In this document: positions 1 to 64,000 of the stretch, one piece after another
Layout of the letters: each line of letters starts with the position of its first letter
How positions within the stretch are numbered: the first letter of the stretch is position 1
From: Candidatus Levybacteria bacterium RIFCSPHIGHO2_02_FULL_40_18
GTDB lineage: Bacteria > Patescibacteriota > Microgenomatia > Levybacterales > GWA1-39-11
Reading direction: 5' to 3'
DNA: 64,000 bases
NCBI GenBank assembly: GCA_001782235.1
Contig: MFOC01000002.1
Span: forward strand, 42,912 to 106,911
The notes under the pieces: generated by a model
Database searches by the model: none
Seen by the model: only the letters and a program-made list of their open reading frames with translations
What the model was told of the DNA's origin: nothing
Position numbers and translations under genes: made by a program

Positions 1-25
1 ATTTACATTACATGCCCAAGAACAA

Positions 26-322
26 ATGAGAAATCGTGGCATAAAAATGGAGCAGGCTTGGGAAGTCTTCAAGCATCCAATGAGAACAAATATCGGAAAA
101 TACAAAGAGACAAAAGAATTCGAACGTGAATTTGATGACTTTAAAATTACTGTTGTTGCCCACCAAAACAAAAAAAACGAATGGGTTGTTCGATCCGTTT
201 GGCGAAATCCTCCGCTCCCGGGAAGTCCCGATGCCAAACAGGAAGAAACCTGGAAAAGATATAAAAAAGCAGGGTTCTGGGGTAAAATTTTAATCCAAAT
301 CAAGCAACAACTCGGCCTCTAA
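26..322 (+). CDS. hypothetical small protein (98 aa)
   Basis: Intact ORF. No recognisable motif. Basic and Trp-rich. Confidence 0.3.
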   Translation: MRNRGIKMEQAWEVFKHPMRTNIGKYKETKEFEREFDDFKITVVAHQNKKNEWVVRSVWRNPPLPGSPDAKQEETWKRYKKAGFWGKILIQIKQQLGL

Positions 323-483
323 TTTTCTGTCTTAGAAATGCGGGGATTTTATAGACAGAACCCGCTTGTAGCTTCAATTTCCCTTATCAAGCACCGCTTA
401 ATAATAGGTATTCTTATGTCTCCAATAAGAATTTAACAGGAAATAAGAAAAAAGTCAAAACCTGTTGAGAATATCTACCGAGA

Positions 484-1017
484 TTATCTTGACCCAAACA
501 GAAGCAAACTCGCTACTGAAAGTATTAAAACGAAGGCTAACATTAGAAATGCAAGCTGCAATATTAATGCATATAGGCCTGAGTGAGGAGAAAAATCAGC
601 GTAAAGTTTGCTATCTTCCTTGACGGTTTCGTTATATTCATCAAAACTTATAAAAGCTTTTGACCACAACTTCTCACCCTTGCTTTCTCTTTCAGCTCCA
701 TTGAAAAAATATTTTATATCAATAGCTATCTGAACAATTCCACTAAGCAATGAAACCAGTAAAAAAATCCAGGACAAAAACAATAATATTCTTTCTGCTT
801 CAGATAAAGTTTTAATTTCTATAAATAATGGAGATGTAAAAGTAAAAAGAAAAATTGCAAATGTAAATAAAAGGTTTCTGAAAGCTGCCTCTGTTTTGTT
901 TACCTCCTCGTTGTATAAGTTAGCTCTAATAAAATGTCTCTCTTTTGAACTCGTGCGAAGTTCTTCTATGAGTATTCTTATTTTCTGCTCGTTCTTCTTC
1001 TTTTGTTCGTTATCCAT
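484..1017 (-). CDS. hypothetical membrane protein (N-terminal charged/coiled-coil region, 2 TM + C-terminal TM)
   Basis: Hydrophobic segments FRNLLFTFAIFLFTF, ILLFLSWIFLLVSLLSGIV and C-terminal LYALILQLAFLMLAFVLIL. Same architecture as ORF 1540..2163. Confidence 0.4.
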   Translation of the reverse strand: MDNEQKKKNEQKIRILIEELRTSSKERHFIRANLYNEEVNKTEAAFRNLLFTFAIFLFTFTSPLFIEIKTLSEAERILLFLSWIFLLVSLLSGIVQIAIDIKYFFNGAERESKGEKLWSKAFISFDEYNETVKEDSKLYADFSPHSGLYALILQLAFLMLAFVLILSVASLLLFGSR

Positions 1018-1247
1018 TATTATTTTCCTGCTCTCCGTTATTTATGAGTCCACCTATATCCTCTGGTAGCTGATCCGGAGAAGTAGGAATTGTAGCACCT
1101 TTCTCTACTTTATCCCGCTTTTTTTCTTCATCATTATTCATCTCAGCAAATAATACCATAACATACCACTAACCACAATCTAATATAAAGACTTTTACTA
1201 AAAATGCGGCTAGTTTTAACACTCTTCCATGTGTGGTATAATTAGGC

Positions 1248-1550
1248 ATGGATTATAAAGAAACTCTGAAAGAAGTTGTTAAGGTTCACCAACAAGTATC
1301 GCACTTGTATCCGCCACGCCAAATCCCTTCTTATCATTTGCCACAAGGGGCGGGAACTTACATAGACGCTATTGCAAAGGCAAGGGAAAACGCAAGAACA
1401 CAAAATGACATAAATAGATACTTAGTCGCAGAACTTTTCTTTAAGGACTTTATTGACCCCACCGGAGAATATGAAACAACAAAAGCCTTCAATGCGCTTG
1501 AAAAGAAGCTAAAGGAAAACCCACTGTATCGTGGCTGGGTTAAGGTTTAG
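1248..1550 (+). CDS. hypothetical soluble protein (100 aa)
   Basis: Intact ORF between two similar membrane-protein genes. 3' end overlaps the convergent ORF 1540..2163 by 11 nt. Confidence 0.3.
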   Translation: MDYKETLKEVVKVHQQVSHLYPPRQIPSYHLPQGAGTYIDAIAKARENARTQNDINRYLVAELFFKDFIDPTGEYETTKAFNALEKKLKENPLYRGWVKV

Positions 1551-2163
1551 CTACATCCAACCCAAATCTAACTCCCTCAAATTGAAGGCTTACAAAGTGG
1601 AGTATTAAAAAGAGTAAAGATATTAAGAACAATGTCTTAAAAATATTTTCTACTCTATCATGGTTTAAATGGAAAAATTTTAATACCTTATATGTGAATG
1701 TCTTCTTGTAAGCATCTTCTCTCTCTTTCAGATGTGGTTCAACTACTTCTTTTTCGGTTTTAACAGTTTCATCTTTCCATAATTCCCTAGACCACCAATA
1801 GTGTTTCATTTCTTGTTCATAATCCCACTCCTGTGATTGGTAATCAGCCTGCGTAGCTATATTTTGCAACCAGATACCAAAGAATAAACTAAACAAAATA
1901 GAGCAAATTCCAAGCGTAAGCCAAATTGTAGCTTCCTGTGGATTTGCAAATATCACTATCGCCGTAAGAATTACACCTTCCAATGTAATGAGTTGTGTTA
2001 TTGATGAAGAATGTTTTTCAGATAATTTTTCGGACTTTTCCGCATGCTTCTCTAGAAACCGTTCATGTCTTGCTTTTTCCTGCTCTATATTCCTCCGGTT
2101 GATAGGGTCTAGTTGTTTCTTTAAGAAATTTTCTAAGTCTTTTTTTAAGTCTTCATTGCTCAT
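1540..2163 (-). CDS. hypothetical membrane protein (coiled-coil N-terminus, 2 TM, linker, C-terminal TM)
   Basis: Lys/Glu-rich N-terminus, then ITQLITLEGVILTAIVIFA and IWLTLGICSILFSLFFGIWL helices and C-terminal LFLISLLFLILHFVSL. Architecture resembles ORF 484..1017. Confidence 0.4.
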   Translation of the reverse strand: MSNEDLKKDLENFLKKQLDPINRRNIEQEKARHERFLEKHAEKSEKLSEKHSSSITQLITLEGVILTAIVIFANPQEATIWLTLGICSILFSLFFGIWLQNIATQADYQSQEWDYEQEMKHYWWSRELWKDETVKTEKEVVEPHLKEREDAYKKTFTYKVLKFFHLNHDRVENIFKTLFLISLLFLILHFVSLQFEGVRFGLDVAKP

Positions 2164-2308
2164 GGTGCCTTAAACATTATATTATATCCAAATCTGTAGC
2201 TCAATCATTCTCCATGTCGCACAACATTGCTATTGCGACATAGTTTTGAGGCTAAATGTTGCTCCTGGAAATTGTCTCGTGCGTAAATGCTCTACTATAA
2301 GATATAAG

Positions 2309-2719
2309 TTAGTTATAGCTTCTGAAGATTATTTCAAACTGATTTTTATACGCTTCGAATATAATTTTTGCCCTTTGAAATAAATCGTTCTGGCCCAATA
2401 TACATTTATAAGGCGCGGCGGCTTCAATAATCCCCATACTTAATGTAAATTCATGATCATAAATCTCTGCTTTTAGCCCATTGAATCTGTGAGATCGAAA
2501 TGATCCGCCAATAGAAAGACCGTGCGATACAGGAATCTTGTTCCATTTGATGCTTAAAGCGTCGGCAATAACTGTAGATATCACAGCACCTGTTGCACCT
2601 GAATCAACGAGAGCAAAAGTGGAAAATTCATGTTTTCCATTTTTAAATGTTATGGGTAAAAGTGGGGCAAGGACTATTTTGTCCTTAAAATCAGGTAATG
2701 GGCTATAAGGTACTACCAT
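2309..2719 (-). CDS. retropepsin-like (clan AA) aspartic protease
   Basis: Active-site motif ALVDSGATGAVIS (D-S-G-A) at the expected N-terminal position. ~135 aa, single-domain size typical of bacterial/archaeal retropepsin-like proteases. Confidence 0.6.
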   Translation of the reverse strand: MVVPYSPLPDFKDKIVLAPLLPITFKNGKHEFSTFALVDSGATGAVISTVIADALSIKWNKIPVSHGLSIGGSFRSHRFNGLKAEIYDHEFTLSMGIIEAAAPYKCILGQNDLFQRAKIIFEAYKNQFEIIFRSYN

Positions 2720-2924
2720 GCGTTAGAATGAAACCCACGAAATTGGAGTATGATTCACCCGCAGGAAAGTAGTAAACTTTTTCTTTAAATTCTTTTGATT
2801 TTTTTATTGCTTCATTAAGGGTTTTACCCCACAAAATTACTCTCTTATGATCTTGTGAAATTCCTACCCATCCATCTTTATACCTTTTAAGTAGGTTTAC
2901 AAAATTGATCTTATTTTGTTTCAT
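2703..2924 (-). CDS. small hypothetical protein (73 aa), partner of the retropepsin-like protease
   Basis: Overlaps the downstream protease gene by 17 nt, implying translational coupling. No motif recognised. Confidence 0.35.
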   Translation of the reverse strand: MKQNKINFVNLLKRYKDGWVGISQDHKRVILWGKTLNEAIKKSKEFKEKVYYFPAGESYSNFVGFILTHGSTL

Positions 2925-2977
2925 AGAATTATTATATCATCTTTCTACAAGAGTTGAAAAATCAAACGAGTTGATAA

Positions 2978-4063
2978 TTAGTTCTTCTGGCGGAGGAAGG
3001 CGGGGATGTCAAAAATTGACTCTTCTTCTTGTGGAGGGGTCGCCGAAATAGGCTCTCCATTTTCACCCGCTTCTTCCGGCTTTTCCACTAATTCTTGAAG
3101 TCTCTTCCTTGATTCGTCAAAGCCGGTAGCAATAACTGTTATGCGAATTTGGTCATGAAGATTCTCATCAATTGTTGCGCCAAAAATAATGTTTGCGTCA
3201 GGATCCGCAGCGGATGCAATAATCTTTGATGCCTCATTAACTTCTGCCATGGAAAGATCTGTTCCCCCGATAATATTGTAAAGCACTCCGCGTGCGCCTT
3301 CCATTGAAACCTCAAGGAGTGGAGATGCGGTTGCTTGACGCGCGGCAAGTTGTGCCCTGTTTTCACCAACTCCGATTCCAATACCCATTAACGCAGACCC
3401 TGCATCCGTCATAACGGTCTTAACATCTGCAAAATCAACGTTAATTAACCCCGGAATGGTTATTAAATCGGAGATACCCTGAACACCGTGGGTAAGAACA
3501 GAATCTGCTACCTTAAAAGCTTCAAGCAATGACAATTTTTTATCTATTACCTCAAGAATTCGCTGATTCGGAATAACAATTAGAGTATCCACCTTCTCCT
3601 TGATCTGTTCTATCCCTTCTTCTGCCGCGACCATGCGTCGAGTTCCCTCAAACAAAAATGGTTTTGTAACAACCGAAACAGTAAGTGCCCCTATCTCTTT
3701 GGCAACCTCGGCAATTATAGGAGTGGCACCTGTTCCCGTTCCGCCCCCCATTCCGGCTGCCAAGAATACCATGTCTGTACCTTCAAGCATCTCTTTTATT
3801 TTCTCGCGAGATTCTTCAGCGGCTTTTTGCCCGATTTCAGGATCCCCTCCTGATCCAAGACCCCGAGTCAAATTCTCACCAATTTGGATTTTCACATTTG
3901 CCTGGTTATTTAAAAGGGCTTGGGCATCGGTATTTATAGACATAAACTCAACACCTCTTATTTGTCCTTCAGAGATCATTGAATTTATGGCATTTGATCC
4001 ACCACCACCAATACCAATTACGCGGATTCTAGCAAAAGAAGTAGTTTGAGGCTTAATTAACAT
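2978..4063 (-). CDS. ftsZ: cell division GTPase FtsZ
   Basis: Tubulin/FtsZ signatures [11 protein letters not shown] and GGGTGTG. Terminal position of the dcw cluster. Confidence 0.95.
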
Positions 4064-4124
4064 GGCTATCAGTAATTAAGCCCATCCTATCACAAAACTA
4101 AAATCAATGCAAGGACAACTCGGA

Positions 4125-4670
4125 TTATTGTTGCGACGTAACTTCGAGGATATCTGGATGCTCGCTATTATCAAACTCAAGAAATATTTCGGAGAGAGCC
4201 TTATGTCCTGGCCAAGGTGAGACTTTTCCATAACCCACAGAAGCTAATGATTCTTTTTGTGATTTTGGTTCTCCTGTAAGAAGACCATAACGTTCAATTA
4301 CTATTGCTAAGTATTGTGGCTTTCTTCGCCTGTGATCGCTCTGAGAAAATATATTATGAAGAACCCTTCCTGCCTTAGCAATATCTTCTGGTGTATTAAG
4401 GTGAAACCTTAGCTCATAATCGGTATAGTCGGAACTGAATGCGTCTTCAAAGAGCTTCCTGTAGCCTTTACTTACTCTCTCGACAAGTTCTGGAGGTACG
4501 CGCAGTAGAATACGGTCAGCCAAACTTTGATAATGTGCAGCTTCTTGTGCTTTTTCTTGGGCAATTTTTGCTTCATCTTTTTGAATTAATGCGCCTTCAA
4601 AGGAAGCAACGTGTGCCCTGAAAGATTCTTCTTGCCCCTTTTGAATATCTATCTCAAACCTTGAAACCAT
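4125..4670 (-). CDS. hypothetical cytoplasmic protein (181 aa) encoded between ftsA and ftsZ
   Basis: Intact ORF, 43 nt after the ftsA stop and 61 nt before the ftsZ start, same strand. No TM segment and no recognised domain. Confidence 0.5.
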   Translation of the reverse strand: MVSRFEIDIQKGQEESFRAHVASFEGALIQKDEAKIAQEKAQEAAHYQSLADRILLRVPPELVERVSKGYRKLFEDAFSSDYTDYELRFHLNTPEDIAKAGRVLHNIFSQSDHRRRKPQYLAIVIERYGLLTGEPKSQKESLASVGYGKVSPWPGHKALSEIFLEFDNSEHPDILEVTSQQ

Positions 4671-4713
4671 AATTACGGATATATTATAAGTATCTTTATC
4701 CCCTTGTCAATTG

Positions 4714-6054
4714 TTATTTGGGGAGGAAAGTCTTGAGTAGTTTTGTGATGGAACCGAATATGCCGCGGGTGAAGTTGAGATTGAGAGGACGCAGAATTCC
4801 GTCCAAAAACGAACCTTCTTCTTGACCCTGAAAACCTTTAGCAAAGAATAGAAGCCCAACAGATGTTGCAAAGCTCGGGTTTTCAATGTCATCAATTAAA
4901 CCCGTAACATTAGCAGGTATTCCTACTCGAACAGGCATTGACAACATTCTTTTCGCCGATTCCTCGGCACCGGCGGTCCTTGCCCCGCCTCCCGTAATTA
5001 CAACTCCGGCCGGAGTCTGCGTGGCAAAGCCGCTTTTCTTGAGTTCTATCCCAACCATAGTAAATAATTCATTAAGTCTTGGTTTTATTATTCCGTCCAC
5101 AAGTGTTTTCTGAGAAACTTTTTTTAAGTCTTCAATCAAATGAAGCCCTGCAAGATCTATATCATCGCTTGATCCCTCTTCCCCACTGGGCCGGAGACCC
5201 TCCCTCCGGGCAGAACCCTCTGGGGCGGCGTCTGGGCCGGTGGCTTCTTTGCTTTTCTTCCCGTACTTTCTTGAAAGATAGAGTTTAATCTTTTCAGCGC
5301 TTTCAAGCGATATTCGAAGCCCAATAGCAAGATCATTTGTGATGTGGCGAGCACCAATCGGTATAACAGACGAATAAGATAGCGCCCCTTCAACATAAAT
5401 ACAAATATTTGTAATTCCGGCGCCAATATCAACTAGAATTGCTCCCAGTTCCCTTTCGGTTTCTGTAAGAACGGCCAATGAGGAAGCAAGTCCTGAAAAT
5501 ACAACCGATGAGACGCCTACTCCGGCTTCCTGTTCAAGAACTCTTTGGACATTTTTAACCGAGACGGAATTCGCAGTAATTATGTGTGTATCCACCTCAA
5601 GTCTCACTCCTGTCATGCCGACAGGATCGCGAATGCCCGTTTCTCCGTCAACAGTAAATGTTTTTGGAAGGACGTGAAGAATACTAGTTGTAGAGGGCGT
5701 TGAAATAGCGCCAGCCGCCTCAAGGACTCTTTGAACATCCTGAGGGCCTATCTCCCCAGAGGGCTGAGAAATTGCAACAATTCCTTTTGAATTCTGACTT
5801 AATATGTAAACTCCTGACAATGAAACAAAAACGCGATCAACAGAATATCCTGCCATGCGTTCGGCTTGATCAAGCGAAGCATTAATTGAAGAAGAAGCTT
5901 CCTCTATGTCAACTATCTGCCCTTTCCTTATTCCTCTCGCCGGAACTTCTGAAACTCCCAAAATATTAATACCGTCTTCTTGCAACTGACCGACGATGGC
6001 TGCAACCTTTGAGGATCCTATGTCTACTCCTACGACGATTTGTGAATCAGCCAT
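4714..6054 (-). CDS. ftsA: cell division protein FtsA (actin-like ATPase) with a low-complexity insertion
   Basis: N-terminus VVGVDIGSSKVAAIVG (actin fold phosphate-1) with conserved FtsA architecture. Sits immediately upstream of ftsZ. Contains a GC-rich insert encoding EATGPDAAPEGSARREGLRPSGEEGSSDD. Confidence 0.9.
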   Translation of the reverse strand: MADSQIVVGVDIGSSKVAAIVGQLQEDGINILGVSEVPARGIRKGQIVDIEEASSSINASLDQAERMAGYSVDRVFVSLSGVYILSQNSKGIVAISQPSGEIGPQDVQRVLEAAGAISTPSTTSILHVLPKTFTVDGETGIRDPVGMTGVRLEVDTHIITANSVSVKNVQRVLEQEAGVGVSSVVFSGLASSLAVLTETERELGAILVDIGAGITNICIYVEGALSYSSVIPIGARHITNDLAIGLRISLESAEKIKLYLSRKYGKKSKEATGPDAAPEGSARREGLRPSGEEGSSDDIDLAGLHLIEDLKKVSQKTLVDGIIKPRLNELFTMVGIELKKSGFATQTPAGVVITGGGARTAGAEESAKRMLSMPVRVGIPANVTGLIDDIENPSFATSVGLLFFAKGFQGQEEGSFLDGILRPLNLNFTRGIFGSITKLLKTFLPK

Positions 6055-6160
6055 AAAATTTAGAACAATAGTTAAAATAGCTGAATAGTTAAATAGTTTT
6101 AGCTATGTAACCATTCTAACTATGTAGCTATTTGCTCTTGTTCTTATACTATTATATGTG

Positions 6161-6595
6161 CTAGAATTTTACAATAGGCTGCTCAAACCGAAGATCTATA
6201 AGTACGGGCTTTTTATTTTCTATCGTAAGTTTGTTAAGAATCAATTCCAAAGACACAACCTGCCATTTAGCATCGCGAGTTTTTGCGAAATAAACTTTAG
6301 GTCCATCTTTAACCTGACCTATAAATAAACTTGATGCGGAACTTTCAACTAAATATTCCGTAATAATATTTTTGTCGGATAAGATCTTGGACAAATCTTC
6401 GCGGGTTGCAAATTCTGAAACCGGCTTTATAATAGCATCTTTTTGTTCGCTTGAAAACTTAAGAAGCGGAAACAGATTTTTAACTGAAAGAGAGAGCAAT
6501 ATGCCGGCCGAAATTGCTAAAGCTGCGATCAATAAAGCAAAAATTGTCTTTTTAATATTCCTTCTAACTTTTCTTTTCACCATAAACCCCTTCAA
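6161..6595 (-). CDS. FtsQ/DivIB-like cell division protein (short, single N-terminal TM)
   Basis: Basic N-terminus, one TM (IFALLIAALAISAGILLSL), then a small extracytoplasmic domain. Occupies the canonical ftsQ slot between murG and ftsA. Only 144 aa, so assignment rests on position and topology. Confidence 0.45.
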   Translation of the reverse strand: MKGFMVKRKVRRNIKKTIFALLIAALAISAGILLSLSVKNLFPLLKFSSEQKDAIIKPVSEFATREDLSKILSDKNIITEYLVESSASSLFIGQVKDGPKVYFAKTRDAKWQVVSLELILNKLTIENKKPVLIDLRFEQPIVKF

Positions 6596-7676
6596 CTACA
6601 TCTGCTATTCGCTGGGCTGCGTCTTTTATTACAAACTCGCGTACGTTTTCCATATTATTTTTGTATCTTTCTTGATCTTTAAACATATTTCGAACCATAT
6701 CTAAAATTTTTTTTGGCACTGCATCATTCTCTTCTACGTACTCGCTTACGCCAAGATTCTTCAGGAATTTTGCATTCTCAAGCTGCTCGAGATTTTGTCC
6801 ATGAGGAAGTGGAATAAGTAAGCTCATTTTCTGCGTTGCCATAATCTCAAATATAATATTTGCTCCCGACCGCGAAATAATAAGATCGGCTCTTCTCAAT
6901 ACGTCTCCTATCTCGCGTGGATAAATAAACTTCTTAAGGATATATCTTTTCGCAAGATTCTGCGGTAGAGCTAGTTTTTTATGCGAAAGTTTTTCAAAGT
7001 CACGAAACTTAAGACTATCACCGGTTTGATGGATTATTGCGAAATCGCGGAGTAAATCTTCAAGAATGTCATAAATCACGGAATTTATAAAATGAGAGCC
7101 GGTACTGCCTCCGGTAACGTATATCACCCTACCCTCTGGAATTGAAATTTCACCCTTGGACTCAAAAATCTCAATTCTAACAGGATTACCGGTCATTACA
7201 ACTTTATGGGCGGGGAAAAAATTGGCCGAGCTTTTAAATGATACGCATATCTTCCTTGAGAACCTACCTACTATTCTGCTTGCGAGTCCTGCTTTTTGCG
7301 TTTGTTCATGCAAAACTACCGGGATACCCAAGAATTGTGCCGCCAAAGATATTGGAAGGCCAATGTATCCGCCAAAAGTTAAAACTATATTGGGTTTTGC
7401 TTCGGATAAAATTTTAATCGATGTGAGAAACCCAATCGGAGCTTTGAGAAGGGATGTAATAGTATAGGCAGTAAATTTTCTCTGAAAGCGACCGGTTTTT
7501 ATTTCATAAAATGGAAGATTTTCCTCTTTGGCGATTGCGTACTCAAGACTTTCGGTTTTATCACCCTCAAAGGGATAACGACGACCGGCGATTATTACTT
7601 CATGTCTTCGCGCGCCAAGCTCTTTAATTAAGCTATATGCAGGGGAAAAATGTCCCCCCGTAATTAGTACTTTCAT
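6564..7676 (-). CDS. murG: UDP-GlcNAc:lipid I N-acetylglucosaminyltransferase MurG
   Basis: N-terminal VLITGGHFSPA and C-terminal VTGGSTGSHFIN family-28 glycosyltransferase motifs. dcw position after ftsW. Confidence 0.9.
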   Translation of the reverse strand: MKVLITGGHFSPAYSLIKELGARRHEVIIAGRRYPFEGDKTESLEYAIAKEENLPFYEIKTGRFQRKFTAYTITSLLKAPIGFLTSIKILSEAKPNIVLTFGGYIGLPISLAAQFLGIPVVLHEQTQKAGLASRIVGRFSRKICVSFKSSANFFPAHKVVMTGNPVRIEIFESKGEISIPEGRVIYVTGGSTGSHFINSVIYDILEDLLRDFAIIHQTGDSLKFRDFEKLSHKKLALPQNLAKRYILKKFIYPREIGDVLRRADLIISRSGANIIFEIMATQKMSLLIPLPHGQNLEQLENAKFLKNLGVSEYVEENDAVPKKILDMVRNMFKDQERYKNNMENVREFVIKDAAQRIADVVEGVYGEKKS

Positions 7677-7680
7677 CTTT

Positions 7681-7766
7681 TAGTTTGTAACGTTCGTAAG
7701 GTTCGTAAAGTTCATAAAGTACTCAACTTTACAAACTTTAAAAACTTTATAAACCTTATAAACTAG
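7681..7766. repeat. palindromic intergenic element built of 9-nt units (GTAANGTTC x4 and inverse AAACTTTAN x4), termini TAGTTTGTAA...TTATAAACTAG
   Basis: Read directly between the ftsW stop and murG start. The right-end CTAG contains the ftsW TAG stop. Confidence 0.55.
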
Positions 7767-8833
7767 GTCTTGTGTCTTGCGATATTTAAAAGTATTCCGA
7801 TTGCGATAAAGTTTATAATTAATGACGAGCCGCCGTAAGAAACAAAAGGTAAGGGAACTCCTACCAGTGGAACTAAAATTACTTGGGATGCAAGATTAAC
7901 AAATGCCTGAATACTTATAAAGCTGACTATGCCTGCTCCGAGTAATTTTCCAAAAGTATCTTTAGTATTTTGCGCAATGTAAAAACCTATAATTGTGAGC
8001 ACAATAAAACATCCGATCAGAGCGCTCGCCCCCACAAAACCGGCTTCCTCAGCAAATATTGAAAAAATTGAATCGGTCGTTGATTCAGGTAAATAAGCAT
8101 ATTTTTGGATCGAATTTCCGAAACCAAGACCTGCTAATCCCCCTGAGCCAAGAGCAATTAAAATCTGCTTAATATGATATGGCGCGGAAGAAAGATTCTT
8201 TGAGTCAAAATTTTGAAAAGCAAGCAGTCTTTCAAGTCTATAGGGTGCAATCTTAATTAGTGCAAATATGCTTCCGGTAAGTAACAAAGCTATAAATATC
8301 ATGTCTCGAATTGGCGCTCCAGATAGAAAATATACAATTGTGGCAGTCGCGGCAATTATAAAAGCCGTTCCCAAGTCCGGTTCGATTACTACCAAAAGAA
8401 TTGATAACAGAAGAAGCATTAGAAAAGCCATCAGCCGTCCTTTTTCTCTCTCCGACAACCAAGCAGCAAGGTAAACCGTCAGGGTAATTTTAAGTACTTC
8501 CGACGGCTGGAGAACAATAAATCCTAAATTCAACCAACGATGGGCCCCTTTAAGCTTAAGGCCAATACCGGGGAAAAAAACAAGAATTAAAAGAAATAAA
8601 GATCCAAGCAAAAGAGGCAGGGCTAGTTTGTAATAGTTTTTATAATTAATTTTTGAAATAATAAGACACAAAACAACGCCTAAAATAAACCAAATCGCCT
8701 GGTTTTTAACAAAATAATATTTGTCTCCGATTGACAATAATGCCGTGTATGTAGAGCTTTCGTAGAGGATAAATATGCCAATTAGAGAAAGCGTTACCGA
8801 TGTCAAGAAAACAAGGAGTCCGGATTTTTTCAT
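7763..8833 (-). CDS. ftsW: SEDS-family peptidoglycan polymerase FtsW
   Basis: 10-TM protein with the SEDS conserved region ESTTDSIFSIFAEEAGFVGA. Located between mraY and murG. Confidence 0.85.
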   Translation of the reverse strand: MKKSGLLVFLTSVTLSLIGIFILYESSTYTALLSIGDKYYFVKNQAIWFILGVVLCLIISKINYKNYYKLALPLLLGSLFLLILVFFPGIGLKLKGAHRWLNLGFIVLQPSEVLKITLTVYLAAWLSEREKGRLMAFLMLLLLSILLVVIEPDLGTAFIIAATATIVYFLSGAPIRDMIFIALLLTGSIFALIKIAPYRLERLLAFQNFDSKNLSSAPYHIKQILIALGSGGLAGLGFGNSIQKYAYLPESTTDSIFSIFAEEAGFVGASALIGCFIVLTIIGFYIAQNTKDTFGKLLGAGIVSFISIQAFVNLASQVILVPLVGVPLPFVSYGGSSLIINFIAIGILLNIARHKT

Positions 8834-8866
8834 CTAAAAGAAGTCTATCCTATTTTTGCCCCAAAT

Positions 8867-9916
8867 TCAAAGAAAAGCGATGTAGAGTCCAAGAAGCGCA
8901 AAAACTATACCAAGAAGCCACGCTCTCATAACAACCTTAGGCTCCTCCCACCCTCGTTTAATAAAATAAACGTGGATTGGGGTGGCAGGAAGTATTCGTT
9001 TACCCAAAAAACGGCGGGACAAAATTTGAAGAAGTGTAGATCCCACTTCAAGGACAAATACGCCTCCAATTAATGCGACTGGCAATGGTTTTCCGGTCAA
9101 AAGTCCCACAGCGCCCAATACCGCCCCGAGAGAAAGCGCTCCCACATCTCCAAGCCAAAGTCTCGCGCGATAAATATTGAAGTATAGAAAGGCCAGAACG
9201 CTCCCTATTAAAATTGCAATGAATAAAGAAAGGAATGGATCAATAATGGATCCTGAAACGGCAAGAAATGCAAGTAAACAAATAACAAGAAGGCCAGTCG
9301 CAAGCCCATCCAAACCATCTGAAAGGTTTACGGCATTTGCAAACGAGACAATGACAAAGGCTGCAAAAACTATATATAAAGCCCCAAGAACTATGTTTCC
9401 AAACCAATGTACGTAAACAAATGAGTACCCGAGTTGAAAATACATCACGGCCCCAATTATCAGTCCCAAGATACATTGGATTGCAAATTTATGAGCCAGT
9501 TTCAGTCCAAAAACACCAGTATGAGTATTGAATATTTTACGAAGGTCATCGTAAAAACCTAAGAAACCAAACCCTATAAATGTAAAGAGTAGGACAAATA
9601 ATTCCCAGAACTTAACATCCACTCGAAGCAATCCATATGCCCAGAGAGAAAGAAAAGTTACAACGAGAATAATCAAGAGTCCTCCGCCAAACGGAGTTCC
9701 AACTTTCCAGACCGAAAGTCTATCCAGTAATCTGACGCGCTGATTAAAAACATCACGATGATGGTTGTGACGCTTTTGAAGTTTAATTTTATATAATAAA
9801 TCTATAAAAGGGACAAGGAGTATCCCCGTTATTGTCAAGGATAGTATTGCAAATCCAAAAACCTGTGCCATATTTATTGTTTGCATCCTCGTCCTGAGCG
9901 GATCGAAGGATGCCAT
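8867..9916 (-). CDS. mraY: phospho-N-acetylmuramoyl-pentapeptide transferase MraY
   Basis: Polytopic membrane protein with the MraY/WecA family motif NAVNLSDGLDGLATG. dcw position. Confidence 0.9.
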   Translation of the reverse strand: MASFDPLRTRMQTINMAQVFGFAILSLTITGILLVPFIDLLYKIKLQKRHNHHRDVFNQRVRLLDRLSVWKVGTPFGGGLLIILVVTFLSLWAYGLLRVDVKFWELFVLLFTFIGFGFLGFYDDLRKIFNTHTGVFGLKLAHKFAIQCILGLIIGAVMYFQLGYSFVYVHWFGNIVLGALYIVFAAFVIVSFANAVNLSDGLDGLATGLLVICLLAFLAVSGSIIDPFLSLFIAILIGSVLAFLYFNIYRARLWLGDVGALSLGAVLGAVGLLTGKPLPVALIGGVFVLEVGSTLLQILSRRFLGKRILPATPIHVYFIKRGWEEPKVVMRAWLLGIVFALLGLYIAFL

Positions 9917-9925
9917 AAAAATTAA

Positions 9926-11545
9926 TTATAAGCGTAAAATGGATCTAGACGCAATAAGCGAGAATGAATTATAAGCTTCCCTCCCCTCAAATACAACTAT
10001 GTCGGGCGCTTTGGTATTTTTATCAACAAATTTTGCAATTTTTGCCGGGGGCAAAACTTGGACAAGGCAAAGAGATTTTTCCTCCTGTATCCCTATAACT
10101 AAAGGTTTGTAATGATTATCATTTGTCAGGAAAAGATAATCGCATACTTTTCCAATCTCTTTTCCTAATTCCAAATGATCTTGGTACGCGTTCTTGCCAA
10201 GCTCCGTAAGTGGCTGAAGGATCAAAATTTTCTTTCCCTTATATAATTTCATATATTCAATTGCCCCTCTTATAGAGTTAATGTGAGTATTGTATGTGTC
10301 GTTTATCAAAATTGAGCCTTTGGAGTTCTTCGCAGGATCCATTGTTCTTGGCAAGGGACGAAGGCGCAATAACTCCTTTCTAATCAATGAAAAATCTATA
10401 CCTAAATACAGTCCTAAAAAAAATCCCGGGAGAAGATTTTCTACGTTTTGTAATCCCACGAGCTTAATGTCTGATACTTTATGTTTTTTTCCAAAGACGC
10501 GAACATCAAAAGATACCGAAAAGCGAGAAATCCTAATGTTTGACGCATAAATATCCGATGCTAAACCCGCCTCTTCAAAAGAGTAAATAAATTTTTTATT
10601 TTTAATTCGACTATATAAAGACATTGTATTGGGATTATTTCCGCATAAAATAACAATTCCGTCTCTTGGCAGCGAGCCAACTACTTCATATTTTGATTCT
10701 ATTACATTATCAAGGTTCCCGAAAACAGAAGTTTTTTCATCGTTTATTCCCGTAATAACTGCTATTTTAGGACTTGCTATATTGCACATCTCGGATACAT
10801 CTCCCTTTTTGTAGTCTTCCATCTCAACTATAAATACCTGCTTGCGAGTATCAAGTTTTGAGAGAATTGTTTTTGCTATTCCGAGAGCACTATTAAAGGG
10901 CGTATCATTTTCAAGCACGTTGAATTTAATCGATAATATTCTTGTAATAAATTCTTTAGTTGAGCCTTTAGCGTAACTTCCAACTATGGCAACCGTCAGG
11001 AGATGTTTGTGTTTATTAAATTTATCAATTGCTCGATTTATGATTGTGTCTTGTTTAAAGTCAAAGAAAACTAAAAAAATACTTATAAAGAAAGCTGTAA
11101 TAAACGGCAATAGTTTGTCAATTATAACCATCCAAAGGAATTGATCTAATGGGGGAAGAAGATATAAAACGATCGAAACAGCCAATGTAAGAAGTATTAT
11201 TAGGATAACATTAAAAGAAATTCTCGGCAATAAAAATTCACGATTATAAATTTTATATAATATCTTTAGAAAAAAATAAAAGTAGAGGAAAAATATTAAT
11301 AGATGGTAATAAAAGTCAAGGCCGCTTACGTAAATTGTCGAGCCATATAAAAAAATTACTAATATCTTGACAAGGTTTTCCCATCCTAATATTAAACTTC
11401 TCCCTCTTTTTGTTTCTCTAATGTATATTAAAATGCGCTTTGCTCTGTATTCTTTATCTTCCCAAAGCTTGACCCAGGAAAAAGCATTAAATATTAAGAA
11501 GGAGAAAAAGAATATTGATGTTAGTCTAAAAACAAGATCCGCCAT
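9926..11545 (-). CDS. murF: MurF-like Mur ligase with N-terminal ~170-aa polytopic membrane domain and degenerate P-loop
   Basis: C-terminal 370 aa match the Mur ligase family: VAIVGSYAKGSTKE aligns to the MurF P-loop GSSGKTSVKE, and DTYNTHINS matches the MurF-specific DDSYNANP motif. The first ~170 aa are four to five hydrophobic helices instead of the canonical MurF N-domain. Located immediately upstream of mraY. Confidence 0.7.
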   Translation of the reverse strand: MADLVFRLTSIFFFSFLIFNAFSWVKLWEDKEYRAKRILIYIRETKRGRSLILGWENLVKILVIFLYGSTIYVSGLDFYYHLLIFFLYFYFFLKILYKIYNREFLLPRISFNVILIILLTLAVSIVLYLLPPLDQFLWMVIIDKLLPFITAFFISIFLVFFDFKQDTIINRAIDKFNKHKHLLTVAIVGSYAKGSTKEFITRILSIKFNVLENDTPFNSALGIAKTILSKLDTRKQVFIVEMEDYKKGDVSEMCNIASPKIAVITGINDEKTSVFGNLDNVIESKYEVVGSLPRDGIVILCGNNPNTMSLYSRIKNKKFIYSFEEAGLASDIYASNIRISRFSVSFDVRVFGKKHKVSDIKLVGLQNVENLLPGFFLGLYLGIDFSLIRKELLRLRPLPRTMDPAKNSKGSILINDTYNTHINSIRGAIEYMKLYKGKKILILQPLTELGKNAYQDHLELGKEIGKVCDYLFLTNDNHYKPLVIGIQEEKSLCLVQVLPPAKIAKFVDKNTKAPDIVVFEGREAYNSFSLIASRSILRL

Positions 11546-11580
11546 TATCTTTCTTAATTAATTATCATTTCAAGCTCGTT

Positions 11581-12903
11581 TCAGGATCTCTTTGGGCGGC
11601 CGTATCTGCCGGCCCGCTTCGCCATAGCTTTATCGAGGCGAGCAGGCAGGGTTTTCTTTTCTTCTACAAACTCGGCAAATTTTGTATAAAATGTAGTATC
11701 TGAATCAACATTTCTCATAACGGTTGTGGATGGTCCAATAATTGCATTATTTCCAATAGTTATTCCGGGCATGGTGGAAACCCGCTCTCCAATTACCACA
11801 TTATCGCCAATTATCGCGCCAAGAGACCCAAAACCTGTATCTATCTTTTCTCCATTAACCACGGAACGGACGTTAGCTCTATCCAGGCGAACATTTGCAG
11901 TTCCAAATAGAGCTCCAATTTTGGAATTTTGCCCAAGTACAGAATCACCTATAAATCCTGAATGTGTTTTTGTTCCTTCCAAAATTAGCGATCCCCTCAC
12001 TTCCATATATGCACCTATGACGGCAGATTCTTCAATATCTGATCCATCTCTAACAAGCGAATTAGACCCTATGAAGACGTTTCTACCTATGTAGCATGGT
12101 CCTTTTATAACTGCGTTTTCAAGTACCTGTGCGCCCTCTTCTATAACTACACTCCCATCAATTTGTGCGTTACCTGCAATCCGCGCTTTCTTTGAAATAC
12201 TTCTTTTTTGTTTTGAAAGTATGTAGTTTTTGATATTAAGAAGATCCCACGGATACTTTAAAGATAATATTTTATGGTTTGTTAATGCAAGAAGAACTCT
12301 CTTTTCTTTTGCGTATTTATCTAGAGCGTTCTCCAAGGAATAATGTGTTGATGGAATTTTTTTAAGAGTTTTAACGAAATCCTGGTTAAGAAAATAAACG
12401 CCAACAATTCGTAAATTTGAAAATCCACGACTACTCTTGGGCTTCTCGGAAATTTCAAGTACCCTATCGCCATTTATTTTAAGCGCTCCGAATTTTCTTT
12501 GCGATGGCTCGGGCGTTGCAAGAAGAACCGGTTCCTTATTTGTGCCTCTATTTAAGTCTATTGCGTGCTTTAACTCATCAAACTCTACATGATTTGAATT
12601 AACTAAAAAAAAATCTCCCGTTAGAAATTTTGATGCAACTATAAGAGCATCGCCCGCTCCAGTTGGCTTTTCTTGAATAACATATCGAATTTTAACGCCA
12701 AACTTTTTGCCATTCCCCAAAACATCTTGAAAGTTACGGTTGTTGCCGGTTACTATAGTGATATCAGTTATACCAGCGCGCTTAACAGCTCGGACAGTGT
12801 GCGAAATCAATGATTCTCCGGCAATTTTTACAAGACATTTGTGTTTCAGGTTCAGTGGGAAGAATCTACTTGATTCTCCTGCTGCCAGTAGTACTGCTTG
12901 CAT
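11581..12903 (-). CDS. GlmU-like bifunctional sugar-1-phosphate nucleotidyltransferase / hexapeptide-repeat acetyltransferase
   Basis: N-terminal AVLLAAGESSRF nucleotidyltransferase motif. C-terminal 180 aa of left-handed beta-helix hexapeptide repeats. 440 aa, close to GlmU size. Confidence 0.65.
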   Translation of the reverse strand: MQAVLLAAGESSRFFPLNLKHKCLVKIAGESLISHTVRAVKRAGITDITIVTGNNRNFQDVLGNGKKFGVKIRYVIQEKPTGAGDALIVASKFLTGDFFLVNSNHVEFDELKHAIDLNRGTNKEPVLLATPEPSQRKFGALKINGDRVLEISEKPKSSRGFSNLRIVGVYFLNQDFVKTLKKIPSTHYSLENALDKYAKEKRVLLALTNHKILSLKYPWDLLNIKNYILSKQKRSISKKARIAGNAQIDGSVVIEEGAQVLENAVIKGPCYIGRNVFIGSNSLVRDGSDIEESAVIGAYMEVRGSLILEGTKTHSGFIGDSVLGQNSKIGALFGTANVRLDRANVRSVVNGEKIDTGFGSLGAIIGDNVVIGERVSTMPGITIGNNAIIGPSTTVMRNVDSDTTFYTKFAEFVEEKKTLPARLDKAMAKRAGRYGRPKRS

Positions 12904-14264
12904 TAGACTATTCCTCTTTCTCCCGCATAGCGAGATCTCTCCTCAAGAGACTCTTCAATAACATCTATGTCTGCCCCAAGTGATCGAAGTCGCTTGTCAA
13001 AAGCTTCATATCCTCGTTCAAGATATTCAATTCCAAAGACTATACTTTCTCCTTTTGCAATTAAAGCTGCTATTACCAGCGATGCGCCGGCTCGTAGGTC
13101 CGAGATATTTAATACTGCATTGTGGAGATGAGTCTTGCCGTGAATCTTTAACCCATGTTTACCATTTTTGCGATAATTAAAATTGTAAAATTCTTTTGGA
13201 TTCACAACTTCAGGTTGATAAATTTCCAAATCCGCTCCCATTTTCGCAAGTTCATTAACGTACCCAAATCTATTTTCGTAAATTGTCTCATGAATAGTAG
13301 AGTCACCTTCCGCTTGAGTCATAAAAATAGCCCAAGGTCCCTGCCAATCGGTCATAAAACCCGGATGAGGTGCGGTCAATATGTGCGTTGGCTTAACATA
13401 GCCGGTCAAATAAAATCTTGCTTTTGAGTCCTTTTTCTCCCATTTTCCCCCTGCTTCTTTAAACTCCGAAACAAAATTCTTAATATCTAAAAGGTCTATG
13501 TTTTTAATATAAATTGCACCACCTGTTAGCGCCGAAAGGATTGCAAAAGTTATAGCTTCATTTCTATCGGGGGGAATCTCAAAAGTTGCCCTATGAAGCT
13601 TTTGAACTCCATCTATTACAATTGTTCGAGGTTCTGTCCTCTTAATTTTTGCTCCCATTGAATTCAAAAGACCAATAAGATCATCGACCTCGGGCTCTTG
13701 TGCAGCATTCTCAAGAACGGTTTTTCCGTGAGCCAAAGTTGCCGCCATTATAAGCGTTTCTGTTCCTGTGTGGGTGTTTTTTTTGAAACGATACATTGTA
13801 CCCTTTAATCCGTTGGTTCTAACATGGAAATATCCGTCTCGACTGTTATATTTTGAAACCGCCCCCATTTTTTCAAGTCCTTCAATATGACGATCTATGG
13901 GACGGGCTCCAATTCTGCAACCGCCGGGATTTGGAATTAATGCCTCCTTTTTTCGGGCTAAAAGCGGGGCTAAAAACATAGAAGATGTTCTAATTTTTGC
14001 CCCCATCTCAAGAGGAATTTTGATGTTTCTTATTTTCTCGACAGAAATTTTTACCGTGTGTCCCGAAAGCTTAACATGCCCGCCAATTTCTTTAACGAGC
14101 TCGAGCATTACTAAAACATCTGAAATTAGAGGAACGTTCTTGATCTCAACGGGTTCGTTTGTCAAACACGCGGCAATTATTGCTTTTAAAACCACATTCT
14201 TGCTTCCTGAAACCGCGACTTCCCCAGCGAGCTTACTCCCACCATTTATAATATATTTTTTCAT
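12903..14264 (-). CDS. murA: UDP-N-acetylglucosamine 1-carboxyvinyltransferase MurA
   Basis: N-terminus IINGGSKLAGEVAVSGSKN and active-site Cys loop PGGCRIGARPID. ~450 aa EPT fold. Confidence 0.9.
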   Translation of the reverse strand: MKKYIINGGSKLAGEVAVSGSKNVVLKAIIAACLTNEPVEIKNVPLISDVLVMLELVKEIGGHVKLSGHTVKISVEKIRNIKIPLEMGAKIRTSSMFLAPLLARKKEALIPNPGGCRIGARPIDRHIEGLEKMGAVSKYNSRDGYFHVRTNGLKGTMYRFKKNTHTGTETLIMAATLAHGKTVLENAAQEPEVDDLIGLLNSMGAKIKRTEPRTIVIDGVQKLHRATFEIPPDRNEAITFAILSALTGGAIYIKNIDLLDIKNFVSEFKEAGGKWEKKDSKARFYLTGYVKPTHILTAPHPGFMTDWQGPWAIFMTQAEGDSTIHETIYENRFGYVNELAKMGADLEIYQPEVVNPKEFYNFNYRKNGKHGLKIHGKTHLHNAVLNISDLRAGASLVIAALIAKGESIVFGIEYLERGYEAFDKRLRSLGADIDVIEESLEERSRYAGERGIV

Positions 14265-15769
14265 ACTAGTTTTTCCGCCACGTGATAAACGTCTCCTGCT
14301 CCCATTGTAATTACTATTTTATCCGATCCTTTAACGTTTTTCCTGATGTATTCTACCACACTCGTTTGCGTTTCAATCAACTTCACATTAGGTTGGACTG
14401 TCCGAACTTTTTCAACGAACTCTCGGTCCTCCGCGAGCCCATGTTCGCTGAGATCACGAGCCGATGTAAAAGTCGGCAAAATTATTAGTTCTGAAACACC
14501 CGCAAAAGAGGAGGTAAACTCAGAAAGAAGAGCCTTTGTTCTGTTGTAAGTATGTGCTTGAAAAATAACCGTAATTTTTTTGTTTGGAAATGTAGCTTTT
14601 ATTGCTTCGAGAGTTTTTCGAATTTCTTCTGGGTGATGAGCGTAATCATCAAATATTAAAACCCCATCGGGGGTTTCGCCGATTCCCTCAATTCTCCTCT
14701 TAATGCCCCTAAATTCGGGAAGGACTCTTTGAATATCTTGAATCGAAAAACCAAGCTCAATAAGAAGCGCAATAACGGCTAGCGAATTCTTGGCGTTATG
14801 GTATCCTGGAATTGATAATTCGAATATTCCAAGCGAAGTATCTTTTCGAAAGACTTCAAAGTGCGAACCAAAAACGTGCGAACCAAAAACCTCCTGGTTA
14901 AACCCAGCACCATAATGGCGCTGGGTAAAATTCTTTATTACAAATTCATTCCCCTCATCAGCCCCATAAGTAAAAACCCTAATCCGACTGCCATCACCCG
15001 TGATACCCTTTATACCCGTGGTGCTCGTGATACTTTTAATATTTCCGTCATCGCCATTCACAATAAGAGTTGAATCCGAATCTAGATTCGATACGAATTT
15101 CCTATATGCTTCCCGAACCTCCTCAATATCCTTAAAAAAATCCGGATGGTCAAAGTCAATGTTGTTTATGATTAAATACTTAGGATGTTGATGTAAAAAT
15201 TTAGGATTTCGATCGAATTTTAGTTCGGAGAGGTACTCATCAGCCTCTGCTATAAAATATTTACCCCGGCCATAATGCCCCGCGGCGCCAATCTGAAAAA
15301 TTTCGCTCGTCCCAACGGTGAAACTAGGGTCGGACCCCAAGCGTGAAAGACATGCTGCTGTCATTCCTGCAATTGTAGTTTTACCGTGAGATCCTGAAAT
15401 AGAAATACCTTCGATGTCATTTCGGCCGAACAATTCTCCCGACATAAATAATCCGACCGCTTCCCCATGAGATATAACCCTGTAATCGTTCTCCCGAGCA
15501 AAAACTGCTTCCGGATTTTCAAAACCATCGTGAGCCGCTGTGGCAATAAAAAGACACTCGTCAGGTCGAGTTGTCCCAAAAAAGTTCTCCACATTCTCCT
15601 TTTTAAACCCAATTAGACTATCTATCCCTGCCTCCTTCAGTATTTTATCCGTTATAAATTCTTCCTCGACATCACTTCCTTCCACAATAAATCCAGCCTC
15701 TTTGGCAATAATCGCCAAAGTTGCCATCCCCACACCCTTAATCCCCATGAAATATATCTTTTTATACAT
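14261..15769 (-). CDS. murC: UDP-N-acetylmuramate--L-alanine ligase MurC
   Basis: N-terminal IYFMGIKGVGMATLA...GSD (MurC Rossmann signature) and P-loop ISISGSHGKTT. Confidence 0.8.
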   Translation of the reverse strand: MYKKIYFMGIKGVGMATLAIIAKEAGFIVEGSDVEEEFITDKILKEAGIDSLIGFKKENVENFFGTTRPDECLFIATAAHDGFENPEAVFARENDYRVISHGEAVGLFMSGELFGRNDIEGISISGSHGKTTIAGMTAACLSRLGSDPSFTVGTSEIFQIGAAGHYGRGKYFIAEADEYLSELKFDRNPKFLHQHPKYLIINNIDFDHPDFFKDIEEVREAYRKFVSNLDSDSTLIVNGDDGNIKSITSTTGIKGITGDGSRIRVFTYGADEGNEFVIKNFTQRHYGAGFNQEVFGSHVFGSHFEVFRKDTSLGIFELSIPGYHNAKNSLAVIALLIELGFSIQDIQRVLPEFRGIKRRIEGIGETPDGVLIFDDYAHHPEEIRKTLEAIKATFPNKKITVIFQAHTYNRTKALLSEFTSSFAGVSELIILPTFTSARDLSEHGLAEDREFVEKVRTVQPNVKLIETQTSVVEYIRKNVKGSDKIVITMGAGDVYHVAEKLV

Positions 15770-15811
15770 GAGAATAGTATTATATTAAATACATCGAATA
15801 CATGCCACTAG

Positions 15812-15938
15812 CTAGAAATTGGTTATTAGAAATTAGAAAATGGTTCGGAAATTAGAAATTGGAAATTGGAATTTAATTACCATTTTCTATTTTCAATTCT
15901 CCATTACTATTTTCTATTATCTATTAACTATTTTCTAG
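15812..15938. repeat. palindromic AT-rich intergenic element (family A/B) built of GGAAATT heptamer repeats and their inverse, termini CTAGAAATTGG...AACTATTTTCTAG
   Basis: Four direct GGAAATT-like 7-mers followed by their inverted copies (CCATTTTC). Bounded by CTAG at both ends. Second copy at 41290..41417. Confidence 0.6.
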
Positions 15939-15939
15939 A

Positions 15940-17655
15940 TTATTGTGATGGCAGATTATAGTACTTGATGAGATCGCGGGCAATGTTAAAAAAGATAGGT
16001 GCGGCGGTTTCGGAGCCGTAAATTGATGTCTTGGGACGGTCCACTAGAACCAGCATTGTGATTTTAGGGTTGTCTGCCGGGAAAAATCCTACAAATGATG
16101 CTATTGTTTGATTTGGGTCATAGTGTCCCGCAACCGGAATCTGGGCAGTCCCGGTTTTCCCAGCAATTTTATAATTTTTGATCTTTGTCCATTTTGCCTC
16201 TCCTTCCTCAACTGCCGAGACCATCATGCCGGCTATTATCTTTGACGTTGATTCCTTAATAACTTTTGTTTTAATTTTTGGTTTTATGTCTATTTTTTTA
16301 CCTTCTTCCGTAATTATTTGTGAAACAGCATATGGGGTCATAAGATTCCCCCCATTTGCTATAGCATTGACTGCATTTGCTAGTTGAATCGGCGTAATGG
16401 AAATTCCCTGTCCAAAAGAGGCCGTTGCCAAATCTATCGGATACCATGAATCTTTATCGCGAATTACCCCTGTTGTTTCTCCCTGAAGATCAATCCCTGT
16501 TATTTTTCCAATCCCAAACCTGTTAAGATACTTAATCATATTCGAGAGTCCTAATTTTCTCCCCACAAAAACCATTCCCGTATTATTAGAGTGAATTATT
16601 ACCTCTCGCATCGTAGAGTTTGGAAAATACTTATCGTTCCAGGTCCTTATTTTATAATCCCCCTCCTGAATCGGTCCCGAACAAATATTGCAGCGGGTCT
16701 CGGGTTTAACCTTGTTCTCATCAATTGCCGCAGCCATAATAAGCACCTTAAATGTTGAGCCCGGCTCATAGACGTTCGACAACACGGGATTTGTGTAAGA
16801 GCCTGGGTCAAATTCGTAGTATTTTTGAGGGTCAAATGAAGGAATTGACGATATGGCAAGAATAGCTCCTGTCTCACTCTCCATAACAACCACGCTTCCA
16901 CCCTCTGCGTTATATCGTAGAACTCCCTCGCGAAGCCTCTTTTCCGCCGTAAATTGAACAGTCCTATCAAGCGTTAACTTTAAACTTCTCCCGTCAATTT
17001 TCTTATCCTCCCGTGTATCTCCTACTATTTGATTGCCCAATGCGTCACGAATTGCATAAAGCTTTCCCGAACGCCCTGAGAGTTGTTGGTCATAACGTCC
17101 TTCAATTCCAAAGTATCCTTTATCCTGTCCTTGCGAATCTTTGCCTAAAAACCCAATTAAATGTGCCGCCATAGATGCCTCGGGATAAAATCGAGTATAT
17201 TCTTGCTGAAAACCTAACCCTGCAAGCGCAAGTTTTTCGATCGCCCGCTTTTTATCTTGATCAAGTCCGGTAGCAAGCTTCACCCAGTATAGGTCAGATG
17301 AAAGCTTTGCCGAGACTGATGCCGGATCGTCCGCCAAAATGGTACTTAGTTTCTCAGTATAATCTTGTCTATCTTTTATAATTTTGGGGTTGGTATAAAG
17401 AAAATATGAAATAGTGTTGGTAGCAAGAGGAAAATCATCTCTTGATTTTATTTCCCCTCGAATGGCCGGAATTGTCAGAACTTGAGAGCTTTGAGCGCGG
17501 CCTAGATCCGATAATCCAGATCCGCGGACTATCTGCCATAAAAATAACCTAGCAATTACGGCGATGTAAAAAAAGCACAGGAAGACAAGGACAAGAGCAA
17601 ATCGTAATTTTTCCCCCACCAGGCCAGAGGCCCTCGGGGCCGGAGACCATCTCAT
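15940..17655 (-). CDS. ftsI: class B penicillin-binding protein (transpeptidase) FtsI
   Basis: N-terminal TM. Transpeptidase motifs STFK (EPGSTFKV), SNN (HSNNTG) and KTGT (AGKTGTA). Confidence 0.85.
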   Translation of the reverse strand: MRWSPAPRASGLVGEKLRFALVLVFLCFFYIAVIARLFLWQIVRGSGLSDLGRAQSSQVLTIPAIRGEIKSRDDFPLATNTISYFLYTNPKIIKDRQDYTEKLSTILADDPASVSAKLSSDLYWVKLATGLDQDKKRAIEKLALAGLGFQQEYTRFYPEASMAAHLIGFLGKDSQGQDKGYFGIEGRYDQQLSGRSGKLYAIRDALGNQIVGDTREDKKIDGRSLKLTLDRTVQFTAEKRLREGVLRYNAEGGSVVVMESETGAILAISSIPSFDPQKYYEFDPGSYTNPVLSNVYEPGSTFKVLIMAAAIDENKVKPETRCNICSGPIQEGDYKIRTWNDKYFPNSTMREVIIHSNNTGMVFVGRKLGLSNMIKYLNRFGIGKITGIDLQGETTGVIRDKDSWYPIDLATASFGQGISITPIQLANAVNAIANGGNLMTPYAVSQIITEEGKKIDIKPKIKTKVIKESTSKIIAGMMVSAVEEGEAKWTKIKNYKIAGKTGTAQIPVAGHYDPNQTIASFVGFFPADNPKITMLVLVDRPKTSIYGSETAAPIFFNIARDLIKYYNLPSQ

Positions 17656-17939
17656 CTTGTACGAGCAACCTCAACCGGATCATAAAGCGAGACAAAGCCT
17701 GAGGTCTCCTTGTATCCCAATTCCCCCGCACGAGACGATATAGTATTGTAAGATGAAAGGGTTAACACCTCTGATTGGAGTTTTATATTGTTCTCCGAGA
17801 GCTCTGCAACTTGCGTCCGAAGTTTTGTAGCTTCAATACTCTCAAGTGATTTAGTATTAGACAGGTATATACTAGCTACTTGAGTTATAAAAGCCACAAC
17901 TGCCAAAAATATTATTGTTAACTTTAAATGTTTACTCAT
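17652..17939 (-). CDS. ftsL: FtsL-like cell division protein
   Basis: 95 aa, one N-terminal TM followed by a coiled-coil. Overlaps the ftsI start by 4 nt. Canonical slot between rsmH and ftsI. Confidence 0.5.
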   Translation of the reverse strand: MSKHLKLTIIFLAVVAFITQVASIYLSNTKSLESIEATKLRTQVAELSENNIKLQSEVLTLSSYNTISSRAGELGYKETSGFVSLYDPVEVARTR

Positions 17940-17967
17940 AGGTTAATTTGTTGTTTTTGTCAATTTG

Positions 17968-18888
17968 TTAACTGTTAGTTATCTTCTCTAAAATCCTCAA
18001 TTTCGCGCTTCTTGCTCTTCTATTTGCCTTTATTTCTTCCTCGCTTGGAACTATTGGCTTCTTGTTTGCTAAAATTGCCCTACCTTCTCTTGCTAATCTT
18101 GCAAAAAAGAGCTTTACAACCCTATCTTCAAGCGAATGGAAAGAGATTACAATCAATCTTCCATTTGGAGCAAGAATTTCAAAAGCGCCCGCAAGTCCCT
18201 CTTTCAAATTGTCAATTTCGCTATTTACCGCAATTCGCAAAGCTTGAAACACGCGAGTTGCCGGATGCAATCGAGTAACACCCCGAAGGTGTGTTCCGCT
18301 TGCTCTTGCAACTATTTCTGCAAGTTCCCGACTTGTTTCGATCGGCTTTATTGAACGCGCCCGAACAATACTATCGCAAAATGCGTAAGCATTCTTTTCT
18401 TCACCAAATTTACTAAAAATATTATAAAGTTCATCGCGACTTGCACTGTTTACTATATCTCTTGCTGTTAGCTTTGTTTCGATTGACATCCTCATATCAA
18501 GCGGCTCATCTCTTAAAAAGCTGAATCCTTTCCCCGACTTTTCCATCTGATAGCTCGAGAATCCCAGATCAAATAAAACTCCGTCCGCATTTACGAATCC
18601 TCTTTCCCGAGCTATCCTTTCGATGTCTTTGAAATTTCCTCGTGTTAAAACCAATTCCTGATTCTCGATTCCAGATTCTTGATTCTTCTTGATATACTCA
18701 ATGGCATCTTCGTCCTGGTCAATACCTAACACTTTTCCACCTCTTCGAATGATCTCAGCCGAATGTCCTCCGCCGCCAATTGTCGCATCTATATACTTAC
18801 CGTTCGGCCGAACATTTAGCGCGGAAACCGCTTCTTTTAAAAGAGCAGGGGTGTGAAAACCCCAATTTAATCGGGGAAAATTATTCAT
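17968..18888 (-). CDS. rsmH: 16S rRNA (cytosine1402-N4)-methyltransferase RsmH (MraW)
   Basis: SAM-binding motif IDATIGGGGHS. Follows mraZ with an 8-nt overlap. Confidence 0.9.
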   Translation of the reverse strand: MNNFPRLNWGFHTPALLKEAVSALNVRPNGKYIDATIGGGGHSAEIIRRGGKVLGIDQDEDAIEYIKKNQESGIENQELVLTRGNFKDIERIARERGFVNADGVLFDLGFSSYQMEKSGKGFSFLRDEPLDMRMSIETKLTARDIVNSASRDELYNIFSKFGEEKNAYAFCDSIVRARSIKPIETSRELAEIVARASGTHLRGVTRLHPATRVFQALRIAVNSEIDNLKEGLAGAFEILAPNGRLIVISFHSLEDRVVKLFFARLAREGRAILANKKPIVPSEEEIKANRRARSAKLRILEKITNS

Positions 18889-19321
18889 TTTTCTCCCCCT
18901 TTTTGACTAATCGAGACGAAATCCGTTCTATATTCTTTTCAAGATTCCCCCGATATTCGCCCCAGCGTTTTTTATCCCAAATCTCAACGTAACGTGAAAG
19001 CCCTAGGAATACGATCTCGTCTTCAACCTTTGCAAATTCTCTAAGGTACGGAGGTAATACAAACCTTCCCTTGCTATCCAGCTCCACGGAAGCGGCGCCT
19101 CCAAGTAGGAACCTTTGTGTTTCGCGAGTTTCGTATTCAATAAAGGGGCGGCCGGCCGTACCTTCAAGTAAAGCCTGCCATTGAGTTTCTGAAACGACAA
19201 TAAGTGAGCTTTCATATCCAAGTGTAACTATAATATTGTTTCCGAGAATTTCTCTAAATTTCTTTGGAATTGCCGTTCTTCCTTTTTTATCAATCTTTGC
19301 CTCATACTGACCTATTAACAT
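18881..19321 (-). CDS. mraZ: transcriptional regulator MraZ
   Basis: Duplicated MraZ/SpoVT-AbrB-like halves. N-terminus MLIGQYEAKIDKKGRTAIPKKFR. First gene of the dcw cluster. Confidence 0.9.
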   Translation of the reverse strand: MLIGQYEAKIDKKGRTAIPKKFREILGNNIIVTLGYESSLIVVSETQWQALLEGTAGRPFIEYETRETQRFLLGGAASVELDSKGRFVLPPYLREFAKVEDEIVFLGLSRYVEIWDKKRWGEYRGNLEKNIERISSRLVKKGEKNE

Positions 19322-19354
19322 GGTGTTTTACCTCCGGGGATCGAAGAACCTGCC

Positions 19355-19378
19355 AGTCCCACTTTTTCCCACTTTATA
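19355..19378 (-). promoter_or_regulatory. candidate MraZ operator: direct GTGGGA repeats at 10-bp spacing upstream of mraZ
   Basis: On the coding (minus) strand, AAAGTGGGAAAAAGTGGGACTGG lies 35-57 nt upstream of the mraZ ATG. It contains two TGGGA copies with 10-nt periodicity and a degenerate third. Confidence 0.45.
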
Positions 19379-19680
19379 CCATTTTGAACTACTTTTCACG
19401 GTATGTCAATAGGTAAATGAACCAAAATAGTGTGGAAATACTCCTTTTTACGCTATATCTGGAAATCTTGCTGTTTTCATACAAAGTAGTAACATTAAGT
19501 AATCCAAATCGATTAGACACGAAGTGTACTTTTTCGAAGACAACTGAAAATCGCCCAGGAAAGATACTAATGTAAGAATAAAGATGAATATGCGATTTTC
19601 ATTTAGTGAGGGGTGGATAACTTTAACAGAGTAAAAACTTACCGAGCGGGTCTGAGAAAAACGTACACGAGCGGCTAGTG

Positions 19681-20166
19681 CTATTCTTCTTCAAGGAGGA
19701 TAGTATCTTCTACGGCGCCTATTTCGCCGTTTTCAAAATTGACTTTGATTACTACCTTAACATCGCTTACAACCTTATCGTATTTACATACGTTTGCAGA
19801 GCAGGTTCCCAAATCAACCTCAGCCTGGGCTATTCCTCCACGAATTGTTAACTCCCCAACCGCTCCCCTTGGAACCGTAGCCGATTCACCGTCCTCTGTG
19901 ACTTGCGCATCATATGTCAATTCGTATTCGAAGCTTTTAATACCTTCGACTTTGGTAGCCTTCACAATAACGGCTTTCCCATCTGAACGCAACGTCAGCT
20001 CAAGGCCAATATCCTCCGGTGACATTTGTTTTACGTTTTGCTGTTCCTCACCTTTTGGAGTAAGAGTTTGACTTTGAAATTGATTCCAGACAAAAAATCC
20101 GCCAATTCCCAAAACAACAACTACAATCAAACCAACAATCAAAGCATTTTTCTTAATAAATTCCAT
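19681..20166 (-). CDS. hypothetical membrane-anchored extracytoplasmic protein (161 aa)
   Basis: N-terminal TM (LIVGLIVVVVLGIGGFFVW) followed by a beta-rich soluble domain. Confidence 0.4.
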   Translation of the reverse strand: MEFIKKNALIVGLIVVVVLGIGGFFVWNQFQSQTLTPKGEEQQNVKQMSPEDIGLELTLRSDGKAVIVKATKVEGIKSFEYELTYDAQVTEDGESATVPRGAVGELTIRGGIAQAEVDLGTCSANVCKYDKVVSDVKVVIKVNFENGEIGAVEDTILLEEE

Positions 20167-20209
20167 ATTTATTTATATACAGAAACAAGAATTGTAGTCA
20201 AGCGGAAGG

Positions 20210-20563
20210 CTATGTAAGTTCTCGAACCTCAACGATTTCTCCAGGAGAAGCTTCTCGACCATTCCCACTTGGATGGACAACCACACTTGGAACTTCAGAC
20301 TGCACAGCACTACCATTCCGCCACCACGGATAATCTATACTCCTAATGTAGGATCTGTAACCTAAAATTTGCTTGCTTCTTTTCTTCGGATCTTCTGATA
20401 GTTCAAGTTCGGAAGCGAGTTGTTCCCTTTCCGCTTCTGTTTTTACCACAAGTTTATCACTCATTGCAAAAGTAATTTTGGGATCACGATGATTCCTTAG
20501 GAGAAAATCTGCTTTTATGAGTGCCGGAATGCGGGGGTCAATCTCTCTACGAAACGGCATCAA
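20210..20563 (-). CDS. hypothetical protein (117 aa)
   Basis: Intact ORF downstream of glyQS. No motif recognised. Confidence 0.3.
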   Translation of the reverse strand: MMPFRREIDPRIPALIKADFLLRNHRDPKITFAMSDKLVVKTEAEREQLASELELSEDPKKRSKQILGYRSYIRSIDYPWWRNGSAVQSEVPSVVVHPSGNGREASPGEIVEVRELT

Positions 20564-20611
20564 TTTCTAGTTTGCAGAGAATTTTTAAAATTGTCAATAG
20601 AACAAAGTATA

Positions 20612-21973
20612 TCAAACAAGCTTTTCGATGAGATATTTTTTTAGATTTTCTATTTTAATTCTTTCTTGTGTTGCAGAATCTCGATCCCTGACCGTAACCG
20701 TATCGTTTTCAAGCGATTCGAAATCAACTGTGATGCAAAACGGGGTTCCAATCTCATCTTGTGCAAAATACCTTTTACCGATATTTCCCCTTTCATCCCA
20801 GGCAATGAGTAGATCCGATCGGAGCGAATCATATATCGAACGAGCTTTCGAAACCAGCTCCGGTTTGTTTGCAAGGAGCGGAAATACTGCAGCCTTATAT
20901 GGTGCAAGTTTTGGATTTAATTTAAGTACAATTCGATCACCATCTTCAGAATAGGAATCGAACAATACGATCCCGACCAAACGAGATAAGCCAAAAGTCG
21001 GTTCTATAACGTGAGGAACGAATTTTTCTCCTGTGTCGGGGTCGGTGTAAGATAAGTCTTTGCCCGTGTGTCTGGCATGATTCGATAAATCAAAATCGGT
21101 ACGGTATGCAATCCCAAACATTTCTTTCCACCCAAACGGATATTTATATTCAATGTCCATGGTTTTTTTGGAGTAATGCGATCGCTCATGCTCTTCATGC
21201 TCGCGCCAGCGAAGATTTTCTTTTCGAATCCCCAATTCTTGTGTCCAATTCCACATCTCATTTTTAAAGTACTCGAATTTCTCCTCCCAATCTTTTGAAT
21301 TGAGGAAATACTCAAACTCCATTAAGTCGAACTCCAAAGTCCTATGAACAAACTGTCCTAATGTGATCTCATTGCGAAAAGCTTTTCCAACTTGAGCGAT
21401 ACCGAATGGTATACGAACGCGGGTTGTATCAAGCACATTTTTAAAATTGATAAAAATACCCTGCGCAATCTCACCCCGCAAATAAACTTTTTGTTTCCCT
21501 TCTTCGATTATTCCGACAGATGTTTCGAACAATAAATTGAAGCGACGGACCTGCGTCCAGTCGTGTTTGCCGCACTTTGGACATTTAATTTGTTTTTCGC
21601 GAACAATTTTCGTCAATTCTTCAACCGGCAAGCCTTCGACTTTAATGTCGGGAACATTATCTTCGATCAAATGATCAGCGCGAGTTCGATAGTGACAGCT
21701 CCGGCAATCAATAAGCGCATCTGTAAAACTTGCAACATGGCCTGATGCTTCCCAAATTTTTGGCGAAAGAAAAATCGATGCATCAAGGCCCACCATGTCA
21801 TCGCGTGACAAGACGAATTTATTCCACCAAAGATCTCTAATGTTATTCTTAAGAAGCGTACCCATAGGACCGAAATCCCACGTATTTGCTAAGCCTCCGT
21901 AGATCTCGGAAGAAGGATAAACAAACCCCCGTCTCTTTGCCAAAGCAACAACCTTATCGACTAAATTTCCCAT
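20612..21973 (-). CDS. glyQS: glycine--tRNA ligase, homodimeric alpha2 type
   Basis: N-terminus ALAKRRGFVYPSSEIYGGLANTWDFGPMGTLLKNN is characteristic of class II GlyRS. ~450 aa. Confidence 0.9.
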   Translation of the reverse strand: MGNLVDKVVALAKRRGFVYPSSEIYGGLANTWDFGPMGTLLKNNIRDLWWNKFVLSRDDMVGLDASIFLSPKIWEASGHVASFTDALIDCRSCHYRTRADHLIEDNVPDIKVEGLPVEELTKIVREKQIKCPKCGKHDWTQVRRFNLLFETSVGIIEEGKQKVYLRGEIAQGIFINFKNVLDTTRVRIPFGIAQVGKAFRNEITLGQFVHRTLEFDLMEFEYFLNSKDWEEKFEYFKNEMWNWTQELGIRKENLRWREHEEHERSHYSKKTMDIEYKYPFGWKEMFGIAYRTDFDLSNHARHTGKDLSYTDPDTGEKFVPHVIEPTFGLSRLVGIVLFDSYSEDGDRIVLKLNPKLAPYKAAVFPLLANKPELVSKARSIYDSLRSDLLIAWDERGNIGKRYFAQDEIGTPFCITVDFESLENDTVTVRDRDSATQERIKIENLKKYLIEKLV

Positions 21974-22039
21974 GAAATCATTATATCAAAGCAGGTTTTT
22001 ATTCTGTAGTAGCACTATCAAATTTCGGAGCATCTGCCT

Positions 22040-23164
22040 CTATTCCCTTTTTGGCTGGAATTGCAGAGAGGGACTGAAGAGGAGGGATTTTGCTTCGTGC
22101 GCTGAGGCTGTAATGATGCTTCTTAGAGAGCGAACAAGCTCCCTGTCTAGGGCTGTTTTGGCATATTCGCCTTTATCGTTTTCGGGAAATTTGACATATC
22201 CTCTTGCCTTAAAGGCTTTTTGAATATTCCTTTTTAACGTATGCCAAATTTCCGCAAGCTCTTCATCTGTTGATTCTGTACTTACCAGTAAGCATGCGCC
22301 CAAAAGCTGAATCTCCTTCATTAGCCTATAAACACTTGCGTCTCTAGCCTCAAGATCCTTGATCTCAAACCTCCCGCCTTGCCCAAAGCCTTTTTCCGTA
22401 AATTCTGCACTTTTTTTGGTCCATAACGGCTGTCCGGATTTGCTCGTGAATCTTAGTGGGGATGTAAACGCAAGAGCAAAAACCATATTAAAAATTTCGA
22501 ATTTTTTATCGCTTCGCAGCTTATTAGAAGAAGGATTAATCGCAGTCTTTGGCAGTCCTATATTAATATGTAATGAAACAAGTTTATCGTCTAAATGTGC
22601 TCTAATATCTTCAGGCGCAGAGCTATCATGAAGACTTGGAATAAACCCACCGGCAATAAGCTGATTTAAAATATAGACTTGAACATCTGATGAAAAAGAC
22701 GGCGGAGGAGAGAATTCCCACATAGAGATAGATGAAGCTCTGTTTTTTGGAAAACCCATATTTTTAAAAAGCTCTTCATACTTTTCAAAATTAATTACAT
22801 TCTTGCTTCCTAATATGTAGGGTTTTCTCGGGGACTCGACCTCAAATCCTATTGTCGGAAGGTGAGGAATGCCTAGGGCGAGGGCTTCGGTTTTGGCCAA
22901 TTTCATTATTTGATGCTCAACTTGGTTACCATAATCATAATTTTCAGGGAAATTTCTTGACGCAATTGAATAATTATAATATCCAAGCGCTATAGCGATT
23001 CTTAAAGCGCTAAATCTATTTTGGGGAAATTGTTCGCTCACAAACTCATCGGCCCATCCTCTTGAAGTCATAGCTGCCTCGAAATCGAAAACAGGATTCT
23101 TCAAAATATGAACGCTCGCGTCCTTTGTCACCGGAATAGGCGTTAAAACTTCCTTGAGTTTCAT
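22040..23164 (-). CDS. hypothetical soluble protein (374 aa)
   Basis: Intact ORF. No TM and no recognised motif. Confidence 0.4.
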   Translation of the reverse strand: MKLKEVLTPIPVTKDASVHILKNPVFDFEAAMTSRGWADEFVSEQFPQNRFSALRIAIALGYYNYSIASRNFPENYDYGNQVEHQIMKLAKTEALALGIPHLPTIGFEVESPRKPYILGSKNVINFEKYEELFKNMGFPKNRASSISMWEFSPPPSFSSDVQVYILNQLIAGGFIPSLHDSSAPEDIRAHLDDKLVSLHINIGLPKTAINPSSNKLRSDKKFEIFNMVFALAFTSPLRFTSKSGQPLWTKKSAEFTEKGFGQGGRFEIKDLEARDASVYRLMKEIQLLGACLLVSTESTDEELAEIWHTLKRNIQKAFKARGYVKFPENDKGEYAKTALDRELVRSLRSIITASAHEAKSLLFSPSLQFQPKRE

Positions 23165-23199
23165 GGCGAAATTATACTGCTTTTTGGGGGAATTTCCAA

Positions 23200-23418
23200 T
23201 TATATTTTGAAGAATTCGAGGAGATTATAGATTAGAAGAGCGGGCCAGAGTATTGCTTTTATAACACCCAACACTCCTTCCCAGAAGCTTGCTGCATGCT
23301 GGATATAATAGACGAGGGCGCCTATAAAACCCAACCCATAAACGGCGCCCGAAGGTCCGCCGCCGCCTCTTATTATCTTAACGTGTTTACTTTCCGCTCG
23401 ATTATTTTCCTTTGCCAT
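23200..23418 (-). CDS. hypothetical small membrane protein (72 aa)
   Basis: Gly-rich segment followed by two hydrophobic helices. Confidence 0.3.
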   Translation of the reverse strand: MAKENNRAESKHVKIIRGGGGPSGAVYGLGFIGALVYYIQHAASFWEGVLGVIKAILWPALLIYNLLEFFKI

Positions 23419-23421
23419 TGG

Positions 23422-23952
23422 CTACGATTCGAAAATATGTCGGCTCCTGAGTTTTCGTTCAATTATTTGCTCCGTGTATTGGGCAAGGTGATCCTCGTTT
23501 TTAAATGCATAATTTGGATTCCAGAATCCAAGAAGCGTCAGAAGTTTTGCCTGAAAGTAAAGGATATTTTTCTTGTTATCGACCATCCTGTGCGAAGCAC
23601 GCTCGATCAGATCAAAAACGTCAGGATGGCGCTGTTCGCGGGGCAGCACTGCATCGATAAGCTCGCACATTAGAAAAACTTTTTTGATATGTTGGATCTC
23701 CTTCTTAAGCTCTTCAAAAGAATCGATAAGTCTAACCTCTGTTAAAACATAGTTTTTGTGAGAACGGACGGATTGAAATTCGATTAAGTTAAGAGGTTCG
23801 ACTGATGAAGCACGCCGTGAGGTAATTTTACGAACACCTTTTGCTACTACATCTATCTTGCCATGGTTTTTGGTGAAGATAGTTATATAGCGATCCGACT
23901 CGCCAAAATTGACACGTTTGAGTATAAAGCCGCGATCCTTCAAGTAATGCAT
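23422..23952 (-). CDS. recO: DNA repair protein RecO (short form)
   Basis: N-terminal OB-fold region MHYLKDRGFILKRVNFGESDRYITIFTKNHGKIDVVAKGVRK matches RecO. The ORF track extends to a GTG at 23967, but the ATG at 23952 gives the canonical start. Confidence 0.6.
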   Translation of the reverse strand: MHYLKDRGFILKRVNFGESDRYITIFTKNHGKIDVVAKGVRKITSRRASSVEPLNLIEFQSVRSHKNYVLTEVRLIDSFEELKKEIQHIKKVFLMCELIDAVLPREQRHPDVFDLIERASHRMVDNKKNILYFQAKLLTLLGFWNPNYAFKNEDHLAQYTEQIIERKLRSRHIFES

Positions 23953-23960
23953 TTTGTCAT

Positions 23961-24026
23961 CCCGCACTTGATGCGGGATCCAGAACGTTTATTTTTAGTC
24001 TTAGTCCCGGATCATGGTCCGGGACT
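23961..24026. repeat. two GC-rich hairpins (CCCGCACTTGATGCGGG and AGTCCCGGATCATGGTCCGGGACT) between the DUF4012 gene and recO
   Basis: Perfect 6-bp and 9-bp stems, GC-rich in an AT-rich background. No U-tract on either transcript. Confidence 0.5.
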
Positions 24027-24032
24027 TGAAGG

Positions 24033-26057
24033 TTACACCTTCAAGTTTAGTATCTTATCTCCTCTTAAGTCAAGTTTCTCAACTCTCTTGCCGTTGACAT
24101 AAACTTCTGTAGGCAGTACTTCAACCCCAGGCTGTTTTTGAATAAGCACAGGAAGATTGCTACCTTCTATTTTAAAGGGTAATTTATAAGTATAAGTGAT
24201 TGTTGCTTTTCCAAGAGGATTGACAGTGAAGAATCCTTCAAAATAGGTCTTCCCAAGATCTTCTTTTGTTTCAACCTTAACCTGTGAACCCTTGCTTGAA
24301 ACAAGTGTTGATCCGCGAGGAACATAAACCCTCTGGACATCGCGGTGAATGGCATTAAGACAAAGTCCTCCGCGTTCAAGATTACAGTCCGAGTGCTTTT
24401 CAGGATTTCTATAATCAATGGTTATCGTCTTTTCAATACTACCGTCGCTTCCCACTTTATAATCAATCCTTAAGTTCTGCTTAATAAACATGTTGGTTTT
24501 TGCGCCTGAAAAATTAATATCATTTATATGTAGATAATCTCCGTCAAATGCCTTTATGTTCCCAGCCCACCCCAAAGCCGCAAGTCCTTTTTGCGCATCC
24601 GGATTATTTACACTAAAAAGTATATGTTTTTCGTTTGCATCAATTACTGCTTGTTGGATTAGAGACCCCCAATATTTTCCCGGAGATACTCCCAGAGCTT
24701 TCTGCATTGTGGCATATAGAAGGCTTGCTATTATTCCTTTCCTATCCTCTCTTATGTACCCGACCGGAGTTGTTGTAATAGACTGTAATTCATAAACAAC
24801 CTGAGGACAATTACATCGCGGATCATTCTCCGCCTTAAAGAATGCATTGCCTACTTGTACTTCGCCCAATATGCCTATTACATGAACCAAGAAGTCTGTA
24901 TCAATTGCAATTATCCCGTCAATCTCGGTCGCACTACGAGAATCCTCATAAAATTCACGAAACGTTTCCATTGATTTTTGAAAATCGGGCGAAAGGTTGC
25001 TATCTCTTATATAAAATCTGGTGACTTTGGGGAAATATTTACGAATTAGCTCGGGGGCTTGAGGATGCGAACGAATAGAGTCGTCCAACCTATAGATATC
25101 ATTTGATGAATCAATATGAATTACGCCTTCCTCAATTCTGAAGATGGAATAATATGTTAAGAATCCGCCTGTTGCACGCAGTTCTCCGTCATTCTGAAAC
25201 AATATAAGGTATTTTTTAGATTTTGTATCGCCTAAAAGCTCCGGCAGTACTTTTATGAGAGGCTTCCCTTGTTCAACGGCAACAACCCCTTCGTCAACAA
25301 GAGTCTTTGCAGAGGCAATTTGATTATGAATTTTTTTGAGCGGGCCAAGGACCGGGTACCGCGCTGGATTGACGTGATCTATTTCCTCTTTTGCCAGTTT
25401 GGCCTTAACTTCAATATCGTCAATTTTAGAAACAACCTTCCCAAGGGATCTGACGGCAGTCCTAATTCGATCCTCAGCTGAACCTCCGGCAAACGTCCCC
25501 TTTCCTTTAAGCCCCAAGACGTCCGCATATGGAATAAGAGAGTCCGCCGTAATAATTGCCGCATCAATCCCGTGAATTCCGGCATTCACCATATGCTCCG
25601 CATCTGAAACATAAAGCCCTGCAAGCGGAATATATTTTGCAAAACCAATTGATGAGAGTTCTTGTTTCAAACCCTCTGCTGCCTTACGGGTTTTAACAAG
25701 TTCTTCCTTGGCTAGTACTATATTCTGATTCTTTGCAGCATCCGATGCTTTTTTTGCCTGATCATAAACCTTATCGGCCTTCTGGTATACGGCAAATGCA
25801 CGAAACGACACATAGAACATTAAGATCCCAAATATAATTAAGATCACGCCTATGATCCCTAATCTTTTTATGTTAAAAAAGTTAGAAAAGTTTATTTTTA
25901 TAGGAACTTTTGGCCTCAAGAGGGTCTTAGATTTTGTAGATAGGGGAGCTTCGCTTGAAGTAGAGTCTTTTTTCAAAACTGAATCAAATTCAATTTTTTT
26001 AAATCCTTCATCCATAAAAATATTATAAAATTTGGGCCAACTATTTATTTTAAACAA
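24033..26057 (-). CDS. DUF4012-family membrane-anchored extracytoplasmic protein
   Basis: N-terminal TM (LGIIGVILIIFGILMFYV), coiled-coil, then the DUF4012 core KYLILFQNDGELRATGGF. In-line downstream of the PglC-like gene. Confidence 0.55.
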   Translation of the reverse strand: MFKINSWPKFYNIFMDEGFKKIEFDSVLKKDSTSSEAPLSTKSKTLLRPKVPIKINFSNFFNIKRLGIIGVILIIFGILMFYVSFRAFAVYQKADKVYDQAKKASDAAKNQNIVLAKEELVKTRKAAEGLKQELSSIGFAKYIPLAGLYVSDAEHMVNAGIHGIDAAIITADSLIPYADVLGLKGKGTFAGGSAEDRIRTAVRSLGKVVSKIDDIEVKAKLAKEEIDHVNPARYPVLGPLKKIHNQIASAKTLVDEGVVAVEQGKPLIKVLPELLGDTKSKKYLILFQNDGELRATGGFLTYYSIFRIEEGVIHIDSSNDIYRLDDSIRSHPQAPELIRKYFPKVTRFYIRDSNLSPDFQKSMETFREFYEDSRSATEIDGIIAIDTDFLVHVIGILGEVQVGNAFFKAENDPRCNCPQVVYELQSITTTPVGYIREDRKGIIASLLYATMQKALGVSPGKYWGSLIQQAVIDANEKHILFSVNNPDAQKGLAALGWAGNIKAFDGDYLHINDINFSGAKTNMFIKQNLRIDYKVGSDGSIEKTITIDYRNPEKHSDCNLERGGLCLNAIHRDVQRVYVPRGSTLVSSKGSQVKVETKEDLGKTYFEGFFTVNPLGKATITYTYKLPFKIEGSNLPVLIQKQPGVEVLPTEVYVNGKRVEKLDLRGDKILNLKV

Positions 26058-26178
26058 AATTTTAGGATAAATGCAAACCTAATCCAACATGTAACACGTG
26101 GCATTTAACATGTGACGAAAGCAATTCTGTCAATTGTCAGTTGTCAAATGTTAATTGTTGTGATTTTGCGCAGAAAAA

Positions 26179-26817
26179 TCACATGGCGCCTTTGCCTGAA
26201 AGCATTGCAAATGGAGTTTGGATGATTATCCACAAATCATAGAGAATAGACCTCTTTGAGGCATAGCTTGCATCAAGCTGTATTCTTTTATCAAAATTAA
26301 TTTCAGATCGGCCGGTTACCTGCCAAACTCCTGTTATCCCAGGCTTTACCGACAGCACGATTTTTACAGACTCGCGTGTGCTGGGGTATTCTTTTTGCTG
26401 GTCGCGCAGTTCATCAGGATAATAAGCTCGAGGACCCACAATGCTCATCTCGCCGCGCAAAACGTTTATAAACTGCGGAATTTCATCTATTGAATATTTT
26501 CTAATTATCCTGCCTATGTTTGTGATTCTTGGATCTTCTTTTAATTTATATCCTCCTTTCTTATATTCCTCGTGGAGCTTCTTGAATTCAGGATCGTTTA
26601 AAAGAATTTCGTGCGCGTTCTGAACCATGGATCTAAATTTATACATTCTAAACAATCTGCCGTATCTACCTACTCTTTGCGGGGTATCTGCAAATATTGG
26701 CCCTAGAGAGTCAAGTTTTATTGCGATGGCGGCAATTATTATTACAGGCAAAAAAATAATTATAAGAACAATTGAAAGGATTGTATCAAGAAGTCTCTTA
26801 AAAAAATCGTACACCAT
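26179..26817 (-). CDS. PglC/WbaP-type polyprenyl-phosphate hexose-1-phosphate transferase (initiating phosphoglycosyl transferase)
   Basis: Monotopic N-terminal helix plus bacterial sugar transferase motifs YKFRSMV, EIPQFINVLRGEMSIVGPR and KPGITGVWQV. Confidence 0.85.
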   Translation of the reverse strand: MVYDFFKRLLDTILSIVLIIIFLPVIIIAAIAIKLDSLGPIFADTPQRVGRYGRLFRMYKFRSMVQNAHEILLNDPEFKKLHEEYKKGGYKLKEDPRITNIGRIIRKYSIDEIPQFINVLRGEMSIVGPRAYYPDELRDQQKEYPSTRESVKIVLSVKPGITGVWQVTGRSEINFDKRIQLDASYASKRSILYDLWIIIQTPFAMLSGKGAM

Positions 26818-26825
26818 AAAATATC

Positions 26826-26935
26826 GTATAACGTTTGTCGGTAACGAAGCCCGTATCGGTTAAGTTCTACGTTAAACGTGACCAAACTACGAAACGGGCA
26901 TCGTAACCGTAACCGATAACCGAACTTGTTACGTT
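26826..26935. repeat. imperfect palindromic intergenic element with CGTAAC/GTTACG-type short repeats
   Basis: CGTATAACG, CGGTAACG, CGTAACCGTAACCGATAACCG units and their approximate inverses between the PglC-like and ManC-like genes. Confidence 0.4.
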
Positions 26936-28011
26936 AGTTTCTCGTGTTCTGTTCCGGACAGCGATTCAACAAGTTTTTTAATCTTAGGAACAGATTCTTT
27001 AGGGCAAACCAAAACCACATCTTCAGTATTAATAACAAGATAATCGGAAAGATCTATGCCCACAACCATTTGATCTGTATAGTTGAATACAAGGCTATCT
27101 TTTGAATCCTCAAGCATAACCTTTCCCTTTGTAACGTTTTCCTCTTCCGATGTCGATAGCGCCTCTTTGAGCTGCTCCCAAGCGCCAATATCACTCCAAC
27201 CAAAGTCTGCACCAATAACATAACCGTCGGAGGACGTTAATTTCTCAAGGATAAGATTGTCAAAGGATACTTTTTCAAATGTAGGAAAGACGTTCGATAA
27301 GGTGTCTGAAAACAAAGAAGTTCCATATGAAGAAGCGATTTTAACAAGACCGTCATACATTTGGGGGGCATATTTTTGATACAAAGACATTAAAAATGAT
27401 GGCGTAGTACCAAAATAACCCGGATTCCAAGCATGCTTCTCACTTGCATGAAACTCCTCAGCTGTTGCTAAATCCGGACGGTAATGAAGGCTCTTAAATT
27501 CATAAACTGATAAACCCTCAATGTCCTTTATCTTTTCGCCGAATTCAATCCAGCCTAAGTTTTGAGTGGCCAAGCGCGATTTCTGCCCAATAAAAACTAT
27601 TTTATTAGGTTTGTTCTCAAGGATTTTTCCGCAAGTAACTAGGATTTTGCGAAATAGCCCTTCATTTTTAACAAGATGATCGCTCCAAAGAATTATAAAG
27701 GGTTCTGAATCAGCTACTTTCTCAAGAATTGCGGCAACCAATCCAACCGCCGCTCCTACATCCCTCATTTCAGGCTCAAGAATAAAGTTTTCGCGAGGAA
27801 TACTGGGAAGCTGGCCATGCAGGATTTCACGATATCTCTCGCCCGAGGAGATAAAGATATCCGAAGGTTTAAAAATTGGAGAAATGCGATCATATGCCAA
27901 TTGCAATGTTGATTTTTCGCCAATTACTTTTTCGAATTGTTTTGGAGTGTGTTTTCTTGATAAGGGCCAAAGCCTTGTCCCAACTCCTCCTGCAAAAATT
28001 ACAGCCTTCAT
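26929..28011 (-). CDS. mannose-1-phosphate guanylyltransferase-like nucleotidyltransferase
   Basis: N-terminus MKAVIFAGGVGTRLWPLSR with ManC-type NTP-transferase layout. 360 aa, no cupin domain. Confidence 0.65.
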   Translation of the reverse strand: MKAVIFAGGVGTRLWPLSRKHTPKQFEKVIGEKSTLQLAYDRISPIFKPSDIFISSGERYREILHGQLPSIPRENFILEPEMRDVGAAVGLVAAILEKVADSEPFIILWSDHLVKNEGLFRKILVTCGKILENKPNKIVFIGQKSRLATQNLGWIEFGEKIKDIEGLSVYEFKSLHYRPDLATAEEFHASEKHAWNPGYFGTTPSFLMSLYQKYAPQMYDGLVKIASSYGTSLFSDTLSNVFPTFEKVSFDNLILEKLTSSDGYVIGADFGWSDIGAWEQLKEALSTSEEENVTKGKVMLEDSKDSLVFNYTDQMVVGIDLSDYLVINTEDVVLVCPKESVPKIKKLVESLSGTEHEKLT

Positions 28012-28115
28012 AAAATGCTAATGAAATGCGAATTTAATTAGTGATAATGATGCGAATATTCGCATAAATTCGCAGTATTTAAATTAGTATAAAATAACTT
28101 TACCATAATTGAACA

Positions 28116-29255
28116 CTATAAAATTCCCAAGATTTTAGCCTTGAACCTTTCGAATGAGAATCTATTAGCATTTTTACGGCAATCTTTCCCATTATAGCGG
28201 CTTGCCCGGAAGCTTTTCAACTTCGAAGCTAATGATTGAACGGTTTGTTTATCAAAAAATACACCGGTTTTCCCCTCGACTATAATCTCTTCTGCCCCAC
28301 CACCCCGAAACGCAATAACAGGCTTGTCGAAGGTTTGCGCTTCAACCATGGTTAATCCAAAATCTTCAACTCCGGGGAACACAAGTGTCTTGCAATTTGC
28401 GTAGTAATATTTAAGATCCGAATCAGAAACATATCCTAAAAAATCAACAGTCGGTCCCGCCATTTTTTTAAGACGATCGAATTCGCTTCCAGTTCCTATG
28501 ATCTTTAACGGCGCGCGAACCTTATTTGCCGCTTTTACAGCAAGGTCGATTCGTTTATAGGGAACTAGTCTCGAAACGATTAAAAAATAGTTTTGAATTT
28601 TGAATTTAGAATTTTGAATTTGTTTCGGATTTCGAATTTCGGATTTCGAATTTAATGGGCGCATCATTAATGGCGGATAAATAACTTCCGATTCTAATCC
28701 GTAATACTTTTTGATTCGACTTTGAACTGTTTCCGATATTGCAATCAATTTGTCTGGCCTTCGTGCTGCAATTTTGTCCCAAAAACGAAGATAGGAAACA
28801 ACCGGCCAAATTATAATTCGAAAAATTGGATTCGAAAAATAGTCTTTGTGTCCGCTCCAAAGATACCTTGTGGGCGTTAAAATAATCGAGATGTGTTTCG
28901 TCTGAGGTTTTGTAATAATGCCTTTTGCAGCCTCAGAAGTTAACGATATAACCAAATCGAAGTCTGAAAAATCGAACGATTCAAATGCAACTGGCATAAG
29001 AGTTGCAAAAACTTCATGATGAGAAGATGCAAACGGGATTTTTTGAAGGAACGACGTTTTTACTGGAATTTTTCTTGCCCAAGAAGCGCGGTCTTCTTTG
29101 TAAACTGATGTAAACAAAACCGAATCGGGAAAAATTTTGCGCAAAGCTATAATAACACGCTCCGCTCCACCCCACTTATTGACTCTATCATAAACCAACG
29201 CCACTTTCATGGGAAGATTATAACATCTTGACAAGTCAATACCAAACCTATACAA
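28116..29255 (-). CDS. family 4 glycosyltransferase (GT4)
   Basis: C-terminal GT-B motif VFPGVEDFGLTMVEAQTFDKPVIAFRGGGAEEII (E-x7-E). The interdomain linker carries a translated 7-nt tandem repeat. Confidence 0.8.
   Translation of the reverse strand: MYRFGIDLSRCYNLPMKVALVYDRVNKWGGAERVIIALRKIFPDSVLFTSVYKEDRASWARKIPVKTSFLQKIPFASSHHEVFATLMPVAFESFDFSDFDLVISLTSEAAKGIITKPQTKHISIILTPTRYLWSGHKDYFSNPIFRIIIWPVVSYLRFWDKIAARRPDKLIAISETVQSRIKKYYGLESEVIYPPLMMRPLNSKSEIRNPKQIQNSKFKIQNYFLIVSRLVPYKRIDLAVKAANKVRAPLKIIGTGSEFDRLKKMAGPTVDFLGYVSDSDLKYYYANCKTLVFPGVEDFGLTMVEAQTFDKPVIAFRGGGAEEIIVEGKTGVFFDKQTVQSLASKLKSFRASRYNGKDCRKNANRFSFERFKAKILGIL
28582..28648. repeat. in-CDS tandem 7-nt repeats (TTTGAAT x4 then TTCGRAT x4)
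   Basis: Tandem units read directly from the sequence. Translated as NSKSEIRNPKQIQNSKFKIQN in the GT4 interdomain linker. Confidence 0.7.
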
Positions 29256-29256
29256 T
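29228..29256 (+). promoter_or_regulatory. near-consensus sigma70-type promoter (TTGACA-17 nt-TACAAT) for the toxin-antitoxin operon
   Basis: TTGACA at 29228..29233, a 17-nt spacer, then TACAAT at 29251..29256. Lies 10 nt upstream of the antitoxin ATG at 29266. Confidence 0.5.
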
Positions 29257-29265
29257 CGTATTATT

Positions 29266-29553
29266 ATGCAGAGAGTAATAGTTCAAGTTCCAATGAGCCA
29301 AAGTTTAAAAAGCATGGCAGAAACTGTTGCTTCTGATATGGGTTTTTCGTCCTTACAGGAAGCAATTCGAGTCATCTTAACAAAGCTATCAAAAAAGCAG
29401 TTAACCTTAAGGATTGAGGAACCTGAAGAAATAACTGATCTCTCCCCCACCGCAGAAAGAAGATTTAAAAAAGCGCTTGCCGATATCAAAGCAGGAAAAA
29501 ATATCTATAAGCCAAAAAATAAAGAGGAATTCTTCAAAATGCTCCGTTCATGA
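29266..29553 (+). CDS. type II antitoxin (putative ribbon-helix-helix, RelB/DinJ-like)
   Basis: 95 aa. The ATGA overlap places its stop inside the toxin start codon. N-terminal beta-strand/helix pattern. Confidence 0.5.
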   Translation: MQRVIVQVPMSQSLKSMAETVASDMGFSSLQEAIRVILTKLSKKQLTLRIEEPEEITDLSPTAERRFKKALADIKAGKNIYKPKNKEEFFKMLRS

Positions 29554-29819
29554 AGACCTACTTCACGAAAAGTTTTAAAAGAGCATACAAGGAAAGAATT
29601 GAGTCTAATCCAAAATTAGTAAACAAATTCGAGGAAAGATATGACCTATTTTTAGAAGACCCTTCGAACCAACTTCTTTCAGATCACCCACTTGGCAAAA
29701 ACCTAACAGGATTTAGAGCATTTTCTGTCACTAAAGACGTAAGAGTCGTGTACCATATTCATAATAACATTGCCTATTTTATTGACATCGGCACCCACAC
29801 CCAAGTCTATAAAAAATAA
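29550..29819 (+). CDS. type II toxin, RelE/YoeB/ParE superfamily
   Basis: LGKNLTGFRAFSVTKDVRVVYHIHNN...IGTHTQVY parallels the YoeB/RelE core LKHNLSGFWSRRIT..RLVY...H.Y. 89 aa. Confidence 0.75.
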   Translation: MKTYFTKSFKRAYKERIESNPKLVNKFEERYDLFLEDPSNQLLSDHPLGKNLTGFRAFSVTKDVRVVYHIHNNIAYFIDIGTHTQVYKK

Positions 29820-29906
29820 GACACACCCAATTTTTGCGATAGCAACTTTTGGGTGTATAAAGTCTCTCGAAGAAGAGGTGTGGATCTAGACAACCCGGAG
29901 GGTTGA

Positions 29907-31043
29907 TTAGCTTGAAACCTTTTCTTTAACTGCCGAATTATAGATGCTTAGCGTTTGTTTCGCCATTTCTTTCCATGAGAATTGTTTGGCGCGCGTTTTG
30001 CCTTGGGCAATTAATTCTTTTCGGGATTCTTCGATTAATGAACACGCAAAGGAGATTTTCTGTTTTATATCACTTACATCGCTAGGGTTGCAATAGATAG
30101 CGGCGTTTGAACAAATTTCTCTATGGACGGGAATGTCTGAAACAATGACTGGACAGGAAAGAGACATTGCTTCAACTGCCGTCAATGAAAAGCCTTCTAA
30201 GAATGATGGAACGATGGTTGCTGTCGCATTGGAATAAAGCGAAAAAAGATCAGAATCTTTAACGTTCTCAAAAAATATCGTATTTGCCCCTATATTTAAT
30301 TTTTCTATTTGTTTTTCTATCCTTTTGAAAAAATAATCTCGTTTTCCAACCAAGATAAGCTTTACATCATGATTTTCGTAACTATCGTAGAGAAAATCTC
30401 TGAATGCTGAAAGCAATCCCTCAATATTTTTATGTGGATAGAAATTTCCTACACGCAAAATATATCTTCCTTCGATGAGTGGCGTGTGGCGGGTAGCACG
30501 TAGCAGGTGGTCGATGCCGCCTTCGTATGTCACCTCAACTTTAGAAGGATCAATATTGAGATAAGTTTTCAAAAGATCGTCGCGGACCGCATTTGAGGGA
30601 ACAATAATTTTTTTTGATCTATAAACCGCGTTTGATAAAACCGCATAGTATCCAATGCGTTTTACTAGATATAAGGATAAAGGCAATGTTGACGCTCGAC
30701 CCGTGTTAAATTTATTGACGATTAAATCATGAATCGTGACGATAAACGGCTTATGATAGAAAATTGGAACCGAAAAATATGGGAAATGCATCAAGTCCAG
30801 ATTTTCCTTGTTTAAAAGCTTGGGAAATAAGACTTGTTCGGTAACTGAATGCCAAGGAAAATCTGCTTTGACAACTGACAACTGACCACTGACAACTGAC
30901 TTAATTGCTTTTTCATCATCTGTACGAGCAAACAAGATATATTCGTTTTTTTTGTCGAGCTGAATAAGATTCGAAACAAGATTACGAATGTAACGCCCTA
31001 CTCCTGTTTCATTCCAAAGCCGAACATCAATACCAATCCTCAT
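29907..31043 (-). CDS. family 4 glycosyltransferase (GT4)
   Basis: GT-B C-domain motif VPSFLEGFSLTAVEAMSLSCPVIVSD. Carries the in-CDS 7-mer repeat ACAACTG x4. Confidence 0.8.
   Translation of the reverse strand: MRIGIDVRLWNETGVGRYIRNLVSNLIQLDKKNEYILFARTDDEKAIKSVVSGQLSVVKADFPWHSVTEQVLFPKLLNKENLDLMHFPYFSVPIFYHKPFIVTIHDLIVNKFNTGRASTLPLSLYLVKRIGYYAVLSNAVYRSKKIIVPSNAVRDDLLKTYLNIDPSKVEVTYEGGIDHLLRATRHTPLIEGRYILRVGNFYPHKNIEGLLSAFRDFLYDSYENHDVKLILVGKRDYFFKRIEKQIEKLNIGANTIFFENVKDSDLFSLYSNATATIVPSFLEGFSLTAVEAMSLSCPVIVSDIPVHREICSNAAIYCNPSDVSDIKQKISFACSLIEESRKELIAQGKTRAKQFSWKEMAKQTLSIYNSAVKEKVSS
30870..30900. repeat. in-CDS tandem 7-nt repeat (ACAACTG x4, one variant ACCACTG)
   Basis: Read directly. 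Translated as SVVSGQLSVV near the GT4 N-terminus. Confidence 0.7.
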
Positions 31044-31083
31044 GGTTTTAAGTTGTAAGTTTTAAGATGTAAGTAATTTCTTA
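31044..31083 (-). promoter_or_regulatory. conserved 5' leader motif shared by two adjacent GT genes
   Basis: Coding-strand sequence GAAATTACTTACATCTTAAAACTTACAACTTAAAACC sits directly before the ATG. Paralogous copy at 31990..32030. Confidence 0.45.
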
Positions 31084-31101
31084 AATCGTATATCATACAT
31101 T

Positions 31102-31989
31102 TTACCAACCAGAGATACGCTTCTTTAACGCAATTCCAGTTAGCACCAACATCCTAATTATACTTGGGTATTTATCTTTGTAGTGTTTATCATAAAAGAT
31201 TCTCATAGCGGCAAATCTTGCTTCATGGGCTCTTTTTCTTATTTCGCGGGTTGCGGTTGAATAGCTTTTTGAATCTTTTTTAAGTCCGCCGGATACCCCT
31301 TTATAATGAAGGATTTCAAATTCTGGAACAAAATAAATTTTCCAACCCCGCTCTTTTAACCTGTAACAAAAATCAATATCCTCACCGTACCAAAAGAAAT
31401 CCTCATCCCACCATCTCACCTGTTCCCCTGCTTCTCTCCTGACCAACATAAATGCGCCAGCTAAAGCGTCAACCTCATGAGTTTTGTTTAAGTCTAAATG
31501 TCCCAAACTGTATCCTGCAAATATTTTTGATTTTTTAAACAATTTCGAAAGACTTGAAAAATGCGACAATGCTCTCCATGGTGTTGGAAATCCTCTATGG
31601 GAAGCGTCGTCAAGTCTGCCACTTGGCAGGCGAACAAAACATGTTGCAGCGCCCGCATCTTTATTATGATCCATAAACTCAACCACCCCGTCAATTGTAT
31701 TTTCATAAACAACCGTATCCGTGTTCAAAAACAGAACAAACCGGCCTCTTGCTTCTTTAACGCCAATATTATTTGCTCGTGAAAAACCTACATTTTCCTT
31801 ATTTTGAATAAGTTTTAAGTTTGCGAGCTTAAGTTTTAAGATTTCACTGACTGAATCGTCCTCTGAATTATTATCAACCACGATTATTTCATAAGAATTC
31901 TTTTTAACTGTCCGAACAATCGATCGAATACATTCAATTGTCAAATCCCGGGTATTAAAGGAGACAATAATGATAGATAGGTCAACCAT
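31102..31989 (-). CDS. family 2 glycosyltransferase (GT2)
   Basis: N-terminus LSIIIVSFNTRDLT...VVDNNSED, and DxD region. Confidence 0.8.
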   Translation of the reverse strand: MVDLSIIIVSFNTRDLTIECIRSIVRTVKKNSYEIIVVDNNSEDDSVSEILKLKLANLKLIQNKENVGFSRANNIGVKEARGRFVLFLNTDTVVYENTIDGVVEFMDHNKDAGAATCFVRLPSGRLDDASHRGFPTPWRALSHFSSLSKLFKKSKIFAGYSLGHLDLNKTHEVDALAGAFMLVRREAGEQVRWWDEDFFWYGEDIDFCYRLKERGWKIYFVPEFEILHYKGVSGGLKKDSKSYSTATREIRKRAHEARFAAMRIFYDKHYKDKYPSIIRMLVLTGIALKKRISGW

Positions 31990-32030
31990 ACTAGCTTTTA
32001 AGTTTTACGATGTAAGATTTAAGTAATTTC
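31990..32030 (-). promoter_or_regulatory. second copy of the conserved GT-gene leader motif
   Basis: Coding-strand GAAATTACTTAAATCTTACATCGTAAAACTTAAAAGCTAGT before the ATG at 31989. Shares GAAATTACTTA.ATCTTA and AACTTAAAA with the 31044 copy. Confidence 0.45.
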
Positions 32031-32059
32031 ATACATCTTAGATCTTACAACTTACCTAC

Positions 32060-33229
32060 TTATAGGTTATTCCAAACTGTGTTTAGGTTATTGCCGATTA
32101 CCTTCCAAGAATACTCACGCTCAACCAGTTTCCGAGCGTTTCTTGCTAGTCTTCTTCTTAAGTTTAAATCATCTAACATCTTTTCAAGCCTCTCTTTAAA
32201 TTCCGATTCTTCGATTACGACCACCAAGTGCTCTCCGTCTTTTACGTCAAGCCCTTCAAGTCTTTGGGAAAGAGAAATAACAGGAACACCGGCAGCCATA
32301 GCCTCAAGAATCTTAAAGTTTGTACCCCCACCGAGTCTGATAGGAGCAACCATTACATCCGCTTTTTCATACTCATCTTGAATCTTAGGAACAAACTCAT
32401 TAATTATAACCCTGTTGTCATCCGCGAACTTCAAATCTCTTGCTTTCTTCCCAATAATTGTTAAAGTTATATCATTGCCTAAATTCTTAAAGACGGAGTC
32501 ATAGAAATAATTAATTGCGTCTATATTTGGAAAATAAGTAAAATTTCCTACAAATAGAAGTTTCGTTCCTCTTCTTTTTTTAGGAAGATTGAATTTATAA
32601 TCATCAATATCAACGCCGTTTCGTATTATTTCGCATTCGCCAACATACTTTCTTACTTCACGAGCATCGGTATCAGAAACCGTAATGCAAAGATCGGCCT
32701 TTTTAAACAGCGCTGTTTCTTCGCTGCGAATTTTGTCAACCTGGAATTCATATAGAGGTCTTATAAGGATATTCGTTTTTTGTGCGTATTCGCCATACAT
32801 CTTGTATTCAATATTCTCAGTTCCGAATACCTGCTTTGCTCCAAGATTTCTAATCTTATCCGATATATAAAAGGCTGTATAAAAAGATTCAAAGTGAACA
32901 ATGTCGATTTTCTTATCAGCGATAATCCGCAGTAAATCCGTGAGAATCGAGGATGTGAGGTAAAGAGTTTTAAAAATTGAATCACCGGAGAATAAACCCA
33001 ATATATTTCTTATATCCCTTACCTTTCTGCGGCTGGTTATTCCCGCGACTTCAACGCCTATCTTTTCCATTTCTACAACCGAATCCCTCCATGCATTATC
33101 TCTTACAAAAGAGAATAAATATTTCTTAATATCGACTCCAGAATATTTAAGCATATGATAGGCACGATTCTTTCCCCCGGTATTCGTGGGATAAGGAAAA
33201 TCATAAGTGACAAATAAGACTTTTTTCAT
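32060..33229 (-). CDS. family 4 glycosyltransferase (GT4)
   Basis: N-terminal MKKVLFVTYDFPYPTNTGG and C-terminal GGGTNFKILEAMAAGVPVIS. Confidence 0.8.
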   Translation of the reverse strand: MKKVLFVTYDFPYPTNTGGKNRAYHMLKYSGVDIKKYLFSFVRDNAWRDSVVEMEKIGVEVAGITSRRKVRDIRNILGLFSGDSIFKTLYLTSSILTDLLRIIADKKIDIVHFESFYTAFYISDKIRNLGAKQVFGTENIEYKMYGEYAQKTNILIRPLYEFQVDKIRSEETALFKKADLCITVSDTDAREVRKYVGECEIIRNGVDIDDYKFNLPKKRRGTKLLFVGNFTYFPNIDAINYFYDSVFKNLGNDITLTIIGKKARDLKFADDNRVIINEFVPKIQDEYEKADVMVAPIRLGGGTNFKILEAMAAGVPVISLSQRLEGLDVKDGEHLVVVIEESEFKERLEKMLDDLNLRRRLARNARKLVEREYSWKVIGNNLNTVWNNL

Positions 33230-34701
33230 TTTAGTTTTAATATCAAATACTCTTTGCTTGACGAAACGTGTTCATACATTGTCCCGAATCCGCTAAAATC
33301 ACTTGGGGTGGGATTTGCAATTACCAAATGCGTTGCGCCCCGCTCGATCAATTTTTCAATTGGTTCTTGAAATGTGGGCCAGCCGCGCCTTGCGCTCATA
33401 TTAAGCAGGGTTGTGCTTCCGTCATAAGGCGCAATTACGATTGCATCTTTTGGCAAAATCTCATCGGCTCTCTTTCCGGCCGCAACCATTCCCCGATCAT
33501 TAATATTGAAGTAATCCCGAACCAGCATCCACGAAAAATAAAAGGATGTCAAAATTAAAACCCCGAGAACGGCAGATGCAGTAACGTGATTGCTCTTCTC
33601 GGAGGTGAATTCGAATAATTTACTTGCTCCAAGACCGGCAAAGATACTAATTGTAGGAATTATGGCAATTTGATAATAGTCGTGTCTTACGTTACCCGTT
33701 GCTATAACCGAAACATAAAGCGCCGATGCAACAGCAAATGAAAGAAAAAATCCCGCATTCTTATCTAACTGCCACCCATTCGACTCACTCCGTTTACTCA
33801 AGGCAAACAAGCCACCTGCCACGAACAAAATTCCTACATACCCCAGTATCAATTTCGTTATTCTTTCAAAACCAAGCCACCTAAAAAATGCCGGTCGGAA
33901 ACGAATTCCGTCACCATTGAAAAGCCAACTTGACGCTGGAATTCCTTCCGGGAAATGTCCTATCCACCACCGCCAAAGAGTAAAAGGCACTAAAGATAAA
34001 ATTGCGAACACCCAGAGTTGCCATTTTTTTATAAAATCGACCCCGAACGCCTTCCACGCTAAATACGCCATTGGCAGTGTAAAGAAAAGAGCATAAGGCT
34101 TGAGCAAAAGCGCCAGTGCTGTAAAAAGAATTGATAAACCGAATGGCACCAAATACTTTATACTTAATACTTTATACTTAATACTTTTTTCGAGCCAGCG
34201 ATCGAAAAAATAAATTCCTCCAAGAATCGATGCTGCCATAGATGGATCAGGGAGAATTGTCCGTCCAAAAAATATCGAAAATGGCAGAAAAAGATAAAAA
34301 AGGCCGGCAAAAAATCCGGCAAGTTCACTTGCATATCTCTTCACTAAAAGATAGACAAAACATGCTCCTGCAAGACTTGCGAAAATAGAAATCAATCTGC
34401 CCCATTGTTCGAGCGCTAATATTCCGAATACGCCGAATAAACCTGCCTGGACTGCGTTATAAATCGGGAACTCTACAAATCGGTACCCACTTGGATTGTC
34501 AGTGCCAGATTGAATATTTGAGATATCAAAATACCGGGGGTATAAAAGGTTTATACTATCGCGAGCAAAAATTGTCGATACTGCATTTGTGTCGCTCTGC
34601 CTGAAAGCATGCCAATCCGCCACCGGATTATCAAACCTATAAAGCCTAACAATAAATCCAAGCACAAAAATCCCCACCAAAACCCAAGAAATCCTTCTCA
34701 T
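33226..34701 (-). CDS. GT-C fold polytopic membrane glycosyltransferase (ArnT/PMT-like, family 39/83-like)
   Basis: ~12 TM helices. First extracytoplasmic loop has the conserved acidic/aromatic region RFDNPVADWHAFRQSDT typical of lipid-phosphate-sugar dependent GT-C enzymes. Confidence 0.55.
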   Translation of the reverse strand: MRRISWVLVGIFVLGFIVRLYRFDNPVADWHAFRQSDTNAVSTIFARDSINLLYPRYFDISNIQSGTDNPSGYRFVEFPIYNAVQAGLFGVFGILALEQWGRLISIFASLAGACFVYLLVKRYASELAGFFAGLFYLFLPFSIFFGRTILPDPSMAASILGGIYFFDRWLEKSIKYKVLSIKYLVPFGLSILFTALALLLKPYALFFTLPMAYLAWKAFGVDFIKKWQLWVFAILSLVPFTLWRWWIGHFPEGIPASSWLFNGDGIRFRPAFFRWLGFERITKLILGYVGILFVAGGLFALSKRSESNGWQLDKNAGFFLSFAVASALYVSVIATGNVRHDYYQIAIIPTISIFAGLGASKLFEFTSEKSNHVTASAVLGVLILTSFYFSWMLVRDYFNINDRGMVAAGKRADEILPKDAIVIAPYDGSTTLLNMSARRGWPTFQEPIEKLIERGATHLVIANPTPSDFSGFGTMYEHVSSSKEYLILKLK

Positions 34702-34760
34702 AAGCTTAATTCTAGTTTATTTTATAGCATCAATCAAACTTTTTGTTATAATCTCGAGAA

Positions 34761-35705
34761 ATGGAAAGAGAGCCTATTCTTCCGCCAGAAAAAATAAATC
34801 TTTCTGAATTTGTGGAAAACCCGCATGCTACAATCAGGCAAGCGAATCGTCTGCATCTTGAAATCGCAAGAACAGCAATTGCAAGTAGAGGAATAGAAGG
34901 TGCCATGCAATACGGACCAATGTTTTTATCATTCTGGGTTTATAGAATCCGAGGTAGAGATAGAGCTCGCGCTCTTAAATCCTCTTATTTTTGGCTAAGA
35001 CACGCTGATGATATTGCTGATGGAGATAAGCCGTTGCCCCGCGGTTATTCCTCAAAAGAAGACTTTCTCTTAGAAAAAAAGGGGCTCGCTCGAAAGATTT
35101 TGACAGGCAGCGCCACTGACATTTTTGGAGATAAAGAGGACGTCCTTCTTTTGGATTTTGCATTTGCGACAAGAAGATTAAACATTGATTTAAGTGAGGA
35201 AACATTAGCGATTTTAGACACCATAATCTTCGACGAAGAAAGAAGTCGGACTGGAAGACTTCCTAAACAAGCGGAACTAGATGATTACTTCGATAAACTA
35301 GACTTCGCCTGCGTAGAAGGAGGTCTAAAACTCGCTGGAGAAAATTATAACAAAGAGGAAGTTGCTGATATAACCATGGCTGTTCGAACAATGTTTAATC
35401 TACGAGATATTACAAAAGACATGAGGGCAGGAATAATTAATATATCCTCTGAAGATATAGAGAGTTACGGAATTGATTTGGACAGATGTAAAAATGCTCC
35501 TACGCTCTCAGACCTTTTGAATTATGATCCGATCAGGAGATGGTACACAGATCAGATGCTTGCTTGCTCTGATTATTTGGAAAGGTCGGAAAAGAGCCTC
35601 GCCGGTATTAGAATGAAGCCCGAAACGCGCTTCGCTCTATCTTTCAATTCAAAAAGGGTTGTGAGAAATAAACTACGAAAGCTTAACAAATTACTAGCTC
35701 AATAA
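34761..35705 (+). CDS. squalene/phytoene synthase (SQS_PSY) family isoprenoid synthase
   Basis: FWLRHADDIADGD matches the first Asp-rich region (YAFCRxVDDIVD). MFNLRDITKDMRAGIINISSEDIESYGI matches the SQS_PSY signature-2 pattern NI.RDI.ED...GR.YLP.E.L..FGV. Confidence 0.55.
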   Translation: MEREPILPPEKINLSEFVENPHATIRQANRLHLEIARTAIASRGIEGAMQYGPMFLSFWVYRIRGRDRARALKSSYFWLRHADDIADGDKPLPRGYSSKEDFLLEKKGLARKILTGSATDIFGDKEDVLLLDFAFATRRLNIDLSEETLAILDTIIFDEERSRTGRLPKQAELDDYFDKLDFACVEGGLKLAGENYNKEEVADITMAVRTMFNLRDITKDMRAGIINISSEDIESYGIDLDRCKNAPTLSDLLNYDPIRRWYTDQMLACSDYLERSEKSLAGIRMKPETRFALSFNSKRVVRNKLRKLNKLLAQ

Positions 35706-36530
35706 AATGATTAGTGGTACACTAGTGGTACACCCGTCGGGTGAATTAGCTTGGCACCTCACGGCATTTACTCTAAAATTAGATTTTTTATCTTTGCAAG
35801 ATTTCTCTGGTAACCAACCCCATCATTAATAAATTCGCTATATTTCTTCGATCCACCAAATATATTCAAAAGGAATTCAGTTTTTACGAAACTCGCACTT
35901 TTATCTTGGAAGTAAAACTGATAAGACGTATAGGGGTAATTTTTAAGATCGCCAACTTCAATAATATGTGCCGTTACAGGATTTAGATGAATATAACGCG
36001 ATATATGCATAAAATCCTCAGTATCCTCTATCCGCCTACTCTTAAAGGGATTTTGAAACAAACTCCCGTTTCGATCATGTTTTGTATTAAAATATTTGGC
36101 AAAACTATTTTGGACATTAGATGCGAAGATTTTTATTCCATCATCTCGTAATTGCTCCACCAATAAATGGTAATGGTTAGGCATAAAAGCAAATGCATAA
36201 ATTTCGACTAATGGAAAATGATCTTTCACACCAGACAGATATGAATCTCTTAGCTTTATGGTCATTTGTTTAAACTTGGAATATCTCATTGACTGTTGAT
36301 ATCGATAGAAATCAACCGAGTTAACAATCTGAGTCAAATGCCTTAATGAAGAGAATATTGTTTCATTTCCTACGGACTTATTGAAGATATGATAAATTTC
36401 CCCAGTAGCCAATACATCTCTTTTTGCCGACATATCTCAGACTACTATAGAATCCGTAGGGTGTCAATACAATACCACCCGTCGGGTGTATTCGTTTGGA
36501 CCCGTCGCTCAGTCCGCCCCAATTAATCCG
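35706..36530. mobile_element. IS200/IS605-family (RAYT-type) element: Y1 HuH transposase flanked by subterminal hairpins
   Basis: Transposase ORF flanked on both sides by the motif ACCCGTCGGGTG (35733..35752 and 36476..36495, same orientation). Right flank also has the direct repeat TAGTGGTACAC x2. Confidence 0.7.
35768..36433 (-). CDS. REP-associated tyrosine transposase (RAYT) / IS200-like TnpA
   Basis: YHIFNKSVGNETIF (YH..RG motif), HuH motif MPNHYHLLV, and catalytic-Tyr region RYIHLNPVTAHII...NYPYTSY. Confidence 0.8.
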   Translation of the reverse strand: MSAKRDVLATGEIYHIFNKSVGNETIFSSLRHLTQIVNSVDFYRYQQSMRYSKFKQMTIKLRDSYLSGVKDHFPLVEIYAFAFMPNHYHLLVEQLRDDGIKIFASNVQNSFAKYFNTKHDRNGSLFQNPFKSRRIEDTEDFMHISRYIHLNPVTAHIIEVGDLKNYPYTSYQFYFQDKSASFVKTEFLLNIFGGSKKYSEFINDGVGYQRNLAKIKNLILE

Positions 36531-36560
36531 CCTCATTAGCTTTATTGTATCAAAAAAACG

Positions 36561-39500
36561 TTATTGTGGAATGATGGGGTGGCCGTCTTTGAAACGGATT
36601 ACTTCTTCTATGCTTCCATCGTCTTTAAATTCGAATACATGATCTTGAACTGAGGTTCCTGCAAGACTCAAAGCCTCAGGAAGATTTGAATGAACATATA
36701 CTTTTAAGTTGTCATTTTGGAAGGCAAACCAAAGCGCATCAGAAAGGCCCACGGGAAATATCCACGCCTCCCCTGTTTTGATCGAAACATTTACAAACCT
36801 AAATCTTAGATCATTTTTTGACCATGAATCGGAATAGAGCTCATCGATTGAAACAAAGAACTTCTGTACCTTCTGTCCTGCAGTCTGCCAATCACCGTGA
36901 ATTTGCTGAACCTGGATGATATGGAAGAGTGAAAAAATGGCAATCAAAACACCAACGCTCATAATAGCTATGTCTCGTCCATAGGAAGTTAGATATTCGA
37001 ATATCTTTCTGATTACCAAACCCAGTATCAAAATCAGCCCTAGTGTTGGAAGATAGCTGTATCTTGAGGTAATATTCCCAAGCCCCAAAAAAGGAAGGAG
37101 AGCTATCACAAAGAATAACATACCAAATACGGTCACCTTTCTTTCATCTGCGGATAGATATTTAGGAATTATTTTGTATGCAAAGTAAGAAGCACCCAAG
37201 ATCAAGGGAACTAAGACTGCCGCAAGCAAAAGATTATCCCGAAGCCCCGTTCGCAGTGCCGAATACACCGGGAACGAGGAAGGACCTAGAGCCGTTAATA
37301 GAAGATATCCGATTATATTACCGAGAACATTGAACGGTAACTTTATAATACTGTAACTGTAATCTCCGCTAAACCAGTGGCTTCCTGAAGCAAGTCTTAC
37401 CAAAAGATAAACTAAAATCGGAGAGAATAAAAATATGTGGCCCGACTTTTTAATGATCTTTCCTATTGATCCAAATCCTTCCTGAGCGACTTTATAGGCA
37501 ATTATTAGAAGCGGAGTCACAATTCCTACTTCGTGGAAAAGGAAGCCCAGGGATATGAAAACAATAGTTGCAATATAATATAGTGGATTCCTTTTCTCAT
37601 CCCAAACAGAAAACGCCAGAAGTGCGAGAAGCGCAAAAGCCGCGTTGAACAGATATCCGATTGAGGAGATCCAAAAAACGGCTTCTTGATACCCGCTCAT
37701 AAAAAGGAACAATAGTGCCGAAAGACCTGCAAGAATATTGTTCTTGAGGATCTTTCTTGCCAATAAATAGAATAAGACCGAAACTAAGAAATGCAAGATA
37801 AGCGAAGTTATATGGTATACAACCTGATTAAGCCAAAATATAGGATACATTGCCGAAAAGAATATTTTTGTACCGGGCCGGAAGAAAAATCCCTGAGAGT
37901 CAAGAAAATATTTGTAAATTCTCTCGAAAATTGATTTACAGGATGAATAATCACAGTCGGCCGCCCACCTAAACCAGGTAAAGTCGTCTCCTGTGAAATA
38001 GTTGCTAATCATTGGCGAGAATATTACAATTGTTGCAAGCAGCAAATAAAATATAAACGCATATGTTGAAATTGCCGCTTCCTTAAGTTCTTTATACAAA
38101 TCCACAGGTTTTTTTTGATATAAAGCGAGTGTTCCAAGAACTATGCCAGTCAAAAGCCACAGGGAAAAGGCGATTTTTGATGCCTCAAATACATCAATTA
38201 GAGTTGCATTAAACGCAAGACCAATAACTCCCGCAACATATCCTAAAACAAAACTTCTAACAACTCTATTTCTTACCTCTGGTAAGACTTTCTTTATGTA
38301 AATGCCTATTGTTAAGAATATGCCAAAAAAGGAGGCAAGCCCTAAAAGGCCTGTTTCGCCCAATATCCTAAGATAGTTATTATCAACGGCAAGACTGACT
38401 GATCCATATCCGCTTCCTAAAAATACATTCTTGGCAAATATGGCAAGAGTGCGGGGCCACTCCCCCTGAAACCGTGTGGTAAAGGAAAGGTCGTAGGCCG
38501 AGGCCCTTTTGACAATAAAATTACCATGAAGAATTACAACTTCTGCAGACAGAGATGCTTCCTCATCCGGATCAAGTTCGTAGAAAAAATTTCCCAATCT
38601 TTTAACAACCGGTGATAATGAAAGATTTATGTAGCCCGTTCCTTGCGGTAAATTCTCTCCTGTTGAAACATTGCTTGCAGTTACAACCGGGACTTCTGAG
38701 GGAAACTTTAAGGGTTTAGTAAATACTGGATCGGTTGGCCTCTTGAAAGTAGATGAACGAGTAGATTCAACTTCAAGAATCTCGTCAATCTTTCCACCTT
38801 TCATTGCGTGCTGAACTTCACCCAAGTCTTTGACAAAACTTTGACCTATTCTTTTATCTTTAAAATATGAAAATGGGACAAATTTTACGTTTCCAATGGC
38901 ATTCCCTGTTTGAGCATCCACCAAAACGTCCGTTTCGCGGATAGTGCTACCAAACCTTGTAAAAATTGATGGTTGAAATATAACAGAGAGGACGGCGAGA
39001 GCAAAAACAGCGGGCAAAAAAACAAAAATCAACTTCCTCTTTACAAATAAAAGAACAAAGAAAAGAGCTATAAAAAGAACGACAAAAGATATTCTTGAAA
39101 CTGTCCAGAAAAGAACAATGCCGCCTATAACTATAGCTGCCGCAAGCCCTATTTTTACAAGCCAGTTTTTAAATCCAAAAAATAAACCAGCGAGTATTGA
39201 AATAGCAAGAACAAGATATGCTGCAAAATCATAATGCCCGGCAAATGTTGATGGCACGCGGGAAAGAGAAGATAGCTGAATCGGAATTCCTTTGGCAAAT
39301 TCCTCATTCATTGTAAGATACGCCGGTAATCCGAAAAACTTCTGTCCTATACCATATAGAGATACTGCGACTAAAGTTACCGCTAAGACGGTAATTGCAT
39401 ATTTTAAGAAACTCTTATCCCGCATGGCAGAATAGGCAACAAAAAATAAACTCATATACTCTATATGTCTGACATAAGCAAGATATGAAACATTAGGGAA

Positions 39501-39800
39501 TACGTTGGCAAGAGTTGGGAAAAGCAGCACTACTCCGTGAATTGTCGCAATTGCACCGATCGTCCAATATATTAATATGGGAACCGTTAATGGGGTTTTA
39601 ATAGTTATTTTCTTTCTAAACAAAAAAACTAACCATAAAAGTAACGCAAGTAGCACAACGAAATCCTCTGCTCTTACATAAACCCAAGTATTCCGGACAT
39701 CAAGAATTGGTATTTTGGGGAATAATGGAATAAATGCCAAAAGAAATAAGGTGAAAACAAATAAAATATTGTCGGAAATCCACGAGAAAATTTTTTTCAT
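36561..39800 (-). CDS. 1079-aa polytopic membrane protein: O-antigen ligase/polymerase-like (Wzy_C-like) N-terminal domain fused to a GT-C-like domain
   Basis: More than 20 predicted TM helices. N-terminal half resembles O-antigen ligase family proteins. C-terminal half has the GT-C-like segment DDFTWFRWAADCDYS...FFFRPGTKIFFSAMYPIFW. Confidence 0.5.
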   Translation of the reverse strand: MKKIFSWISDNILFVFTLFLLAFIPLFPKIPILDVRNTWVYVRAEDFVVLLALLLWLVFLFRKKITIKTPLTVPILIYWTIGAIATIHGVVLLFPTLANVFPNVSYLAYVRHIEYMSLFFVAYSAMRDKSFLKYAITVLAVTLVAVSLYGIGQKFFGLPAYLTMNEEFAKGIPIQLSSLSRVPSTFAGHYDFAAYLVLAISILAGLFFGFKNWLVKIGLAAAIVIGGIVLFWTVSRISFVVLFIALFFVLLFVKRKLIFVFLPAVFALAVLSVIFQPSIFTRFGSTIRETDVLVDAQTGNAIGNVKFVPFSYFKDKRIGQSFVKDLGEVQHAMKGGKIDEILEVESTRSSTFKRPTDPVFTKPLKFPSEVPVVTASNVSTGENLPQGTGYINLSLSPVVKRLGNFFYELDPDEEASLSAEVVILHGNFIVKRASAYDLSFTTRFQGEWPRTLAIFAKNVFLGSGYGSVSLAVDNNYLRILGETGLLGLASFFGIFLTIGIYIKKVLPEVRNRVVRSFVLGYVAGVIGLAFNATLIDVFEASKIAFSLWLLTGIVLGTLALYQKKPVDLYKELKEAAISTYAFIFYLLLATIVIFSPMISNYFTGDDFTWFRWAADCDYSSCKSIFERIYKYFLDSQGFFFRPGTKIFFSAMYPIFWLNQVVYHITSLILHFLVSVLFYLLARKILKNNILAGLSALLFLFMSGYQEAVFWISSIGYLFNAAFALLALLAFSVWDEKRNPLYYIATIVFISLGFLFHEVGIVTPLLIIAYKVAQEGFGSIGKIIKKSGHIFLFSPILVYLLVRLASGSHWFSGDYSYSIIKLPFNVLGNIIGYLLLTALGPSSFPVYSALRTGLRDNLLLAAVLVPLILGASYFAYKIIPKYLSADERKVTVFGMLFFVIALLPFLGLGNITSRYSYLPTLGLILILGLVIRKIFEYLTSYGRDIAIMSVGVLIAIFSLFHIIQVQQIHGDWQTAGQKVQKFFVSIDELYSDSWSKNDLRFRFVNVSIKTGEAWIFPVGLSDALWFAFQNDNLKVYVHSNLPEALSLAGTSVQDHVFEFKDDGSIEEVIRFKDGHPIIPQ

Positions 39801-39868
39801 AAAATTGAATAGCTAAATAGCTAAATGGCTACATGGTTTTTAACCATTCAACTATTCAACCATTTTAA

Positions 39869-40738
39869 CTATACTTTGAGCATCCTCTTGTATGTATCGG
39901 TTAAGTATTTATTATTTATGATTTTACCTAAAACTACAAGAGCAAAAGATTTAGAAAAAAGTAAAAACTTCACAAAACTATACGAAAAAGGATTGCCGTG
40001 TTTTTTTTGAAAATAGATTAATCCCTTATGAATGTTCCTGATTGCAAACCCGCGACTTGAACTGGCATAACCTTCGTGAATTACTTCGATTGAGGGATCG
40101 AATACAACCTCAAGTCCTTCTTTTTTAACTCTGTAACAAAACTCCATGTCCTCAATATACATGAATAAGTTCTCATCGAATCCGTTAAATCTTGCAAATA
40201 GGTCGCGACGAACAGCCATAAAACCACCGCTCACAAAATCTACCTGCTGATTTCTTCCTGGCGAGAATCTTATTCCGAACGTCTCATCTAAACCTAATGC
40301 TGTAAGAAAAACTTCCGATGTTTTTAAAAATTTACCTGCCGATTTCTCACTTTTTAGGTTTCTATTTAAAATCTTTCCCCCCGCCACCCCAACATTGACA
40401 TCTTCTTCGAATATAGAAACTAAATTATCTAGCGAACCCTTATTCCACTCACAGTCGGGATTTATAAACAGAAGGTACTCTCCTCGCGCTTCTTTTGCTC
40501 CGATATTAATCCCTTTCGCGAATCCAAAATTCTCCTTGTTCTCTATAATTTTGACTTTTGACTTCAAATTTTGACTTTTGACTTTTGAATTTTGAATTAT
40601 CTCTAATGTTCCATCGGTCGAATTATTATCCACAACAATAACTTCAAAAGCTTTGTCTTTATTAAATTTAAAGATACTCTCAAGAAGCCTTTCGATGTAT
40701 TTCGCTGAATTATACGTGACGATAATTATCGAAACCAT
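39869..40738 (-). CDS. family 2 glycosyltransferase (GT2)
   Basis: N-terminus MVSIIIVTYNSAKYIERLLESI...VVDNNSTDGT. Carries the in-CDS 7-mer repeat. Confidence 0.8.
   Translation of the reverse strand: MVSIIIVTYNSAKYIERLLESIFKFNKDKAFEVIVVDNNSTDGTLEIIQNSKVKSQNLKSKVKIIENKENFGFAKGINIGAKEARGEYLLFINPDCEWNKGSLDNLVSIFEEDVNVGVAGGKILNRNLKSEKSAGKFLKTSEVFLTALGLDETFGIRFSPGRNQQVDFVSGGFMAVRRDLFARFNGFDENLFMYIEDMEFCYRVKKEGLEVVFDPSIEVIHEGYASSSRGFAIRNIHKGLIYFQKKHGNPFSYSFVKFLLFSKSFALVVLGKIINNKYLTDTYKRMLKV
40551..40606. repeat. in-CDS tandem 7-nt repeats (TTGACTT / TTGAATT, ~8 units)
   Basis: Read directly. Translated as NSKVKSQNLKSKVKIIEN inside the GT2 between the DNNS region and the ENFGFAKGIN motif. Confidence 0.7.
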
Positions 40739-41280
40739 GCTGCCCTTCCCAGACGATACGTGGGGTTTTTGAGTTTTCGCTCGCCAATTACTTTTGCCGG
40801 AACGCCGCCCACAATTTCAAACTCCCCAACATCGCGTGTAACTACTGCTCCTGCCCCAACCACAGCTCCTTTACCGATTTTTACTCCCGGCAAAATTATG
40901 GCGCGGGGCCCTATAAAAACGTAGTCGCCGATTTCAACAGGAGATGTTACGGCTTTAAAATTTTCGTCATTTATATCATGTTCTGCATTGTAGATCATTA
41001 CTTCACTCGCAATATCTACGTGATCACCAATTATTAATTTGTCTCGACCGTCCAAAACCGCGTTTTCTCCAATAATCGAATCTTGACCTATCGATATCTT
41101 ACATGCATCGTAAAAAACAGCACCCATGTGCAGGGTTGAGCCTTTGCCGATTTTCATGCCCTGAATCCTATAGAAAAACCGCCTTACGTGATGAAACGGA
41201 ATGTGACCAACGCATTTTAATACCATATTGTCACACTCTAATAGTATTGCCTTAAGTCTTCTTATGATTTTATTAAACAT
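40726..41280 (-). CDS. hexapeptide-repeat sugar O-acetyltransferase (WcaF/MAT-like)
   Basis: Left-handed beta-helix repeats IGENAVLDGRDKLIIGDHVDIASEVMI...IGPRAIILPGVKIGKGAVVGAGAVV. Confidence 0.8.
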   Translation of the reverse strand: MFNKIIRRLKAILLECDNMVLKCVGHIPFHHVRRFFYRIQGMKIGKGSTLHMGAVFYDACKISIGQDSIIGENAVLDGRDKLIIGDHVDIASEVMIYNAEHDINDENFKAVTSPVEIGDYVFIGPRAIILPGVKIGKGAVVGAGAVVTRDVGEFEIVGGVPAKVIGERKLKNPTYRLGRAAWFR

Positions 41281-41289
41281 ATATTTATT

Positions 41290-41417
41290 TAGAAATTGGT
41301 TAATAGAAATTTGATATTGGTTATGGAAATTAGATATTGGAAATTTGTATATTTTTAACTATTATCTATTTTCCAGTTTCCATTACCATTTTCCATTTTC
41401 TCACAACTATTTTCTAG
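41290..41417. repeat. palindromic AT-rich intergenic element, second copy of family A/B (TAGAAATTGGTTAATAGAAATT...AACTATTTTCTAG)
   Basis: Termini nearly identical to the element at 15812..15938. Internal GGAAATT / CCATTTTC heptamer arms. The right-end CTAG contains the TAG stop codon of GT4 41414..42580. Confidence 0.6.
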
Positions 41418-42580
41418 CTTACTGGTTTTGCTGCTTCTTCCAAGGTGTGCAAAACCTGTCTTGCGCTCTTTTCCCAAGAAAACTTTTTAACCTGTTCGTG
41501 CCCTTTCTTAATCATGTCATCGCGAAGTTTTTTGTCTGACAAAACTTTTTCAATTTTCTCCGCGATGTCCGATACATCTTCCGGATTAAAGTAAATTGCG
41601 GCATCTCCTCCTGCCTCGGGAAGGGAAGAAACATTACTTGTTAAAACTGGACATCCGTATTTCATCGCCTCTAAAATTGGCAGACCGAATCCTTCATAAA
41701 GGCTTGGCAATACAAAAAGTTCTGCGCTTTCATAAAATGCCGGAAGCTCTTCATCGGTAACATTTTCTAAAAATCGAACCCGATCTTCAACTCCGTATCT
41801 TCTTGGCGCTTCGAGAATTTCCTCATACTGCCACCCCCGCCTCCCAACAATCACCAGTTTTAAATCTTCTCCCACCCCTGAGGTGAGGACGCTTTCACCT
41901 CGGGGGTGAATAACGGCCGAAAATGCTTCGACTAGTCGTACAATATTCTTACGAGGTTGAAGTGTCCCGACGAATAAAATAAATGTCTTTTCGATTGAAT
42001 ATTTTTCAAGAATTTCTTTTTTTGACATTTTAGATTTATTTGCCTCCTTAATACCAAGATAAGCTACGTGTACGCGAGCCGCAGGGACATGGTACTCCTT
42101 GATTATATCATCCTTTGAGCTCCGGCTAATGGTGATGATTTTGCGAGCGGAACGAACAGAATATCCTCCCCACAAGTTGAGTTGAAGCAGATCCTTCTTC
42201 TTAAAAAGCTTCGGGAAATGCTTATATGAAATGTCTAGAATTGAAATTACTTGAGGACAAGGGGCGAACAACGGACCATAGTGGGTTGGCGAGAAGAAAA
42301 CATCAAATTCTTGCTTGCGAATAGCAGGGCTTAAGGCAAAAATTGTCCAAAGAGGCTTATTTGGCAATATTTCGTAGCGCCATCCTTCCCGTTCGCGAGG
42401 CAAGTCGGATGTAGGTTCGACAGGCAAAAAAATGACATACTCGTTTTGTTTATCAATCTTGTTTAGTTCGATTAACCATTCAAAGGCAACCTCTGAACTT
42501 CCAACCCTGTTTGGTAATCCATTCAAATCATATCCAAATCTTGGAATAACTCCTTCGTATCCATTAATTCCTATCTTCAT
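41414..42580 (-). CDS. family 4 glycosyltransferase (GT4)
   Basis: N-terminal MKIGINGYEG and C-terminal LPSLYEGFGLPILEAMKYGCPVLTSN. Confidence 0.8.
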   Translation of the reverse strand: MKIGINGYEGVIPRFGYDLNGLPNRVGSSEVAFEWLIELNKIDKQNEYVIFLPVEPTSDLPREREGWRYEILPNKPLWTIFALSPAIRKQEFDVFFSPTHYGPLFAPCPQVISILDISYKHFPKLFKKKDLLQLNLWGGYSVRSARKIITISRSSKDDIIKEYHVPAARVHVAYLGIKEANKSKMSKKEILEKYSIEKTFILFVGTLQPRKNIVRLVEAFSAVIHPRGESVLTSGVGEDLKLVIVGRRGWQYEEILEAPRRYGVEDRVRFLENVTDEELPAFYESAELFVLPSLYEGFGLPILEAMKYGCPVLTSNVSSLPEAGGDAAIYFNPEDVSDIAEKIEKVLSDKKLRDDMIKKGHEQVKKFSWEKSARQVLHTLEEAAKPVS

Positions 42581-42609
42581 AATTAGTATTAAGAATTAAG
42601 TATAAAGTA

Positions 42610-42978
42610 TTAAGTATAAGTCTGGGAAGCCTTTATTAAACCATTGAGTAGCTTGTGAACTAAAATTATTGAATTCTCAATTATCAAGAAGTTTTCATTA
42701 GATACATATTCAAGTTCTTTCGAGATAATCAGTTGATTATGTAACTCTGTTACGGATCCTAACGCAATATAGTAAAATTGATTTTTTTCCTTCTTGTTTC
42801 TTCTTGAAAATCCCTCAGCAATATTACTAGTTACTGAAATAGCGCATCTTCGCATTTGTGTAGTAAGAGCGAATAATTCTTCCCTTGGAAATTGTTTAGT
42901 AATCTTATAAATTAACAGGACAAGCTTTATACCTTCCTGCCAAGCTATAAGGTCTTTAAAAGTGACGATTTTTGTCAT
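42610..42978 (-). CDS. four-helix-bundle protein (23S rRNA intervening-sequence-type, TIGR02436-like)
   Basis: 122 aa, all-helical, with a conserved-looking segment CAISVTSNIAEGFSRRNKKEKNQFYYIALGSVTEL typical of this family. Confidence 0.6.
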   Translation of the reverse strand: MTKIVTFKDLIAWQEGIKLVLLIYKITKQFPREELFALTTQMRRCAISVTSNIAEGFSRRNKKEKNQFYYIALGSVTELHNQLIISKELEYVSNENFLIIENSIILVHKLLNGLIKASQTYT

Positions 42979-43002
42979 ACTTAATACTTACTTCTTTATA
43001 CT

Positions 43003-43536
43003 TTATACTGTTGAGATTCCTGGATAGACAACACGTATCCTGCTCTCGTCTATCCCCAGAATCTCAAGTGCGTCTTTTTTGCTTGATTCAGAAATACAAA
43101 ACACGATATTGGACTCTTTTTTTACCCAAGAGAGTTTTCTTTTCTGAACTGAAACAATTTTTTGATCAGTCTCCTCCGGATGTTTATAAACAATAAGATC
43201 ATAAATTATAGTTACCTTTTTCGCTTTTCGCGCCGGCGGCTCTGTCCAATCGGAAGTAATAAACCAATCCACATCTCCCACAAACAGTTCTACCGGCAAA
43301 ATATGGAGCTTGTTCCATAATGTATCTAGAAGCGTCGGTGGGATTGGAAATTTGACAATTCGAACATTAATTGGAAATTGGAAATTGGAAATTGGAAATT
43401 GCCTTCGCAGGGAAGAAAAGAATAAAACAAATTCATGTTCGTCATTTTTAACCATTTCCCTTACCAAATTCGAAAGATAATTCGCTACTCCAGTATTGCC
43501 GTATGCAATCTGACTCACATCAATCCCGATCTTCAT
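43003..43536 (-). pseudogene. GT4 glycosyltransferase N-terminal fragment (177 aa, lacks the C-terminal GT-B domain)
   Basis: Starts MKIGIDVSQIAYGNTGVANY like the intact GT4s at 41414 and 29907, but terminates after the N-domain (VVYPGISTV*). The four-helix-bundle gene follows instead. Contains the TGGAAAT x4 repeat. Confidence 0.55.
43372..43399. repeat. in-CDS tandem 7-nt repeat TGGAAAT x4 (same unit as intergenic element family A/B)
   Basis: Read directly. Translated as QFPISNFQFPINV. Flanking ATTGGAAATTTG also occurs in element B. Confidence 0.7.
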
Positions 43537-43572
43537 TTCTTAATTATAACTATAAAGCGACTTGGGAACAAA

Positions 43573-43791
43573 TTAGTGCTTGCGGTTTTGAATTAAATAA
43601 ATGATGATCGCCGCCAGAAAAAATGCGGCGGCATAATAGGTAAGCCTTTGAGCTGTGAAGAAAACCCATGCTGAAAAAAGCGGAATCGCTAAAACTAAAC
43701 ATAAAAGTCCGACCAATGTAAACCATTCAGGTTTTCTCCTAAATAAAAGTCCCAAAAGTATAATCAAGAATATTAAATCTTGTGGTTTCAT
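43573..43791 (-). CDS. hypothetical small membrane protein (72 aa, 3 TM)
   Basis: Overlaps the upstream gene by 4 nt. Almost entirely hydrophobic. Confidence 0.3.
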   Translation of the reverse strand: MKPQDLIFLIILLGLLFRRKPEWFTLVGLLCLVLAIPLFSAWVFFTAQRLTYYAAAFFLAAIIIYLIQNRKH

Positions 43792-45674
43792 TTTTTTAAT
43801 TTGCTTCGAGCAAGGGACATAATGATTAATGCAAGTGTTATACTGCTAATCACGAGGCCAATGTGAACCCACTTTTGCGGTCCGTAATAAATTTCCAAGA
43901 CATAATTCCCTGTTTTTGGTAAGACGAAACTGTTCATTTTATTAAACTCCGAACTTGATACGTTTAAATTCGAACTTTTCGCTATCCAGTTTTGATCGTA
44001 CCCTTCGGCAAAAACTATTCTCTCATTTATTTCCGCATTTTTGATGTTAAGCTTATATCTTGTTGGATTTATAAATTTGTAATCAATTTGCAAGTTATCG
44101 TTTGGGCTCCAAAAACGATCCTTAAAGTCAGGGGCTTCAAATACTACAATTTTGCCGAACGTTTCAACTTTTTTAAGCCAGGGGATTTCTTCCAGCCCAT
44201 TAACCGCATCTTTATATTTTTGGTCATCATATTTCCTATCAGAAAGAAATATTTCGCCTTCAGAGTCTTGCGGCACTATCACATACCGTACGGATAAATT
44301 AGAAAAAAGCTCTTGTGACTCCTCCATATTTAACTCTTGAATCATGGCAGAAGCACTTCCCGATTTTAGAAGTTCATACCTCCCAATGGCAGGATTAATA
44401 TCCGAGAAATATCCATAGCGCTGCCACTCCGGAATCCAAAGAGTTCTAAAAAATTCATTTTGTTCAACTATAAAATCTTTAAGTCGAACATAACTCTCGG
44501 GAACTTTTCTAATTTGAAAAATATCGGAGATAAATATCAATCTTAAGCTAAATATCCAAAAAATTAAAAAGGCTCCAATTAATATCTTGTGTGAAATTTT
44601 CCTTTTTAGAAATACCGAAAAATTAAATAGCGAATAAGGTATAAGGATGGAATAAGAAAGCGCAATCAAAGAATAAAATTTTGTCGGATCTCGAAAAAGA
44701 CTAAACCCGGGAATGTTCTCAAATAACCACTCGAACACCCGACCGAATGGCTCATTTGTACCTTTTGCTAAAAAGACACCTGCTAATCCCAGAAGGGCAA
44801 AAAATAATATAACTCGGCTTTGGAGAATCTCTTTCTTGTTTTTTAAGTCTATAAAAAATAGGCTTACGAAAGCCAGAATCGGAATTATTAGGAATTCAGG
44901 CCGCATAAAGTATGTCTTTCCGAAAATATTTTCCGGCCAGTTGGGATGAAGAAGGGAGATTGTGTTTTCAAAAAGAGCAAAACTGAAAAATTTTAATCCT
45001 GAAAGTGAATCAAAACCCTGCGGCAGAAATGCGGGTTTAAACAATATAAGGGGAATAATCCAGTAAGAATGAAGAAGAAAAACAATTAGTAAAGGGGTAA
45101 TAACTACATACAGTAGATGCTTTTTAAAGAATTCGGATTGAAGAAGAGAATAAAAGAAGAGCGAACCTAAAGTAAGAAGAAAAAATCGGGGATCGAATAA
45201 AAGCTGCAGGGACAAAGCTAAGCTAAAAATGATGGAGGATCTTAGGTTTGTATTTCGCAGGAGATTTATAAATGTTAGAAATACGAGAGGCATAAGAGCA
45301 TAGGCAAATGCGACGCCCTGCTGCCCGCCTAAAAAAATAGTCAAAAAATAAGTATTGGTTGTAAAAATTATTCCTGACAGTAGCGAATAAACAATGTTCT
45401 TGCTGATAATGTTTCTGAAGAGAAAAAAGGCTCCCAAAAAAGCGATGAGAAGTGCTGGTATTATCCAAAAGACAAGATTTATGATAAACCAAGGAATACC
45501 AAGATAGGAAAAAAAGGAAGTAAGATTTAAAAAGCTAGTTATCCAAATCGTATTTATGGAGGAAATCCCGATTCCTGTATTAAGACTCGAATCCCAAGCA
45601 TACGGAACATGTGCGAAAAACTTTATATTTTCTGGCCAAAAAAACCTAAAGTCTCCTAAGAGTAGATTTAACAT
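43788..45674 (-). CDS. polytopic membrane protein with C-terminal extracytoplasmic domain (YfhO/GT-C-like)
   Basis: ~12 TM helices in the first ~400 aa, then a soluble ~200-aa domain and a terminal TM anchor. In an operon with the GtrB-like synthase. Confidence 0.45.
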   Translation of the reverse strand: MLNLLLGDFRFFWPENIKFFAHVPYAWDSSLNTGIGISSINTIWITSFLNLTSFFSYLGIPWFIINLVFWIIPALLIAFLGAFFLFRNIISKNIVYSLLSGIIFTTNTYFLTIFLGGQQGVAFAYALMPLVFLTFINLLRNTNLRSSIIFSLALSLQLLFDPRFFLLTLGSLFFYSLLQSEFFKKHLLYVVITPLLIVFLLHSYWIIPLILFKPAFLPQGFDSLSGLKFFSFALFENTISLLHPNWPENIFGKTYFMRPEFLIIPILAFVSLFFIDLKNKKEILQSRVILFFALLGLAGVFLAKGTNEPFGRVFEWLFENIPGFSLFRDPTKFYSLIALSYSILIPYSLFNFSVFLKRKISHKILIGAFLIFWIFSLRLIFISDIFQIRKVPESYVRLKDFIVEQNEFFRTLWIPEWQRYGYFSDINPAIGRYELLKSGSASAMIQELNMEESQELFSNLSVRYVIVPQDSEGEIFLSDRKYDDQKYKDAVNGLEEIPWLKKVETFGKIVVFEAPDFKDRFWSPNDNLQIDYKFINPTRYKLNIKNAEINERIVFAEGYDQNWIAKSSNLNVSSSEFNKMNSFVLPKTGNYVLEIYYGPQKWVHIGLVISSITLALIIMSLARSKLKK

Positions 45675-45675
45675 T

Positions 45676-48285
45676 TTAATGGTTATACTTTTTAAGCATT
45701 CTTTTTAAAGTTTTTCTTTTTGAATACAATCCTGTAATTGTAATAAGTCCGATTGTTGTAGCGCTTATTCCTGCCCCTATTTTAAATGAATCCGGAGAAT
45801 AGTACATTCGGATAACATGCTTCCCTTTTTGAGGGATTATTACCCCCTTCACTAACCCGTCAGCCATATAGACGGTTACTGGCTTACCACCAAGTTCTGC
45901 CTTCCATCCAGGATAATATGAGTCGCTGAATTGCAGAACCGCATTATCTTTTTGAGATTCCATCTCAAAAATCAAATCTTCAGGGGTAAACTTTTGAATT
46001 GAAACAGTGCCGGGCGACGCATTCTGAGAAGAAAGTTTTTTAAAAACCTCGGATAAAGTTTCACCATTCCTATCAGAATAACTCCATGCTGGTTTATTTG
46101 TCCAAATGGATCCTGACCTTGCATGTAAGCTTTCGTATTCAATCCACTTACTTTTTAACTCTATAATTTTCCCAGTATTTTGATAATCGCCCTTTATTGT
46201 TTCAAAAGTATCCTTATTTCTAATTCGGGGGCCAACCAGTATTAGAATCGGAAAATTTTTGAGTTCTTCAATTGTGTAATCTTCAAGATCTTTTTTTAAA
46301 GAAAGAATTGTTATTTTTTTCTCGTCAAAATCGGGATGAAACATTAGTTGTTTTGCAATAAACCCAGAGAAGTCATTAAAACGATTGTCAGAGATAAGAA
46401 GAATAGGATTTGAAATGACAGTTATTTTAGGCAATACATTCCTATCGTAAAAGATTCCCCCTTCTCCTGTTGTTGCCATTGGAGCAAGGCGTGTTTCAAG
46501 ATAATCACATACACCATCCTCTGGTTTTTTTACTTCATCTTCAATAGTATTTTCAAGATTTATTTTCGGCAGGTCCAATCTGTTACATCCCTCATACTCA
46601 AAATATTCTCTTTGTTGCATAACAAATCTTGTATTTAAAACGCTGAATATTTTAAATCTTTTTTTTGTTACCTCTAAGCTATCTTGAGTGCTACCTTTTT
46701 GAATAACCGAATCTTCATAGGTTGGTACAACTTTGGCATAGAAAGGGGATAATGAATAAATATTACCTTCTAGCAAGTCTGCATTAGAAAGATTATAGAA
46801 ATCACTAGTAAAATTTGAGTATAATCTTCCCTCTGGTTTATAAACGTTAAAAACGTGAAGTAAAATGGCTAAGAGATTGGTTGTTTTTATGCTTGTATAG
46901 GGTGGATTATTATAATCTTGAGTTTTAATGATATTAATTGGTTCATTTTTAACTTTTTCTAGTAAATTGATACTATTTGTAAGACTTGCTGATTTAAAAG
47001 AGGTCTGAATAAATGTGACAGTGGAAAAAATGAGAATCATTCCAAAAATGTATCCAAAAAATCTAATTATAAAATGTCTTTTTTGTCTTATTAAAAGGTC
47101 AAGACCTAGAGCAACACAAACCATAAATGCAAATTGTATGATAATCATGAAACGAAAAGGATACTTGTTGGAATTGAAACCTGGAAGAAAATTATATATT
47201 AACGAGTAAAAATCAATTGGGACCTGATTAGCTAGATATCCCCATATGCCAATAATTAACAAGCCTAAAAATATTCCATGCAATAGAGATCGCTTTAATA
47301 AAAAATAGATAAAGCAAATAAGAACAAGGAAAATACCTATGTCATTTGCCCATTGTGTAAAAGAAGTAGTATGCCCAGGAGTAATAAAAAAATTACGTAA
47401 ACGATCCCAGAGCACAGAAAATGGCTGAATATCAACTTCTGATTCAGAAAGAGAAAGAAGACTTCTTGATGAAAGAGATCGGAATTCCAGTAATGGAATT
47501 AGTTTTACTGCTGAAATCCCAATGAATCCAACCCAAAAAACAACATTTAAAGATAAATATGAAAAAAAATGTTTGAGAAAATTTAAATTTCTCTCTTTTC
47601 TATTTTCCCACAAAAACCGCAAACCTAACATAAGCATTATCCATAAGAGCACTATTGAATTGTAGTGGAAAACATAATATGTGTTGTCAAAAAAATGCAA
47701 AGACATAATAATAGCTCCGATAATCATGTATAGGTAATTTTTTTTCATTATTCCAAGCCATACAAACATAACTGTAAGAGGAAGAAGCATAACTCCTATG
47801 AATTCTTCAAACCAACCATTTACACCAAACAAAAATGCATATTGGTTAGCCACATAAGGAATGCTAATAAGAAAACTCGTAGTCCGAGAAAGCTTTAGAA
47901 CTCTTAATAGAAAATAAAATGCTACAGATGCAAATGAAATATAAAAAAGTTCCATAAATCGAGCCGCTGATGCAGGATCATTAAAAAAAATAATAGTTAA
48001 CCAAGCAATAGGAGAAAAATGGTAACCGCTTGGATGACTTATTAATGACATACCCGATAAGAGAAACTGATTCCATAATGCAAATTGACCATAGTGAATA
48101 AGTGAGTATTTCATTACTATTGCAATATATCCGTTAAATCGTGCGGCATCTCCAAAAATAATTGTTTTAGGAGCTGTTATTAAAAATTGATAGGTAAATA
48201 CTGTGATCAAAACCAGCAATAGACCAATTAGAATATCTTTCAAATGACCAGAAGATAAATTTATTTTTTTAAAGATTTTTTTCAT
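45676..48285 (-). CDS. YfhO-like GT-C superfamily membrane protein (869 aa)
   Basis: N-terminal region FGDAARFNGYIAIVMKYSLIHYGQFALWNQFLLSGMSLISHPSGYHF resembles the YfhO family. ~14 TM helices, then a ~450-aa extracytoplasmic C-terminal domain. Confidence 0.5.
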   Translation of the reverse strand: MKKIFKKINLSSGHLKDILIGLLLVLITVFTYQFLITAPKTIIFGDAARFNGYIAIVMKYSLIHYGQFALWNQFLLSGMSLISHPSGYHFSPIAWLTIIFFNDPASAARFMELFYISFASVAFYFLLRVLKLSRTTSFLISIPYVANQYAFLFGVNGWFEEFIGVMLLPLTVMFVWLGIMKKNYLYMIIGAIIMSLHFFDNTYYVFHYNSIVLLWIMLMLGLRFLWENRKERNLNFLKHFFSYLSLNVVFWVGFIGISAVKLIPLLEFRSLSSRSLLSLSESEVDIQPFSVLWDRLRNFFITPGHTTSFTQWANDIGIFLVLICFIYFLLKRSLLHGIFLGLLIIGIWGYLANQVPIDFYSLIYNFLPGFNSNKYPFRFMIIIQFAFMVCVALGLDLLIRQKRHFIIRFFGYIFGMILIFSTVTFIQTSFKSASLTNSINLLEKVKNEPINIIKTQDYNNPPYTSIKTTNLLAILLHVFNVYKPEGRLYSNFTSDFYNLSNADLLEGNIYSLSPFYAKVVPTYEDSVIQKGSTQDSLEVTKKRFKIFSVLNTRFVMQQREYFEYEGCNRLDLPKINLENTIEDEVKKPEDGVCDYLETRLAPMATTGEGGIFYDRNVLPKITVISNPILLISDNRFNDFSGFIAKQLMFHPDFDEKKITILSLKKDLEDYTIEELKNFPILILVGPRIRNKDTFETIKGDYQNTGKIIELKSKWIEYESLHARSGSIWTNKPAWSYSDRNGETLSEVFKKLSSQNASPGTVSIQKFTPEDLIFEMESQKDNAVLQFSDSYYPGWKAELGGKPVTVYMADGLVKGVIIPQKGKHVIRMYYSPDSFKIGAGISATTIGLITITGLYSKRKTLKRMLKKYNH

Positions 48286-48316
48286 TTATTTCCGGTATAA
48301 AGAATGACTATTTCAA

Positions 48317-49246
48317 TCACAAATAAAGCTTTTTAATGAGGTACTGTGGTCTTTTTCTAATTTCATCGTAAATCCTCCATAAATATTCTCCTATGACTCC
48401 AAGCATCATCATAATTAATCCTGAGGCAATTAGTAATACAATCATTATAGGTGCATATCCTTGAAATGGGATATCGTTAAACAATCGTGCAAAAAGAACT
48501 ACTAATGCATATATAAATCCTAAAAATGACGTCATAACGCCGATAAAAGACATTATCCTTATTGGCAAATAAGAGGTATTGATAAATCCGTCAATAAAAT
48601 ACTTAATTTTCTTTGTGAAATTCCATTGAGATTTTCCTATTACTCTTTTTAACCGTTTATACTTTATGAAATAGGGTTCGTATCCTAACCAAAGAAGATC
48701 TCCCTGAATGAAAGAATTTCGCTCATCAAAGCTCAATACCCTTTTATATACCTCATTATCTACTAAAAAATAATCAAAACCTCCCGCCGGCATTTTTGGA
48801 ACAGCTACCTTAATTAGGCTATAAAATATTTTAGATGTAATTTTAGAAATAAAATCATCTTCTCTATCTATTCTTGCACAAGCAACCACTTTGTAACCCT
48901 TATTCCATTTTTCAATCATTTTTGTAATAAGGTCAGGCGGATCTTGTAAATCGGCCGAGATATGTATAAGAAGATTCCCCTTCGCATGCTGAAAACCTGC
49001 AAGTATTGCGGACTGCTGCCCAAAATTCCTTACAAAATCTATTACTGTAACATTCCTGTCAACTTTCTTTATTTTCAGCAACTCATTCAAAGAATTATCA
49101 TCCGAGCCGTCGTTGATAAATATAATTTCATAAGCATATCTGCTTAATAATTCTCTTAATACGGAGATAAGACTTATGTAGGTCTTGTACAATGTCCCTT
49201 CATTTCTATAAACAGGAACAACTACCGAAATCAGCTTTTTTTTCAT
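48317..49246 (-). CDS. GtrB/ArnC/DPM1-like polyprenyl-phosphate sugar synthase (GT2 with C-terminal TM hairpin)
   Basis: VVVPVYRNEGTL...INDGSDDNS...RNFGQQSAILAGF...ADLQDPP catalytic core plus two C-terminal TM helices ending GVIGEYLWRIYDEIRKRPQYLI. Confidence 0.8.
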   Translation of the reverse strand: MKKKLISVVVPVYRNEGTLYKTYISLISVLRELLSRYAYEIIFINDGSDDNSLNELLKIKKVDRNVTVIDFVRNFGQQSAILAGFQHAKGNLLIHISADLQDPPDLITKMIEKWNKGYKVVACARIDREDDFISKITSKIFYSLIKVAVPKMPAGGFDYFLVDNEVYKRVLSFDERNSFIQGDLLWLGYEPYFIKYKRLKRVIGKSQWNFTKKIKYFIDGFINTSYLPIRIMSFIGVMTSFLGFIYALVVLFARLFNDIPFQGYAPIMIVLLIASGLIMMMLGVIGEYLWRIYDEIRKRPQYLIKKLYL

Positions 49247-49252
49247 TGCAAC

Positions 49253-49849
49253 TTATAATTCCTGGTCTTTTAAAAATTTTATTTCTTTTTCAAGAAGTTC
49301 TCTCGATCTTTTTTTTATAAATTTAGCCGGAATACCACCGTAAATACAAAAACTTTTACAGTTATTCTTAATGAGTGAAAGAGCCCCAACGCAGACTCCG
49401 TCTTCAAGTATTATGTTTGGAAGAATTATGCTACCCGACCCAACTATAACATGCTTTCCAATATTAACATCTCCGTGAGTCACGTTGGTAAATTTTGGAT
49501 CAACTGTAGGATTTGTCATATACTCCCCTGAATAATCATCGCTGCTTGAATAGATAGAAACTCTTGATGAAATTGTTGAAAAATCACCAACAGTTATTTT
49601 CTCTTTGCCAATCAAAGAAGCAAATACAGAGATATGAATGTTTTTACCGATCCAAATACCTCCGCTCCCTGCTGATAAAACGCAAAAATCATCAATTCTG
49701 GAATTATCCCCTATTGAAATATTGCTCGTATTATGGAAAGAGGCCTTCGGTGAGATTTTTAGATTCTTGCCTAAATGCTTGAAGCCAAATTTATTTAATT
49801 GAGGTCTTGTTAAAAATGCCATATTATGATACTTCCTTCTGGGACGCAA
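49253..49849 (-). CDS. hexapeptide-repeat acetyltransferase (likely amino-sugar N-acetyltransferase)
   Basis: LbH repeats IGDNSRIDDFCVLSAGSGGIWIGKNIHI...IGKHVIVGSGSIILPNIILEDGVCVGALS. Gene overlaps the DegT aminotransferase gene. Confidence 0.75.
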   Translation of the reverse strand: MRPRRKYHNMAFLTRPQLNKFGFKHLGKNLKISPKASFHNTSNISIGDNSRIDDFCVLSAGSGGIWIGKNIHISVFASLIGKEKITVGDFSTISSRVSIYSSSDDYSGEYMTNPTVDPKFTNVTHGDVNIGKHVIVGSGSIILPNIILEDGVCVGALSLIKNNCKSFCIYGGIPAKFIKKRSRELLEKEIKFLKDQEL

Positions 49850-50912
49850 TAATTAGTTTCGCAATTAAATTCACTTCCTCTTTAGATAACGACTCATATA
49901 AAGGAAGGCACATAATTCTCCTTGCTATATCTTCCGACACTGGACAGCTATACTTTTTGACGTAATTTAATGTATTTAGAGATGGATAAAAATATCTTCG
50001 CGGAAAAATATTGTGCTTATTTAAACTGTTTTTTACTCTCAAAAGCTCGGATTCTGATTCAAATATGACTGGATAATACGAATAATTATATTCTAAATTC
50101 TCAAAGAGCCCCGGTCTGGTTAATTTAGCCCTCTTAAGTGCTTCATCGTAAAGTTTGGAGAGCTTTCTTCTCCTTGATATAAAGGTCTTAACTTTTGGGA
50201 GTATGGCAAGTCCCATAGCAGCATGGAATTCTGTATTCTTCCCATTTATACCTAATCCAAAAAAGGATTCCTCCCCGTTATGTCCAAAGTTGCGCATGTA
50301 AGAAATTTTATGAGCAAACTGGTCGTCTGAAGTGGTTATAGCTCCTCCCTCAACGGTATGAAAGATCTTTGTTGCGTGGAAACTTAGAATAGATATATCT
50401 CCAAAGTTAACCAAGGGAATTTTTTTATATTTAACACCAAATGCATGCGCGGCATCGTATATGATTTTAAGTTTGTTTTTCTTTGCAATCTTTCCAATCG
50501 CCTCAACATCGCAAGAATTTCCATATACGTGGACAGCCAATATCGCCTTTGTTTTTGAGGTAATGGCTTTTTGAATTTTTTTTACATCAATAGTTAATGT
50601 TCCTGGATCAATATCAACAAAAATCGGCCTACAATGCTCCCAAACTATTGACGAGGTTGACGCTACATAAGAGAAAGGCGTGGTTATTATCTCTCCATCT
50701 TTCAGGTCAAGAGCGCGTATAGCAATCTGCAAAGCGGTAGTACCATTGGAAACGAAAAATAAATGTTTAACCTCTAAATATTTTTTAAGTTTCTTTTCAA
50801 GACTAAGTACGTATTTACTGTGGTTTGTGATAAATCCGCTCTTCCATATCTCCTCAACATATTTGATATATTCTTTGATAGGCGGAAGATATGTTTTAGT
50901 TACGGTAATCAT
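49824..50912 (-). CDS. DegT/DnrJ/EryC1/StrS-family PLP-dependent sugar aminotransferase
   Basis: Conserved layout with NGTTALQIA, DAAHAFG and the Schiff-base lysine in SFHATK. Confidence 0.85.
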   Translation of the reverse strand: MITVTKTYLPPIKEYIKYVEEIWKSGFITNHSKYVLSLEKKLKKYLEVKHLFFVSNGTTALQIAIRALDLKDGEIITTPFSYVASTSSIVWEHCRPIFVDIDPGTLTIDVKKIQKAITSKTKAILAVHVYGNSCDVEAIGKIAKKNKLKIIYDAAHAFGVKYKKIPLVNFGDISILSFHATKIFHTVEGGAITTSDDQFAHKISYMRNFGHNGEESFFGLGINGKNTEFHAAMGLAILPKVKTFISRRRKLSKLYDEALKRAKLTRPGLFENLEYNYSYYPVIFESESELLRVKNSLNKHNIFPRRYFYPSLNTLNYVKKYSCPVSEDIARRIMCLPLYESLSKEEVNLIAKLIIASQKEVS

Positions 50913-50922
50913 CTTTTATACA

Positions 50923-51609
50923 TTATTTCTTTGCGATTATAAATACGGGCGAATTAATAAAAGTTGATTTTATTGCTATGGGGAATATTAAATGTAAGTG
51001 TTTACTGAGTTTATAAAAAAAGGGGAGAAAAGAAACTTGCCTAATAGATAACTTGGTAAATCCGTTTTTTTTAAATATTTTTTTCCATTCGTTAAGCGAT
51101 TTAACATTTATATGCGTGGGGTCGTTTGACAAATCAGTTTGGGCATTTGGTGTCGAACATATAAGTACACCGTTTTTTTTGAGTTTATTTTTCATATTGA
51201 TTATCGCATGTTCTGGATTTTTCAAATGCTCAATTACTTCAAAGGCTATAATTATATCAAAAGTCCCCATCAACGGTATACGTTTTTCTACGTCAAACAC
51301 GTGAAATGAGATGTTTTTTTTAAGTTTCTTTGCAAGTTTTTCTGCTTTACTAACTGCATATTTTGAAATATCCGAAGCATGAACTTCAAAACCGCGTTCG
51401 TAAAAAATATTACTCGCGCCTCCTATCGAACAGCCAATCTCCAAAACCTTACGGCCTACGCCATTTTTAAGGTCAACAAATTTATCAAGATAGGAAATCC
51501 AACCATAAAACCAATTTATAGAACGATCCAAATCCCCTTCTTTAAATTCGCCAACATTCCTCGTATAATAACCAGTGAAATACCCCTTTTCAAATTTGCG
51601 CCTTTGCAT
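50923..51609 (-). CDS. class I SAM-dependent methyltransferase
   Basis: Motif I VLEIGCSIGGAS and motif II region. Clear paralog of 55522..56211. Confidence 0.75.
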   Translation of the reverse strand: MQRRKFEKGYFTGYYTRNVGEFKEGDLDRSINWFYGWISYLDKFVDLKNGVGRKVLEIGCSIGGASNIFYERGFEVHASDISKYAVSKAEKLAKKLKKNISFHVFDVEKRIPLMGTFDIIIAFEVIEHLKNPEHAIINMKNKLKKNGVLICSTPNAQTDLSNDPTHINVKSLNEWKKIFKKNGFTKLSIRQVSFLPFFYKLSKHLHLIFPIAIKSTFINSPVFIIAKK

Positions 51610-52049
51610 TAAGCCTCGTGTAAACTTACTCTTTCAATTATTAGTTGTCTTATAACATAAGTTAGGATAAAAACATACGCCGCAAATCCCAAAACGTCGG
51701 AAGCAAATTCAAGCTCAATAACTGTAAAGGGAATGGCAAGAATAAACATTGCAATTCCAAAAATGAGTGTTCTTTTATTGGTTATGTATTCCCTAAGGAG
51801 GAGATTAGCAAGAATCCATAGTATCGCAGCTATGTAGTAATAATACTTGTCAATAATATTAAAGTAAGGAAGAGTATTAAGAAACACTAAGAACTGATAG
51901 GTAAAAACCAAAAATACAATTTGAGGCAAATAATCCCTAAAGAACTTAGTAGGTGTCCTAAATGACTTTTTTATTTTTTCCGAAAGATTGTCCAACATAC
52001 TCCAACAATAATAGTGAAAATTGTAGCTACCGTCAAATACGCACCCCAC
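51609..52049 (-). CDS. small polytopic membrane protein (possible GtrA-like flippase; start probably at internal Met)
   Basis: 3-4 hydrophobic helices in ~130 aa. Overlaps the 3' end of the upstream gene. Functional guess comes from context only. Confidence 0.25.
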   Translation of the reverse strand: MGCVFDGSYNFHYYCWSMLDNLSEKIKKSFRTPTKFFRDYLPQIVFLVFTYQFLVFLNTLPYFNIIDKYYYYIAAILWILANLLLREYITNKRTLIFGIAMFILAIPFTVIELEFASDVLGFAAYVFILTYVIRQLIIERVSLHEA

Positions 52050-55000
52050 ATGTATATCTTTTGAGGATAGTAATATAAGTTAACTTTTTTTTGTATACCA
52101 TCTTTTACATACCACCCATTTGTGAATCCTCCTGAGGGGTAGTGCGCATCAGTATCGAATGGTATACATTCTTTACCTTCCTCACAGAAACGCCAGAATT
52201 TTCCATAGCTTTCGCGCATAACTAAAGTAACCGGATCTTTGCTTGGCTTAACATTTATATTGTATTCAACTGGACTTATCTTCTCAAAGTCTGAAACATA
52301 TTCATTTTCTTGCGTTGCTCTTTGTTTTTGATAAAAGACTACCACAGGAAATGAAATTTTATAGAGAGCAACATCCTGAATTTCTATTATATTCTGACCA
52401 GGATCAATAAATCTTAAGTCTTCTCTTCCTTTAATACCTTGCTCCTGACTAAGAGACACGAACCCATTACATAGGTTTATTTTTATTCTATCTCCTACTG
52501 GCCTTACTAATTCATTATGAGTTGCCCAAGCACGACTATTAGGGATAAATGATTCCCGTATCCTGAGTCTTGGAATTTTCACTTTTGGATCATTAACATA
52601 GAAACTTAAATCATTTTTATCAGTTAAGTTTCTATAACTAAATGAAACTATGTATTCAGCTCCCAAGGTCTCAAGATTGTTAACTGAATAAGTCATGCAT
52701 TTATTTCTACTTTCAAGATTCATGGAAATCTTATTGCCGTCTCTAATAATCCCTCCTGTACCATCAGGAAACTCAGGTTTTACAGAGGAAATAAGATTAG
52801 ATAGTGTTGAGTCTTGAAAAGCCAGATGAACTTGATTTTGTGTAAAGTTCATTTTTCCAAAATATAACCAATCACTTACCTCCGCAATCGGAGCAAGGGA
52901 TACATTGTTTTCTTGTACTGATATTCTTGAGCCCGATGAATCTCCCACGGGATTTGAAAAGCTATTCTTCTTAGCGTATATATCGTAGCTTCCCGTTTTA
53001 GGAAGATCAAAAATATATCTTTTATCTATTATGTCTTGCGTAACCCATTGTTTTTGGTCTGTAATTTTTTTAATTTCCAATAACTCATCGTAAGCTAACG
53101 AAAAACCTTTTCTATGATCTATATTAAGTATTGGATTATCAAAAATCGAATCAATAAGCGTAACCTCTTGTAATAAGTGTCCGTTAATAGTTCGCGCTAA
53201 TCTATTTTCTTCTTTACCGCTAACGCTCCAACGCTTTGATACCAAATCTTTGAGTTCGACGATTGCTTTATTGTATCCATCTACTGCTCTTTGCAAGAAT
53301 TGTAATTTTTCTTTTGAATCTATCATCCATTTTGCTTCCACAATTCTTCTATCAGCGATAGTTAGATAATGGTTAACTAGTGAGGAAAAGTCACGTGCTT
53401 GTTCGCGAATCCTATCTTCTCGATATAAAATTAAAGGATAAAGAACAGAACCAGGTAGAATTTTAGGATTGTAATAAGTGAATCCAAAAAACTCTTCTTT
53501 TAAGTTACACTGTATACATTCTGGAGCAACAAATATATCTGTTGCTTCATTCGCGTAATATGAAAATTTTTTAGGTTCAAGATCAGCCATAAAGAGAGGA
53601 CTTGTTGGATCAAACCCAGGGAAAGAAACAATGTTTTTTAATTCTCCCTGTAAAAAATTAAGCTTTGGAGTGATTGTTATTCTATACGATCTATCTGTAT
53701 CCGCGATGTCATACACTTTCCATTTCCCAAATGTTTTTTCAAGCTTAAACTTAGGATTATTATCAAGAATCTTCCCATAGATCGCAGGATTAGTTGTCCC
53801 CCATGAAATGTTCTGCCAATCAAAATCTTCATGTACTATGACTCCATCAATTGCAAATACTTCAGTAAAGTCAGTAAAACTTTTAATATCCTCATGAAGC
53901 AAAGCGCTATACATTTGTTTCATTAAAAATCTTTCACTCTGAGGAACCAAAAAAGTATTCTGAACATAAGAATTTTTAGCCATTAGACTATTTATTGGGG
54001 CTGCGCTCCAATATCCCCATTGATATGCGATATATCCCGTATCGCTTATCTCAGGAACTATAAGATATCGCCTTGTCGGATTTTGTTGATTTACCCATTT
54101 ACCAAAATCGAAAACATATTGTGGTACGTTAACGCGGGTTGAAAGCTCTTTTCCTGGCTCACTCGAATAATCAAAAAAAGATCCGCTTATGATTGGGTAA
54201 TGGTATAGTACATAAAGCACGGTAAATAGACCTATTAAAACAAAATGAATGGGGGGAATAAATATTTTTTTTGTTTTAGCAAACTGCTCAAATCGCGAAA
54301 ATATCACATCAAGAGTAAAACCAATTAGAATACCGTACACAAACCATTGAACATAATCGAATTTGTAAAAATTACTTCTAAATATTGCGAATCCGGGAAT
54401 ATATAGAATAAAGAATTCATAGATAATACCAAGTTGTGACTTAGGACCAGCGGCAAAAATTAAAGTCACTAAGCTAATTAAAACAAAAAGATAAATAAAG
54501 AATTTTTCTCTTTTTATTTTTACAAGCAACAAAGACCCGTAAGCCGCAAGAGGAAAAAAGAAGCTTGCAACTATTAAAAACGGATTTAATAAAAAGTTTC
54601 CCGCATATGAGTGATATGCATTTAAATACCACTCTGGTATTCCCTGACCTCTAAAAAGGTTTATAAATGTAGATCCTTTTGAAAGATATTCTGACCAAGC
54701 CAGTGCCCCTTGCGCACCCCCTGCAAGAGCTAAATCCCGAGAGTAAAAACCCAAAATATAGTAGATGTAGGGGAAAAACCAATATGCACTGAGCAAAAGG
54801 TACAAAATACCTACTCCAAAAAAATAGAGTATTGTTTTTCGGAGCGTCTGAAAACTCCTTTCAATAAAATTGAAGTACAAAGCTGAGAGTACCAAAAAGA
54901 TTATAAGCCCTCCATAGAGAGGAAAACTTCCACCGCCATTCAAAATACCAAGCGTTATACCTGTCCCCAAAACAGATTTTAAAAGACTTATCTTTTTTGT

Positions 55001-55603
55001 GAAATAAGAAAAAGTAAAATAAGCGACTAGTGGGAGTGCCGCGTAGATGCTAAATTTAGTTTGCTCAGCAACAAACCATGCCTGTAGCAAATAAAAATTG
55101 ATCATGTAAACCAAAGAGGCTATAAGAGGCAAATATTTTTTGTCTGGCCAGAATTTGTATGCAAAAAAATACATGGTAAAACCGGGAAGCGTGAACCAGA
55201 AAATAAAATTTATAAGCTGATCAGCTTTCAATGAAAAACCAATCCAGACTAAAAAGGCTTGTAATCCATGTATAGGTAACGCACCCAAAAGTCCATAGCT
55301 CTGGTCGGTTCCAATTCCCAGACGTTGCGACCATACGGAAAACCTGTCAAGAAAATGGGTTATTGGATCAAAGGGAAAACCTGCGTCGTGCCCAAACAAC
55401 ATCGTTTGACCGGGAAACCATAAAAGAGGTAGAAGCCCAATAAGAAAGACAATTAAAAGATCAAATAATATTCTTTTCCTCATTAAAAGAAGCTGAAGAT
55501 TAAGCATTATACCAATAAATCTCACTTTTTCGCAAAGATAAATACTGTCGAAAGAAACCAAGTAGTCGAAGAAGCAAACGGCAATATAAGATTTAATCTC
55601 CAA
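51971..55603 (-). CDS. 1210-aa polytopic membrane protein with large extracytoplasmic domain (GT-C / YfhO-AftD-Emb-like)
   Basis: ~16 TM helices in the first ~480 aa, including the loop GQTMLFGHDAGFPFDPITHF. Then a ~700-aa soluble domain and a C-terminal TM anchor. Confidence 0.45.
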   Translation of the reverse strand: MEIKSYIAVCFFDYLVSFDSIYLCEKVRFIGIMLNLQLLLMRKRILFDLLIVFLIGLLPLLWFPGQTMLFGHDAGFPFDPITHFLDRFSVWSQRLGIGTDQSYGLLGALPIHGLQAFLVWIGFSLKADQLINFIFWFTLPGFTMYFFAYKFWPDKKYLPLIASLVYMINFYLLQAWFVAEQTKFSIYAALPLVAYFTFSYFTKKISLLKSVLGTGITLGILNGGGSFPLYGGLIIFLVLSALYFNFIERSFQTLRKTILYFFGVGILYLLLSAYWFFPYIYYILGFYSRDLALAGGAQGALAWSEYLSKGSTFINLFRGQGIPEWYLNAYHSYAGNFLLNPFLIVASFFFPLAAYGSLLLVKIKREKFFIYLFVLISLVTLIFAAGPKSQLGIIYEFFILYIPGFAIFRSNFYKFDYVQWFVYGILIGFTLDVIFSRFEQFAKTKKIFIPPIHFVLIGLFTVLYVLYHYPIISGSFFDYSSEPGKELSTRVNVPQYVFDFGKWVNQQNPTRRYLIVPEISDTGYIAYQWGYWSAAPINSLMAKNSYVQNTFLVPQSERFLMKQMYSALLHEDIKSFTDFTEVFAIDGVIVHEDFDWQNISWGTTNPAIYGKILDNNPKFKLEKTFGKWKVYDIADTDRSYRITITPKLNFLQGELKNIVSFPGFDPTSPLFMADLEPKKFSYYANEATDIFVAPECIQCNLKEEFFGFTYYNPKILPGSVLYPLILYREDRIREQARDFSSLVNHYLTIADRRIVEAKWMIDSKEKLQFLQRAVDGYNKAIVELKDLVSKRWSVSGKEENRLARTINGHLLQEVTLIDSIFDNPILNIDHRKGFSLAYDELLEIKKITDQKQWVTQDIIDKRYIFDLPKTGSYDIYAKKNSFSNPVGDSSGSRISVQENNVSLAPIAEVSDWLYFGKMNFTQNQVHLAFQDSTLSNLISSVKPEFPDGTGGIIRDGNKISMNLESRNKCMTYSVNNLETLGAEYIVSFSYRNLTDKNDLSFYVNDPKVKIPRLRIRESFIPNSRAWATHNELVRPVGDRIKINLCNGFVSLSQEQGIKGREDLRFIDPGQNIIEIQDVALYKISFPVVVFYQKQRATQENEYVSDFEKISPVEYNINVKPSKDPVTLVMRESYGKFWRFCEEGKECIPFDTDAHYPSGGFTNGWYVKDGIQKKVNLYYYPQKIYMWGAYLTVATIFTIIVGVCWTIFRKK

Positions 55604-56211
55604 TTAAGCCTATATAAATATGGCGGGAAAAAAGTTACTCTTTTAATTCGTACATTAGAAAAACCTGCCTCTAAAAATAATCCTCTCCATTCTTCGTGAT
55701 TTTTAACACTTATGTGCGTTGGGTCCTGAATTTTATAGTCAAAATCATTTTGCGTTGAGATAATTGCCCATCCCTTAGGCTTTAAAGTGTTATATATATT
55801 TTTAATTGCAAGTTCGGGCCATTCCAAATGTTCTAAGACATCAAAAGCCATAACATAATCAAATTTTTCTTTAAGCGGTTTTTGAATATCGTGCGTTTTA
55901 AATGTGATTGAGGGATGAATTTTTTTAGCACGTTCTATGGCAAACTTTGAAATATCAGTTGCGGTTACTTTAAGCCCGTATTCATCAAGAACAATTGCGG
56001 CAGCACCATAGGCGCAACCAAATTCTATAATGCTTTTCCCTTTGGAATTTTTAATCGGAACAAATTTGTTCACATAATTTAAACCTCCTCTGAACCAATT
56101 GGATAACTCCCTATCCCTTTTTTCACTAAATTCTCCCACTTCGCTTTTATAAAAACCTTCAAAGTAAGTATCTTCAAACTTCTTATTTTTTCTCATATCG
56201 AACTTATTCAC
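55522..56211 (-). CDS. class I SAM-dependent methyltransferase (paralog of 50923..51609)
   Basis: IIEFGCAYGAAA motif I. Alignable along its full length with the other MTase, e.g. the shared C-terminal hydrophobic tail FIFAKK. Confidence 0.75.
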   Translation of the reverse strand: MNKFDMRKNKKFEDTYFEGFYKSEVGEFSEKRDRELSNWFRGGLNYVNKFVPIKNSKGKSIIEFGCAYGAAAIVLDEYGLKVTATDISKFAIERAKKIHPSITFKTHDIQKPLKEKFDYVMAFDVLEHLEWPELAIKNIYNTLKPKGWAIISTQNDFDYKIQDPTHISVKNHEEWRGLFLEAGFSNVRIKRVTFFPPYLYRLNWRLNLILPFASSTTWFLSTVFIFAKK

Positions 56212-58432
56212 TTATCGCAACTGAGCCAAAAAGTCTCTCAATGGGTGAACCCTCTAGATAAGTACCTGAAACAACTAACCTAACAACTTTATCATTAAAT
56301 TTTACAAAGTATTGTGTTTGCCAACCGCTCTTAAATTCAATTGCATCATTAAAGTGATATGTATCAAAATATATTTTCTTTAAGGTTACAGTCCCCGCTT
56401 CATTTATAACTGTTTTTATTTCCTGCATATCAAAAGTGGGCAATACTGAAATAATGCTTAATTGAGCGGTAAATCCAGGATTGCTCAGTGTATATATTTT
56501 TAAAATTTTAGGATCTTGAGTGCTTATCTGCTCCTCTATTTTAGCTCCTTGCGGATACCTGAAGGATAATTTCGTAAAAGAGTCTTCAAAAACCAGCCAA
56601 TCAGTATCATTTTTTGAATTTTTCATAAAATTCTCCATTTCTTCTCTTACGGACTTGGTAATATCGTTAAACTTAATTTTTTTTGAATCATAATAAAAAC
56701 CATAAACGTCATTAACGGAAAAAGTATTGGCAAGAAGAGCTTCTGATAGCGTTTTTTTGGTATTATAAAATCCAAATCCCCTGTTTTCTGAAAACAAATA
56801 ACCTTGTGGTTTTGCATCCAAAATAAATGTATCAAAAAAACTATCTGGTAGTGGATTCTTATCATAGTAGACAATTGTCAATATCTGAGGGAAACTCGTT
56901 TGGAAAGGAAGTATTGTACCGTATGCGCCTCCCCCATCTGTCTCGGCATAGAAAACAGCTTTTTGTGGTAACACCGGAAGATGCTGTTTTAATTGTGTAA
57001 TAATCTGCCGCCTTGGGATTCCCGTAACATCAACAATGGTATGCATATTCGCTTGAAATACGCTGTTATTGTTAATAAACCAAGCAAGAAACAGCAAACC
57101 TAAAACCCACAAAGAATTCAGAGAAATTCGCGTTATTTTTTTGATTATCCTGACTATAAATTCAGAAATAAATAAGAGCAAAAAAGGAAAAACTATCGCA
57201 GCTCCAATGGAAGGCATATAATAATGCCTTGAATCAAAAAGATCTGTCCCCCACGACGGAATACGTAAAACATTTAAAACCAGAGGGAGCGTACTCGCTA
57301 TTATGAGTAAAAATCCTAAAAGAACAGTTTGGGCCTCAGAATTTTTCTTGGATTGCATGTATTTACGTACCATAACAATAATGAGCACAACTATTCCAAG
57401 AGAAATCAGATAAAATAATAAATTTTGTCCCGGCCCATATACAAAAAACAAACGATTTTGGGCTCGCGACGCTGGCTCGCCAGGATATAAGTAATAAATA
57501 AACGGGCTTATCGTCTGCATGACAGAAAGGATAGTCGCCCCGGGGATAAAAACTTGCGAAAGCATACTTAAGGGAAATGAAATAGTTCTGTAGATAATAA
57601 GAGAGATATCAAAACCGCTACTTGCAGTAGCAACTTCTGCTTGATGTGTTAATTTCATGCTAACCTCTATCCATTGATTTATCCACACATACAAAGCTGG
57701 CAACACAAAACGAAAAGGAATAAAAAATGCTAACGGGATAGAATAGATTTTAATTAAAAATTTTACTGGGAAAACTCTTTTTTCCATAAAAATCATAATT
57801 GGAATTATCAAAATAAGAACAACTGCTATTTCTTTAGTTAGTAGATCAAGCAATAAAAATATGGAAGAAATAAAAAGATATTTTTTTTTCTTTGTACTTA
57901 GGGCTTTCTTCAAAAATAAAATGCTTAATATAAAAAAGGTAATTGAAAGAACATTTTGGCCATAAAATGCAGCCCATGTAACTGCATGCATAGGTATCGC
58001 CGACAATGCAAAAAAGACTCCTCCCACAATTGCAATAATGGTATTTTTGGATTTAAGTTTCCCATTTTTTAATAATTCCTGAATAAAAAGAAATACCAAG
58101 AAACTATTAATTGAGTGAAGCAATATAGATATAAATGCATATGGTGTAAAATTGACTCCAAAAAATCGAGTGTTTAGAAAAAAGATTTCCTCTCCTATTG
58201 GAACAACATGTTGCCCCTCAGATAATACTACCGCATCTGTAACTGATTTTATTAAAGGAAGTAACGGACCCCAAGGATCTTTTGTTAAAGGAAAGTAATG
58301 TGTAAAATGGAACCATTCATCCGCTTCAAAGTAAGAATTAAAGAGATCTTTGTATGCTGTAAAAACAAGGATAAGGAAAAAGATAAGTATAATTTTTTCG
58401 TTGAAAATAATTTTCTTAAACTTCTTTTTCAT
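56204..58432 (-). CDS. 742-aa GT-C-like polytopic membrane protein with C-terminal soluble domain
   Basis: ~13 TM helices. First loop has the acidic motif YFEADEWFHF. ~200-aa C-terminal extracytoplasmic domain. Confidence 0.45.
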   Translation of the reverse strand: MKKKFKKIIFNEKIILIFFLILVFTAYKDLFNSYFEADEWFHFTHYFPLTKDPWGPLLPLIKSVTDAVVLSEGQHVVPIGEEIFFLNTRFFGVNFTPYAFISILLHSINSFLVFLFIQELLKNGKLKSKNTIIAIVGGVFFALSAIPMHAVTWAAFYGQNVLSITFFILSILFLKKALSTKKKKYLFISSIFLLLDLLTKEIAVVLILIIPIMIFMEKRVFPVKFLIKIYSIPLAFFIPFRFVLPALYVWINQWIEVSMKLTHQAEVATASSGFDISLIIYRTISFPLSMLSQVFIPGATILSVMQTISPFIYYLYPGEPASRAQNRLFFVYGPGQNLLFYLISLGIVVLIIVMVRKYMQSKKNSEAQTVLLGFLLIIASTLPLVLNVLRIPSWGTDLFDSRHYYMPSIGAAIVFPFLLLFISEFIVRIIKKITRISLNSLWVLGLLFLAWFINNNSVFQANMHTIVDVTGIPRRQIITQLKQHLPVLPQKAVFYAETDGGGAYGTILPFQTSFPQILTIVYYDKNPLPDSFFDTFILDAKPQGYLFSENRGFGFYNTKKTLSEALLANTFSVNDVYGFYYDSKKIKFNDITKSVREEMENFMKNSKNDTDWLVFEDSFTKLSFRYPQGAKIEEQISTQDPKILKIYTLSNPGFTAQLSIISVLPTFDMQEIKTVINEAGTVTLKKIYFDTYHFNDAIEFKSGWQTQYFVKFNDKVVRLVVSGTYLEGSPIERLFGSVAISE

Positions 58433-59450
58433 TAAATCTTCCTTCCGGATTAAAGAAAAAATGTGAATAATAGTTAAAACTTGGATTACGTTCTACAGAG
58501 GCAAAGAGCATTTTATCATTTATTTTTCTAATACGAGATTGTATGTATTCTCTTTTTTTTAAAATCGAAGGTAAACTGGGAATCCATCCTATAACTCCGA
58601 TTTGAGAAGCAATGGCTTGTTTGAATTTCCCCCGAAGAAGACTCATAAAAATAAGTATCTCACAAAGTATAAAATGAATCGGTAAAACAAATAGTAACTT
58701 TTTTAAGCTTAAATTTTTTATATAAGATACAAACCTATTTCTAAAAGATCTAAATATTACCACTTCAGTTTTTGTCATTACAGACATATCTCCTCCGCCA
58801 AAGTGATAAACAATACTTTTTGGTATATAAATTATATTTTTTCCGGAGAGAAGAAGTCTATGACAAAGATCCGATTCTTCAACGTAGGTGACAAAACTTT
58901 CATCTATTCCTCCGAGATCAAGATAATCTTTCTTTTTCATAAGATAACAAGCTCCTTTTACTGAATAAACTGAAAGTTCTTTGTTGTATTTTTTTTCGGT
59001 TGCATTTTGAAAATATCCGTAGTGATATAAAAATCCGGTGAAGGTAAAAAAAGAACCGATAGAATCAATTGCATTTTTACTAACCATATTCCTTATTTGA
59101 GGTTGAACCGCTCCAATAGTTTTATCATTTTCAATTTTTTCAACAAGAGGCCCCAGAAAATTTGGAGTGACCTTAGTATCATTATTCAAAAAAAGAATGT
59201 ATTCGCCTGTAGCTCTTTTAACTCCTAAATTGTTTGCTCCTGAGTATCCTCTGTTCTTTTTAATTTCCAAGACTTTAAACTTCGGATAGTTCTTTTTAAG
59301 GAATTTTGCACTGTCATCCGTTGAACCATTGTTTACAATCAAAACTTCAATATTTTTATAGCTGACCTTTTTTAGAGTAGGAAGAAGCCCCTCCAGCCAT
59401 TTCTTGCCATTATAATTTGGTATAAGTACTGTAACCTTAGGTTTCGACAT
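58416..59450 (-). CDS. family 2 glycosyltransferase (GT2)
   Basis: VTVLIPNYNGKKWL...VNNGSTDDS and DxD-containing core. Confidence 0.8.
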   Translation of the reverse strand: MSKPKVTVLIPNYNGKKWLEGLLPTLKKVSYKNIEVLIVNNGSTDDSAKFLKKNYPKFKVLEIKKNRGYSGANNLGVKRATGEYILFLNNDTKVTPNFLGPLVEKIENDKTIGAVQPQIRNMVSKNAIDSIGSFFTFTGFLYHYGYFQNATEKKYNKELSVYSVKGACYLMKKKDYLDLGGIDESFVTYVEESDLCHRLLLSGKNIIYIPKSIVYHFGGGDMSVMTKTEVVIFRSFRNRFVSYIKNLSLKKLLFVLPIHFILCEILIFMSLLRGKFKQAIASQIGVIGWIPSLPSILKKREYIQSRIRKINDKMLFASVERNPSFNYYSHFFFNPEGRFNEKEV

Positions 59451-59455
59451 AAAAT

Positions 59456-60307
59456 TTAGGATAAAGTGAATAGATATCTTTTTAGTGCATCTTTCCAGGA
59501 AGGAAGTGTAACTCCAAGTTTTGCTGCACTGGTATTTTTAAGCGCAGAGAACATAGGACGTCTTAAATCTCCCTCACTCCGTCTGATAGGAATTACTTTT
59601 GTATTCTTATTTGATGCTCTAATTATTTCCATTGAAAATTCGGCAAGTGAACAATATCCTTCATTAACCAAGTGATAAATTCCAGAATTTGGTTTTTTTA
59701 ATATAAGTCTTAAAGAGGCAATAGCCAGGTCTTTTGCATAAGTTGGAGAAACGATTTGATCAGATGCTACCTCAAGCTCATCATTCTCTTTTGCCTGTTT
59801 TAAAATCGTTAATACAAAATTTCCACCTTTTGATCTACTACCTGATAATCCTCCGTACAAATAGGCAGTCCTAATAATTAATGACTTACTGCAATACGTT
59901 TTTGCGCAATATTCTCCCGCAAGTTTTGAGATTCCATACAATTGTAATGGATTTGCAGCATCATCTTCTAAGTATGGCTCGCCTTTTCTACCATCAAAAA
60001 CGTAATCAGTGCTATAGTGTATTAACCGTGAGCCATTATCTTGGCAAATCTGAGCAAGATTTTTAATAGCTATGGAATTAATTATGAAAGCTTTATCAGG
60101 AAACTCTTCACAGTCGCGAACTACATGAAAGGCGGAAGCATTTATAACAACGTCTGGTTTTATTCTTTTGACAAACTGAGAAATTTTACCTTTGTCTTCG
60201 ATATTAAGTTCCTTACTTGAAAATGCCGATACTTTATATTTCTTTCCCAACTCTATGTTTAGCTCGTGACCTAATTGACCATTTTTCCCAATTAATAAGA
60301 ATTTCAT
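59456..60307 (-). CDS. rmlD: dTDP-4-dehydrorhamnose reductase RmlD
   Basis: MKFLLIGKNGQLG...PDVVINASAF...HYSTDYVFDG...PYLEDD...LYGISKLAGE matches RmlD throughout. Confidence 0.8.
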   Translation of the reverse strand: MKFLLIGKNGQLGHELNIELGKKYKVSAFSSKELNIEDKGKISQFVKRIKPDVVINASAFHVVRDCEEFPDKAFIINSIAIKNLAQICQDNGSRLIHYSTDYVFDGRKGEPYLEDDAANPLQLYGISKLAGEYCAKTYCSKSLIIRTAYLYGGLSGSRSKGGNFVLTILKQAKENDELEVASDQIVSPTYAKDLAIASLRLILKKPNSGIYHLVNEGYCSLAEFSMEIIRASNKNTKVIPIRRSEGDLRRPMFSALKNTSAAKLGVTLPSWKDALKRYLFTLS

Positions 60308-60834
60308 CTTTTAGAAAGTGGCCATGAGGCATCCTTTTCTGATAAGAGCGGCTTATCTATTGGCCATTGAATCTTAAAAAACGGATCGTCCCATCTTATG
60401 CCTTTTTCATATTCTGGAGAATAATATTCAGTAACGAAATATTCAACGACCGTATCTTTTTCAAGCGTCTGGAATGCATGACCGCATCCCCTTGGAACAA
60501 GGAGCATTTTTTTATTTTTTTCCGACAATTCCACTCCTAACCATTTACCAAATGTCTTGGAATTACGACGTAAATCTATGGCAACGTCAAAAACTTTACC
60601 ATGCAAGCACTGGATTATTTTGTTCTCCGCGTGAGGTTTTATTTGGTAATGAATTCCTCGAATTGTACCTTTTTGTTTTGTGAATGATCTATTAATATGA
60701 ACTATATCAAATTCTATCTTATTTTTTTTAAGAACCTCTTTAGCATATATTCTCATGAAGTATCCGCGATCATCTACTTTTGGTTCAGCTTCAATAACGT
60801 ACACACCGCGAATTTTTGTTTTGTGAATCTTCAT
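60304..60834 (-). CDS. rmlC: dTDP-4-dehydrorhamnose 3,5-epimerase RmlC
   Basis: Cupin with DDRGYF and RGIHYQ motifs. 176 aa. Overlaps rmlD by 4 nt. Confidence 0.85.
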   Translation of the reverse strand: MKIHKTKIRGVYVIEAEPKVDDRGYFMRIYAKEVLKKNKIEFDIVHINRSFTKQKGTIRGIHYQIKPHAENKIIQCLHGKVFDVAIDLRRNSKTFGKWLGVELSEKNKKMLLVPRGCGHAFQTLEKDTVVEYFVTEYYSPEYEKGIRWDDPFFKIQWPIDKPLLSEKDASWPLSKR

Positions 60835-61859
60835 GTTGTGCGGAATAAATTCTTATCAATTCTGTTATTCTTCTGCAAGCGGCGTAAAACTGCAAGTCGA
60901 GTATATCTCCCTTCCTCAAAATCTTTTTTTGAAAATTTACTCTTTTTGAGAGCATAAATCATATCCTTAACAGATTTTGAAAGAGGCCATTTTTGACGGA
61001 CGTTGGGAAAGTGTTTCTTAAAGAAACCAAACTTGACTCTATAGCTTCTTGAATCAGCGCCATGTTCCCCTGTGTAGACGGCCGAGCAAAAGGGTAGCTC
61101 TTTTTTTATCACATCAACAAGATCCCTCACTTGAAAATTATTTTCATTAAATCCAATATTTACAATTTCCCCATTCAAAGATATGTCTTTTGTCTTAAGG
61201 AATTCAATAAAAATGTCAGTAAGGTCTCGAACATCAATCAAGGGCCTCCACGGTGTACCATCGCTCATAATTCGTATCTGGCCATAAGCAAGTGCTGTTG
61301 TGACTAAATTATTTACGACTAAATCATTTCTAAAACGAGGAGAAAAACCATAAACTGTCGAGTTTCGCAGAAGGCCAACAAAAAAATCTGAGGCAGCTAG
61401 TTTTTTAAGAGCTTGTTCGGTTTTTATTTTTGAGCGAGCATAGGCCGTCAATGGATTCACTCTCGATTTTTCATCCACTATTCCGTTTTCAGCTATACCG
61501 TAAACACTCGCGGAGGAAGAAAAAATAAATTTTTTAACTCCTGCTTTTTTTGCTAATTTTGCTAATCGAATTGAAGCCTTATGGTTTATTTCTTCTGTCA
61601 ATTTTGGGTCTATCTCTCCCATTGGATCATTAGATAAAGCACTGAGGTGAATAATTGCATCAACTCCTCTCAGGTCAGAAAGGCTTACATGACGAATATC
61701 CTTTGTGATTTTTTTATAGGAGGGTATGGAATCGCCGGGCAAAAGGTTGTTTTCAAAAAAACCCGTATCTAATCCAATTACATTGTGACCTTCTTTAACT
61801 AATTTCCTGACCAGAACCGATCCAATATATCCTCTATCACCGGTAACCAAAACTTTCAT
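60831..61859 (-). CDS. NAD-dependent epimerase/dehydratase (extended SDR)
   Basis: N-terminal VLVTGDRGYIGS Rossmann motif. ~340 aa. Confidence 0.7.
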   Translation of the reverse strand: MKVLVTGDRGYIGSVLVRKLVKEGHNVIGLDTGFFENNLLPGDSIPSYKKITKDIRHVSLSDLRGVDAIIHLSALSNDPMGEIDPKLTEEINHKASIRLAKLAKKAGVKKFIFSSSASVYGIAENGIVDEKSRVNPLTAYARSKIKTEQALKKLAASDFFVGLLRNSTVYGFSPRFRNDLVVNNLVTTALAYGQIRIMSDGTPWRPLIDVRDLTDIFIEFLKTKDISLNGEIVNIGFNENNFQVRDLVDVIKKELPFCSAVYTGEHGADSRSYRVKFGFFKKHFPNVRQKWPLSKSVKDMIYALKKSKFSKKDFEEGRYTRLAVLRRLQKNNRIDKNLFRTT

Positions 61860-61863
61860 ATTA

Positions 61864-62637
61864 TCACCACACTTTCCAGGCAGGATCCTTTTTCCACTGT
61901 TTATTCATTTCTTCAACATCTTGATATGTATCCATCGCTGACCAGTACCCGTCATGAAGATATACTGCAAGTTGACCATTTTTTGCTAATCCCGGAAATG
62001 CATCGTGAATCATATCACCTTTCTTTAGATATTCAAAAACTTTTTTTGTAAAAACCATAAATCCTCCATTTGTATATTGATTAAATCTTGGTTTTTCTTG
62101 GAATCTTTTGACGACCCCATTCTTGTCCGAGACAATAATCCCCCATTTAGACTTAGGGTGGACACCTGTAACAGTCCCTATTAATTTCTTTTTTTTATGG
62201 AAACGAAGCAAATCTCGAATATTAATATCGCTGACACCGTCTCCATAAGTAACCATAAATAGATCCGATTTTAAGTATTTTTTTACTCTAACTAATCTAT
62301 CGCCAGTTGGCGTTTCAAGACCTGTATTGACAAAGGTAATATCAAAATCATCTTTTCTCCTTCTGTTATTTTTATGTAAAATTTTTTTTCCTGTTTTTGT
62401 TTGTAAATTAAAGTCGTTATCAAAATACTCCTGGTTTAGAAAATAATCTTTAATGTAATCACCCTTATACCCTAGAGCTATTATAAATTTATTGAATCCG
62501 TGGTGTGAGTAGATTTTCATTATGTGCCAGATGATTGGTCTTCCTCCAAGGGAAACCATGGGTTTTGGGCGGAATTCAGTTTCTTCTTTCATTCGTGTTC
62601 CTGTCCCACCACAGAATATTACTACCGGAATTTTCAT
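61864..62637 (-). CDS. rfbF: glucose-1-phosphate cytidylyltransferase RfbF
   Basis: Matches RfbF along its whole length (VVIFCGGTGTRMKEETEFRPKPMV, GRPIIWHIMKIYS, TYGDGVSDINI, NGGFMVF, C-terminal PAWKVW). 257 aa. Confidence 0.85.
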   Translation of the reverse strand: MKIPVVIFCGGTGTRMKEETEFRPKPMVSLGGRPIIWHIMKIYSHHGFNKFIIALGYKGDYIKDYFLNQEYFDNDFNLQTKTGKKILHKNNRRRKDDFDITFVNTGLETPTGDRLVRVKKYLKSDLFMVTYGDGVSDINIRDLLRFHKKKKLIGTVTGVHPKSKWGIIVSDKNGVVKRFQEKPRFNQYTNGGFMVFTKKVFEYLKKGDMIHDAFPGLAKNGQLAVYLHDGYWSAMDTYQDVEEMNKQWKKDPAWKVW

Positions 62638-62670
62638 AGTTTTAAATTTGGTTACTTATTTTAACATATT

Positions 62671-63762
62671 TTGATGTTGACGGGCATATTTTTCTTAGTT
62701 ATAATGCCATATATAAATTTAGTGAAAAAAACAAAGAAAAAAATCTTCATAACAGGAGCCGCCGGATTCATAGGAAGCAATGTTTTAGAGTACTTATTTA
62801 AAAAATATAAAAATTACTACTTCACCGTACTCGATGCATTAACATATGCAGGAAATCTAAGAAATTTTCTACCCGAGATGATGAACGACAAACGCTTTCA
62901 CTTTGTGTACGGAGATGTAACCAACAATGCTTTGGTCGACAATCTAGTACGGGATTCTGATGTTGTAATTCATTTTGCTGCCGAAACTCACGTCACACGA
63001 TCAATTCATGACAATAGAAAATTTTTTGAGACTGATGTCTTGGGAACTCAATCGGTTGCAAACGCAGTTTACCATCATAAAAAAAGGGTTGAAAGATTTA
63101 TTCATATCTCTACTTGTGAGGTATATGGTCACGGTCTTACTCGAAAGATGGATGAATCACATCCACTAAACCCTCATAGCCCATATGCGGCAGCAAAAGC
63201 AGGAGCAGATCGCTTAGTATATTCTTACTATATTACTTATGGGATTCCAGTAATAATCTTGCGTCCATTTAATATTTATGGGCCCCGCCAGCATCTTGAA
63301 AAAGCAATACCCCGTTTTATAACTTCCGCATTATCGAATGATCCATTACCGCTGCATGGAGGGGGGAAGTCAAAAAGAGACTATATGCATGTTTCAGACG
63401 TAGCAACGGCTATTGATCTTTTAATACGCGCTCCTCTTAAAAAGGTTAAGGGTGAGGTATTTAATATTGGTTCAGGAAAAGCAATATCAATTCTTCAAAT
63501 AGCAAAGTCAGTCGCAAAGCATATGAAAATTCCAGAGTCCCGAATTAAAATTGTAAAAGACAGACCGGGACAGGTGTCTGGTTTTGCTTGCGATTATAGT
63601 AAGATAAAAAAACTACTTGGTTGGGAACCGAAAAAAGACATGAGAATAGGACTCATTGAAACAATTGCCTGGTATCGAGAAAATAAGGATATTTGGAATT
63701 TGCAAACATGGCTCAAGTCAGTTCCAATTGTGTTGCCTGATGGCACCACCGAACACCACTAG
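62671..63762 (+). CDS. rmlB: dTDP-glucose 4,6-dehydratase RmlB-like
   Basis: ITGAAGFIGSN, LDALTYAGN, AAETHVTRSI and SPYAAAKAGADRLV match RmlB signature regions. Confidence 0.8.
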   Translation: MMLTGIFFLVIMPYINLVKKTKKKIFITGAAGFIGSNVLEYLFKKYKNYYFTVLDALTYAGNLRNFLPEMMNDKRFHFVYGDVTNNALVDNLVRDSDVVIHFAAETHVTRSIHDNRKFFETDVLGTQSVANAVYHHKKRVERFIHISTCEVYGHGLTRKMDESHPLNPHSPYAAAKAGADRLVYSYYITYGIPVIILRPFNIYGPRQHLEKAIPRFITSALSNDPLPLHGGGKSKRDYMHVSDVATAIDLLIRAPLKKVKGEVFNIGSGKAISILQIAKSVAKHMKIPESRIKIVKDRPGQVSGFACDYSKIKKLLGWEPKKDMRIGLIETIAWYRENKDIWNLQTWLKSVPIVLPDGTTEHH

Positions 63763-63765
63763 TAT

Positions 63766-64000
63766 ATGAATGTTGAGTTTTTTAAACATAATGTCGGAAA
63801 TCAAGAAATTAAATTGGTTGAGAAAGTACTTCGTTCGCTCTTTTTGACAACGGGTGCATATGTAGATCAGTTTGAAGAATCTTTAGCGTCTTATCTTAAT
63901 GCAAAATACGCTGTTGGACTAACTAGCTGTACAGCCGCGCTTCATCTCGCGTGCATTGCCGCCGGTGTAAAACCAGGAGATGAAGTTATAACCACGCCAA
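63766..64000 (+). CDS. DegT-family sugar aminotransferase, 5' partial (runs off window end)
   Basis: Translation MNVEFFKHNVGNQEIKLVEKVLRS...YVDQFEESLASYL...LTSCTAALHLA matches the DegT N-terminus. No stop codon before position 64000. Confidence 0.7.
   Translation, partial: MNVEFFKHNVGNQEIKLVEKVLRSLFLTTGAYVDQFEESLASYLNAKYAVGLTSCTAALHLACIAAGVKPGDEVITTP

What the first reader, a model, noticed from the sequence alone, without database searches (positions are those of the whole stretch)
9926..11545. MurF with an N-terminal polytopic membrane domain and a degenerate Walker-A loop (GSYAKGST instead of GxxGKT)
The Mur ligase core and the MurF-specific DTYNTH (DDSYNANP-like) motif are present. The usual N-terminal substrate-binding domain is replaced by ~170 aa of four to five TM helices. 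The P-loop aligns as GSYAKGSTKE versus the canonical GSSGKTSVKE (Gly to Ala and Thr to Gly). A membrane-tethered D-Ala-D-Ala-adding enzyme placed next to MraY could channel UDP-MurNAc-pentapeptide directly to lipid I synthesis. Alternatively this is a catalytically altered paralog.
Basis: partly seen in the sequence, partly recalled or inferred. Interest (0 to 1): 0.6.

Follow-up and report, generated by a model that had tools for sequence, protein, structure and literature searches.

The report
Membrane-anchored MurF with rewired active site
This gene is the form of the cell-wall enzyme MurF typical of the tiny Patescibacteria (CPR), with five membrane helices in place of the usual substrate-binding domain, and in this Levybacteria lineage its ATP/magnesium site has also been rebuilt, so it may work differently or not at all as an enzyme.

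Summary
ORF 9926-11545 (-) encodes 539 aa: a five-helix membrane domain (aa 1-~160), a stalk helix, then Mur-ligase middle and C-terminal domains that match MurF best by sequence and fold. The P-loop is GSYAKGST.

The fusion is not a start-codon artefact or a paralog. It is the standard Patescibacteria MurF ortholog, found in at least 539 GTDB species genomes and 797 50%-identity clusters, and it lies upstream of mraY in the loci examined.

The P-loop changes alone say little. Lys+1 = Gly is normal in active FolC/FPGS and in 19 otherwise intact family members. Gly->Ala occurs in 2 of the 146 otherwise intact members.

The real anomaly lies elsewhere. The window belongs to a Levybacteria sub-clade (35 sequences) that has lost the superfamily-invariant Mg-site His (K271 here). 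It has gained an acidic pair (E243-D244). The Walker Lys varies in this clade (K20/R13/V1/M1), against 146/146 Lys in the other members.

Other lineages carry fully dead ligases in the same dcw slot but keep the membrane domain.

Best reading (0.5): a membrane-held, active-site-rewired MurF. Main rival (0.3): a non-catalytic scaffold.

Whether the genome holds a second murF or a ddl could not be tested.

The parts
9926..11545 (-). Whole ORF, 539 aa: Patescibacteria-type membrane-anchored MurF ortholog
11015..11545 (-). N-terminal membrane domain plus stalk (aa 1-177). Five TM helices (2-30, 55-70, 76-100, 111-129, 135-~160). TM5 continues as the linker helix into the ligase. Near-invariant family residues: W28, K31, R37, T45, G48, K60, P107, W138, D143.
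   Evidence: No Pfam hit. No PDB fold match, best Foldseek E=2.1.
11384..11455 (-). Conserved basic cytoplasmic loop 1 (aa 31-54, KEYRAKRILIYIRETKRGRSLILG; family motif WQxKEYRxxR...H.RET.QG[KR])
   Evidence: The motif is kept even in the dead-ligase orthologs.
10430..10981 (-). Mur ligase middle (ATP-binding) domain, aa 189-372
   Evidence: PF08245, 76 bits
10955..10981 (-). P-loop GSYAKGSTK (aa 189-197). Walker Lys K193 is kept. A192 replaces Gly and G194 replaces Thr/Ser.
10814..10825 (-). E241-M-E243-D244. The catalytic Glu is kept. The clade-specific acidic pair replaces the family's Gly-Ala.
10733..10735 (-). K271, at the position of the superfamily-invariant Mg2+-site His (His in 146/146 intact family members and in E. 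coli MurF)
10691..10693 (-). K285, at the position of the carbamylated Lys of MurD/E/F. It is retained.
   Evidence: The role is assigned from established Mur ligase knowledge, not tested here.
10436..10447 (-). N367-V-E-N370 (the HNxxN motif of Mur ligases). Both Asn are retained.
10340..10351 (-). P399-R-T401-M. T401 sits where canonical MurF has the invariant Arg (E. coli PGRL). That Arg is absent from nearly the whole Patescibacteria family (R in 6 of 146).
10085..10324 (-). Mur ligase C-terminal domain (aa 408-487). It includes NDTYNTHIN (10277-10303) and ELGKNAYQDH (10175-10204).
8867..9916 (-). mraY, starting 9 nt downstream. Operon partner and likely functional partner.
11581..17655 (-). 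Upstream operon genes: archaeal-type GlmU-like (11581-12903), murA (12903-14264), murC (14261-15769, intact GSHGKTT), ftsI (15940-17655, with STFK/SNN/KTG motifs)
2978..8833 (-). Downstream operon genes: ftsW (7763-8833), murG (6564-7676), ftsQ-like (6161-6595), ftsA (4714-6054), 181-aa ORF (4125-4670), ftsZ (2978-4063)

Best explanation
The gene is the Patescibacteria (CPR) version of murF.

Architecture and location (shown):
- The cytoplasmic ATP-binding and C-terminal domains of a MurF-type ligase hang from a conserved five-helix membrane domain (N-out/C-in).
- That membrane domain has replaced the soluble UDP-substrate-binding domain 1.
- The gene sits in the dcw operon immediately before mraY.

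Function in most Patescibacteria (inferred):
- Every catalytic residue is invariant there, so the protein is presumably the D-Ala-D-Ala-adding enzyme.
- It would be held at the membrane so that its product is made beside MraY.

This lineage (shown):
- The window's copy belongs to a Levybacteria sub-clade whose ATP/Mg2+ centre was rebuilt on the stem branch.
- The Mg-site His became Lys (K271).
- The Gly-Ala after the catalytic Glu became Glu/Asp-Asp (E243-D244).
- The P-loop is FPGS-like (A-K-G-S-T).

Most likely working (inferred): the protein is still a nucleotide-dependent ligase with a rewired site. The new carboxylates and/or K271 would take over the role of the His-bound second Mg2+. K271 may also partly back up the Walker Lys.
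For: Identity as MurF-type:
- TIGR01143 murF scores 178 bits against 57 or less for non-MurF models.
- The top ten PDB fold matches are all MurF, E about 1e-22.
- The residue-level alignment to 1GG4, 3ZL8 and 4QDI is clean.

Family-wide architecture:
- At least 539 GTDB species representatives across Levy-, Woese-, Gottesman-, Pace-, Staskawicz-, Parcu- and Saccharibacteria encode a relative.
- The N-domain profile finds 797 50%-identity clusters. In the 150 best hits listed it lies at or near the N-terminus of proteins mostly about 520-560 aa long.
- Each locus has one copy.

Synteny:
- The gene lies just upstream of mraY-ftsW-murG in the window, L001, L003, L084, L089 and L091.

Intact relatives:
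- G189, K193, E241, H(271) and E448 are invariant in 146/146 His-keeping members.

Evidence that this clade is still functional:
- Within the sub-clade the ATP domain is the best conserved part: M 57%, C 49%, TM 44%. This is the same order and size as in the intact sister clades.
- It is the opposite of the dead-ligase lineages: TM 30%, M 18.5%, C 20%.
- The query keeps K193, E241, K285, N367, N370, D416, N419, E448 and H457.
- D244 is newly fixed in 33/35 and position 243 is acidic in 31/35. This looks like a constrained replacement, not decay.
- 33 of 35 clade members keep a Lys at position 193 or 271, and all 13 with R193 have K271.
- GK-G-[ST] is the P-loop of active FolC/FPGS.

Pathway context:
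- murC is intact and ftsI carries the SxxK/SxN/KTG motifs, so a D-Ala-D-Ala stem should still be needed.
Against: - The His lost here is invariant across the Mur ligase superfamily (established knowledge) and is present in 146/146 other family members.
- The Walker Lys is R, V or M in 15 of 35 clade members against 0 of 146 elsewhere. Fisher p is about 1e-12, but the sequences are not phylogenetically independent. Lys-to-Arg in a P-loop usually abolishes phosphoryl transfer.
- Orthologs in the same dcw slot in other Microgenomates have lost every ligase motif yet persist at about 530 aa. The protein can therefore be kept for a non-catalytic reason.
- Clade dcw loci lack the murE, murB and femX-like genes that are common in sister loci.
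- No activity data exist.
- The invariant Arg of the domain 2/3 junction is missing.
Confidence: 0.5

Rival explanations
1. Pseudoenzyme. In this Levybacteria clade the ligase half no longer catalyses D-Ala-D-Ala addition. The protein is kept for a role carried by the membrane domain and overall scaffold. Examples would be docking or organising MraY and the lipid I step, or binding a nucleotide or precursor as a sensor. D-Ala-D-Ala addition would then be done by another enzyme or not at all.
For: - The superfamily-invariant His is lost in all 35 clade members. The Walker Lys is R13/V1/M1, against 0/146 changes in the other members.
- The M domain shows accelerated change on the clade stem: A-S identity 41% against S-B 50%.
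- P0120, P0124 and P0147 give no Pfam Mur ligase match, and P0120 and P0147 have plainly destroyed P-loops. All three occupy the same slot (glmS-X-mraY-ftsW-murG), and murE and murC beside P0120 and P0147 are intact.
- In those lineages the membrane domain is the best conserved part.
- The femX-like gene is absent from 0/9 clade loci and 0/3 dead-ligase loci, but present in 49/64 other loci.
- Precedent: a plant MurE-like protein (PAP11) is a structural subunit of the plastid RNA polymerase (PDB entries seen).
Against: - The within-clade conservation pattern (M > C > TM, 57/49/44%) is that of the active clades, not of the dead ones.
- The query keeps the Walker Lys and all other catalytic positions.
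- The new acidic pair is itself strongly conserved.
- ftsI transpeptidase motifs are intact, which implies pentapeptide stems.
- No second MurF-like gene lies within the 64-kb window, within 10 kb either side of it, or in the clade loci.
- No clade assembly contributed a second membrane-type locus among the 80 best genome hits.
Confidence: 0.3
2. Changed substrate. Without a UDP-binding domain and embedded in the membrane, the enzyme would ligate its amino acid or dipeptide onto a lipid-linked precursor (lipid I or II tripeptide), as MurT/GatD and FemX act on lipid II. Alternatively it would add something other than D-Ala-D-Ala.
For: - Domain 1 is absent.
- The membrane domain carries conserved polar residues, including a near-invariant intramembrane Asp (D143) and a basic cytoplasmic loop.
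- MurT, which works on lipid II, also lacks domain 1 and appears among the fold matches.
- In this clade the C-domain motif shifts from DDT[FY]NANP to NDTYN[AT][NH]IN.
Against: - Patescibacteria MurE also lacks domain 1 yet has no membrane domain. Loss of domain 1 therefore does not by itself imply a lipid substrate.
- No MurT, FolC or PgsB model matches the query at E<=1.
- No gatD-like partner lies nearby.
- The gene order, with murF before mraY, is the canonical one.
Confidence: 0.1
3. Artefact: a wrong start codon, or two ORFs fused by an assembly or frameshift error. The hydrophobic N-terminus would then belong to a separate small membrane protein.
For: One relative (L075) is split into a 184-aa N-part and a 346-aa C-part. 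Many short N-domain-only hits exist in the representative search.
Against: - The identical 539-aa product is called in 47 collection blocks, on contigs up to about 400 kb from independent samples.
- About 50 homologs at 31-95% identity have the same length and cover 96-100% of the query.
- 206 non-identical full-length members carry both halves.
- AlphaFold2 models one continuous helix (135-177) joining membrane and ligase.
- The short hits are consistent with genes cut at contig ends.
Confidence: 0.01

Closest known systems
Canonical MurF (UDP-MurNAc-tripeptide:D-Ala-D-Ala ligase; E. coli 1GG4, A. baumannii 4QF5/4QDI, P. aeruginosa 4CVK-M, T. maritima 3ZL8)
   Same: - Same middle and C-terminal domains. 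Foldseek E is about 1e-22, TM-score 0.6-0.73 on the target, over about 375 aligned columns.
- Best sequence model.
- Same place in the dcw operon, before mraY.
- Retained Glu, carbamyl-Lys position, HNxxN Asn pair, DxxYN and ELG...H motifs.
   Different: - No soluble domain 1. A five-helix membrane domain takes its place.
- The invariant Arg of the domain 2/3 junction is absent in nearly the whole Patescibacteria family.
- In this clade the invariant His is Lys, the P-loop is A-K-G-S-T, and an acidic pair follows the catalytic Glu.
- It scores below the TIGR01143 cutoff (178 against 288.6).
Patescibacteria membrane-type MurF orthologs with intact motifs (e.g. Candidatus Levybacteria OGH21814.1 = P0042; loci L011, L016, L026)
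   Same: - Same architecture, length and membrane-domain motifs.
- Same operon slot.
- 31-42% identity over the full length.
   Different: These keep GSYGK[STG]ST, EMGAYK, QH..LFGS and DDT[FY]NANP. Their loci usually also carry short murE, murB and a femX-like gene.
Dead-ligase orthologs in other Microgenomates (P0120, P0124, P0147 and about 20 more clusters)
   Same: - Same membrane domain.
- Same length.
- Same slot: glmS-X-mraY.
   Different: In these the P-loop, Glu and His are all gone and Pfam no longer recognises a Mur ligase. The window protein is far less changed.
FolC/FPGS (E. coli 1W78, T. maritima 1O5Z, 6K8C)
   Same: Same superfamily. The P-loop has Gly after the Walker Lys (GTNGKG[ST]), as in GSYAKGST.
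   Different: No FolC model matches the query. The substrates differ and FolC has no membrane domain.
MurT (lipid II isoglutaminyl synthase subunit, 6GS2/7Q8E)
   Same: A Mur-ligase homolog that lacks domain 1 and works at the membrane on a lipid-linked precursor.
   Different: - MurT is soluble and needs GatD.
- It has a DUF1727 C-domain.
- It gives a weaker fold match (TM 0.38).
- No MurT model hit and no gatD nearby.
PAP11 / plant MurE-like protein in the plastid RNA polymerase (8R5O, 8R6S)
   Same: Precedent for a Mur-ligase fold kept for a structural, non-ligase role.
   Different: Eukaryotic, soluble, in an unrelated complex. It is an analogy only.

Membership tests
MurF (TIGR01143 / canonical D-Ala-D-Ala-adding enzyme) | Mur ligase middle (ATP) domain PF08245 | tested here: met
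   76.4 bits, aa 189-372
MurF (TIGR01143 / canonical D-Ala-D-Ala-adding enzyme) | Mur ligase C-terminal domain PF02875 | tested here: met
   30.9 bits against cutoff 28.4, aa 408-487
MurF (TIGR01143 / canonical D-Ala-D-Ala-adding enzyme) | N-terminal UDP-substrate-binding domain (PF01225-type domain 1) | tested here: not met
   No Pfam hit in aa 1-188. The region is five TM helices. The murF profile aligns only from position 71.
MurF (TIGR01143 / canonical D-Ala-D-Ala-adding enzyme) | Score above the curated family cutoff | tested here: not met
   177.9 against 288.6 bits. Intact Patescibacteria orthologs also fail, at 199 and 238 bits.
MurF (TIGR01143 / canonical D-Ala-D-Ala-adding enzyme) | Closer to MurF than to MurC/D/E/Mpl | tested here: met
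   murF models score 96-178 bits against murC 57, murD 38 and murE 29 or less. The top ten PDB fold hits are MurF.
MurF (TIGR01143 / canonical D-Ala-D-Ala-adding enzyme) | P-loop GxxGK[TS] | tested here: inconclusive
   GSYAKGST. The Walker Lys is kept. Gly->Ala and Thr->Gly each occur in otherwise intact family members, and Lys+1 = Gly is normal in FolC.
MurF (TIGR01143 / canonical D-Ala-D-Ala-adding enzyme) | Invariant Mg2+-site His (NxxxxH motif) | tested here: not met
   K271 aligns to His of 1GG4. His is present in 146/146 intact family members and in 0/35 members of this clade.
MurF (TIGR01143 / canonical D-Ala-D-Ala-adding enzyme) | Invariant Arg at the domain 2/3 junction (PGRL) | tested here: not met
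   T401 (PRTM). Arg is at this column in only 6/146 intact Patescibacteria members.
MurF (TIGR01143 / canonical D-Ala-D-Ala-adding enzyme) | Catalytic Glu, carbamyl-Lys position, HNxxN Asn pair, DxxYN Asp/Asn | tested here: met
   E241, K285, N367, N370, D416 and N419 are present
MurF (TIGR01143 / canonical D-Ala-D-Ala-adding enzyme) | dcw operon position next to mraY | tested here: met
   9 nt upstream of mraY. Same in relatives.
MurF (TIGR01143 / canonical D-Ala-D-Ala-adding enzyme) | ATP-dependent addition of D-Ala-D-Ala to UDP-MurNAc-tripeptide | not testable with these tools
   Needs an enzyme assay or complementation
Patescibacteria membrane-type MurF (family delineated here) | N-terminal 5-TM domain with W28/K31/R37/T45/G48/P107/W138/D143 signature | tested here: met
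   Residues are invariant or at least 90% conserved in A2/A3, and the query has all of them. The domain profile finds 797 clusters.
Patescibacteria membrane-type MurF (family delineated here) | Single polypeptide of about 520-560 aa joining the TM domain to the M and C domains through a continuous helix | tested here: met
   539 aa; helix 135-177
Patescibacteria membrane-type MurF (family delineated here) | Single copy in the dcw cluster upstream of mraY | tested here: met
Patescibacteria membrane-type MurF (family delineated here) | Invariant catalytic set G189/K193/E241/H271/E448 | tested here: not met
   H271 is Lys. The other four are present.
MurT (lipid II isoglutaminyl synthase) | Match to MurT models, DUF1727 C-domain, GatD partner | tested here: not met
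   No MurT family at E<=1. No glutaminase gene nearby.
FolC/FPGS | Match to the folC model | tested here: not met
   TIGR01499 is not among the hits at E<=1. Only the P-loop style is shared.
PgsB/CapB poly-gamma-glutamate synthase | Match to TIGR04012; pgsC/pgsA neighbours | tested here: not met
   Not among the hits at E<=1. The neighbours are dcw genes.

The most novel reading that the evidence does not exclude
The membrane domain of Patescibacteria MurF has an autonomous, selected function at the lipid I step. It could be an obligate MraY partner or a module that handles undecaprenyl phosphate or the precursor.

In several Microgenomates lineages the ligase half has become non-catalytic: mildly changed here, completely in others. 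Those bacteria would then build their wall without MurF-catalysed D-Ala-D-Ala addition, or with an enzyme not yet recognised.
Probability: 0.3. Interest if true: 0.8.

Novelty: new variant of a known kind. Interest (0 to 1): 0.62.

Why it matters
Textbooks treat the Mur ligases MurC-F as soluble cytoplasmic enzymes, with MraY as the first membrane step.

Here a whole bacterial superphylum, at least 539 species-level genomes, carries a MurF built into the membrane with a domain of unknown fold. I found no paper describing it in five full-text searches, and the window's own protein is deposited as 'hypothetical protein'.

That makes a physical MurF-MraY hand-off directly testable.

Intact, rewired and fully dead versions all sit in the same operon slot. 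This gives a graded natural series for two questions: what the membrane domain does by itself, and whether some ultra-small bacteria make peptidoglycan without a canonical D-Ala-D-Ala-adding step.

There is also an annotation consequence. Curated murF models miss the family because it scores below their cutoffs.

Tried and rejected
- **Wrong start or fused ORF:** rejected, because homologs have the same length and cover M1.
- **Canonical P-loop elsewhere in the protein:** none found.
- **Second Mur ligase in the window:** only murC. Pfam on most ORFs of at least 150 aa across the window, plus the contig 10 kb beyond each end, showed no murB, murD, murE or ddl.
- **Second copy of the membrane domain in any locus:** none.
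- **Testing whether clade genomes hold murE:** the search with a Levybacteria murE returned 7935 hits. They could not be assigned to assemblies.
- **Third homolog search (P0120):** it returned only itself, but this unlocked the context look-up.
- **Look-up of the window's last ORF:** it failed, as no exact product is on record.
- **Literature:** five full-text searches found nothing on a membrane-fused MurF.
- **Model coordinates:** they are not exposed, so I could not measure distances from K271, E243 or D244 to the ATP site, or from loop 1 to the UDP site.
- **dN/dS:** not attempted, because the relatives available are either about 99% or at most 70% identical.
Full report
**1. What is there**

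The finding's coordinates match a single ATG ORF on the minus strand, 9926-11545, 539 aa.
- It starts 35 nt after the stop of an archaeal-type GlmU-like gene and ends 9 nt before mraY.
- The surrounding minus-strand operon is mraW, a small ORF, ftsI, murC, murA, glmU-like, this gene, mraY, ftsW, murG, ftsQ-like, ftsA, a 181-aa ORF, ftsZ.
- Pfam sees Mur_ligase_M (aa 189-372, 76 bits) and Mur_ligase_C (aa 408-487, 30.9 bits). It sees nothing in aa 1-188.
- NCBIfam ranks murF models first. TIGR01143 scores 177.9 bits and aligns only from profile position 71. murC scores 57, murD 38 and murE 29 or less. The murF score is below the curated cutoff of 288.6.

**2. The membrane domain is real and part of the same protein**

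- Kyte-Doolittle hydropathy shows about five hydrophobic segments in aa 1-164.
- An AlphaFold2 model built on 42 family sequences is confident (pLDDT 91, pTM 0.85). It shows helices 2-30, 55-70, 76-100, 111-129 and 135-177, plus two short helices in a loop at 35-53. Helix 135-177 runs without a break from the membrane into the linker that precedes the P-loop strand.
- Lys+Arg counts in successive loops are 8, 0, 2, 0 and 5. This gives an N-out/C-in topology with the ligase in the cytoplasm.
- About 50 homologs of 530-555 aa at 31-95% identity cover 96-100% of the query from Met1.
- The identical product is called in 47 blocks of the collection, on contigs up to about 400 kb. It is deposited as 'hypothetical protein' of Candidatus Levybacteria (OGH16767.1 and others; genome GCA_001782635.1).
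- The wrong-start and fused-ORF refutations therefore fail.

**3. The P-loop reading is correct but over-interpreted**

- HMMER aligns GSYAKGSTKE to GSSGKTSVKE of E. coli MurF 1GG4.
- There is no other GxxGK[ST] in the protein.
- Gly after the Walker Lys is the rule in active FolC/FPGS: GTNGKG[ST] in 1W78, 6K8C and 1O5Z.
- Gly after the Walker Lys also occurs in 19 of 146 family members whose other catalytic residues are all intact. Ala at the preceding Gly occurs in 2 of the 146.

**4. How widespread the architecture is**

They span Levy-, Woese-, Gottesman-, Pace-, Staskawicz-, Parcu- and Saccharibacteria. Matches usually begin within the first 30 residues.
- A profile of the N-terminal 175 residues alone finds 797 clusters at 50% identity in 1.84 billion representatives (E<=1e-3). 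In the 150 best hits listed it lies at or near the N-terminus, mostly of proteins about 520-560 aa long. The shorter hits look like genes cut at contig ends.
- Each of 86 loci has exactly one ORF with this domain.
- The domain has no Pfam model and no significant fold match in the PDB, best E=2.1.
- Conserved positions lie in the basic cytoplasmic loop 1 (W28, K31, R37, T45, G48), at P107, and in TM5 (W138, D143).
- Five full-text literature searches found no description of a membrane-fused MurF.

**5. It is the ortholog of MurF, not a paralog**

- By fold, the ten best PDB matches are all MurF, with E about 1e-22, about 375 aligned columns and TM-score up to 0.73 on the target.
- By synteny, the gene lies just upstream of mraY-ftsW-murG in the window, in an intact-motif Levybacteria genome (L001), in a clade relative (L003) and in three dead-ligase lineages.
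- No other MurF-like gene lies in the 64-kb window, in 10 kb beyond either end of it or in the clade's loci.
- No clade assembly contributed a second membrane-type locus among the 80 best genome hits.
- A canonical murF elsewhere in these genomes could not be excluded with the tools available.

**6. The real anomaly**

I aligned 206 non-identical full-length family members.
- 146 keep the Mg-site His. In these, G189, K193, E241, the His and E448 are invariant (146/146), G192 is 144/146, and the residues after the catalytic Glu are Gly-Ala (136 and 139 of 146).
- The window protein has K271 at the His position. This is also seen directly against 1GG4, where AAAHLEGFGS aligns to NDEKTSVFGN.
- The window belongs to a monophyletic Levybacteria clade of 35 sequences (at least 46% identity) on a long stem branch. 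In that clade:
  - none has His (K26/N6/R2/S1);
  - position 244 is Asp in 33/35;
  - position 243 is Glu or Asp in 31/35;
  - the Walker Lys is K20/R13/V1/M1.
- Retained in the clade are E241 (33/35), K285 (34/35), N367 and N370 (32/35 each), D416 and N419 (35/35) and H457 (34/35).
- The sister group already has GK-G-ST but keeps His and EMGAYK. The Thr-to-Gly change therefore predates the remodelling.
- The invariant Arg of canonical MurF (PGRL) is missing from almost the whole Patescibacteria family, not just here.

**7. Decay or rewiring?**

- Within the clade, mean pairwise identity is 57% for the ATP domain, 49% for the C domain and 44% for the membrane domain. The intact sister clades show the same order and size: 55/47/39 and 52/46/40.
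- Divergence between the clade and its sister is concentrated in the ATP domain: 41%, against 50% between two intact clades. The change was therefore a burst on the stem followed by renewed purifying selection.
- The new acidic pair and the new Lys are themselves conserved.
- 33 of 35 members keep a Lys at 193 or 271, and all 13 with Arg193 have Lys271. This fits compensation, although shared ancestry could produce the same pattern.
- These points favour a rewired but constrained nucleotide site over simple decay.

**8. The counter-weight**

- Twenty-five further clusters carry the membrane domain but have lost the His. In 15 of them the Walker Lys is gone too, with P-loops such as LLIGGEETTVLK.
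- They fall into several groups whose nearest neighbours are different intact Levybacteria-type sequences.
- Three were looked up. P0120, P0124 and P0147 have no Pfam Mur hit, yet each sits in the same slot...murE(short)-murC-murA-...-glmS-X-mraY-ftsW-murG-ftsQ-ftsA-ftsZ.
- Where DNA was available, for P0120 and P0147, murE and murC beside them have intact motifs.
- In the 15 most degenerate sequences the conservation order is inverted: membrane domain 30%, ATP domain 18.5%, C domain 20%. One caveat is that they were found with a membrane-domain profile.
- The protein can thus persist for a reason that does not need ligase chemistry.
- A femX-like gene lies beside the membrane-type murF in 49/64 other loci and 6/9 sister loci. 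It is absent from 0/9 clade loci and 0/3 dead-ligase loci. murE and murB are likewise absent from the clade loci.

**9. Verdict**

- Shown: the architecture, its family-wide distribution, orthology by fold and synteny, and the pattern of catalytic-site changes.
- Inferred: in intact lineages the protein is the D-Ala-D-Ala-adding enzyme held at the membrane beside MraY.
- For the window's protein I favour a rewired, still nucleotide-dependent ligase (0.5). The reasons are that its ATP domain is constrained like that of active relatives, it keeps the Walker Lys, and ftsI (STFK/SNN/KTG) and murC are intact.
- A non-catalytic scaffold or sensor role is a serious rival (0.3).
- A changed, possibly lipid-linked, substrate is a minor rival (0.1). 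It is weakened because Patescibacteria MurE also lacks domain 1 without having any membrane domain.
- The decisive data are the gene content of complete clade genomes (ddl, a second murF) and an activity or complementation test.

Noticed in passing
L011:5218-6450, L016:443-1663, L049:2150-3487, L089:1791-3002 and many others: Patescibacteria MurE is only about 390-430 aa and lacks the N-terminal UDP-binding domain. The murE profile aligns from position about 61, and none of the 120 best listed of 7935 close hits carries PF01225. Only a short hydrophobic helix precedes the P-loop. So two of the four Mur ligases in this group lack domain 1.
   Followed up: partly
L001:12905-13918 and equivalents in 49 of 64 other loci: A FemAB/FemX-like gene, often with a DegT-type aminotransferase, sits between the membrane-type murF and mraY in most Patescibacteria loci. 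It is missing from all loci of the window's clade and from the dead-ligase loci.
   Followed up: partly
L061:18171-19271: A second MurF-like ORF of 367 aa lies about 6.5 kb downstream of an intact membrane-type MurF in a Pacebacteria contig. It has no membrane domain, an odd P-loop (VTGKGKKTTKE) and no Mg-site His. It scores 129 bits on TIGR01143 over the C-terminal two thirds.
   Followed up: partly
L089:10001-11602, L091:10001-11581, JGI 3300050046 contig: Orthologs in the murF slot whose ligase motifs are completely erased (no Pfam hit), while the membrane domain and the length are kept. The neighbouring murE and murC in L089 and L091 are intact.
   Followed up: yes
L089:4439-5158: A 239-aa ORF lies between murC and murA, where other loci have murB (about 298 aa). 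Its N-terminus loosely resembles MurB. It may be a truncated or degenerate murB.
   Followed up: no
window 11581-12903 (-): The nucleotidyltransferase plus hexapeptide-repeat gene upstream is closest to the archaeal-type bifunctional GlmU (TIGR03992, 287 bits, just under the 292 cutoff), not to bacterial GlmU (86 bits).
   Followed up: partly
window 4125-4670 (-): A 181-aa ORF with no Pfam match lies between ftsA and ftsZ. It is also called at the same position in independently assembled contigs of the same organism (L084-L087).
   Followed up: no
window about 26000-64000 and L088: A surface-glycan gene region of more than 40 kb. It holds at least ten glycosyltransferases, a sugar transferase (PF02397), dTDP-sugar (rml-type) genes, DegT aminotransferase, methyltransferases, PMT_2-like proteins and very large membrane proteins (1079 aa with a weak Wzy_C hit, 1210 aa, 869 aa).
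   Followed up: no
window 35768-36433 (-): A weak IS200-like transposase (Y1_Tnp) match sits inside the glycan region, next to the only large plus-strand ORF there (34761-35705).
   Followed up: no
L004, L006, L009, L011 and other loci: Many contigs carrying Levybacteria-type dcw clusters are titled 'uncultured Gammaproteobacteria bacterium' in their public records, and one is titled 'Nanoarchaeota archaeon'. These look like mislabelled or mis-binned MAGs.
   Followed up: no
L087:15103-16173: A second FtsW/RodA-family gene lies about 5 kb beyond the start of the window, after ileS, in the same organism.
   Followed up: no

Follow-up and report, generated by a model that had tools for sequence, protein, structure and literature searches.

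Heptamer-built, hairpin-shaped intergenic elements in a Levybacteria genome: probable old copies of a dispersed repeat family of CPR bacteria

The ERIC (or IRU) elements of Enterobacteria, which are imperfect palindromes of about 127 bp, and the Correia elements (CREE) of Neisseria both occupy transcribed intergenic gaps and gene ends, in either orientation and with a patchy distribution; no transposase is known for ERIC. The BOX elements of Streptococcus pneumoniae are modular intergenic repeats with hairpin potential, in which variable numbers of tandem sub-units (about 45–60 nt, modules A, B and C) are combined. REP sequences are palindromes of 20–40 nt headed by a conserved GTAG or CGTC, which when paired in inverted orientation form REPINs (PMC3733652), and both are mobilised by RAYT transposases (PMC3116915; PMC3733652). 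Finally, short heptamer repeats of the STRR type, such as TAACTGA, occur between the genes of Cyanobacteria, Beggiatoaceae and Bacteroidetes; they are abundant in some phyla and their role is unknown (PMC4679880).

The elements described here were found in a 64-kb window (the whole of the stretch of DNA analysed) from a member of the Levybacteria, where the original prediction had placed two palindromic elements with shared ends; both the coordinates and the ends were confirmed. Copy A (15812..15938, plus strand, taking the orientation in which the G-rich arm comes first) consists of a left arm at about 15812–15872, a loop at about 15873–15880 and a right arm at about 15881–15938. Upstream of it, on the minus strand, lies ftsI, encoding a penicillin-binding protein of 571 aa (15940..17655, minus), and the element starts just 1 nt after the TAA stop codon of this gene (15940–15942), a codon whose position is unchanged in relatives without the element. 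Downstream lies murC (14261..15769, minus), identified by its match to the equivalog model TIGR01082 (337 bits, the cut-off being 335); a promoter-like sequence, GTGGCA-18-TATAAT, runs from 15808 to 15779 on the minus strand between copy A and the murC ATG. Copy B (41290..41417, plus) lies between a GT4 glycosyltransferase gene (388 aa; 41414..42580, minus) and a hexapeptide-repeat acyltransferase gene downstream (40726..41280, minus), the ATG of which, at 41280, is 9 nt from the other end of the element. As had been proposed, the terminal CTAG of copy B supplies the stop codon of the upstream gene, the TAG on the minus strand being the reverse complement of CTA at 41414–41416. Twenty-four assemblies share this gene arrangement, and in the one locus retrieved from among them (L050) copy B is again present.

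Copies A and B align colinearly with about 81% identity and two indels of 1 nt each, while their termini (13 nt at each end) are identical at 26 of 26 positions. A family profile recovers them with E = 2.5e-24 and 3.2e-26 respectively, and in a search of the window together with related loci these two, with E values of about 1e-24 to 1e-38, were the only strong matches within the window, two copies in 64 kb. Allowing up to two mismatches, the terminal 13-mer TAGAAATTGGTTA occurs 15 times in the window against an expectation of 5.1 ± 2.4, a count reached in none of 100 shuffles, and the excess falls inside A and B.

Across the family the element is 116–129 nt long and non-coding, with no spanning open reading frame at any of 21 loci, and the whole of it is an imperfect palindrome forming an imperfect hairpin of about 55 bp, in keeping with the long hairpin originally proposed. 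Its terminal consensus is TAGAAATTGGTTA…AACTATTTTCTA, and in the terminal inverted repeat (TAGAAATTGGTTA / TAACTATTTTCTA) 11 of 13 positions pair, one of them as G-T. The earlier estimate of about four heptamers per arm proved too low: each arm comprises some eight units of the type GAAA(A/T)T(A/G), on which a higher-order period of about 20 nt is superimposed (Tandem Repeats Finder, TRF, reports periods of 7 and 20 for copy A). Predicted folding energies are –44.2 kcal/mol for copy A (z = –7.8) and –32.5 kcal/mol for copy B (z = –4.9).

In size (about 120–127 bp), whole-element imperfect palindromy, intergenic placement within operons, variable orientation and patchiness the family resembles ERIC and Correia elements, but it has no sequence similarity to either, and its tandem-heptamer arms, its super-period of about 20 nt and its CPR host set it apart. 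With BOX it has in common a modular, small and intergenic character, a variable number of internal tandem sub-units and hairpin potential, but no sequence relation, the BOX modules being distinct. The STRR repeats offer a parallel in their tandem period-7 units, together with proximity to starts and stops, several unit families per genome and a patchy phylogeny that in both cases suggests horizontal spread by no known mechanism (PMC4679880). They are, however, mainly direct arrays of one unit rather than a fixed inverted-array element of about 120 nt, and both the units (here GGAAATT/TAGAAAT) and the host phyla (here Levybacteria) differ.

Further copies were sought by scanning metagenome contigs for the exact element termini, followed by a profile search of the same contigs. 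Of 38 matches in the first scan, 36 were palindromic family members, representing 21 distinct elements with differing flanks, so that the predicted dispersed family with conserved ends is borne out at 21 or more further loci; the profile search revealed additional copies on these contigs, diverged or reduced to a half, with up to three within 9–14 kb. Pairs of copies with differing flanks are up to 95–97% identical. Every copy is intergenic and both orientations occur: the two flanking genes are both antisense to the G-arm-first strand at eight loci in addition to A and B, both sense at four, convergent at two and divergent at two. Placement against gene 3′ ends, originally proposed for A and B, holds for these and for other loci. 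Often a stop codon and the following start are each no more than 10 nt away from the copy, and at four loci a gap of 4–8 nt separates it from the stop and one of –1 to 8 nt from the following start, taken as the first in-frame one. The use of the element's own TAG as a stop codon, seen in copy B, recurs at the gene for L31 in locus L047, while in L029 the upstream reading frame ends 3 nt inside the copy. The neighbours are housekeeping genes (encoding L31, RNase J, a synthetase of the TrpRS-TyrRS class matching Pfam tRNA-synt_1b, topoisomerase I, GDH and ribosomal proteins), and the host operons include the S10/spc ribosomal operon and a pilus operon. Copies are also found nested with other repeats: in L040, L015 and L019 they sit in the centre of a palindrome built from CTAAATC heptamers, and a GC-rich hairpin has been inserted within a copy of the L020 type. 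Partial family-like sequence lies directly beside full copies in L024/L032 and L046.

Comparison of orthologous sites shows that the presence of the element is polymorphic. Relatives with FtsI 67–85% identical have a gap of 33–97 nt between ftsI and murC and no element; pilB and a response regulator gene are separated by 2 nt in relatives at 80% and 87%, against a copy of 126 nt in L038; and a copy lies between rpsN and rpsH in L040, where L019 has a gap of 13 nt, even though these two are 99.8% identical across 3.6 kb on one side. In the S10/spc operon of a relative with S3 79% identical, the gaps in the stretch from L16 to S8 are 1–12 nt. The pilB and rpsN–rpsH pairs, which are the well-resolved ones, are not clean insertions: in each the short sequence of the gap has given way to another, and there are differences at a few further nucleotides. 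Together with the 21 further loci, the empty sites speak clearly against the two copies being isolated sequences conserved at their orthologous positions. What did not stand was the suggestion that the family is specific to this lineage: about 190 kb examined from the closest Levybacteria (those with FtsI 67–85% identical) contained no copies, whereas several are present in L019/L040, the S3 of which is closest to that of Staskawicz-, Nealson- and Gribaldobacteria, i.e. Parcubacteria-like. The distribution is accordingly patchy, and the family may well have crossed between CPR lineages, a suggestion that at the level of class is drawn from one contig family.

The proposal that these are mobile elements is partly upheld. 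Several properties associated with MITEs are present, namely small non-coding size (MITEs being under about 600 bp), terminal inverted repeats, dispersed copies and insertion polymorphism, and in all these the family is like classical MITEs derived from IS630/Tc1-like or other insertion sequences; in addition the TA/CTAG at its ends resembles IS630-type targets. On the other hand its ends are fuzzy, and no parent insertion sequence with matching termini was found in about 0.3 Mb. The flanks of the copies contain no consistent direct repeat, and a candidate TA/TAG duplication cannot be told apart from the terminal inverted repeat; nor could the TA duplication of Correia elements be shown here. 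Neither the window ORFs tested nor the fetched loci (about 0.3 Mb) yielded a transposase or a longer element bounded by these termini, and what lies between the split halves in L019 is ribosomal genes rather than a transposase. As neither a target-site duplication nor an autonomous partner could be demonstrated, the name MITE applies to the family only in a loose sense. REPINs offer a further likeness, as intergenic, non-coding hairpin doublets of about 100 nt for which amplification within the genome is likewise inferred from near-identical copies; but the present family spans distantly related hosts and no RAYT (Y1 HUH) gene was seen within the 64-kb window. The consensus has no GTAG or CGTC head, and the arms are heptamer arrays of about 55 nt in place of a REP unit of 20–40 nt.

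On balance A and B are probably copies, old and by now diverged, of a dispersed repeat that is hairpin-shaped, non-autonomous and of the MITE/REPIN/ERIC-like kind. Such a family would have been copied into many unrelated intergenic gaps by an enzyme acting in trans, which probably recognises the terminal or hairpin structure, and copies would persist where they are harmless, in the few nucleotides that separate a stop codon from the following start or promoter. Since the ends of the element pair with each other, a polycistronic mRNA would hold the upstream stop next to the downstream start at the foot of the stem, and a ribosome terminating there would open the lowest pairs and make the following start accessible; an insertion could therefore leave operon expression and translational coupling intact. 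The element may, in other words, be tolerated because its hairpin keeps the stop and start codons adjacent.

A different reading, which we consider unlikely, is that the hairpin is a selected cis-acting RNA, either an mRNA processing or stabilising site (for RNase III, or as a barrier to 3′-exonucleases, as for REP and ERIC) or a termination-reinitiation coupler, dispersal being secondary. The placement a few nucleotides from stop and start codons, in operons that need read-through (S10/spc, the division/cell-wall cluster and the pilus operon), would suit such a role, as would the strong folding energies (z = –5 to –8) and the fact that, owing to G-U pairs, the same element strand folds better in 17 of 21 copies. 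So too would the ftsW–murG gap, where a period-9 palindrome of similar architecture but a different family (7677..7762) has an orthologue in a 79% relative (L051) that is still a period-9 palindrome, with a diverged unit and both arms changed. Against this, no compensatory covariation maintaining pairs was found among 21 aligned copies: changes on both sides occur in only 2 of 33 pairs, in one sequence each (a covariation term of +0.14 kcal/mol), while a U-U mismatch is kept in all 21. Moreover, both orientations relative to transcription occur, the better-folding strand of A and B is antisense to the flanking genes, and close relatives manage with gaps of 2–97 nt and no hairpin. Nothing in the window matches Rfam 15 at the gathering threshold, the best sub-threshold matches being generic hairpins of at most 21 bits against cut-offs of 38–184. 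The structured RNA family once envisaged, which also has no terminator signature, is thus not supported.

It is very improbable that the palindromes were made in place, by heptamer slippage with fold-back or template switching and with no movement between loci, but the repeats with similar architecture found in these genomes give the idea some substance. TRF finds period-7 arrays in A, in B and at 10 or more further sites in the window. Period-8 palindromes lie at 6062..6144 (AATAGTTA, a different family) and, related to it, at 39801..39868 (AATAGCTA), the latter folding better on the minus strand (–27.2 kcal/mol, against –12.9 on the other). A TAAGTTx heptamer element has two copies (31044..31101 and 31996..32059) that are 80% identical and flank a gene at 31102–31989; its unit is the reverse complement of that in the AACTTAC palindromes of L040 and L038, and the (AACTTAC)n array of L040 is near-perfect and recently expanded, with a periodicity of 0.98. 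The A/B family is one of several co-occurring families of heptamer, 8-mer and 9-mer palindromes in these genomes. A single-arm array at 43343..43401 (plus), with a perfect (AATTGGA)x4.7 at 43369–43401, reads in frame (…RRQFPISNFQFPIN…) within the ORF of a truncated GT4 N-domain (43003–43536). It does have the family's unit, but its earlier description (as 43341..43401) as a fragment of the element is uncertain, the profile match being weak (E = 0.0012). Local origin would also account for the fuzzy ends, with an extra GAAAA…ATTTC unit in about half of the copies, for the duplication of about 20 nt at the left end in five, and for strain-level indels within the arms (L020 vs L022, L024 vs L032). 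It fails on the 80–97% identity that extends, with the order of units preserved, along about 120 nt of copies from unrelated loci and different organisms, and is contradicted by the colinear multi-locus alignment of loci that are not segmental duplications including flanks. Local generation may still describe the origin of family masters and the remodelling of copies.

Equally doubtful is the notion that the elements are arrays of binding sites in single- or double-stranded nucleic acid, one heptamer per protein monomer, with cold-shock-domain or nucleoid proteins as candidates and a super-period of about 21 nt that would equal two helical turns. The core GAAA/TTTC, invariant in every heptamer beside three variable positions, and the higher-order period of about 20 nt (TRF) are consistent with it, as is the binding of heptamer repeats by CspB, one protein per unit (PMC4679880); but there is no associated gene, and the co-occurring families have unrelated units, so that a sequence-specific reader would need many specificities. 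That the copies are Rho-independent terminators, as stable hairpins directly after stop codons might suggest, is hardly credible, given that the stems are AT-rich and some 55 bp long, that both orientations occur, that copies lie within essential co-transcribed operons (the rpsN–rpsH copy abuts the rpsH ATG), and that neither A nor B contains or adjoins a site with a GC-rich stem and T-run on one strand or the other, such sites numbering none around A and two near B, outside the copy and on the antisense strand.

Returning to the dispersed repeat as the favoured reading, the heptamer structure would then reflect the origin of the element and ongoing remodelling by slippage in tandem units rather than a known function. 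More speculatively, and with little confidence, some CPR may have a structure-recognising copying mechanism that propagates several unrelated heptamer-periodic hairpin families, including between distant CPR lineages, with a preference for hairpin centres and for the 2–15-nt stop–start gaps of tightly coupled genes, coupling being preserved by the self-pairing of the insert. Candidates for such copying would be a single-strand hairpin-handling enzyme or template switching, not a classical cut-and-paste transposase. If true, the element would be selfish yet compatible with operons, a kind not described before, and its tolerance by streamlined genomes, including inside a ribosomal protein operon, would be accounted for.

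The sequences at 15812-15938, in the gap between ftsI and murC (copy A), and at 41290-41417, between a GT4 gene and an acyltransferase gene (copy B), were found on checking to be largely as the original prediction had described them, save that each arm is built of about eight heptamers rather than the four or so proposed. The two copies align colinearly, with two single-base indels and roughly 81% identity, their 13 terminal bases are identical at either end, and period-7 arrays run across both arms of each, together with a super-period of about 20 nt (as detected by TRF). Secondary-structure prediction, which had been suggested as a check, gives a single long imperfect hairpin in each case (-44.2 kcal/mol, z = -7.8 for A; -32.5 kcal/mol, z = -4.9 for B). 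Both sequences are unchanged across independent NCBI and ENA assemblies having an identical FtsI protein, so that they are not assembly artefacts.

Nearly all the genes of the window, which comprise a cell-division/wall cluster and a glycosylation cluster, lie on the minus strand. The PBP/FtsI gene (15940-17655, minus strand) has its TAA stop 1 nt from the start of A, while murC (14261-15769, minus strand; a match to the TIGR01082 equivalog that scores 337 bits where the cut-off is 335) has its ATG 43 nt past the end of A, a promoter-like GTGGCA-18-TATAAT lying in between. The terminal CTAG of B does include the TAG stop of the upstream gene (a GT4 of 388 aa), as had been claimed, and 9 nt separate the end of B from the ATG of the hexapeptide acyltransferase gene. 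No transposase domain was found among the window ORFs tested. The likeness of A to B runs on for about 7 nt past CTAG into the upstream gene ends (15935-15945 and 41414-41424; on the gene strand, CAATAATCTAG versus CAGTAAGCTAG), taking in the TAA stop of ftsI, perhaps by chance, perhaps through a target preference or because the element is slightly longer. The division/wall cluster itself (2978-19321) has an unusual gene order, namely mraZ-rsmH-(ftsL-like)-ftsI-murC-murA-like (EPSP_synthase family)-glmU-like-murF-like-mraY-ftsW-murG-(140 aa)-ftsA-…-ftsZ.

When the window was searched with a profile made from A and B, the only strong matches were A and B themselves, and one weak match (E = 0.0012) fell at 43343-43399. 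A fragment of the element had been proposed here, inside the truncated GT4; a perfect (AATTGGA)x4.7 array is indeed present, translated in frame within the truncated GT4 N-domain ORF, which shares the heptamer unit and may or may not be a remnant copy. Including this one, period-7 arrays that are apparently read in frame lie within long ORFs of the glycosyltransferase/envelope cluster at 28591-28653, 30869-30900, 34152-34187, 40549-40595 and 43369-43401 (an example being QFPISNFQFPIN, in the truncated GT4), so heptamer arrays are not limited to intergenic DNA. Between the truncated GT4 N-domain ORF and the complete GT4 gene, at 42581-43009, there is a gene for a 122-aa “23S rRNA intervening-sequence protein”/four-helix bundle (42610-42978; PF05635, TIGR02436, weakly Avd-like) flanked by inverted ATACTTA-type heptamer arrays at 42585-42617 and 42977-43009, the 33-nt arms of which are 82% complementary; a third array of this type is that at 34152-34187. 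The arrangement resembles a heptamer palindrome that has taken up cargo.

The proposal that A and B belong to a dispersed repeat family is borne out by 21 further distinct loci in metagenome contigs. The element is bounded by TAGAAATTGGTTA…AACTATTTTCTA. Contigs were scanned for TAGAAATTGGTT-N(86-116)-AACTATTTTCTA, which gave 38 matching stretches; two of these, on contigs L025 and L037, are non-palindromic chance matches and were excluded, and the others reduce to the 21 elements, 110-136 nt in length and with different flanks at every one. A profile built from these 21 picked up additional members on the same contigs, some of them full-length but diverged, others half copies consisting of a single arm. 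Identity between copies with different flanks reaches 95-97%, and the most diverged members are A and B, neither of which exceeds 84% identity to any other copy. In the alignment each heptamer has an invariant core, GAAA in the left arm and TTTC in the right, with three variable positions between cores. The ends vary: about half of the copies are longer by one unit (GAAAA…ATTTC), and in five the left end (about 20 nt) is duplicated.

All copies are intergenic and their orientation is mixed; relative to the G-arm-first strand both flanking genes are antisense at eight loci as well as at A and B, and sense at four, while at two loci they converge and at two they diverge. The neighbours are housekeeping genes (L31, RNase J/TrpRS-TyrRS-class synthetase (Pfam tRNA-synt_1b), LemA/M48, topoisomerase I, glutamate dehydrogenase, ribosomal proteins and pilus genes). 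The fit can be very tight: on four contigs (L034, L027, L036 and L038) only 4-6 nt separate the element from the stop codon upstream, and its distance to the following start codon, as called, is -1 to 8 nt; the element's own TAG provides the stop codon both at B and for L31 on contig L047, and on L029 the upstream ORF terminates 3 nt within the copy.

Comparison of orthologous sites, which had been suggested as a test of mobility, shows relatives to be empty at three of them. The ftsI-murC gap lacks the element, and measures 33-97 nt, in relatives with FtsI 84, 84, 81, 79, 71 and 67% identical; these gaps contain a TGnTATAAT-like box, and FtsI stops at the same codon position. Between pilB and a response regulator gene there is a 126-nt copy in L038 and a spacing of 2 nt in relatives with 80% and 87% PilB identity. 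Between rpsN and rpsH the copy on contig L040 abuts the rpsH ATG, while on L019 the gap is 13 nt; these two contigs are 99.8% identical over 3.6 kb on one side and 96% over 81 nt on the other. More broadly, several gaps of the L019/L040 S10/spc operon hold palindromes of 100-150 nt, and in a relative with S3 79% identical the gaps from L16 to S8 are just 1-12 nt. The pilB and rpsN-rpsH pairs are not clean insertions, a few flanking nucleotides being different, and the target-site duplication that had been looked for could not be read in copy flanks or in the two well-resolved filled/empty pairs.

The best-supported reading of a family that is dispersed, polymorphic for insertion and found nested is that it is a MITE/REPIN/ERIC-like palindrome, dispersed and non-autonomous. 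A selected RNA hairpin, which the original prediction had offered as an option, is less well supported. The hairpin folds; against an RNA role, no Rfam family was matched, compensatory covariation was not seen (both sides change in 2 of 33 pairs, each time in one sequence only), all copies keep the same U-U mismatch and orientation is mixed. The strand of A and B antisense to the genes folds better by 8-13 kcal/mol, and 17 of the 21 copies fold better G-arm-first, but among the other palindromes of the window and of related contigs neither strand is favoured consistently, and family copies occur in both orientations; strand bias was consequently rejected as evidence for an RNA, and is an inheritance from the family consensus. 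Generation of the palindromes in place is likewise less well supported; slippage and fold-back have probably shaped the arms, and may be a source of new family masters. A terminator is very unlikely, there being no terminator-like site in or at A or B and the elements lying inside essential operons. A protein-binding array is again less well supported. Integron attC, CRISPR, iteron and riboswitch identities were rejected: the neighbours are core housekeeping genes and there is neither a spacer array nor Rfam support.

Hairpins of similar design but with different units occupy other intergenic gaps of the window: period-8 palindromes at 6062-6144 and 39801-39868, a period-9 palindrome at 7677-7762, TAAGTTx heptamers at 31044-31101 and 31996-32059, and TGTCAAT heptamers at 26128-26158. 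Copy-bearing contigs also carry AACTTAC, CTAAATC, ACGAATA and period-10 palindromes, and those of CTAAATC hold family copies nested at their centre. By a strict gapless score, which misses elements with indels (copy A included), long palindromes number 1.78 per 10 kb in copy-bearing contigs, most of them the family copies themselves, against 0.05 in relatives; this score was adopted in place of a sliding RNAfold census, whose criterion was too lax to be informative (about 7 matches per 10 kb in each of the two groups with listed totals).

Several individual elements deserve description. On L020 (2607-2760; also on L014, L022, L035 and L044) a GC-rich hairpin (CCTGCCCGCC…TTTTGCGAAGCAAAA…GGCGGG) is nested within a family copy, breaking its left arm, and the right arm is shorter in L022 than in L020. 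The period-9 palindrome of the ftsW-murG gap (7677-7762) has a counterpart in the relative L051 (19570-19660; 79% FtsI identity), with unit sequences that differ in both arms, while in relatives L053 and L054 the two genes overlap; a counterpart with diverged arms at this distance implies that some members of the class are old residents, and this one is possibly an old element with co-evolving arms. Near-perfect (AACTTAC)n palindromes occur at L040 8690-8794 and L038 9789-9881, the opposite arm pairing largely via G-U (GTGAGTT/GTGGGTT); that of L038 folds at -51 versus -34 kcal/mol on its two strands, an asymmetry which is inconsistent across families. In the rplX-rplN gap of L019 (about 4960-5095) a different element of about 135 nt, with perfect 15-nt terminal inverted repeats (CCCCGTTAGAAGTCT…AGACTTCTAACGGGG), forms a small palindromic insert in a ribosomal protein operon. 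On the same contig two half-element matches lie 1.1 kb apart with rplX, rplN and rpsQ between them, and a cargo-carrying or autonomous version was considered and rejected, as each half is part of a separate intergenic palindrome. A short GC-rich palindrome, CACCCGTCGGGTG followed by ATTAGCTTGG-like sequence, appears three times in window gaps (29892-29915, 35731-35754 and 36476-36499, the first two at gene convergence), possibly as a terminator or as one more small repeat.

The family had been thought specific to this lineage, a view that does not survive: some 190 kb of sequence from the nearest Levybacteria contained no copy, and several are present on the L019/L040 contig, whose S3 has its nearest named sequences in Staskawicz-, Nealson- and Gribaldobacteria (all Parcubacteria lineages; 62-69% identity). 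The grouping of L038 is “Patescibacteria” only, and tblastx of the metagenome contigs against the Levybacteria loci finds almost no genes in common. A non-coding element about 80-90% identical in different CPR classes and missing from close relatives argues, on the basis of one contig family, for horizontal spread between those classes. A phage or plasmid vector was rejected: blastn gave no match in phage and plasmid collections, IMG/VR had no exact-termini match, and a single match to a relaxed left-end pattern in these searches was by chance, in a coding region.

Copies of the dispersed palindrome probably persist at harmless sites. The two ends of the element would self-pair, setting the upstream stop and downstream start next to each other at the stem base, where a terminating ribosome would open the stem and leave the next cistron translatable; such adjacency would account for copies persisting where relatives have gaps of 2-13 nt. 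The closest analogues are ERIC and Correia elements in size, palindromy and operon-internal location, REPINs (PMC3116915, PMC3733652) in their hairpin doublet, and the heptamer repeats of cyanobacteria and Beggiatoa (PMC4679880) in periodicity, patchy distribution and a mechanism that is not known. The family does not, however, fit the definition of a REP, and a strict MITE requires a target duplication and a parent IS, neither of which appeared in the data searched.

No account of such elements from CPR or Microgenomates turned up in the literature searched. Genomes of the CPR/Patescibacteria have a general reputation for being small and streamlined, with little mobile DNA. In this case a palindromic repeat of about 120 nt and its sister periodic families occupy tiny gaps between essential co-transcribed genes, having colonised a ribosomal protein operon, a cell-division cluster and a type IV pilus operon, and the family is present in two or more distant CPR lineages yet absent from close relatives. 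Were the mobile reading true, it would be a marker of horizontal DNA flow among CPR lineages, a cause of strain-level variation and assembly breaks, and a natural experiment on the tolerance of long inter-cistron hairpins, and the family ties the CPR to the unexplained heptamer repeats of cyanobacteria, Beggiatoaceae and Bacteroidetes.

Follow-up and report, generated by a model that had tools for sequence, protein, structure and literature searches.

In many bacteria, heptanucleotide repeats are described as the most abundant class of long simple sequence repeats, with polymerase slippage as a proposed cause (Mrazek 2007, summarised in PMC4692102 and PMC4679880). In the Coxiella IVS, the first heptamer is where RNase III cleaves, and the number of heptamers upstream of the IVS ORF varies by strain (PMC4990558). 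Here we analyse a 64-kb stretch of DNA (the window) from an uncultured Candidatus Levybacteria (CPR) bacterium, which carries tracts of the kind seen in the STRR sequences of cyanobacteria and in the heptanucleotide 'long simple sequence repeats'. The original prediction described four such tracts inside glycosyltransferase genes and interpreted them as candidate phase-variable loci or repeat-element insertions, perhaps seeded by a mobile repeat family; that interpretation is supported in part.

Heptanucleotide arrays and their host genes

Tandem Repeats Finder recovered all four arrays within a few bases of the coordinates first proposed (Table 1). By a strict scan, the window holds five period-7 arrays where 20 simulations under a third-order Markov model predict 0.0, and arrays of other periods are almost absent. 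The four arrays, far above chance, occur within intact ORFs, on the coding (minus) strand, and are translated in frame in GT4a, GT4b, GT2 and GT4N, which Pfam assigns to GT4, GT4, GT2 and the GT4 N-domain, respectively. As had been predicted, orthologue alignments and an AlphaFold model of GT4N place them in variable connections between conserved glycosyltransferase motifs, and it follows from the sequence that gain or loss of a single 7-nt unit would shift the frame. The genome is AT-rich (31–43% GC), and in relative L024 an array is duplicated on either side of a scaffold gap, as might be expected of chance low-complexity sequence or an assembly artefact. We give that explanation practically no weight and rejected it, however, since the Markov simulations expect zero period-7 arrays, independent assemblies from different samples give identical sequence, a second strain agrees, and dozens of other genomes carry related arrays.

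Table 1. Repeat arrays, host genes, hairpins and the IVS-like cassette in the window.
Feature	Position	Strand	Description
Array 1	about 28590-28653	-	in GT4a; period 7, 9.4 copies, 81% matches, 28591-28653 by Tandem Repeats Finder; translation, Pfam limits
GT4a gene	28116-29210, or 29255 with TTG start	-	Pfam GT4
Array 2	30869-30900	-	in GT4b; TGACAAC x4.6, 92% matches; Tandem Repeats Finder, translation, Pfam
GT4b gene	29907-31043	-	Pfam GT4
Array 3	about 40547-40598	-	in GT2; TTTTGAC x6.9, 78% matches, 40549-40595, continuing to about 40598; Tandem Repeats Finder, translation, Pfam, alignment
GT2 gene	39869-40738	-	Pfam GT2
Array 4	43369-43401	-	in GT4N; AATTGGA x4.7, perfect, 100% matches; Tandem Repeats Finder, translation, Pfam
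GT4N gene	43003-43536	-	stand-alone GT4 N-domain protein, 177 aa
Array 5	34152-34187	-	in PMT_2-like gene; AAAGTAT+TAAGTAT, 14-nt period, 100% matches; Tandem Repeats Finder
PMT_2-like membrane glycosyltransferase gene	33226-34701	-	host of array 5
Array 6	18654-18687	-	weaker, 77% matches, unit CAAGAAT; in frame in rsmH/MraW
rsmH/MraW	17968-18888	-	housekeeping 16S rRNA methyltransferase; PF01795, E 5.9e-92
Hairpin element A	15812-15937	.	intergenic imperfect palindrome, about 126 nt; RNA fold z-score -5.3
Hairpin element B	41289-41415	.	between hexapeptide-transferase gene and GT4c; RNA fold z-score -3.3
Heptamer-arm hairpin	31993-32060	.	intergenic, GT2b/GT4d; TTTAAGA / TACATCT; RNA fold z-score -2.3
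Half-element	31045-31074		related to the heptamer-arm hairpin
8-nt-repeat hairpin	39800-39870	.	intergenic, Wzy-like gene/GT2; Tandem Repeats Finder
Hairpin with 9-nt period	7676-7768		resembles the 8-nt-repeat hairpin
IVS-like cassette	42585-43009	-	inserted between GT4N and GT4c
IVP gene	42610-42978	-	four-helix-bundle '23S rRNA intervening sequence protein'; PF05635, E 6e-36; TIGR02436
Cassette arms	42585-42621 and 42977-43009		inverted AGTATWA heptamer arrays flanking the IVP gene

Array 1 comprises two sub-arrays of ~32 nt with coding-strand units TTCAAAA, TTCGAAA and TCCGAAA, and can also be read as a 32-nt unit x2, (TTTTGAA)~4.5 followed by (TTTCGRA)~4.5. Its peptide, LNSKSEIRNPKQIQNSKFKIQNY, forms residues 186–208 of GT4a, in the linker joining the two GT-B domains, a loop that is hypervariable in the orthologue alignment (9 to about 60 aa). 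Array 2 (coding-strand unit TCAGTTG x4.6, with one unit TCAGTGG) encodes SVVSGQLSVV, residues 49–58 of GT4b, and its length equals the loop length in all GT4b orthologues. Array 3, with about 7 copies of GTCAAAA or TTCAAAA on the coding strand and an alternative 20-nt unit x1.9 (100% matches), encodes IIQNSKVKSQNLKSKVKII, residues 47–65 of GT2. Array 4 (coding-strand unit ATTTCCA x4.7) gives the peptide QFPISNFQFPIN, with FPISNFQFPI falling within residues 46–57. In the AlphaFold model of GT4N (mean pLDDT 86.9) this segment lies between strands 35–41 and 58–63, within the lowest-confidence internal block. The GT4N gene had been labelled a GT4 fragment, wrongly, as its 177-aa product belongs to a conserved stand-alone family with 1941 homologues at E <= 1e-20. 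The best 120 of these are all 172–195 aa long, and many of them carry heptamer-derived peptides at the array loop, ~20 aa long. In relatives, the GT4N gene immediately precedes the next GT4 gene.

Arrays 5 and 6 were absent from the original prediction. The peptide of array 5, in frame, is KSIKYKVLSIKY; either of its two units alone would create a stop codon, which restricts both the phase and the length of the array. Arrays of its family occur at the equivalent loop in relatives L026 and L072, and 11 of 42 PMT_2-like orthologues have an array at this site.

Hairpins, an IVS-like cassette and the unit repertoire

The two palindromic elements of the original prediction, A and B, are both present, contain GGAAATT/GAAATTR units and share 88% mean column identity. 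The arms of element A consist of tandem GAAATTR and inverted heptamers, and GGAAATT is common to element B and array 4. The arms of the 8-nt-repeat hairpin are built from AATAGCTA x3 and its inverse; this hairpin and the one with a 9-nt period have nearly continuous stems, with MFE values of -27.2 and -28.9 kcal/mol, respectively.

The inverted arms of the IVS-like cassette measure 33 nt and are 82% complementary. Relative L072 holds, at a different intergenic site, a cassette whose DNA matches this one at 82% identity over 444 nt, with a downstream arm identical at 33/33 positions; from these copies, the cassette is evidently mobile. The AGTATWA family is found both in the cassette arms and in in-frame genic arrays. 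Tandem 7- or 8-nt repeats adjoin every IVP gene examined (12 from CPR, 8 from cyanobacterial/Riemerella plasmids) and flank both sides in 10/10 CPR genes scored, the period, 7 or 8, differing by IVP subfamily.

Across 749 kb of the window and its relatives, 127 of 215 tandem arrays have a period of 7 (94) or 14 (33). About 70% of the period-7 arrays (65/94) fall within ORFs that are 120 aa or longer. Array density is 8.5x higher in non-genic DNA. The arrays are not specific to glycosyltransferases but form a genome-wide and lineage-wide family, the genome-wide distribution being extrapolated because the comparative loci are all centred on one gene cluster.

Comparison of orthologous genes, as proposed originally, showed that array presence does vary (8/25 for GT4a; 10/30 for GT4b, in the bin of array 2), with loop length constant at GT4b. 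Hot spots coincide with structurally equivalent loops in orthologues and paralogues, among them a site in the paralogous GT2b family at the position of array 3. The survey found none in the NTP_transferase, Bac_transf, Hexapep or GT4d families. Equivalent loops bear different units, and in many orthologues the loop lacks an array. At the GT2 loop of array 3, L004 and L072 carry AGTATTA-type arrays. At the GT4N loop, AATTTCC and AATTTTC alternate among relatives: L022 and L015 have the unit of array 4, L035 has AATTTTC. The 4-fold sites of GT4N are saturated (identity 0.21–0.34 vs 0.27 expected by composition), and its arrays are still perfect. The array 2 units of L030 and L003 are TCAATTG-like: the G at unit position 4 is replaced by A in each of the four, a concerted change between sister lineages at constant length.

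Tract stability among strains and relatives

The original prediction took the arrays to be candidate contingency loci, in which gain or loss of one unit toggles each glycosyltransferase and yields phase-variable surface glycans. A one-unit change in an ORF does shift the frame, and five of the six genic arrays of the window belong to the glycan cluster. The arrays show concerted evolution, which implies that slipped-strand events do occur over evolutionary time; the intergenic upstream arm of the L072 cassette, of the same family as genic arrays, has grown to 24 copies, and the Coxiella heptamers vary among strains. Array 2, moreover, holds two of the three SNPs between the window and strain L059. 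The 21,137 nt compared with that strain nevertheless show no indel, and they include ten period-7 arrays, six of them intergenic and so without frame selection. Each exact protein occurs on 27–32 contigs and in at least four MAGs, and of the remaining members of the 90%-identity clusters, those that cover the tract all have equal tract length. A search of about 5.8 billion protein clusters turned up no near-identical GT4N that was truncated or variant in length, and orthologues of eight cluster gene families from 55 loci show no frameshift at an array, the sole apparent array-split orthologue being an N-gap scaffolding artefact. All 65 period-7 arrays in ORFs are in frame, and rsmH, a housekeeping gene, hosts one array of the window. 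Tracts known to switch are long and homogeneous; arrays 1–4 are short (4.6–9 units), three of them imperfect at 78–92% matches. Assemblies, being consensus sequences in which minority length variants would be hidden, yielded no tract-length or OFF variant. We consider the contingency reading very improbable: the four tracts look fixed in the population rather than like on/off switches for surface sugars.

Origin and turnover of the arrays

Could the arrays be purely local microsatellites, arising by independent slippage of chance proto-repeats in tolerant loops? Their repertoire would then reflect only AT-richness and the stop-free constraint, with no tie to hairpins or IVP cassettes. Hot spots do fall in hypervariable loops, the 32-nt and 20-nt higher-order periods of arrays 1 and 3 (sub-array duplications) are typical of slippage, and, with 224 of 532 AT-rich cyclic heptamer classes stop-free, some convergence of units is expected. 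In the 64-kb window, no hairpin or IVP cassette with the units of arrays 1–3 (TTCRAAA, TCAGTTG, GTCAAAA) was found. Against this, 15 of 37 genic arrays share a unit family with non-genic arrays of their own locus, vs 8.5 ± 1.9 for other loci, a significant excess, with 1 of 2000 permutations reaching the observed 15; the 14-nt AAAGTATTAAGTAT pattern is found unchanged in different genes, in different genomes and in the arms of the mobile cassette; and lineages whose synonymous sites are saturated share one unit at the same loop. A local origin is thus unlikely, and the predicted seeding by a mobile repeat family holds in a broader form, supported by the unit of array 4 in elements A and B and by AGTATWA in cassette arms and genic arrays.

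The repeat itself might instead be selected, either because 7-nt units are recognised in RNA or DNA, for which the candidates are the Avd-like IVP protein and, on paired arms, RNase III, or because K/F/I-rich peptides aid membrane binding by the host enzymes, which are peripheral membrane enzymes. Perfect periodicity at one loop despite synonymous saturation, with loop length nearly constant, is consistent with this, as are the repeats beside the IVP genes, the RNase III cleavage in Coxiella and the repeat hairpins, which fold significantly better than shuffled sequence. Yet the units at one loop differ widely by genome, many orthologues do without an array, no complementary partner lies near the solo genic arrays, and both basic (KSKVKSQ) and hydrophobic (FPISNFQ) peptides occur. 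We judge selection for the repeat a poor candidate overall, though the same unit at the same loop could reflect selection on the nucleotide or peptide sequence. The constant loop length of GT4b and GT4N is also awkward for simple expansion and contraction, as only three-unit changes keep the frame, and no slippage event was seen directly in the four genic arrays.

On balance, we favour as probable the view that the four tracts are STRR-like heptanucleotide repeats, renewed by slippage or copying, filtered by selection and fixed, rather than switches. The same few unit families occupy three settings, namely intergenic hairpin arms, the inverted arms of a mobile IVS-like cassette, and solo arrays. 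The solo arrays would arise and be renewed by strand slippage or as copies of repeats already present in the genome. Selection would then retain genic arrays that are stop-free in all three frames of the coding strand (TTCAAAA, TCAGTTG and GTCAAAA give stop codons if their orientation is reversed), that preserve reading frame and loop length, and that lie in permissive surface connections. These connections are the stretch linking β2 to β3 in the GT4 N-domain, the GT-B interdomain linker, the GT2 loop that follows the DxSxD motif and a single loop of the membrane glycosyltransferase. The products are 7-residue-periodic linker peptides, and the arrays turn over by concerted evolution on evolutionary time scales.

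Heptamer tracts translated within a glycan cluster

A cell-envelope glycan cluster occupies the window from about 26 to 44 kb and encodes a sugar-phosphate transferase, a nucleotidyl transferase, several GT4 and GT2 enzymes, a PMT_2-like membrane glycosyltransferase (GT), a Wzy-like protein and a hexapeptide acyltransferase. Contigs of the Rifle aquifer Candidatus Levybacteria MAG GCA_001782635.1 and of an independent ENA assembly match the window exactly. Within the cluster, Tandem Repeats Finder recovered all four of the heptanucleotide tracts (arrays 1–4) that the original prediction had placed in glycosyltransferase genes, close to where they had been reported. Their host genes, GT4a, GT4b, GT2 and GT4N, lie on the minus strand and are all intact, and the four ORFs read through the arrays, confirming that the tracts are in frame and translated: array 1 as LNSKSEIRNPKQIQNSKFKIQNY, array 2 as 'SVVSGQLSVV', array 3 as IIQNSKVKSQNLKSKVKII and array 4 as QFPISNFQFPIN. 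By Pfam, the host proteins comprise two GT4 enzymes, one GT2 enzyme and one protein with the GT4 N-domain only. Array 1 is built of two sub-arrays of ~32 nt, (TTTTGAA)n followed by (TTTCGRA)n, and array 3 contains an exact 20-nt duplication. For three of the four unit types, the opposite orientation of the unit would bring in stop codons. A strict scan found five period-7 arrays in the window versus none in 20 third-order Markov simulations, which rules out chance or nucleotide composition as their cause; periods other than 7 were essentially absent.

The label 'GT4 fragment', previously attached to the 177-aa GT4N product, had to be dropped: the protein belongs to a conserved stand-alone family with 1941 homologues at E ≤ 1e-20, the best 120 of which are all 172–195 aa long. 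In relatives, GT4N lies directly upstream of a full-length GT4 gene, often overlapping it, and the two may form a two-subunit arrangement. We also considered GT4N as a fragment created by insertion of the IVP gene, which encodes a four-helix-bundle '23S rRNA IVS protein' and separates GT4N from GT4c in the window; this was rejected given the stand-alone family and the adjoining of GT4N and GT4c in cassette-free relatives. Elsewhere in the cluster, a YafQ-type toxin gene sits between GT4a and GT4b on the strand opposite to both, and the small ORF upstream of it is probably its antitoxin.

Positions of arrays, hairpins and genes in the window, and of array-bearing residue bins in orthologous proteins
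Feature	Position	Strand	Description
Array 1	28591-28653		In GT4a; period 7, 9.4 copies, 81% matches (Tandem Repeats Finder)
Array 2	30869-30900		In GT4b; 4.6 copies, 92% matches (Tandem Repeats Finder)
Array 3	40549-40595		In GT2; 6.9 copies, 78% matches (Tandem Repeats Finder)
Array 4	43369-43401		In GT4N; 4.7 copies, 100% matches (Tandem Repeats Finder)
Array 5	34152-34187		In frame in membrane GT
Array 6			In frame in rsmH, weaker
Elements A and B	15812-15937, 41289-41415		~126-nt palindrome, ends CTAGAAATTGG...CTATTTTCTAG, tandem-heptamer arms
Intergenic hairpin	7676-7768		Arms of tandem 9-nt GTTCGTAAN; -28.9 kcal/mol
Intergenic hairpin	31993-32060		Arms of period 7
Intergenic hairpin	39800-39870		Arms of tandem 8-nt AATAGCTA; -27.2 kcal/mol
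Small ORF	29266-29553	+	Upstream of YafQ-type toxin gene
YafQ-type toxin gene	29550-29819	+	Between GT4a and GT4b
HUH/Y1 transposase-like gene	35768-36433	-	221 aa
GT4c	41414-42580	-	Full-length GT4 gene downstream of GT4N
IVP gene	42610-42978		Between GT4N and GT4c, in the cassette at 42585-43009
GT4N	43003-43536	-	~177 aa, GT4 N-terminal domain only, widespread stand-alone protein
GT4a bin	residues 190-209		Array in 8 of 25 orthologues
GT4b bin	residues 40-59		Array in 10 of 30 orthologues
GT4b bin	residues 180-199		Array in 5 of 30 orthologues
GT2 bin	residues 50-59		Array in 4 of 23 orthologues
GT2b bin	residues 50-59		Array in 4 of 29 orthologues
GT4N bin	residues 40-59		Array in 8 of 18 orthologues
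Membrane-GT bin	residues 170-189		Array in 11 of 42 orthologues

The four tracts have company. Some 18 arrays of period 7 are reported for the window by Tandem Repeats Finder. Many are intergenic, among them those at 26128, 31045, 31997 and 42585, and two further in-frame arrays that had not been listed before occur in the membrane GT (array 5) and in the housekeeping rRNA methyltransferase gene rsmH (array 6). We compared the window with 55 related loci fetched around the membrane-GT gene, 749 kb in total, in which the source genome is represented by 64 kb and its relatives by cluster-centred loci. Period 7 accounts for 94 and period 14 for 33 of the 215 arrays in this set (127 together). All 65 of the 94 period-7 arrays that fall inside ORFs of at least 120 aa are in frame. 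Array density per base is 8.5-fold higher outside genes; by count, 93 of the 127 period-7/14 arrays are genic. The 94 period-7 arrays use at least 40 canonical units, and the AGTATWA, AATTTYC and TTCAAAA/GTCAAAA families recur in different genes and in intergenic DNA. A genic array more often had its unit family in common with non-genic arrays from its own locus than with those from other loci: this was so in 15 of 37 cases, versus 8.5 ± 1.9 under permutation, and one of 2000 permutations attained the observed count. The four tracts belong to a population of heptamer repeats that extends across the lineage, and within it they are fixed, translated and frame-preserving; the same population also supplies the arms of hairpins and of a mobile cassette.

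Orthologous loops and the turnover of their units

Since the arrays lie inside conserved genes, orthologous sites can be compared across many genomes. In such a comparison of array presence and length, proposed with the original prediction, arrays occupy the same loops with differing units, and many orthologues are array-free. No arrays were found among the orthologues of NTP_transferase, Bac_transf, Hexapep and GT4d in the comparative loci. The residue bins that act as hot spots are structurally equivalent connections. An AlphaFold model of GT4N, with a mean pLDDT of 86.9, places the repeat-coded residues between strands 35–41 and 58–63, in the least confident internal block.

The units at a given loop change from genome to genome. 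In the membrane GT they are AAAGTAT/TAAGTAT in the window and in the related loci L026 and L072, AATTTTC in L014 and L041, AAAATTC in L024 and ATATCAA in L021. In the GT4N loop, AATTTCC and AATTTTC alternate between genomes; in many of the best 120 of the 1941 homologues, the loop reads FPISNFQFP, NFQFSIFNFQS, KFLISNFKFL or SIQYPVSSIQY, the peptides expected from a heptamer read in all three frames, and its length stays close to 20 residues. The units of array 2 resemble TCAGTTG in the window and L021, and TCAATTG in L030 and L003; the G/A change affects unit position 4 of all four units at constant length. Fourfold-degenerate sites are saturated between the compared lineages, with an identity of 0.21–0.34 versus 0.27 expected by composition, yet the arrays are 96–100% periodic, which indicates that they have been renewed and not merely inherited. 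Array evolution is concerted, and the arrays occupy tolerant loops.

GC-rich translated inserts are nested in some of these arrays, in the GT2 loop of L042, the membrane-GT loop of L006 and L033, and the GT4a loop of L021, with peptides such as 'PSTPLGTS' and 'PSTKLRTG...FDKLTILSNVEG'. They bring to mind the small dispersed repeats that are nested within the heptamer repeats of cyanobacteria.

Tract length and the proposed contingency loci

The arrays had been put forward as contingency loci for phase-variable glycosylation. Their placement is frame-shifting, with 7-nt units inside four intact ORFs, and like the SSR contingency loci of Haemophilus, Neisseria and Campylobacter they combine a unit that is not a multiple of three with genes of surface-glycan synthesis, in which slippage would alter expression. 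Unlike at those loci, the tracts here are short and mostly imperfect, and also occur in a housekeeping gene. In H. influenzae, hmw1A and hmw2A are controlled by 7-bp repeats (PMC8262952, PMC12721329), which have many more copies and lie in the promoter or 5′-UTR, whereas the present tracts are genic.

Each exact protein, tract included, is found on 27–32 contigs and in at least four NCBI MAGs, which are consensus assemblies. Tract length is unchanged in the only other tract-covering members of the 90%-identity clusters, one of which carries two substitutions within array 2. A second strain, L059 (ENA sample ERZ4903185), is colinear with the window over 21,137 nt with three substitutions and no indels; this stretch includes ten period-7 arrays, six of them intergenic and free of frame selection. 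Two of the three substitutions (30895 and 30901, KSVV to RSGV) fall within the 32-nt array 2, pointing to a local mutation or conversion hot spot at which length does not change. The protein collection searched contained no truncated or length-variant near-identical GT4N, and among the orthologues of eight cluster gene families at 55 loci, none is split at an array. A metagenome scan for near-identical strains returned only relatives of at most 84% identity and so carries no strain-level information.

An apparent frameshift at the array of the membrane-GT orthologue in L024 was discarded as an N-filled scaffold gap. At this gap (a run of N, L024 5328–5540), the heptamer array and ~40 nt of flank are duplicated on either side.

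In true contingency tracts, which are long and homogeneous, length changes at a rate many orders of magnitude above that of per-site substitution, and about half are usually OFF in any one genome. None of these hallmarks is seen here, the comparison being one of assemblies, that is, of consensus sequences, in which minority length variants could still exist. The contingency-locus claim fails on length polymorphism and on ON/OFF alleles: tract length does not differ between the strains or assemblies compared, no OFF allele was encountered, and genic arrays are in frame in 65 of 65 cases.

The genic arrays invite comparison with Rickettsia palindromic elements (RPE), which Ogata et al. in 2000 are said to have described as selfish DNA in frame within protein-coding genes. 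Like RPE, they are repeated DNA kept only in frame, at a tolerant surface region of the protein, and translated as an extra peptide. RPE are conserved palindromes of 100–150 nt, a feature absent here, whereas the genic arrays are direct tandem repeats of 30–64 nt with many units. We found no convincing inverted partners of genic arrays; the only pair, involving array 1 within GT4a, was discarded, since the self-complementary TTCGAA core accounts for it. Slipped-strand events, or copying of units that the genome already holds, would generate and homogenise the arrays, and selection would purge one- or two-unit changes, stop-creating orientations and excessive length; the repeat-coded peptide would be a passenger linker. 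To account for the preference for 7-nt units, polymerase slippage has been proposed (Mrazek 2007, as relayed in PMC4692102 and PMC4679880).

Hairpins, IVP cassettes and related repeat systems

The intergenic elements A and B share 88% mean column identity and are made of GAAATTR units, with RNA fold z-scores of −5.3 and −3.3; both were absent from every related locus examined. The arrays had been suggested to descend from a single mobile family seeded by the unit TGGAAAT. The unit of array 4 is indeed that of elements A and B, but each of the four arrays draws on a unit family of its own, and a single family is not compatible with the 40 or more canonical units or with the absence of A and B from all relatives. 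Three other intergenic hairpins have arms of period 7, 8 or 9, so that the genome holds repeat-armed hairpins of all three periods; the predicted stems of the 8- and 9-nt hairpins are nearly continuous.

As in REPIN/RAYT systems, intergenic palindromes (A and B) occur alongside a gene for an HUH Y1 transposase-like protein, which is possibly their driver. The product scores 24.9 bits with PF01797 (cut-off 23) and 54.6 bits with NF047646, the model for REP-associated tyrosine transposases, which is below that model's cut-off of 80. Unlike in REPIN/RAYT, only two element copies are seen, and the arms of A and B are tandem repeats rather than a REP consensus. Homologues of the gene are present in L014, L004 and L063; those in L014 and L004 are at different, non-syntenic places, and a syntenic, domesticated RAYT is not supported.

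The IVP gene between GT4N and GT4c encodes an Avd-like protein (PF05635, Pfam E 6e-36; TIGR02436). Inverted AGTATWA arrays, 33 nt long and 82% complementary, stand on either side of it and belong to the same family as in-frame array 5. A second copy of this cassette occurs in another Levybacteria genome, L072 (9837–10394), with 82% DNA identity to window 42566–43009 over 444 nt and 88.5% protein identity. The downstream arm is identical at 33 of 33 positions, and the upstream arm has 24 heptamer copies versus about five in the window. The two cassettes occupy different intergenic sites, each directly upstream of a GT4 start (MKIGI...), despite neighbouring genes only 40–79% identical in protein, from which we conclude that the cassette, arms included, is mobile. 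L072 also has AAGTATN arrays in its GT2 loop, membrane-GT loop and intergenic DNA.

All 12 CPR IVP genes examined are flanked on both sides by tandem 7- or 8-nt arrays; of 612 other ORFs, only 12 satisfy the same criterion. Quantitative scoring covered ten of the IVP genes (eight of period 7, two of period 8), and the two in L072 were judged by eye. These genes come from Levy-, Davies-, Gottesman-, Falkow- and Beckwithbacteria (window 42585–43009, L007, L009, L016, L023, L060–L063 and L072). Plasmid IVP genes of Calothrix, Nostoc, Geminocystis, Stanieria, Picosynechococcus, Pseudanabaena and Riemerella (L064–L071) adjoin tandem heptamers on at least one side in all eight sampled cases (an octamer in one), the periodicity being strong on one side only in three of the eight. 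The flanking repeats are usually inverted and abut the start codon, and their period co-varies with the IVP subfamily, 8-nt repeats belonging to a divergent one. Our literature search found no description of such an association except in the Coxiella IVS (PMC4990558).

Like the 23S rRNA IVS of Coxiella, Leptospira and Salmonella, the window cassette encloses a PF05635 ORF in a stem whose two strands are terminal inverted repeats, and tandem heptamers adjoin the start codon; this likeness concerns the cassette, not the arrays. In Coxiella, three to four GACAGAT units, variable in number between strains, precede the S23p ORF, and the first repeat is an RNase III cut site (PMC4990558). Unlike those IVS, which are located in helix 25 or helix 45 of 23S rRNA, the window cassette lies between two protein-coding genes of a glycosyltransferase operon, and both its arms consist entirely of tandem heptamers. 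An Rfam scan of the whole window gave no match and hence no rRNA.

The closest known kinds are the STRR of heterocystous cyanobacteria and the heptanucleotide long SSRs (LSSR; Mrazek et al. 2007). The first heptanucleotide repeats to be reported came from a cyanobacterium, Calothrix PCC 7601. As far as PMC4692102 and PMC4679880 describe them, STRR and LSSR consist of tandem 7-nt units from a few families, each scattered over many sites in a genome where period 7 outnumbers other periods; inverted pairs can fold into hairpins, and length and sequence differ among related species. The present arrays likewise have tandem 7-nt units, dispersed unit families and a period-7 excess, here across 64 kb and cluster-centred relatives. 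They differ in their CPR/Patescibacteria host, their AT-rich units and their link to IVP cassettes, and whereas the cases described in those sources are mainly intergenic, ~70% here are, by count, genic and translated at recurrent orthologous loops. The TAACTGA direct repeats of marine Beggiatoaceae, cyanobacteria and Bacteroidetes offer a further parallel, in that stop codons dictate how the repeats are oriented within ORFs, the reverse orientation reading LSVISYQ (PMC4679880). The array 2 unit TCAGTTG ('SVVSGQL') is one base from TCAGTTA. Those repeats lie mostly just upstream of start codons and have a single dominant unit; ours have many units and are mostly intragenic. Our literature search turned up no account of heptamer repeats from Levybacteria, Microgenomates or CPR bacteria. 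New relative to STRR and LSSR are the mostly genic location at orthologous hot spots, the directly visible concerted turnover, and the tie to IVP cassettes, which extends to cyanobacteria and Bacteroidota.

A more novel, unproven reading is that STRR-type heptamers and the four-helix-bundle, Avd-like IVP genes are two parts of one widespread mobile system, which we regard as rather unlikely and offer as speculation. The cassette would consist of a repeat arm, the IVP ORF and an inverted repeat arm. From it would derive the solo arrays and the repeat-armed hairpins that lack an ORF, and the in-frame GT arrays would be solo arms that reached tolerant loops by landing there or by being copied. 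The 7-nt units, or 8-nt units in some subfamilies, would be recognised by the IVP protein or propagated with its help. In keeping with this reading are the repeats beside every IVP gene examined, the joint mobility of cassette and arms, and the co-variation of period with IVP subfamily. If true, this would give STRR sequences an origin and a large orphan protein family a function.

We advise against annotating or counting these tracts in CPR bacteria as genes of phase-variable glycosylation, and contingency-locus predictors that rely on repeats would call too many loci in such genomes. Once translated, the repeats become low-complexity segments with a seven-residue period that can mislead alignments and domain calls, and the arrays break or confuse assemblies and can mimic frameshifts, as in L024. 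The lineage offers an unusually readable heptamer-repeat record, with arrays in conserved genes, concerted evolution and units that also occur in a mobile cassette encoding an orphan Avd-like protein. Across three phyla, IVP genes are associated with tandem 7- or 8-nt repeats, a link that is open to testing.
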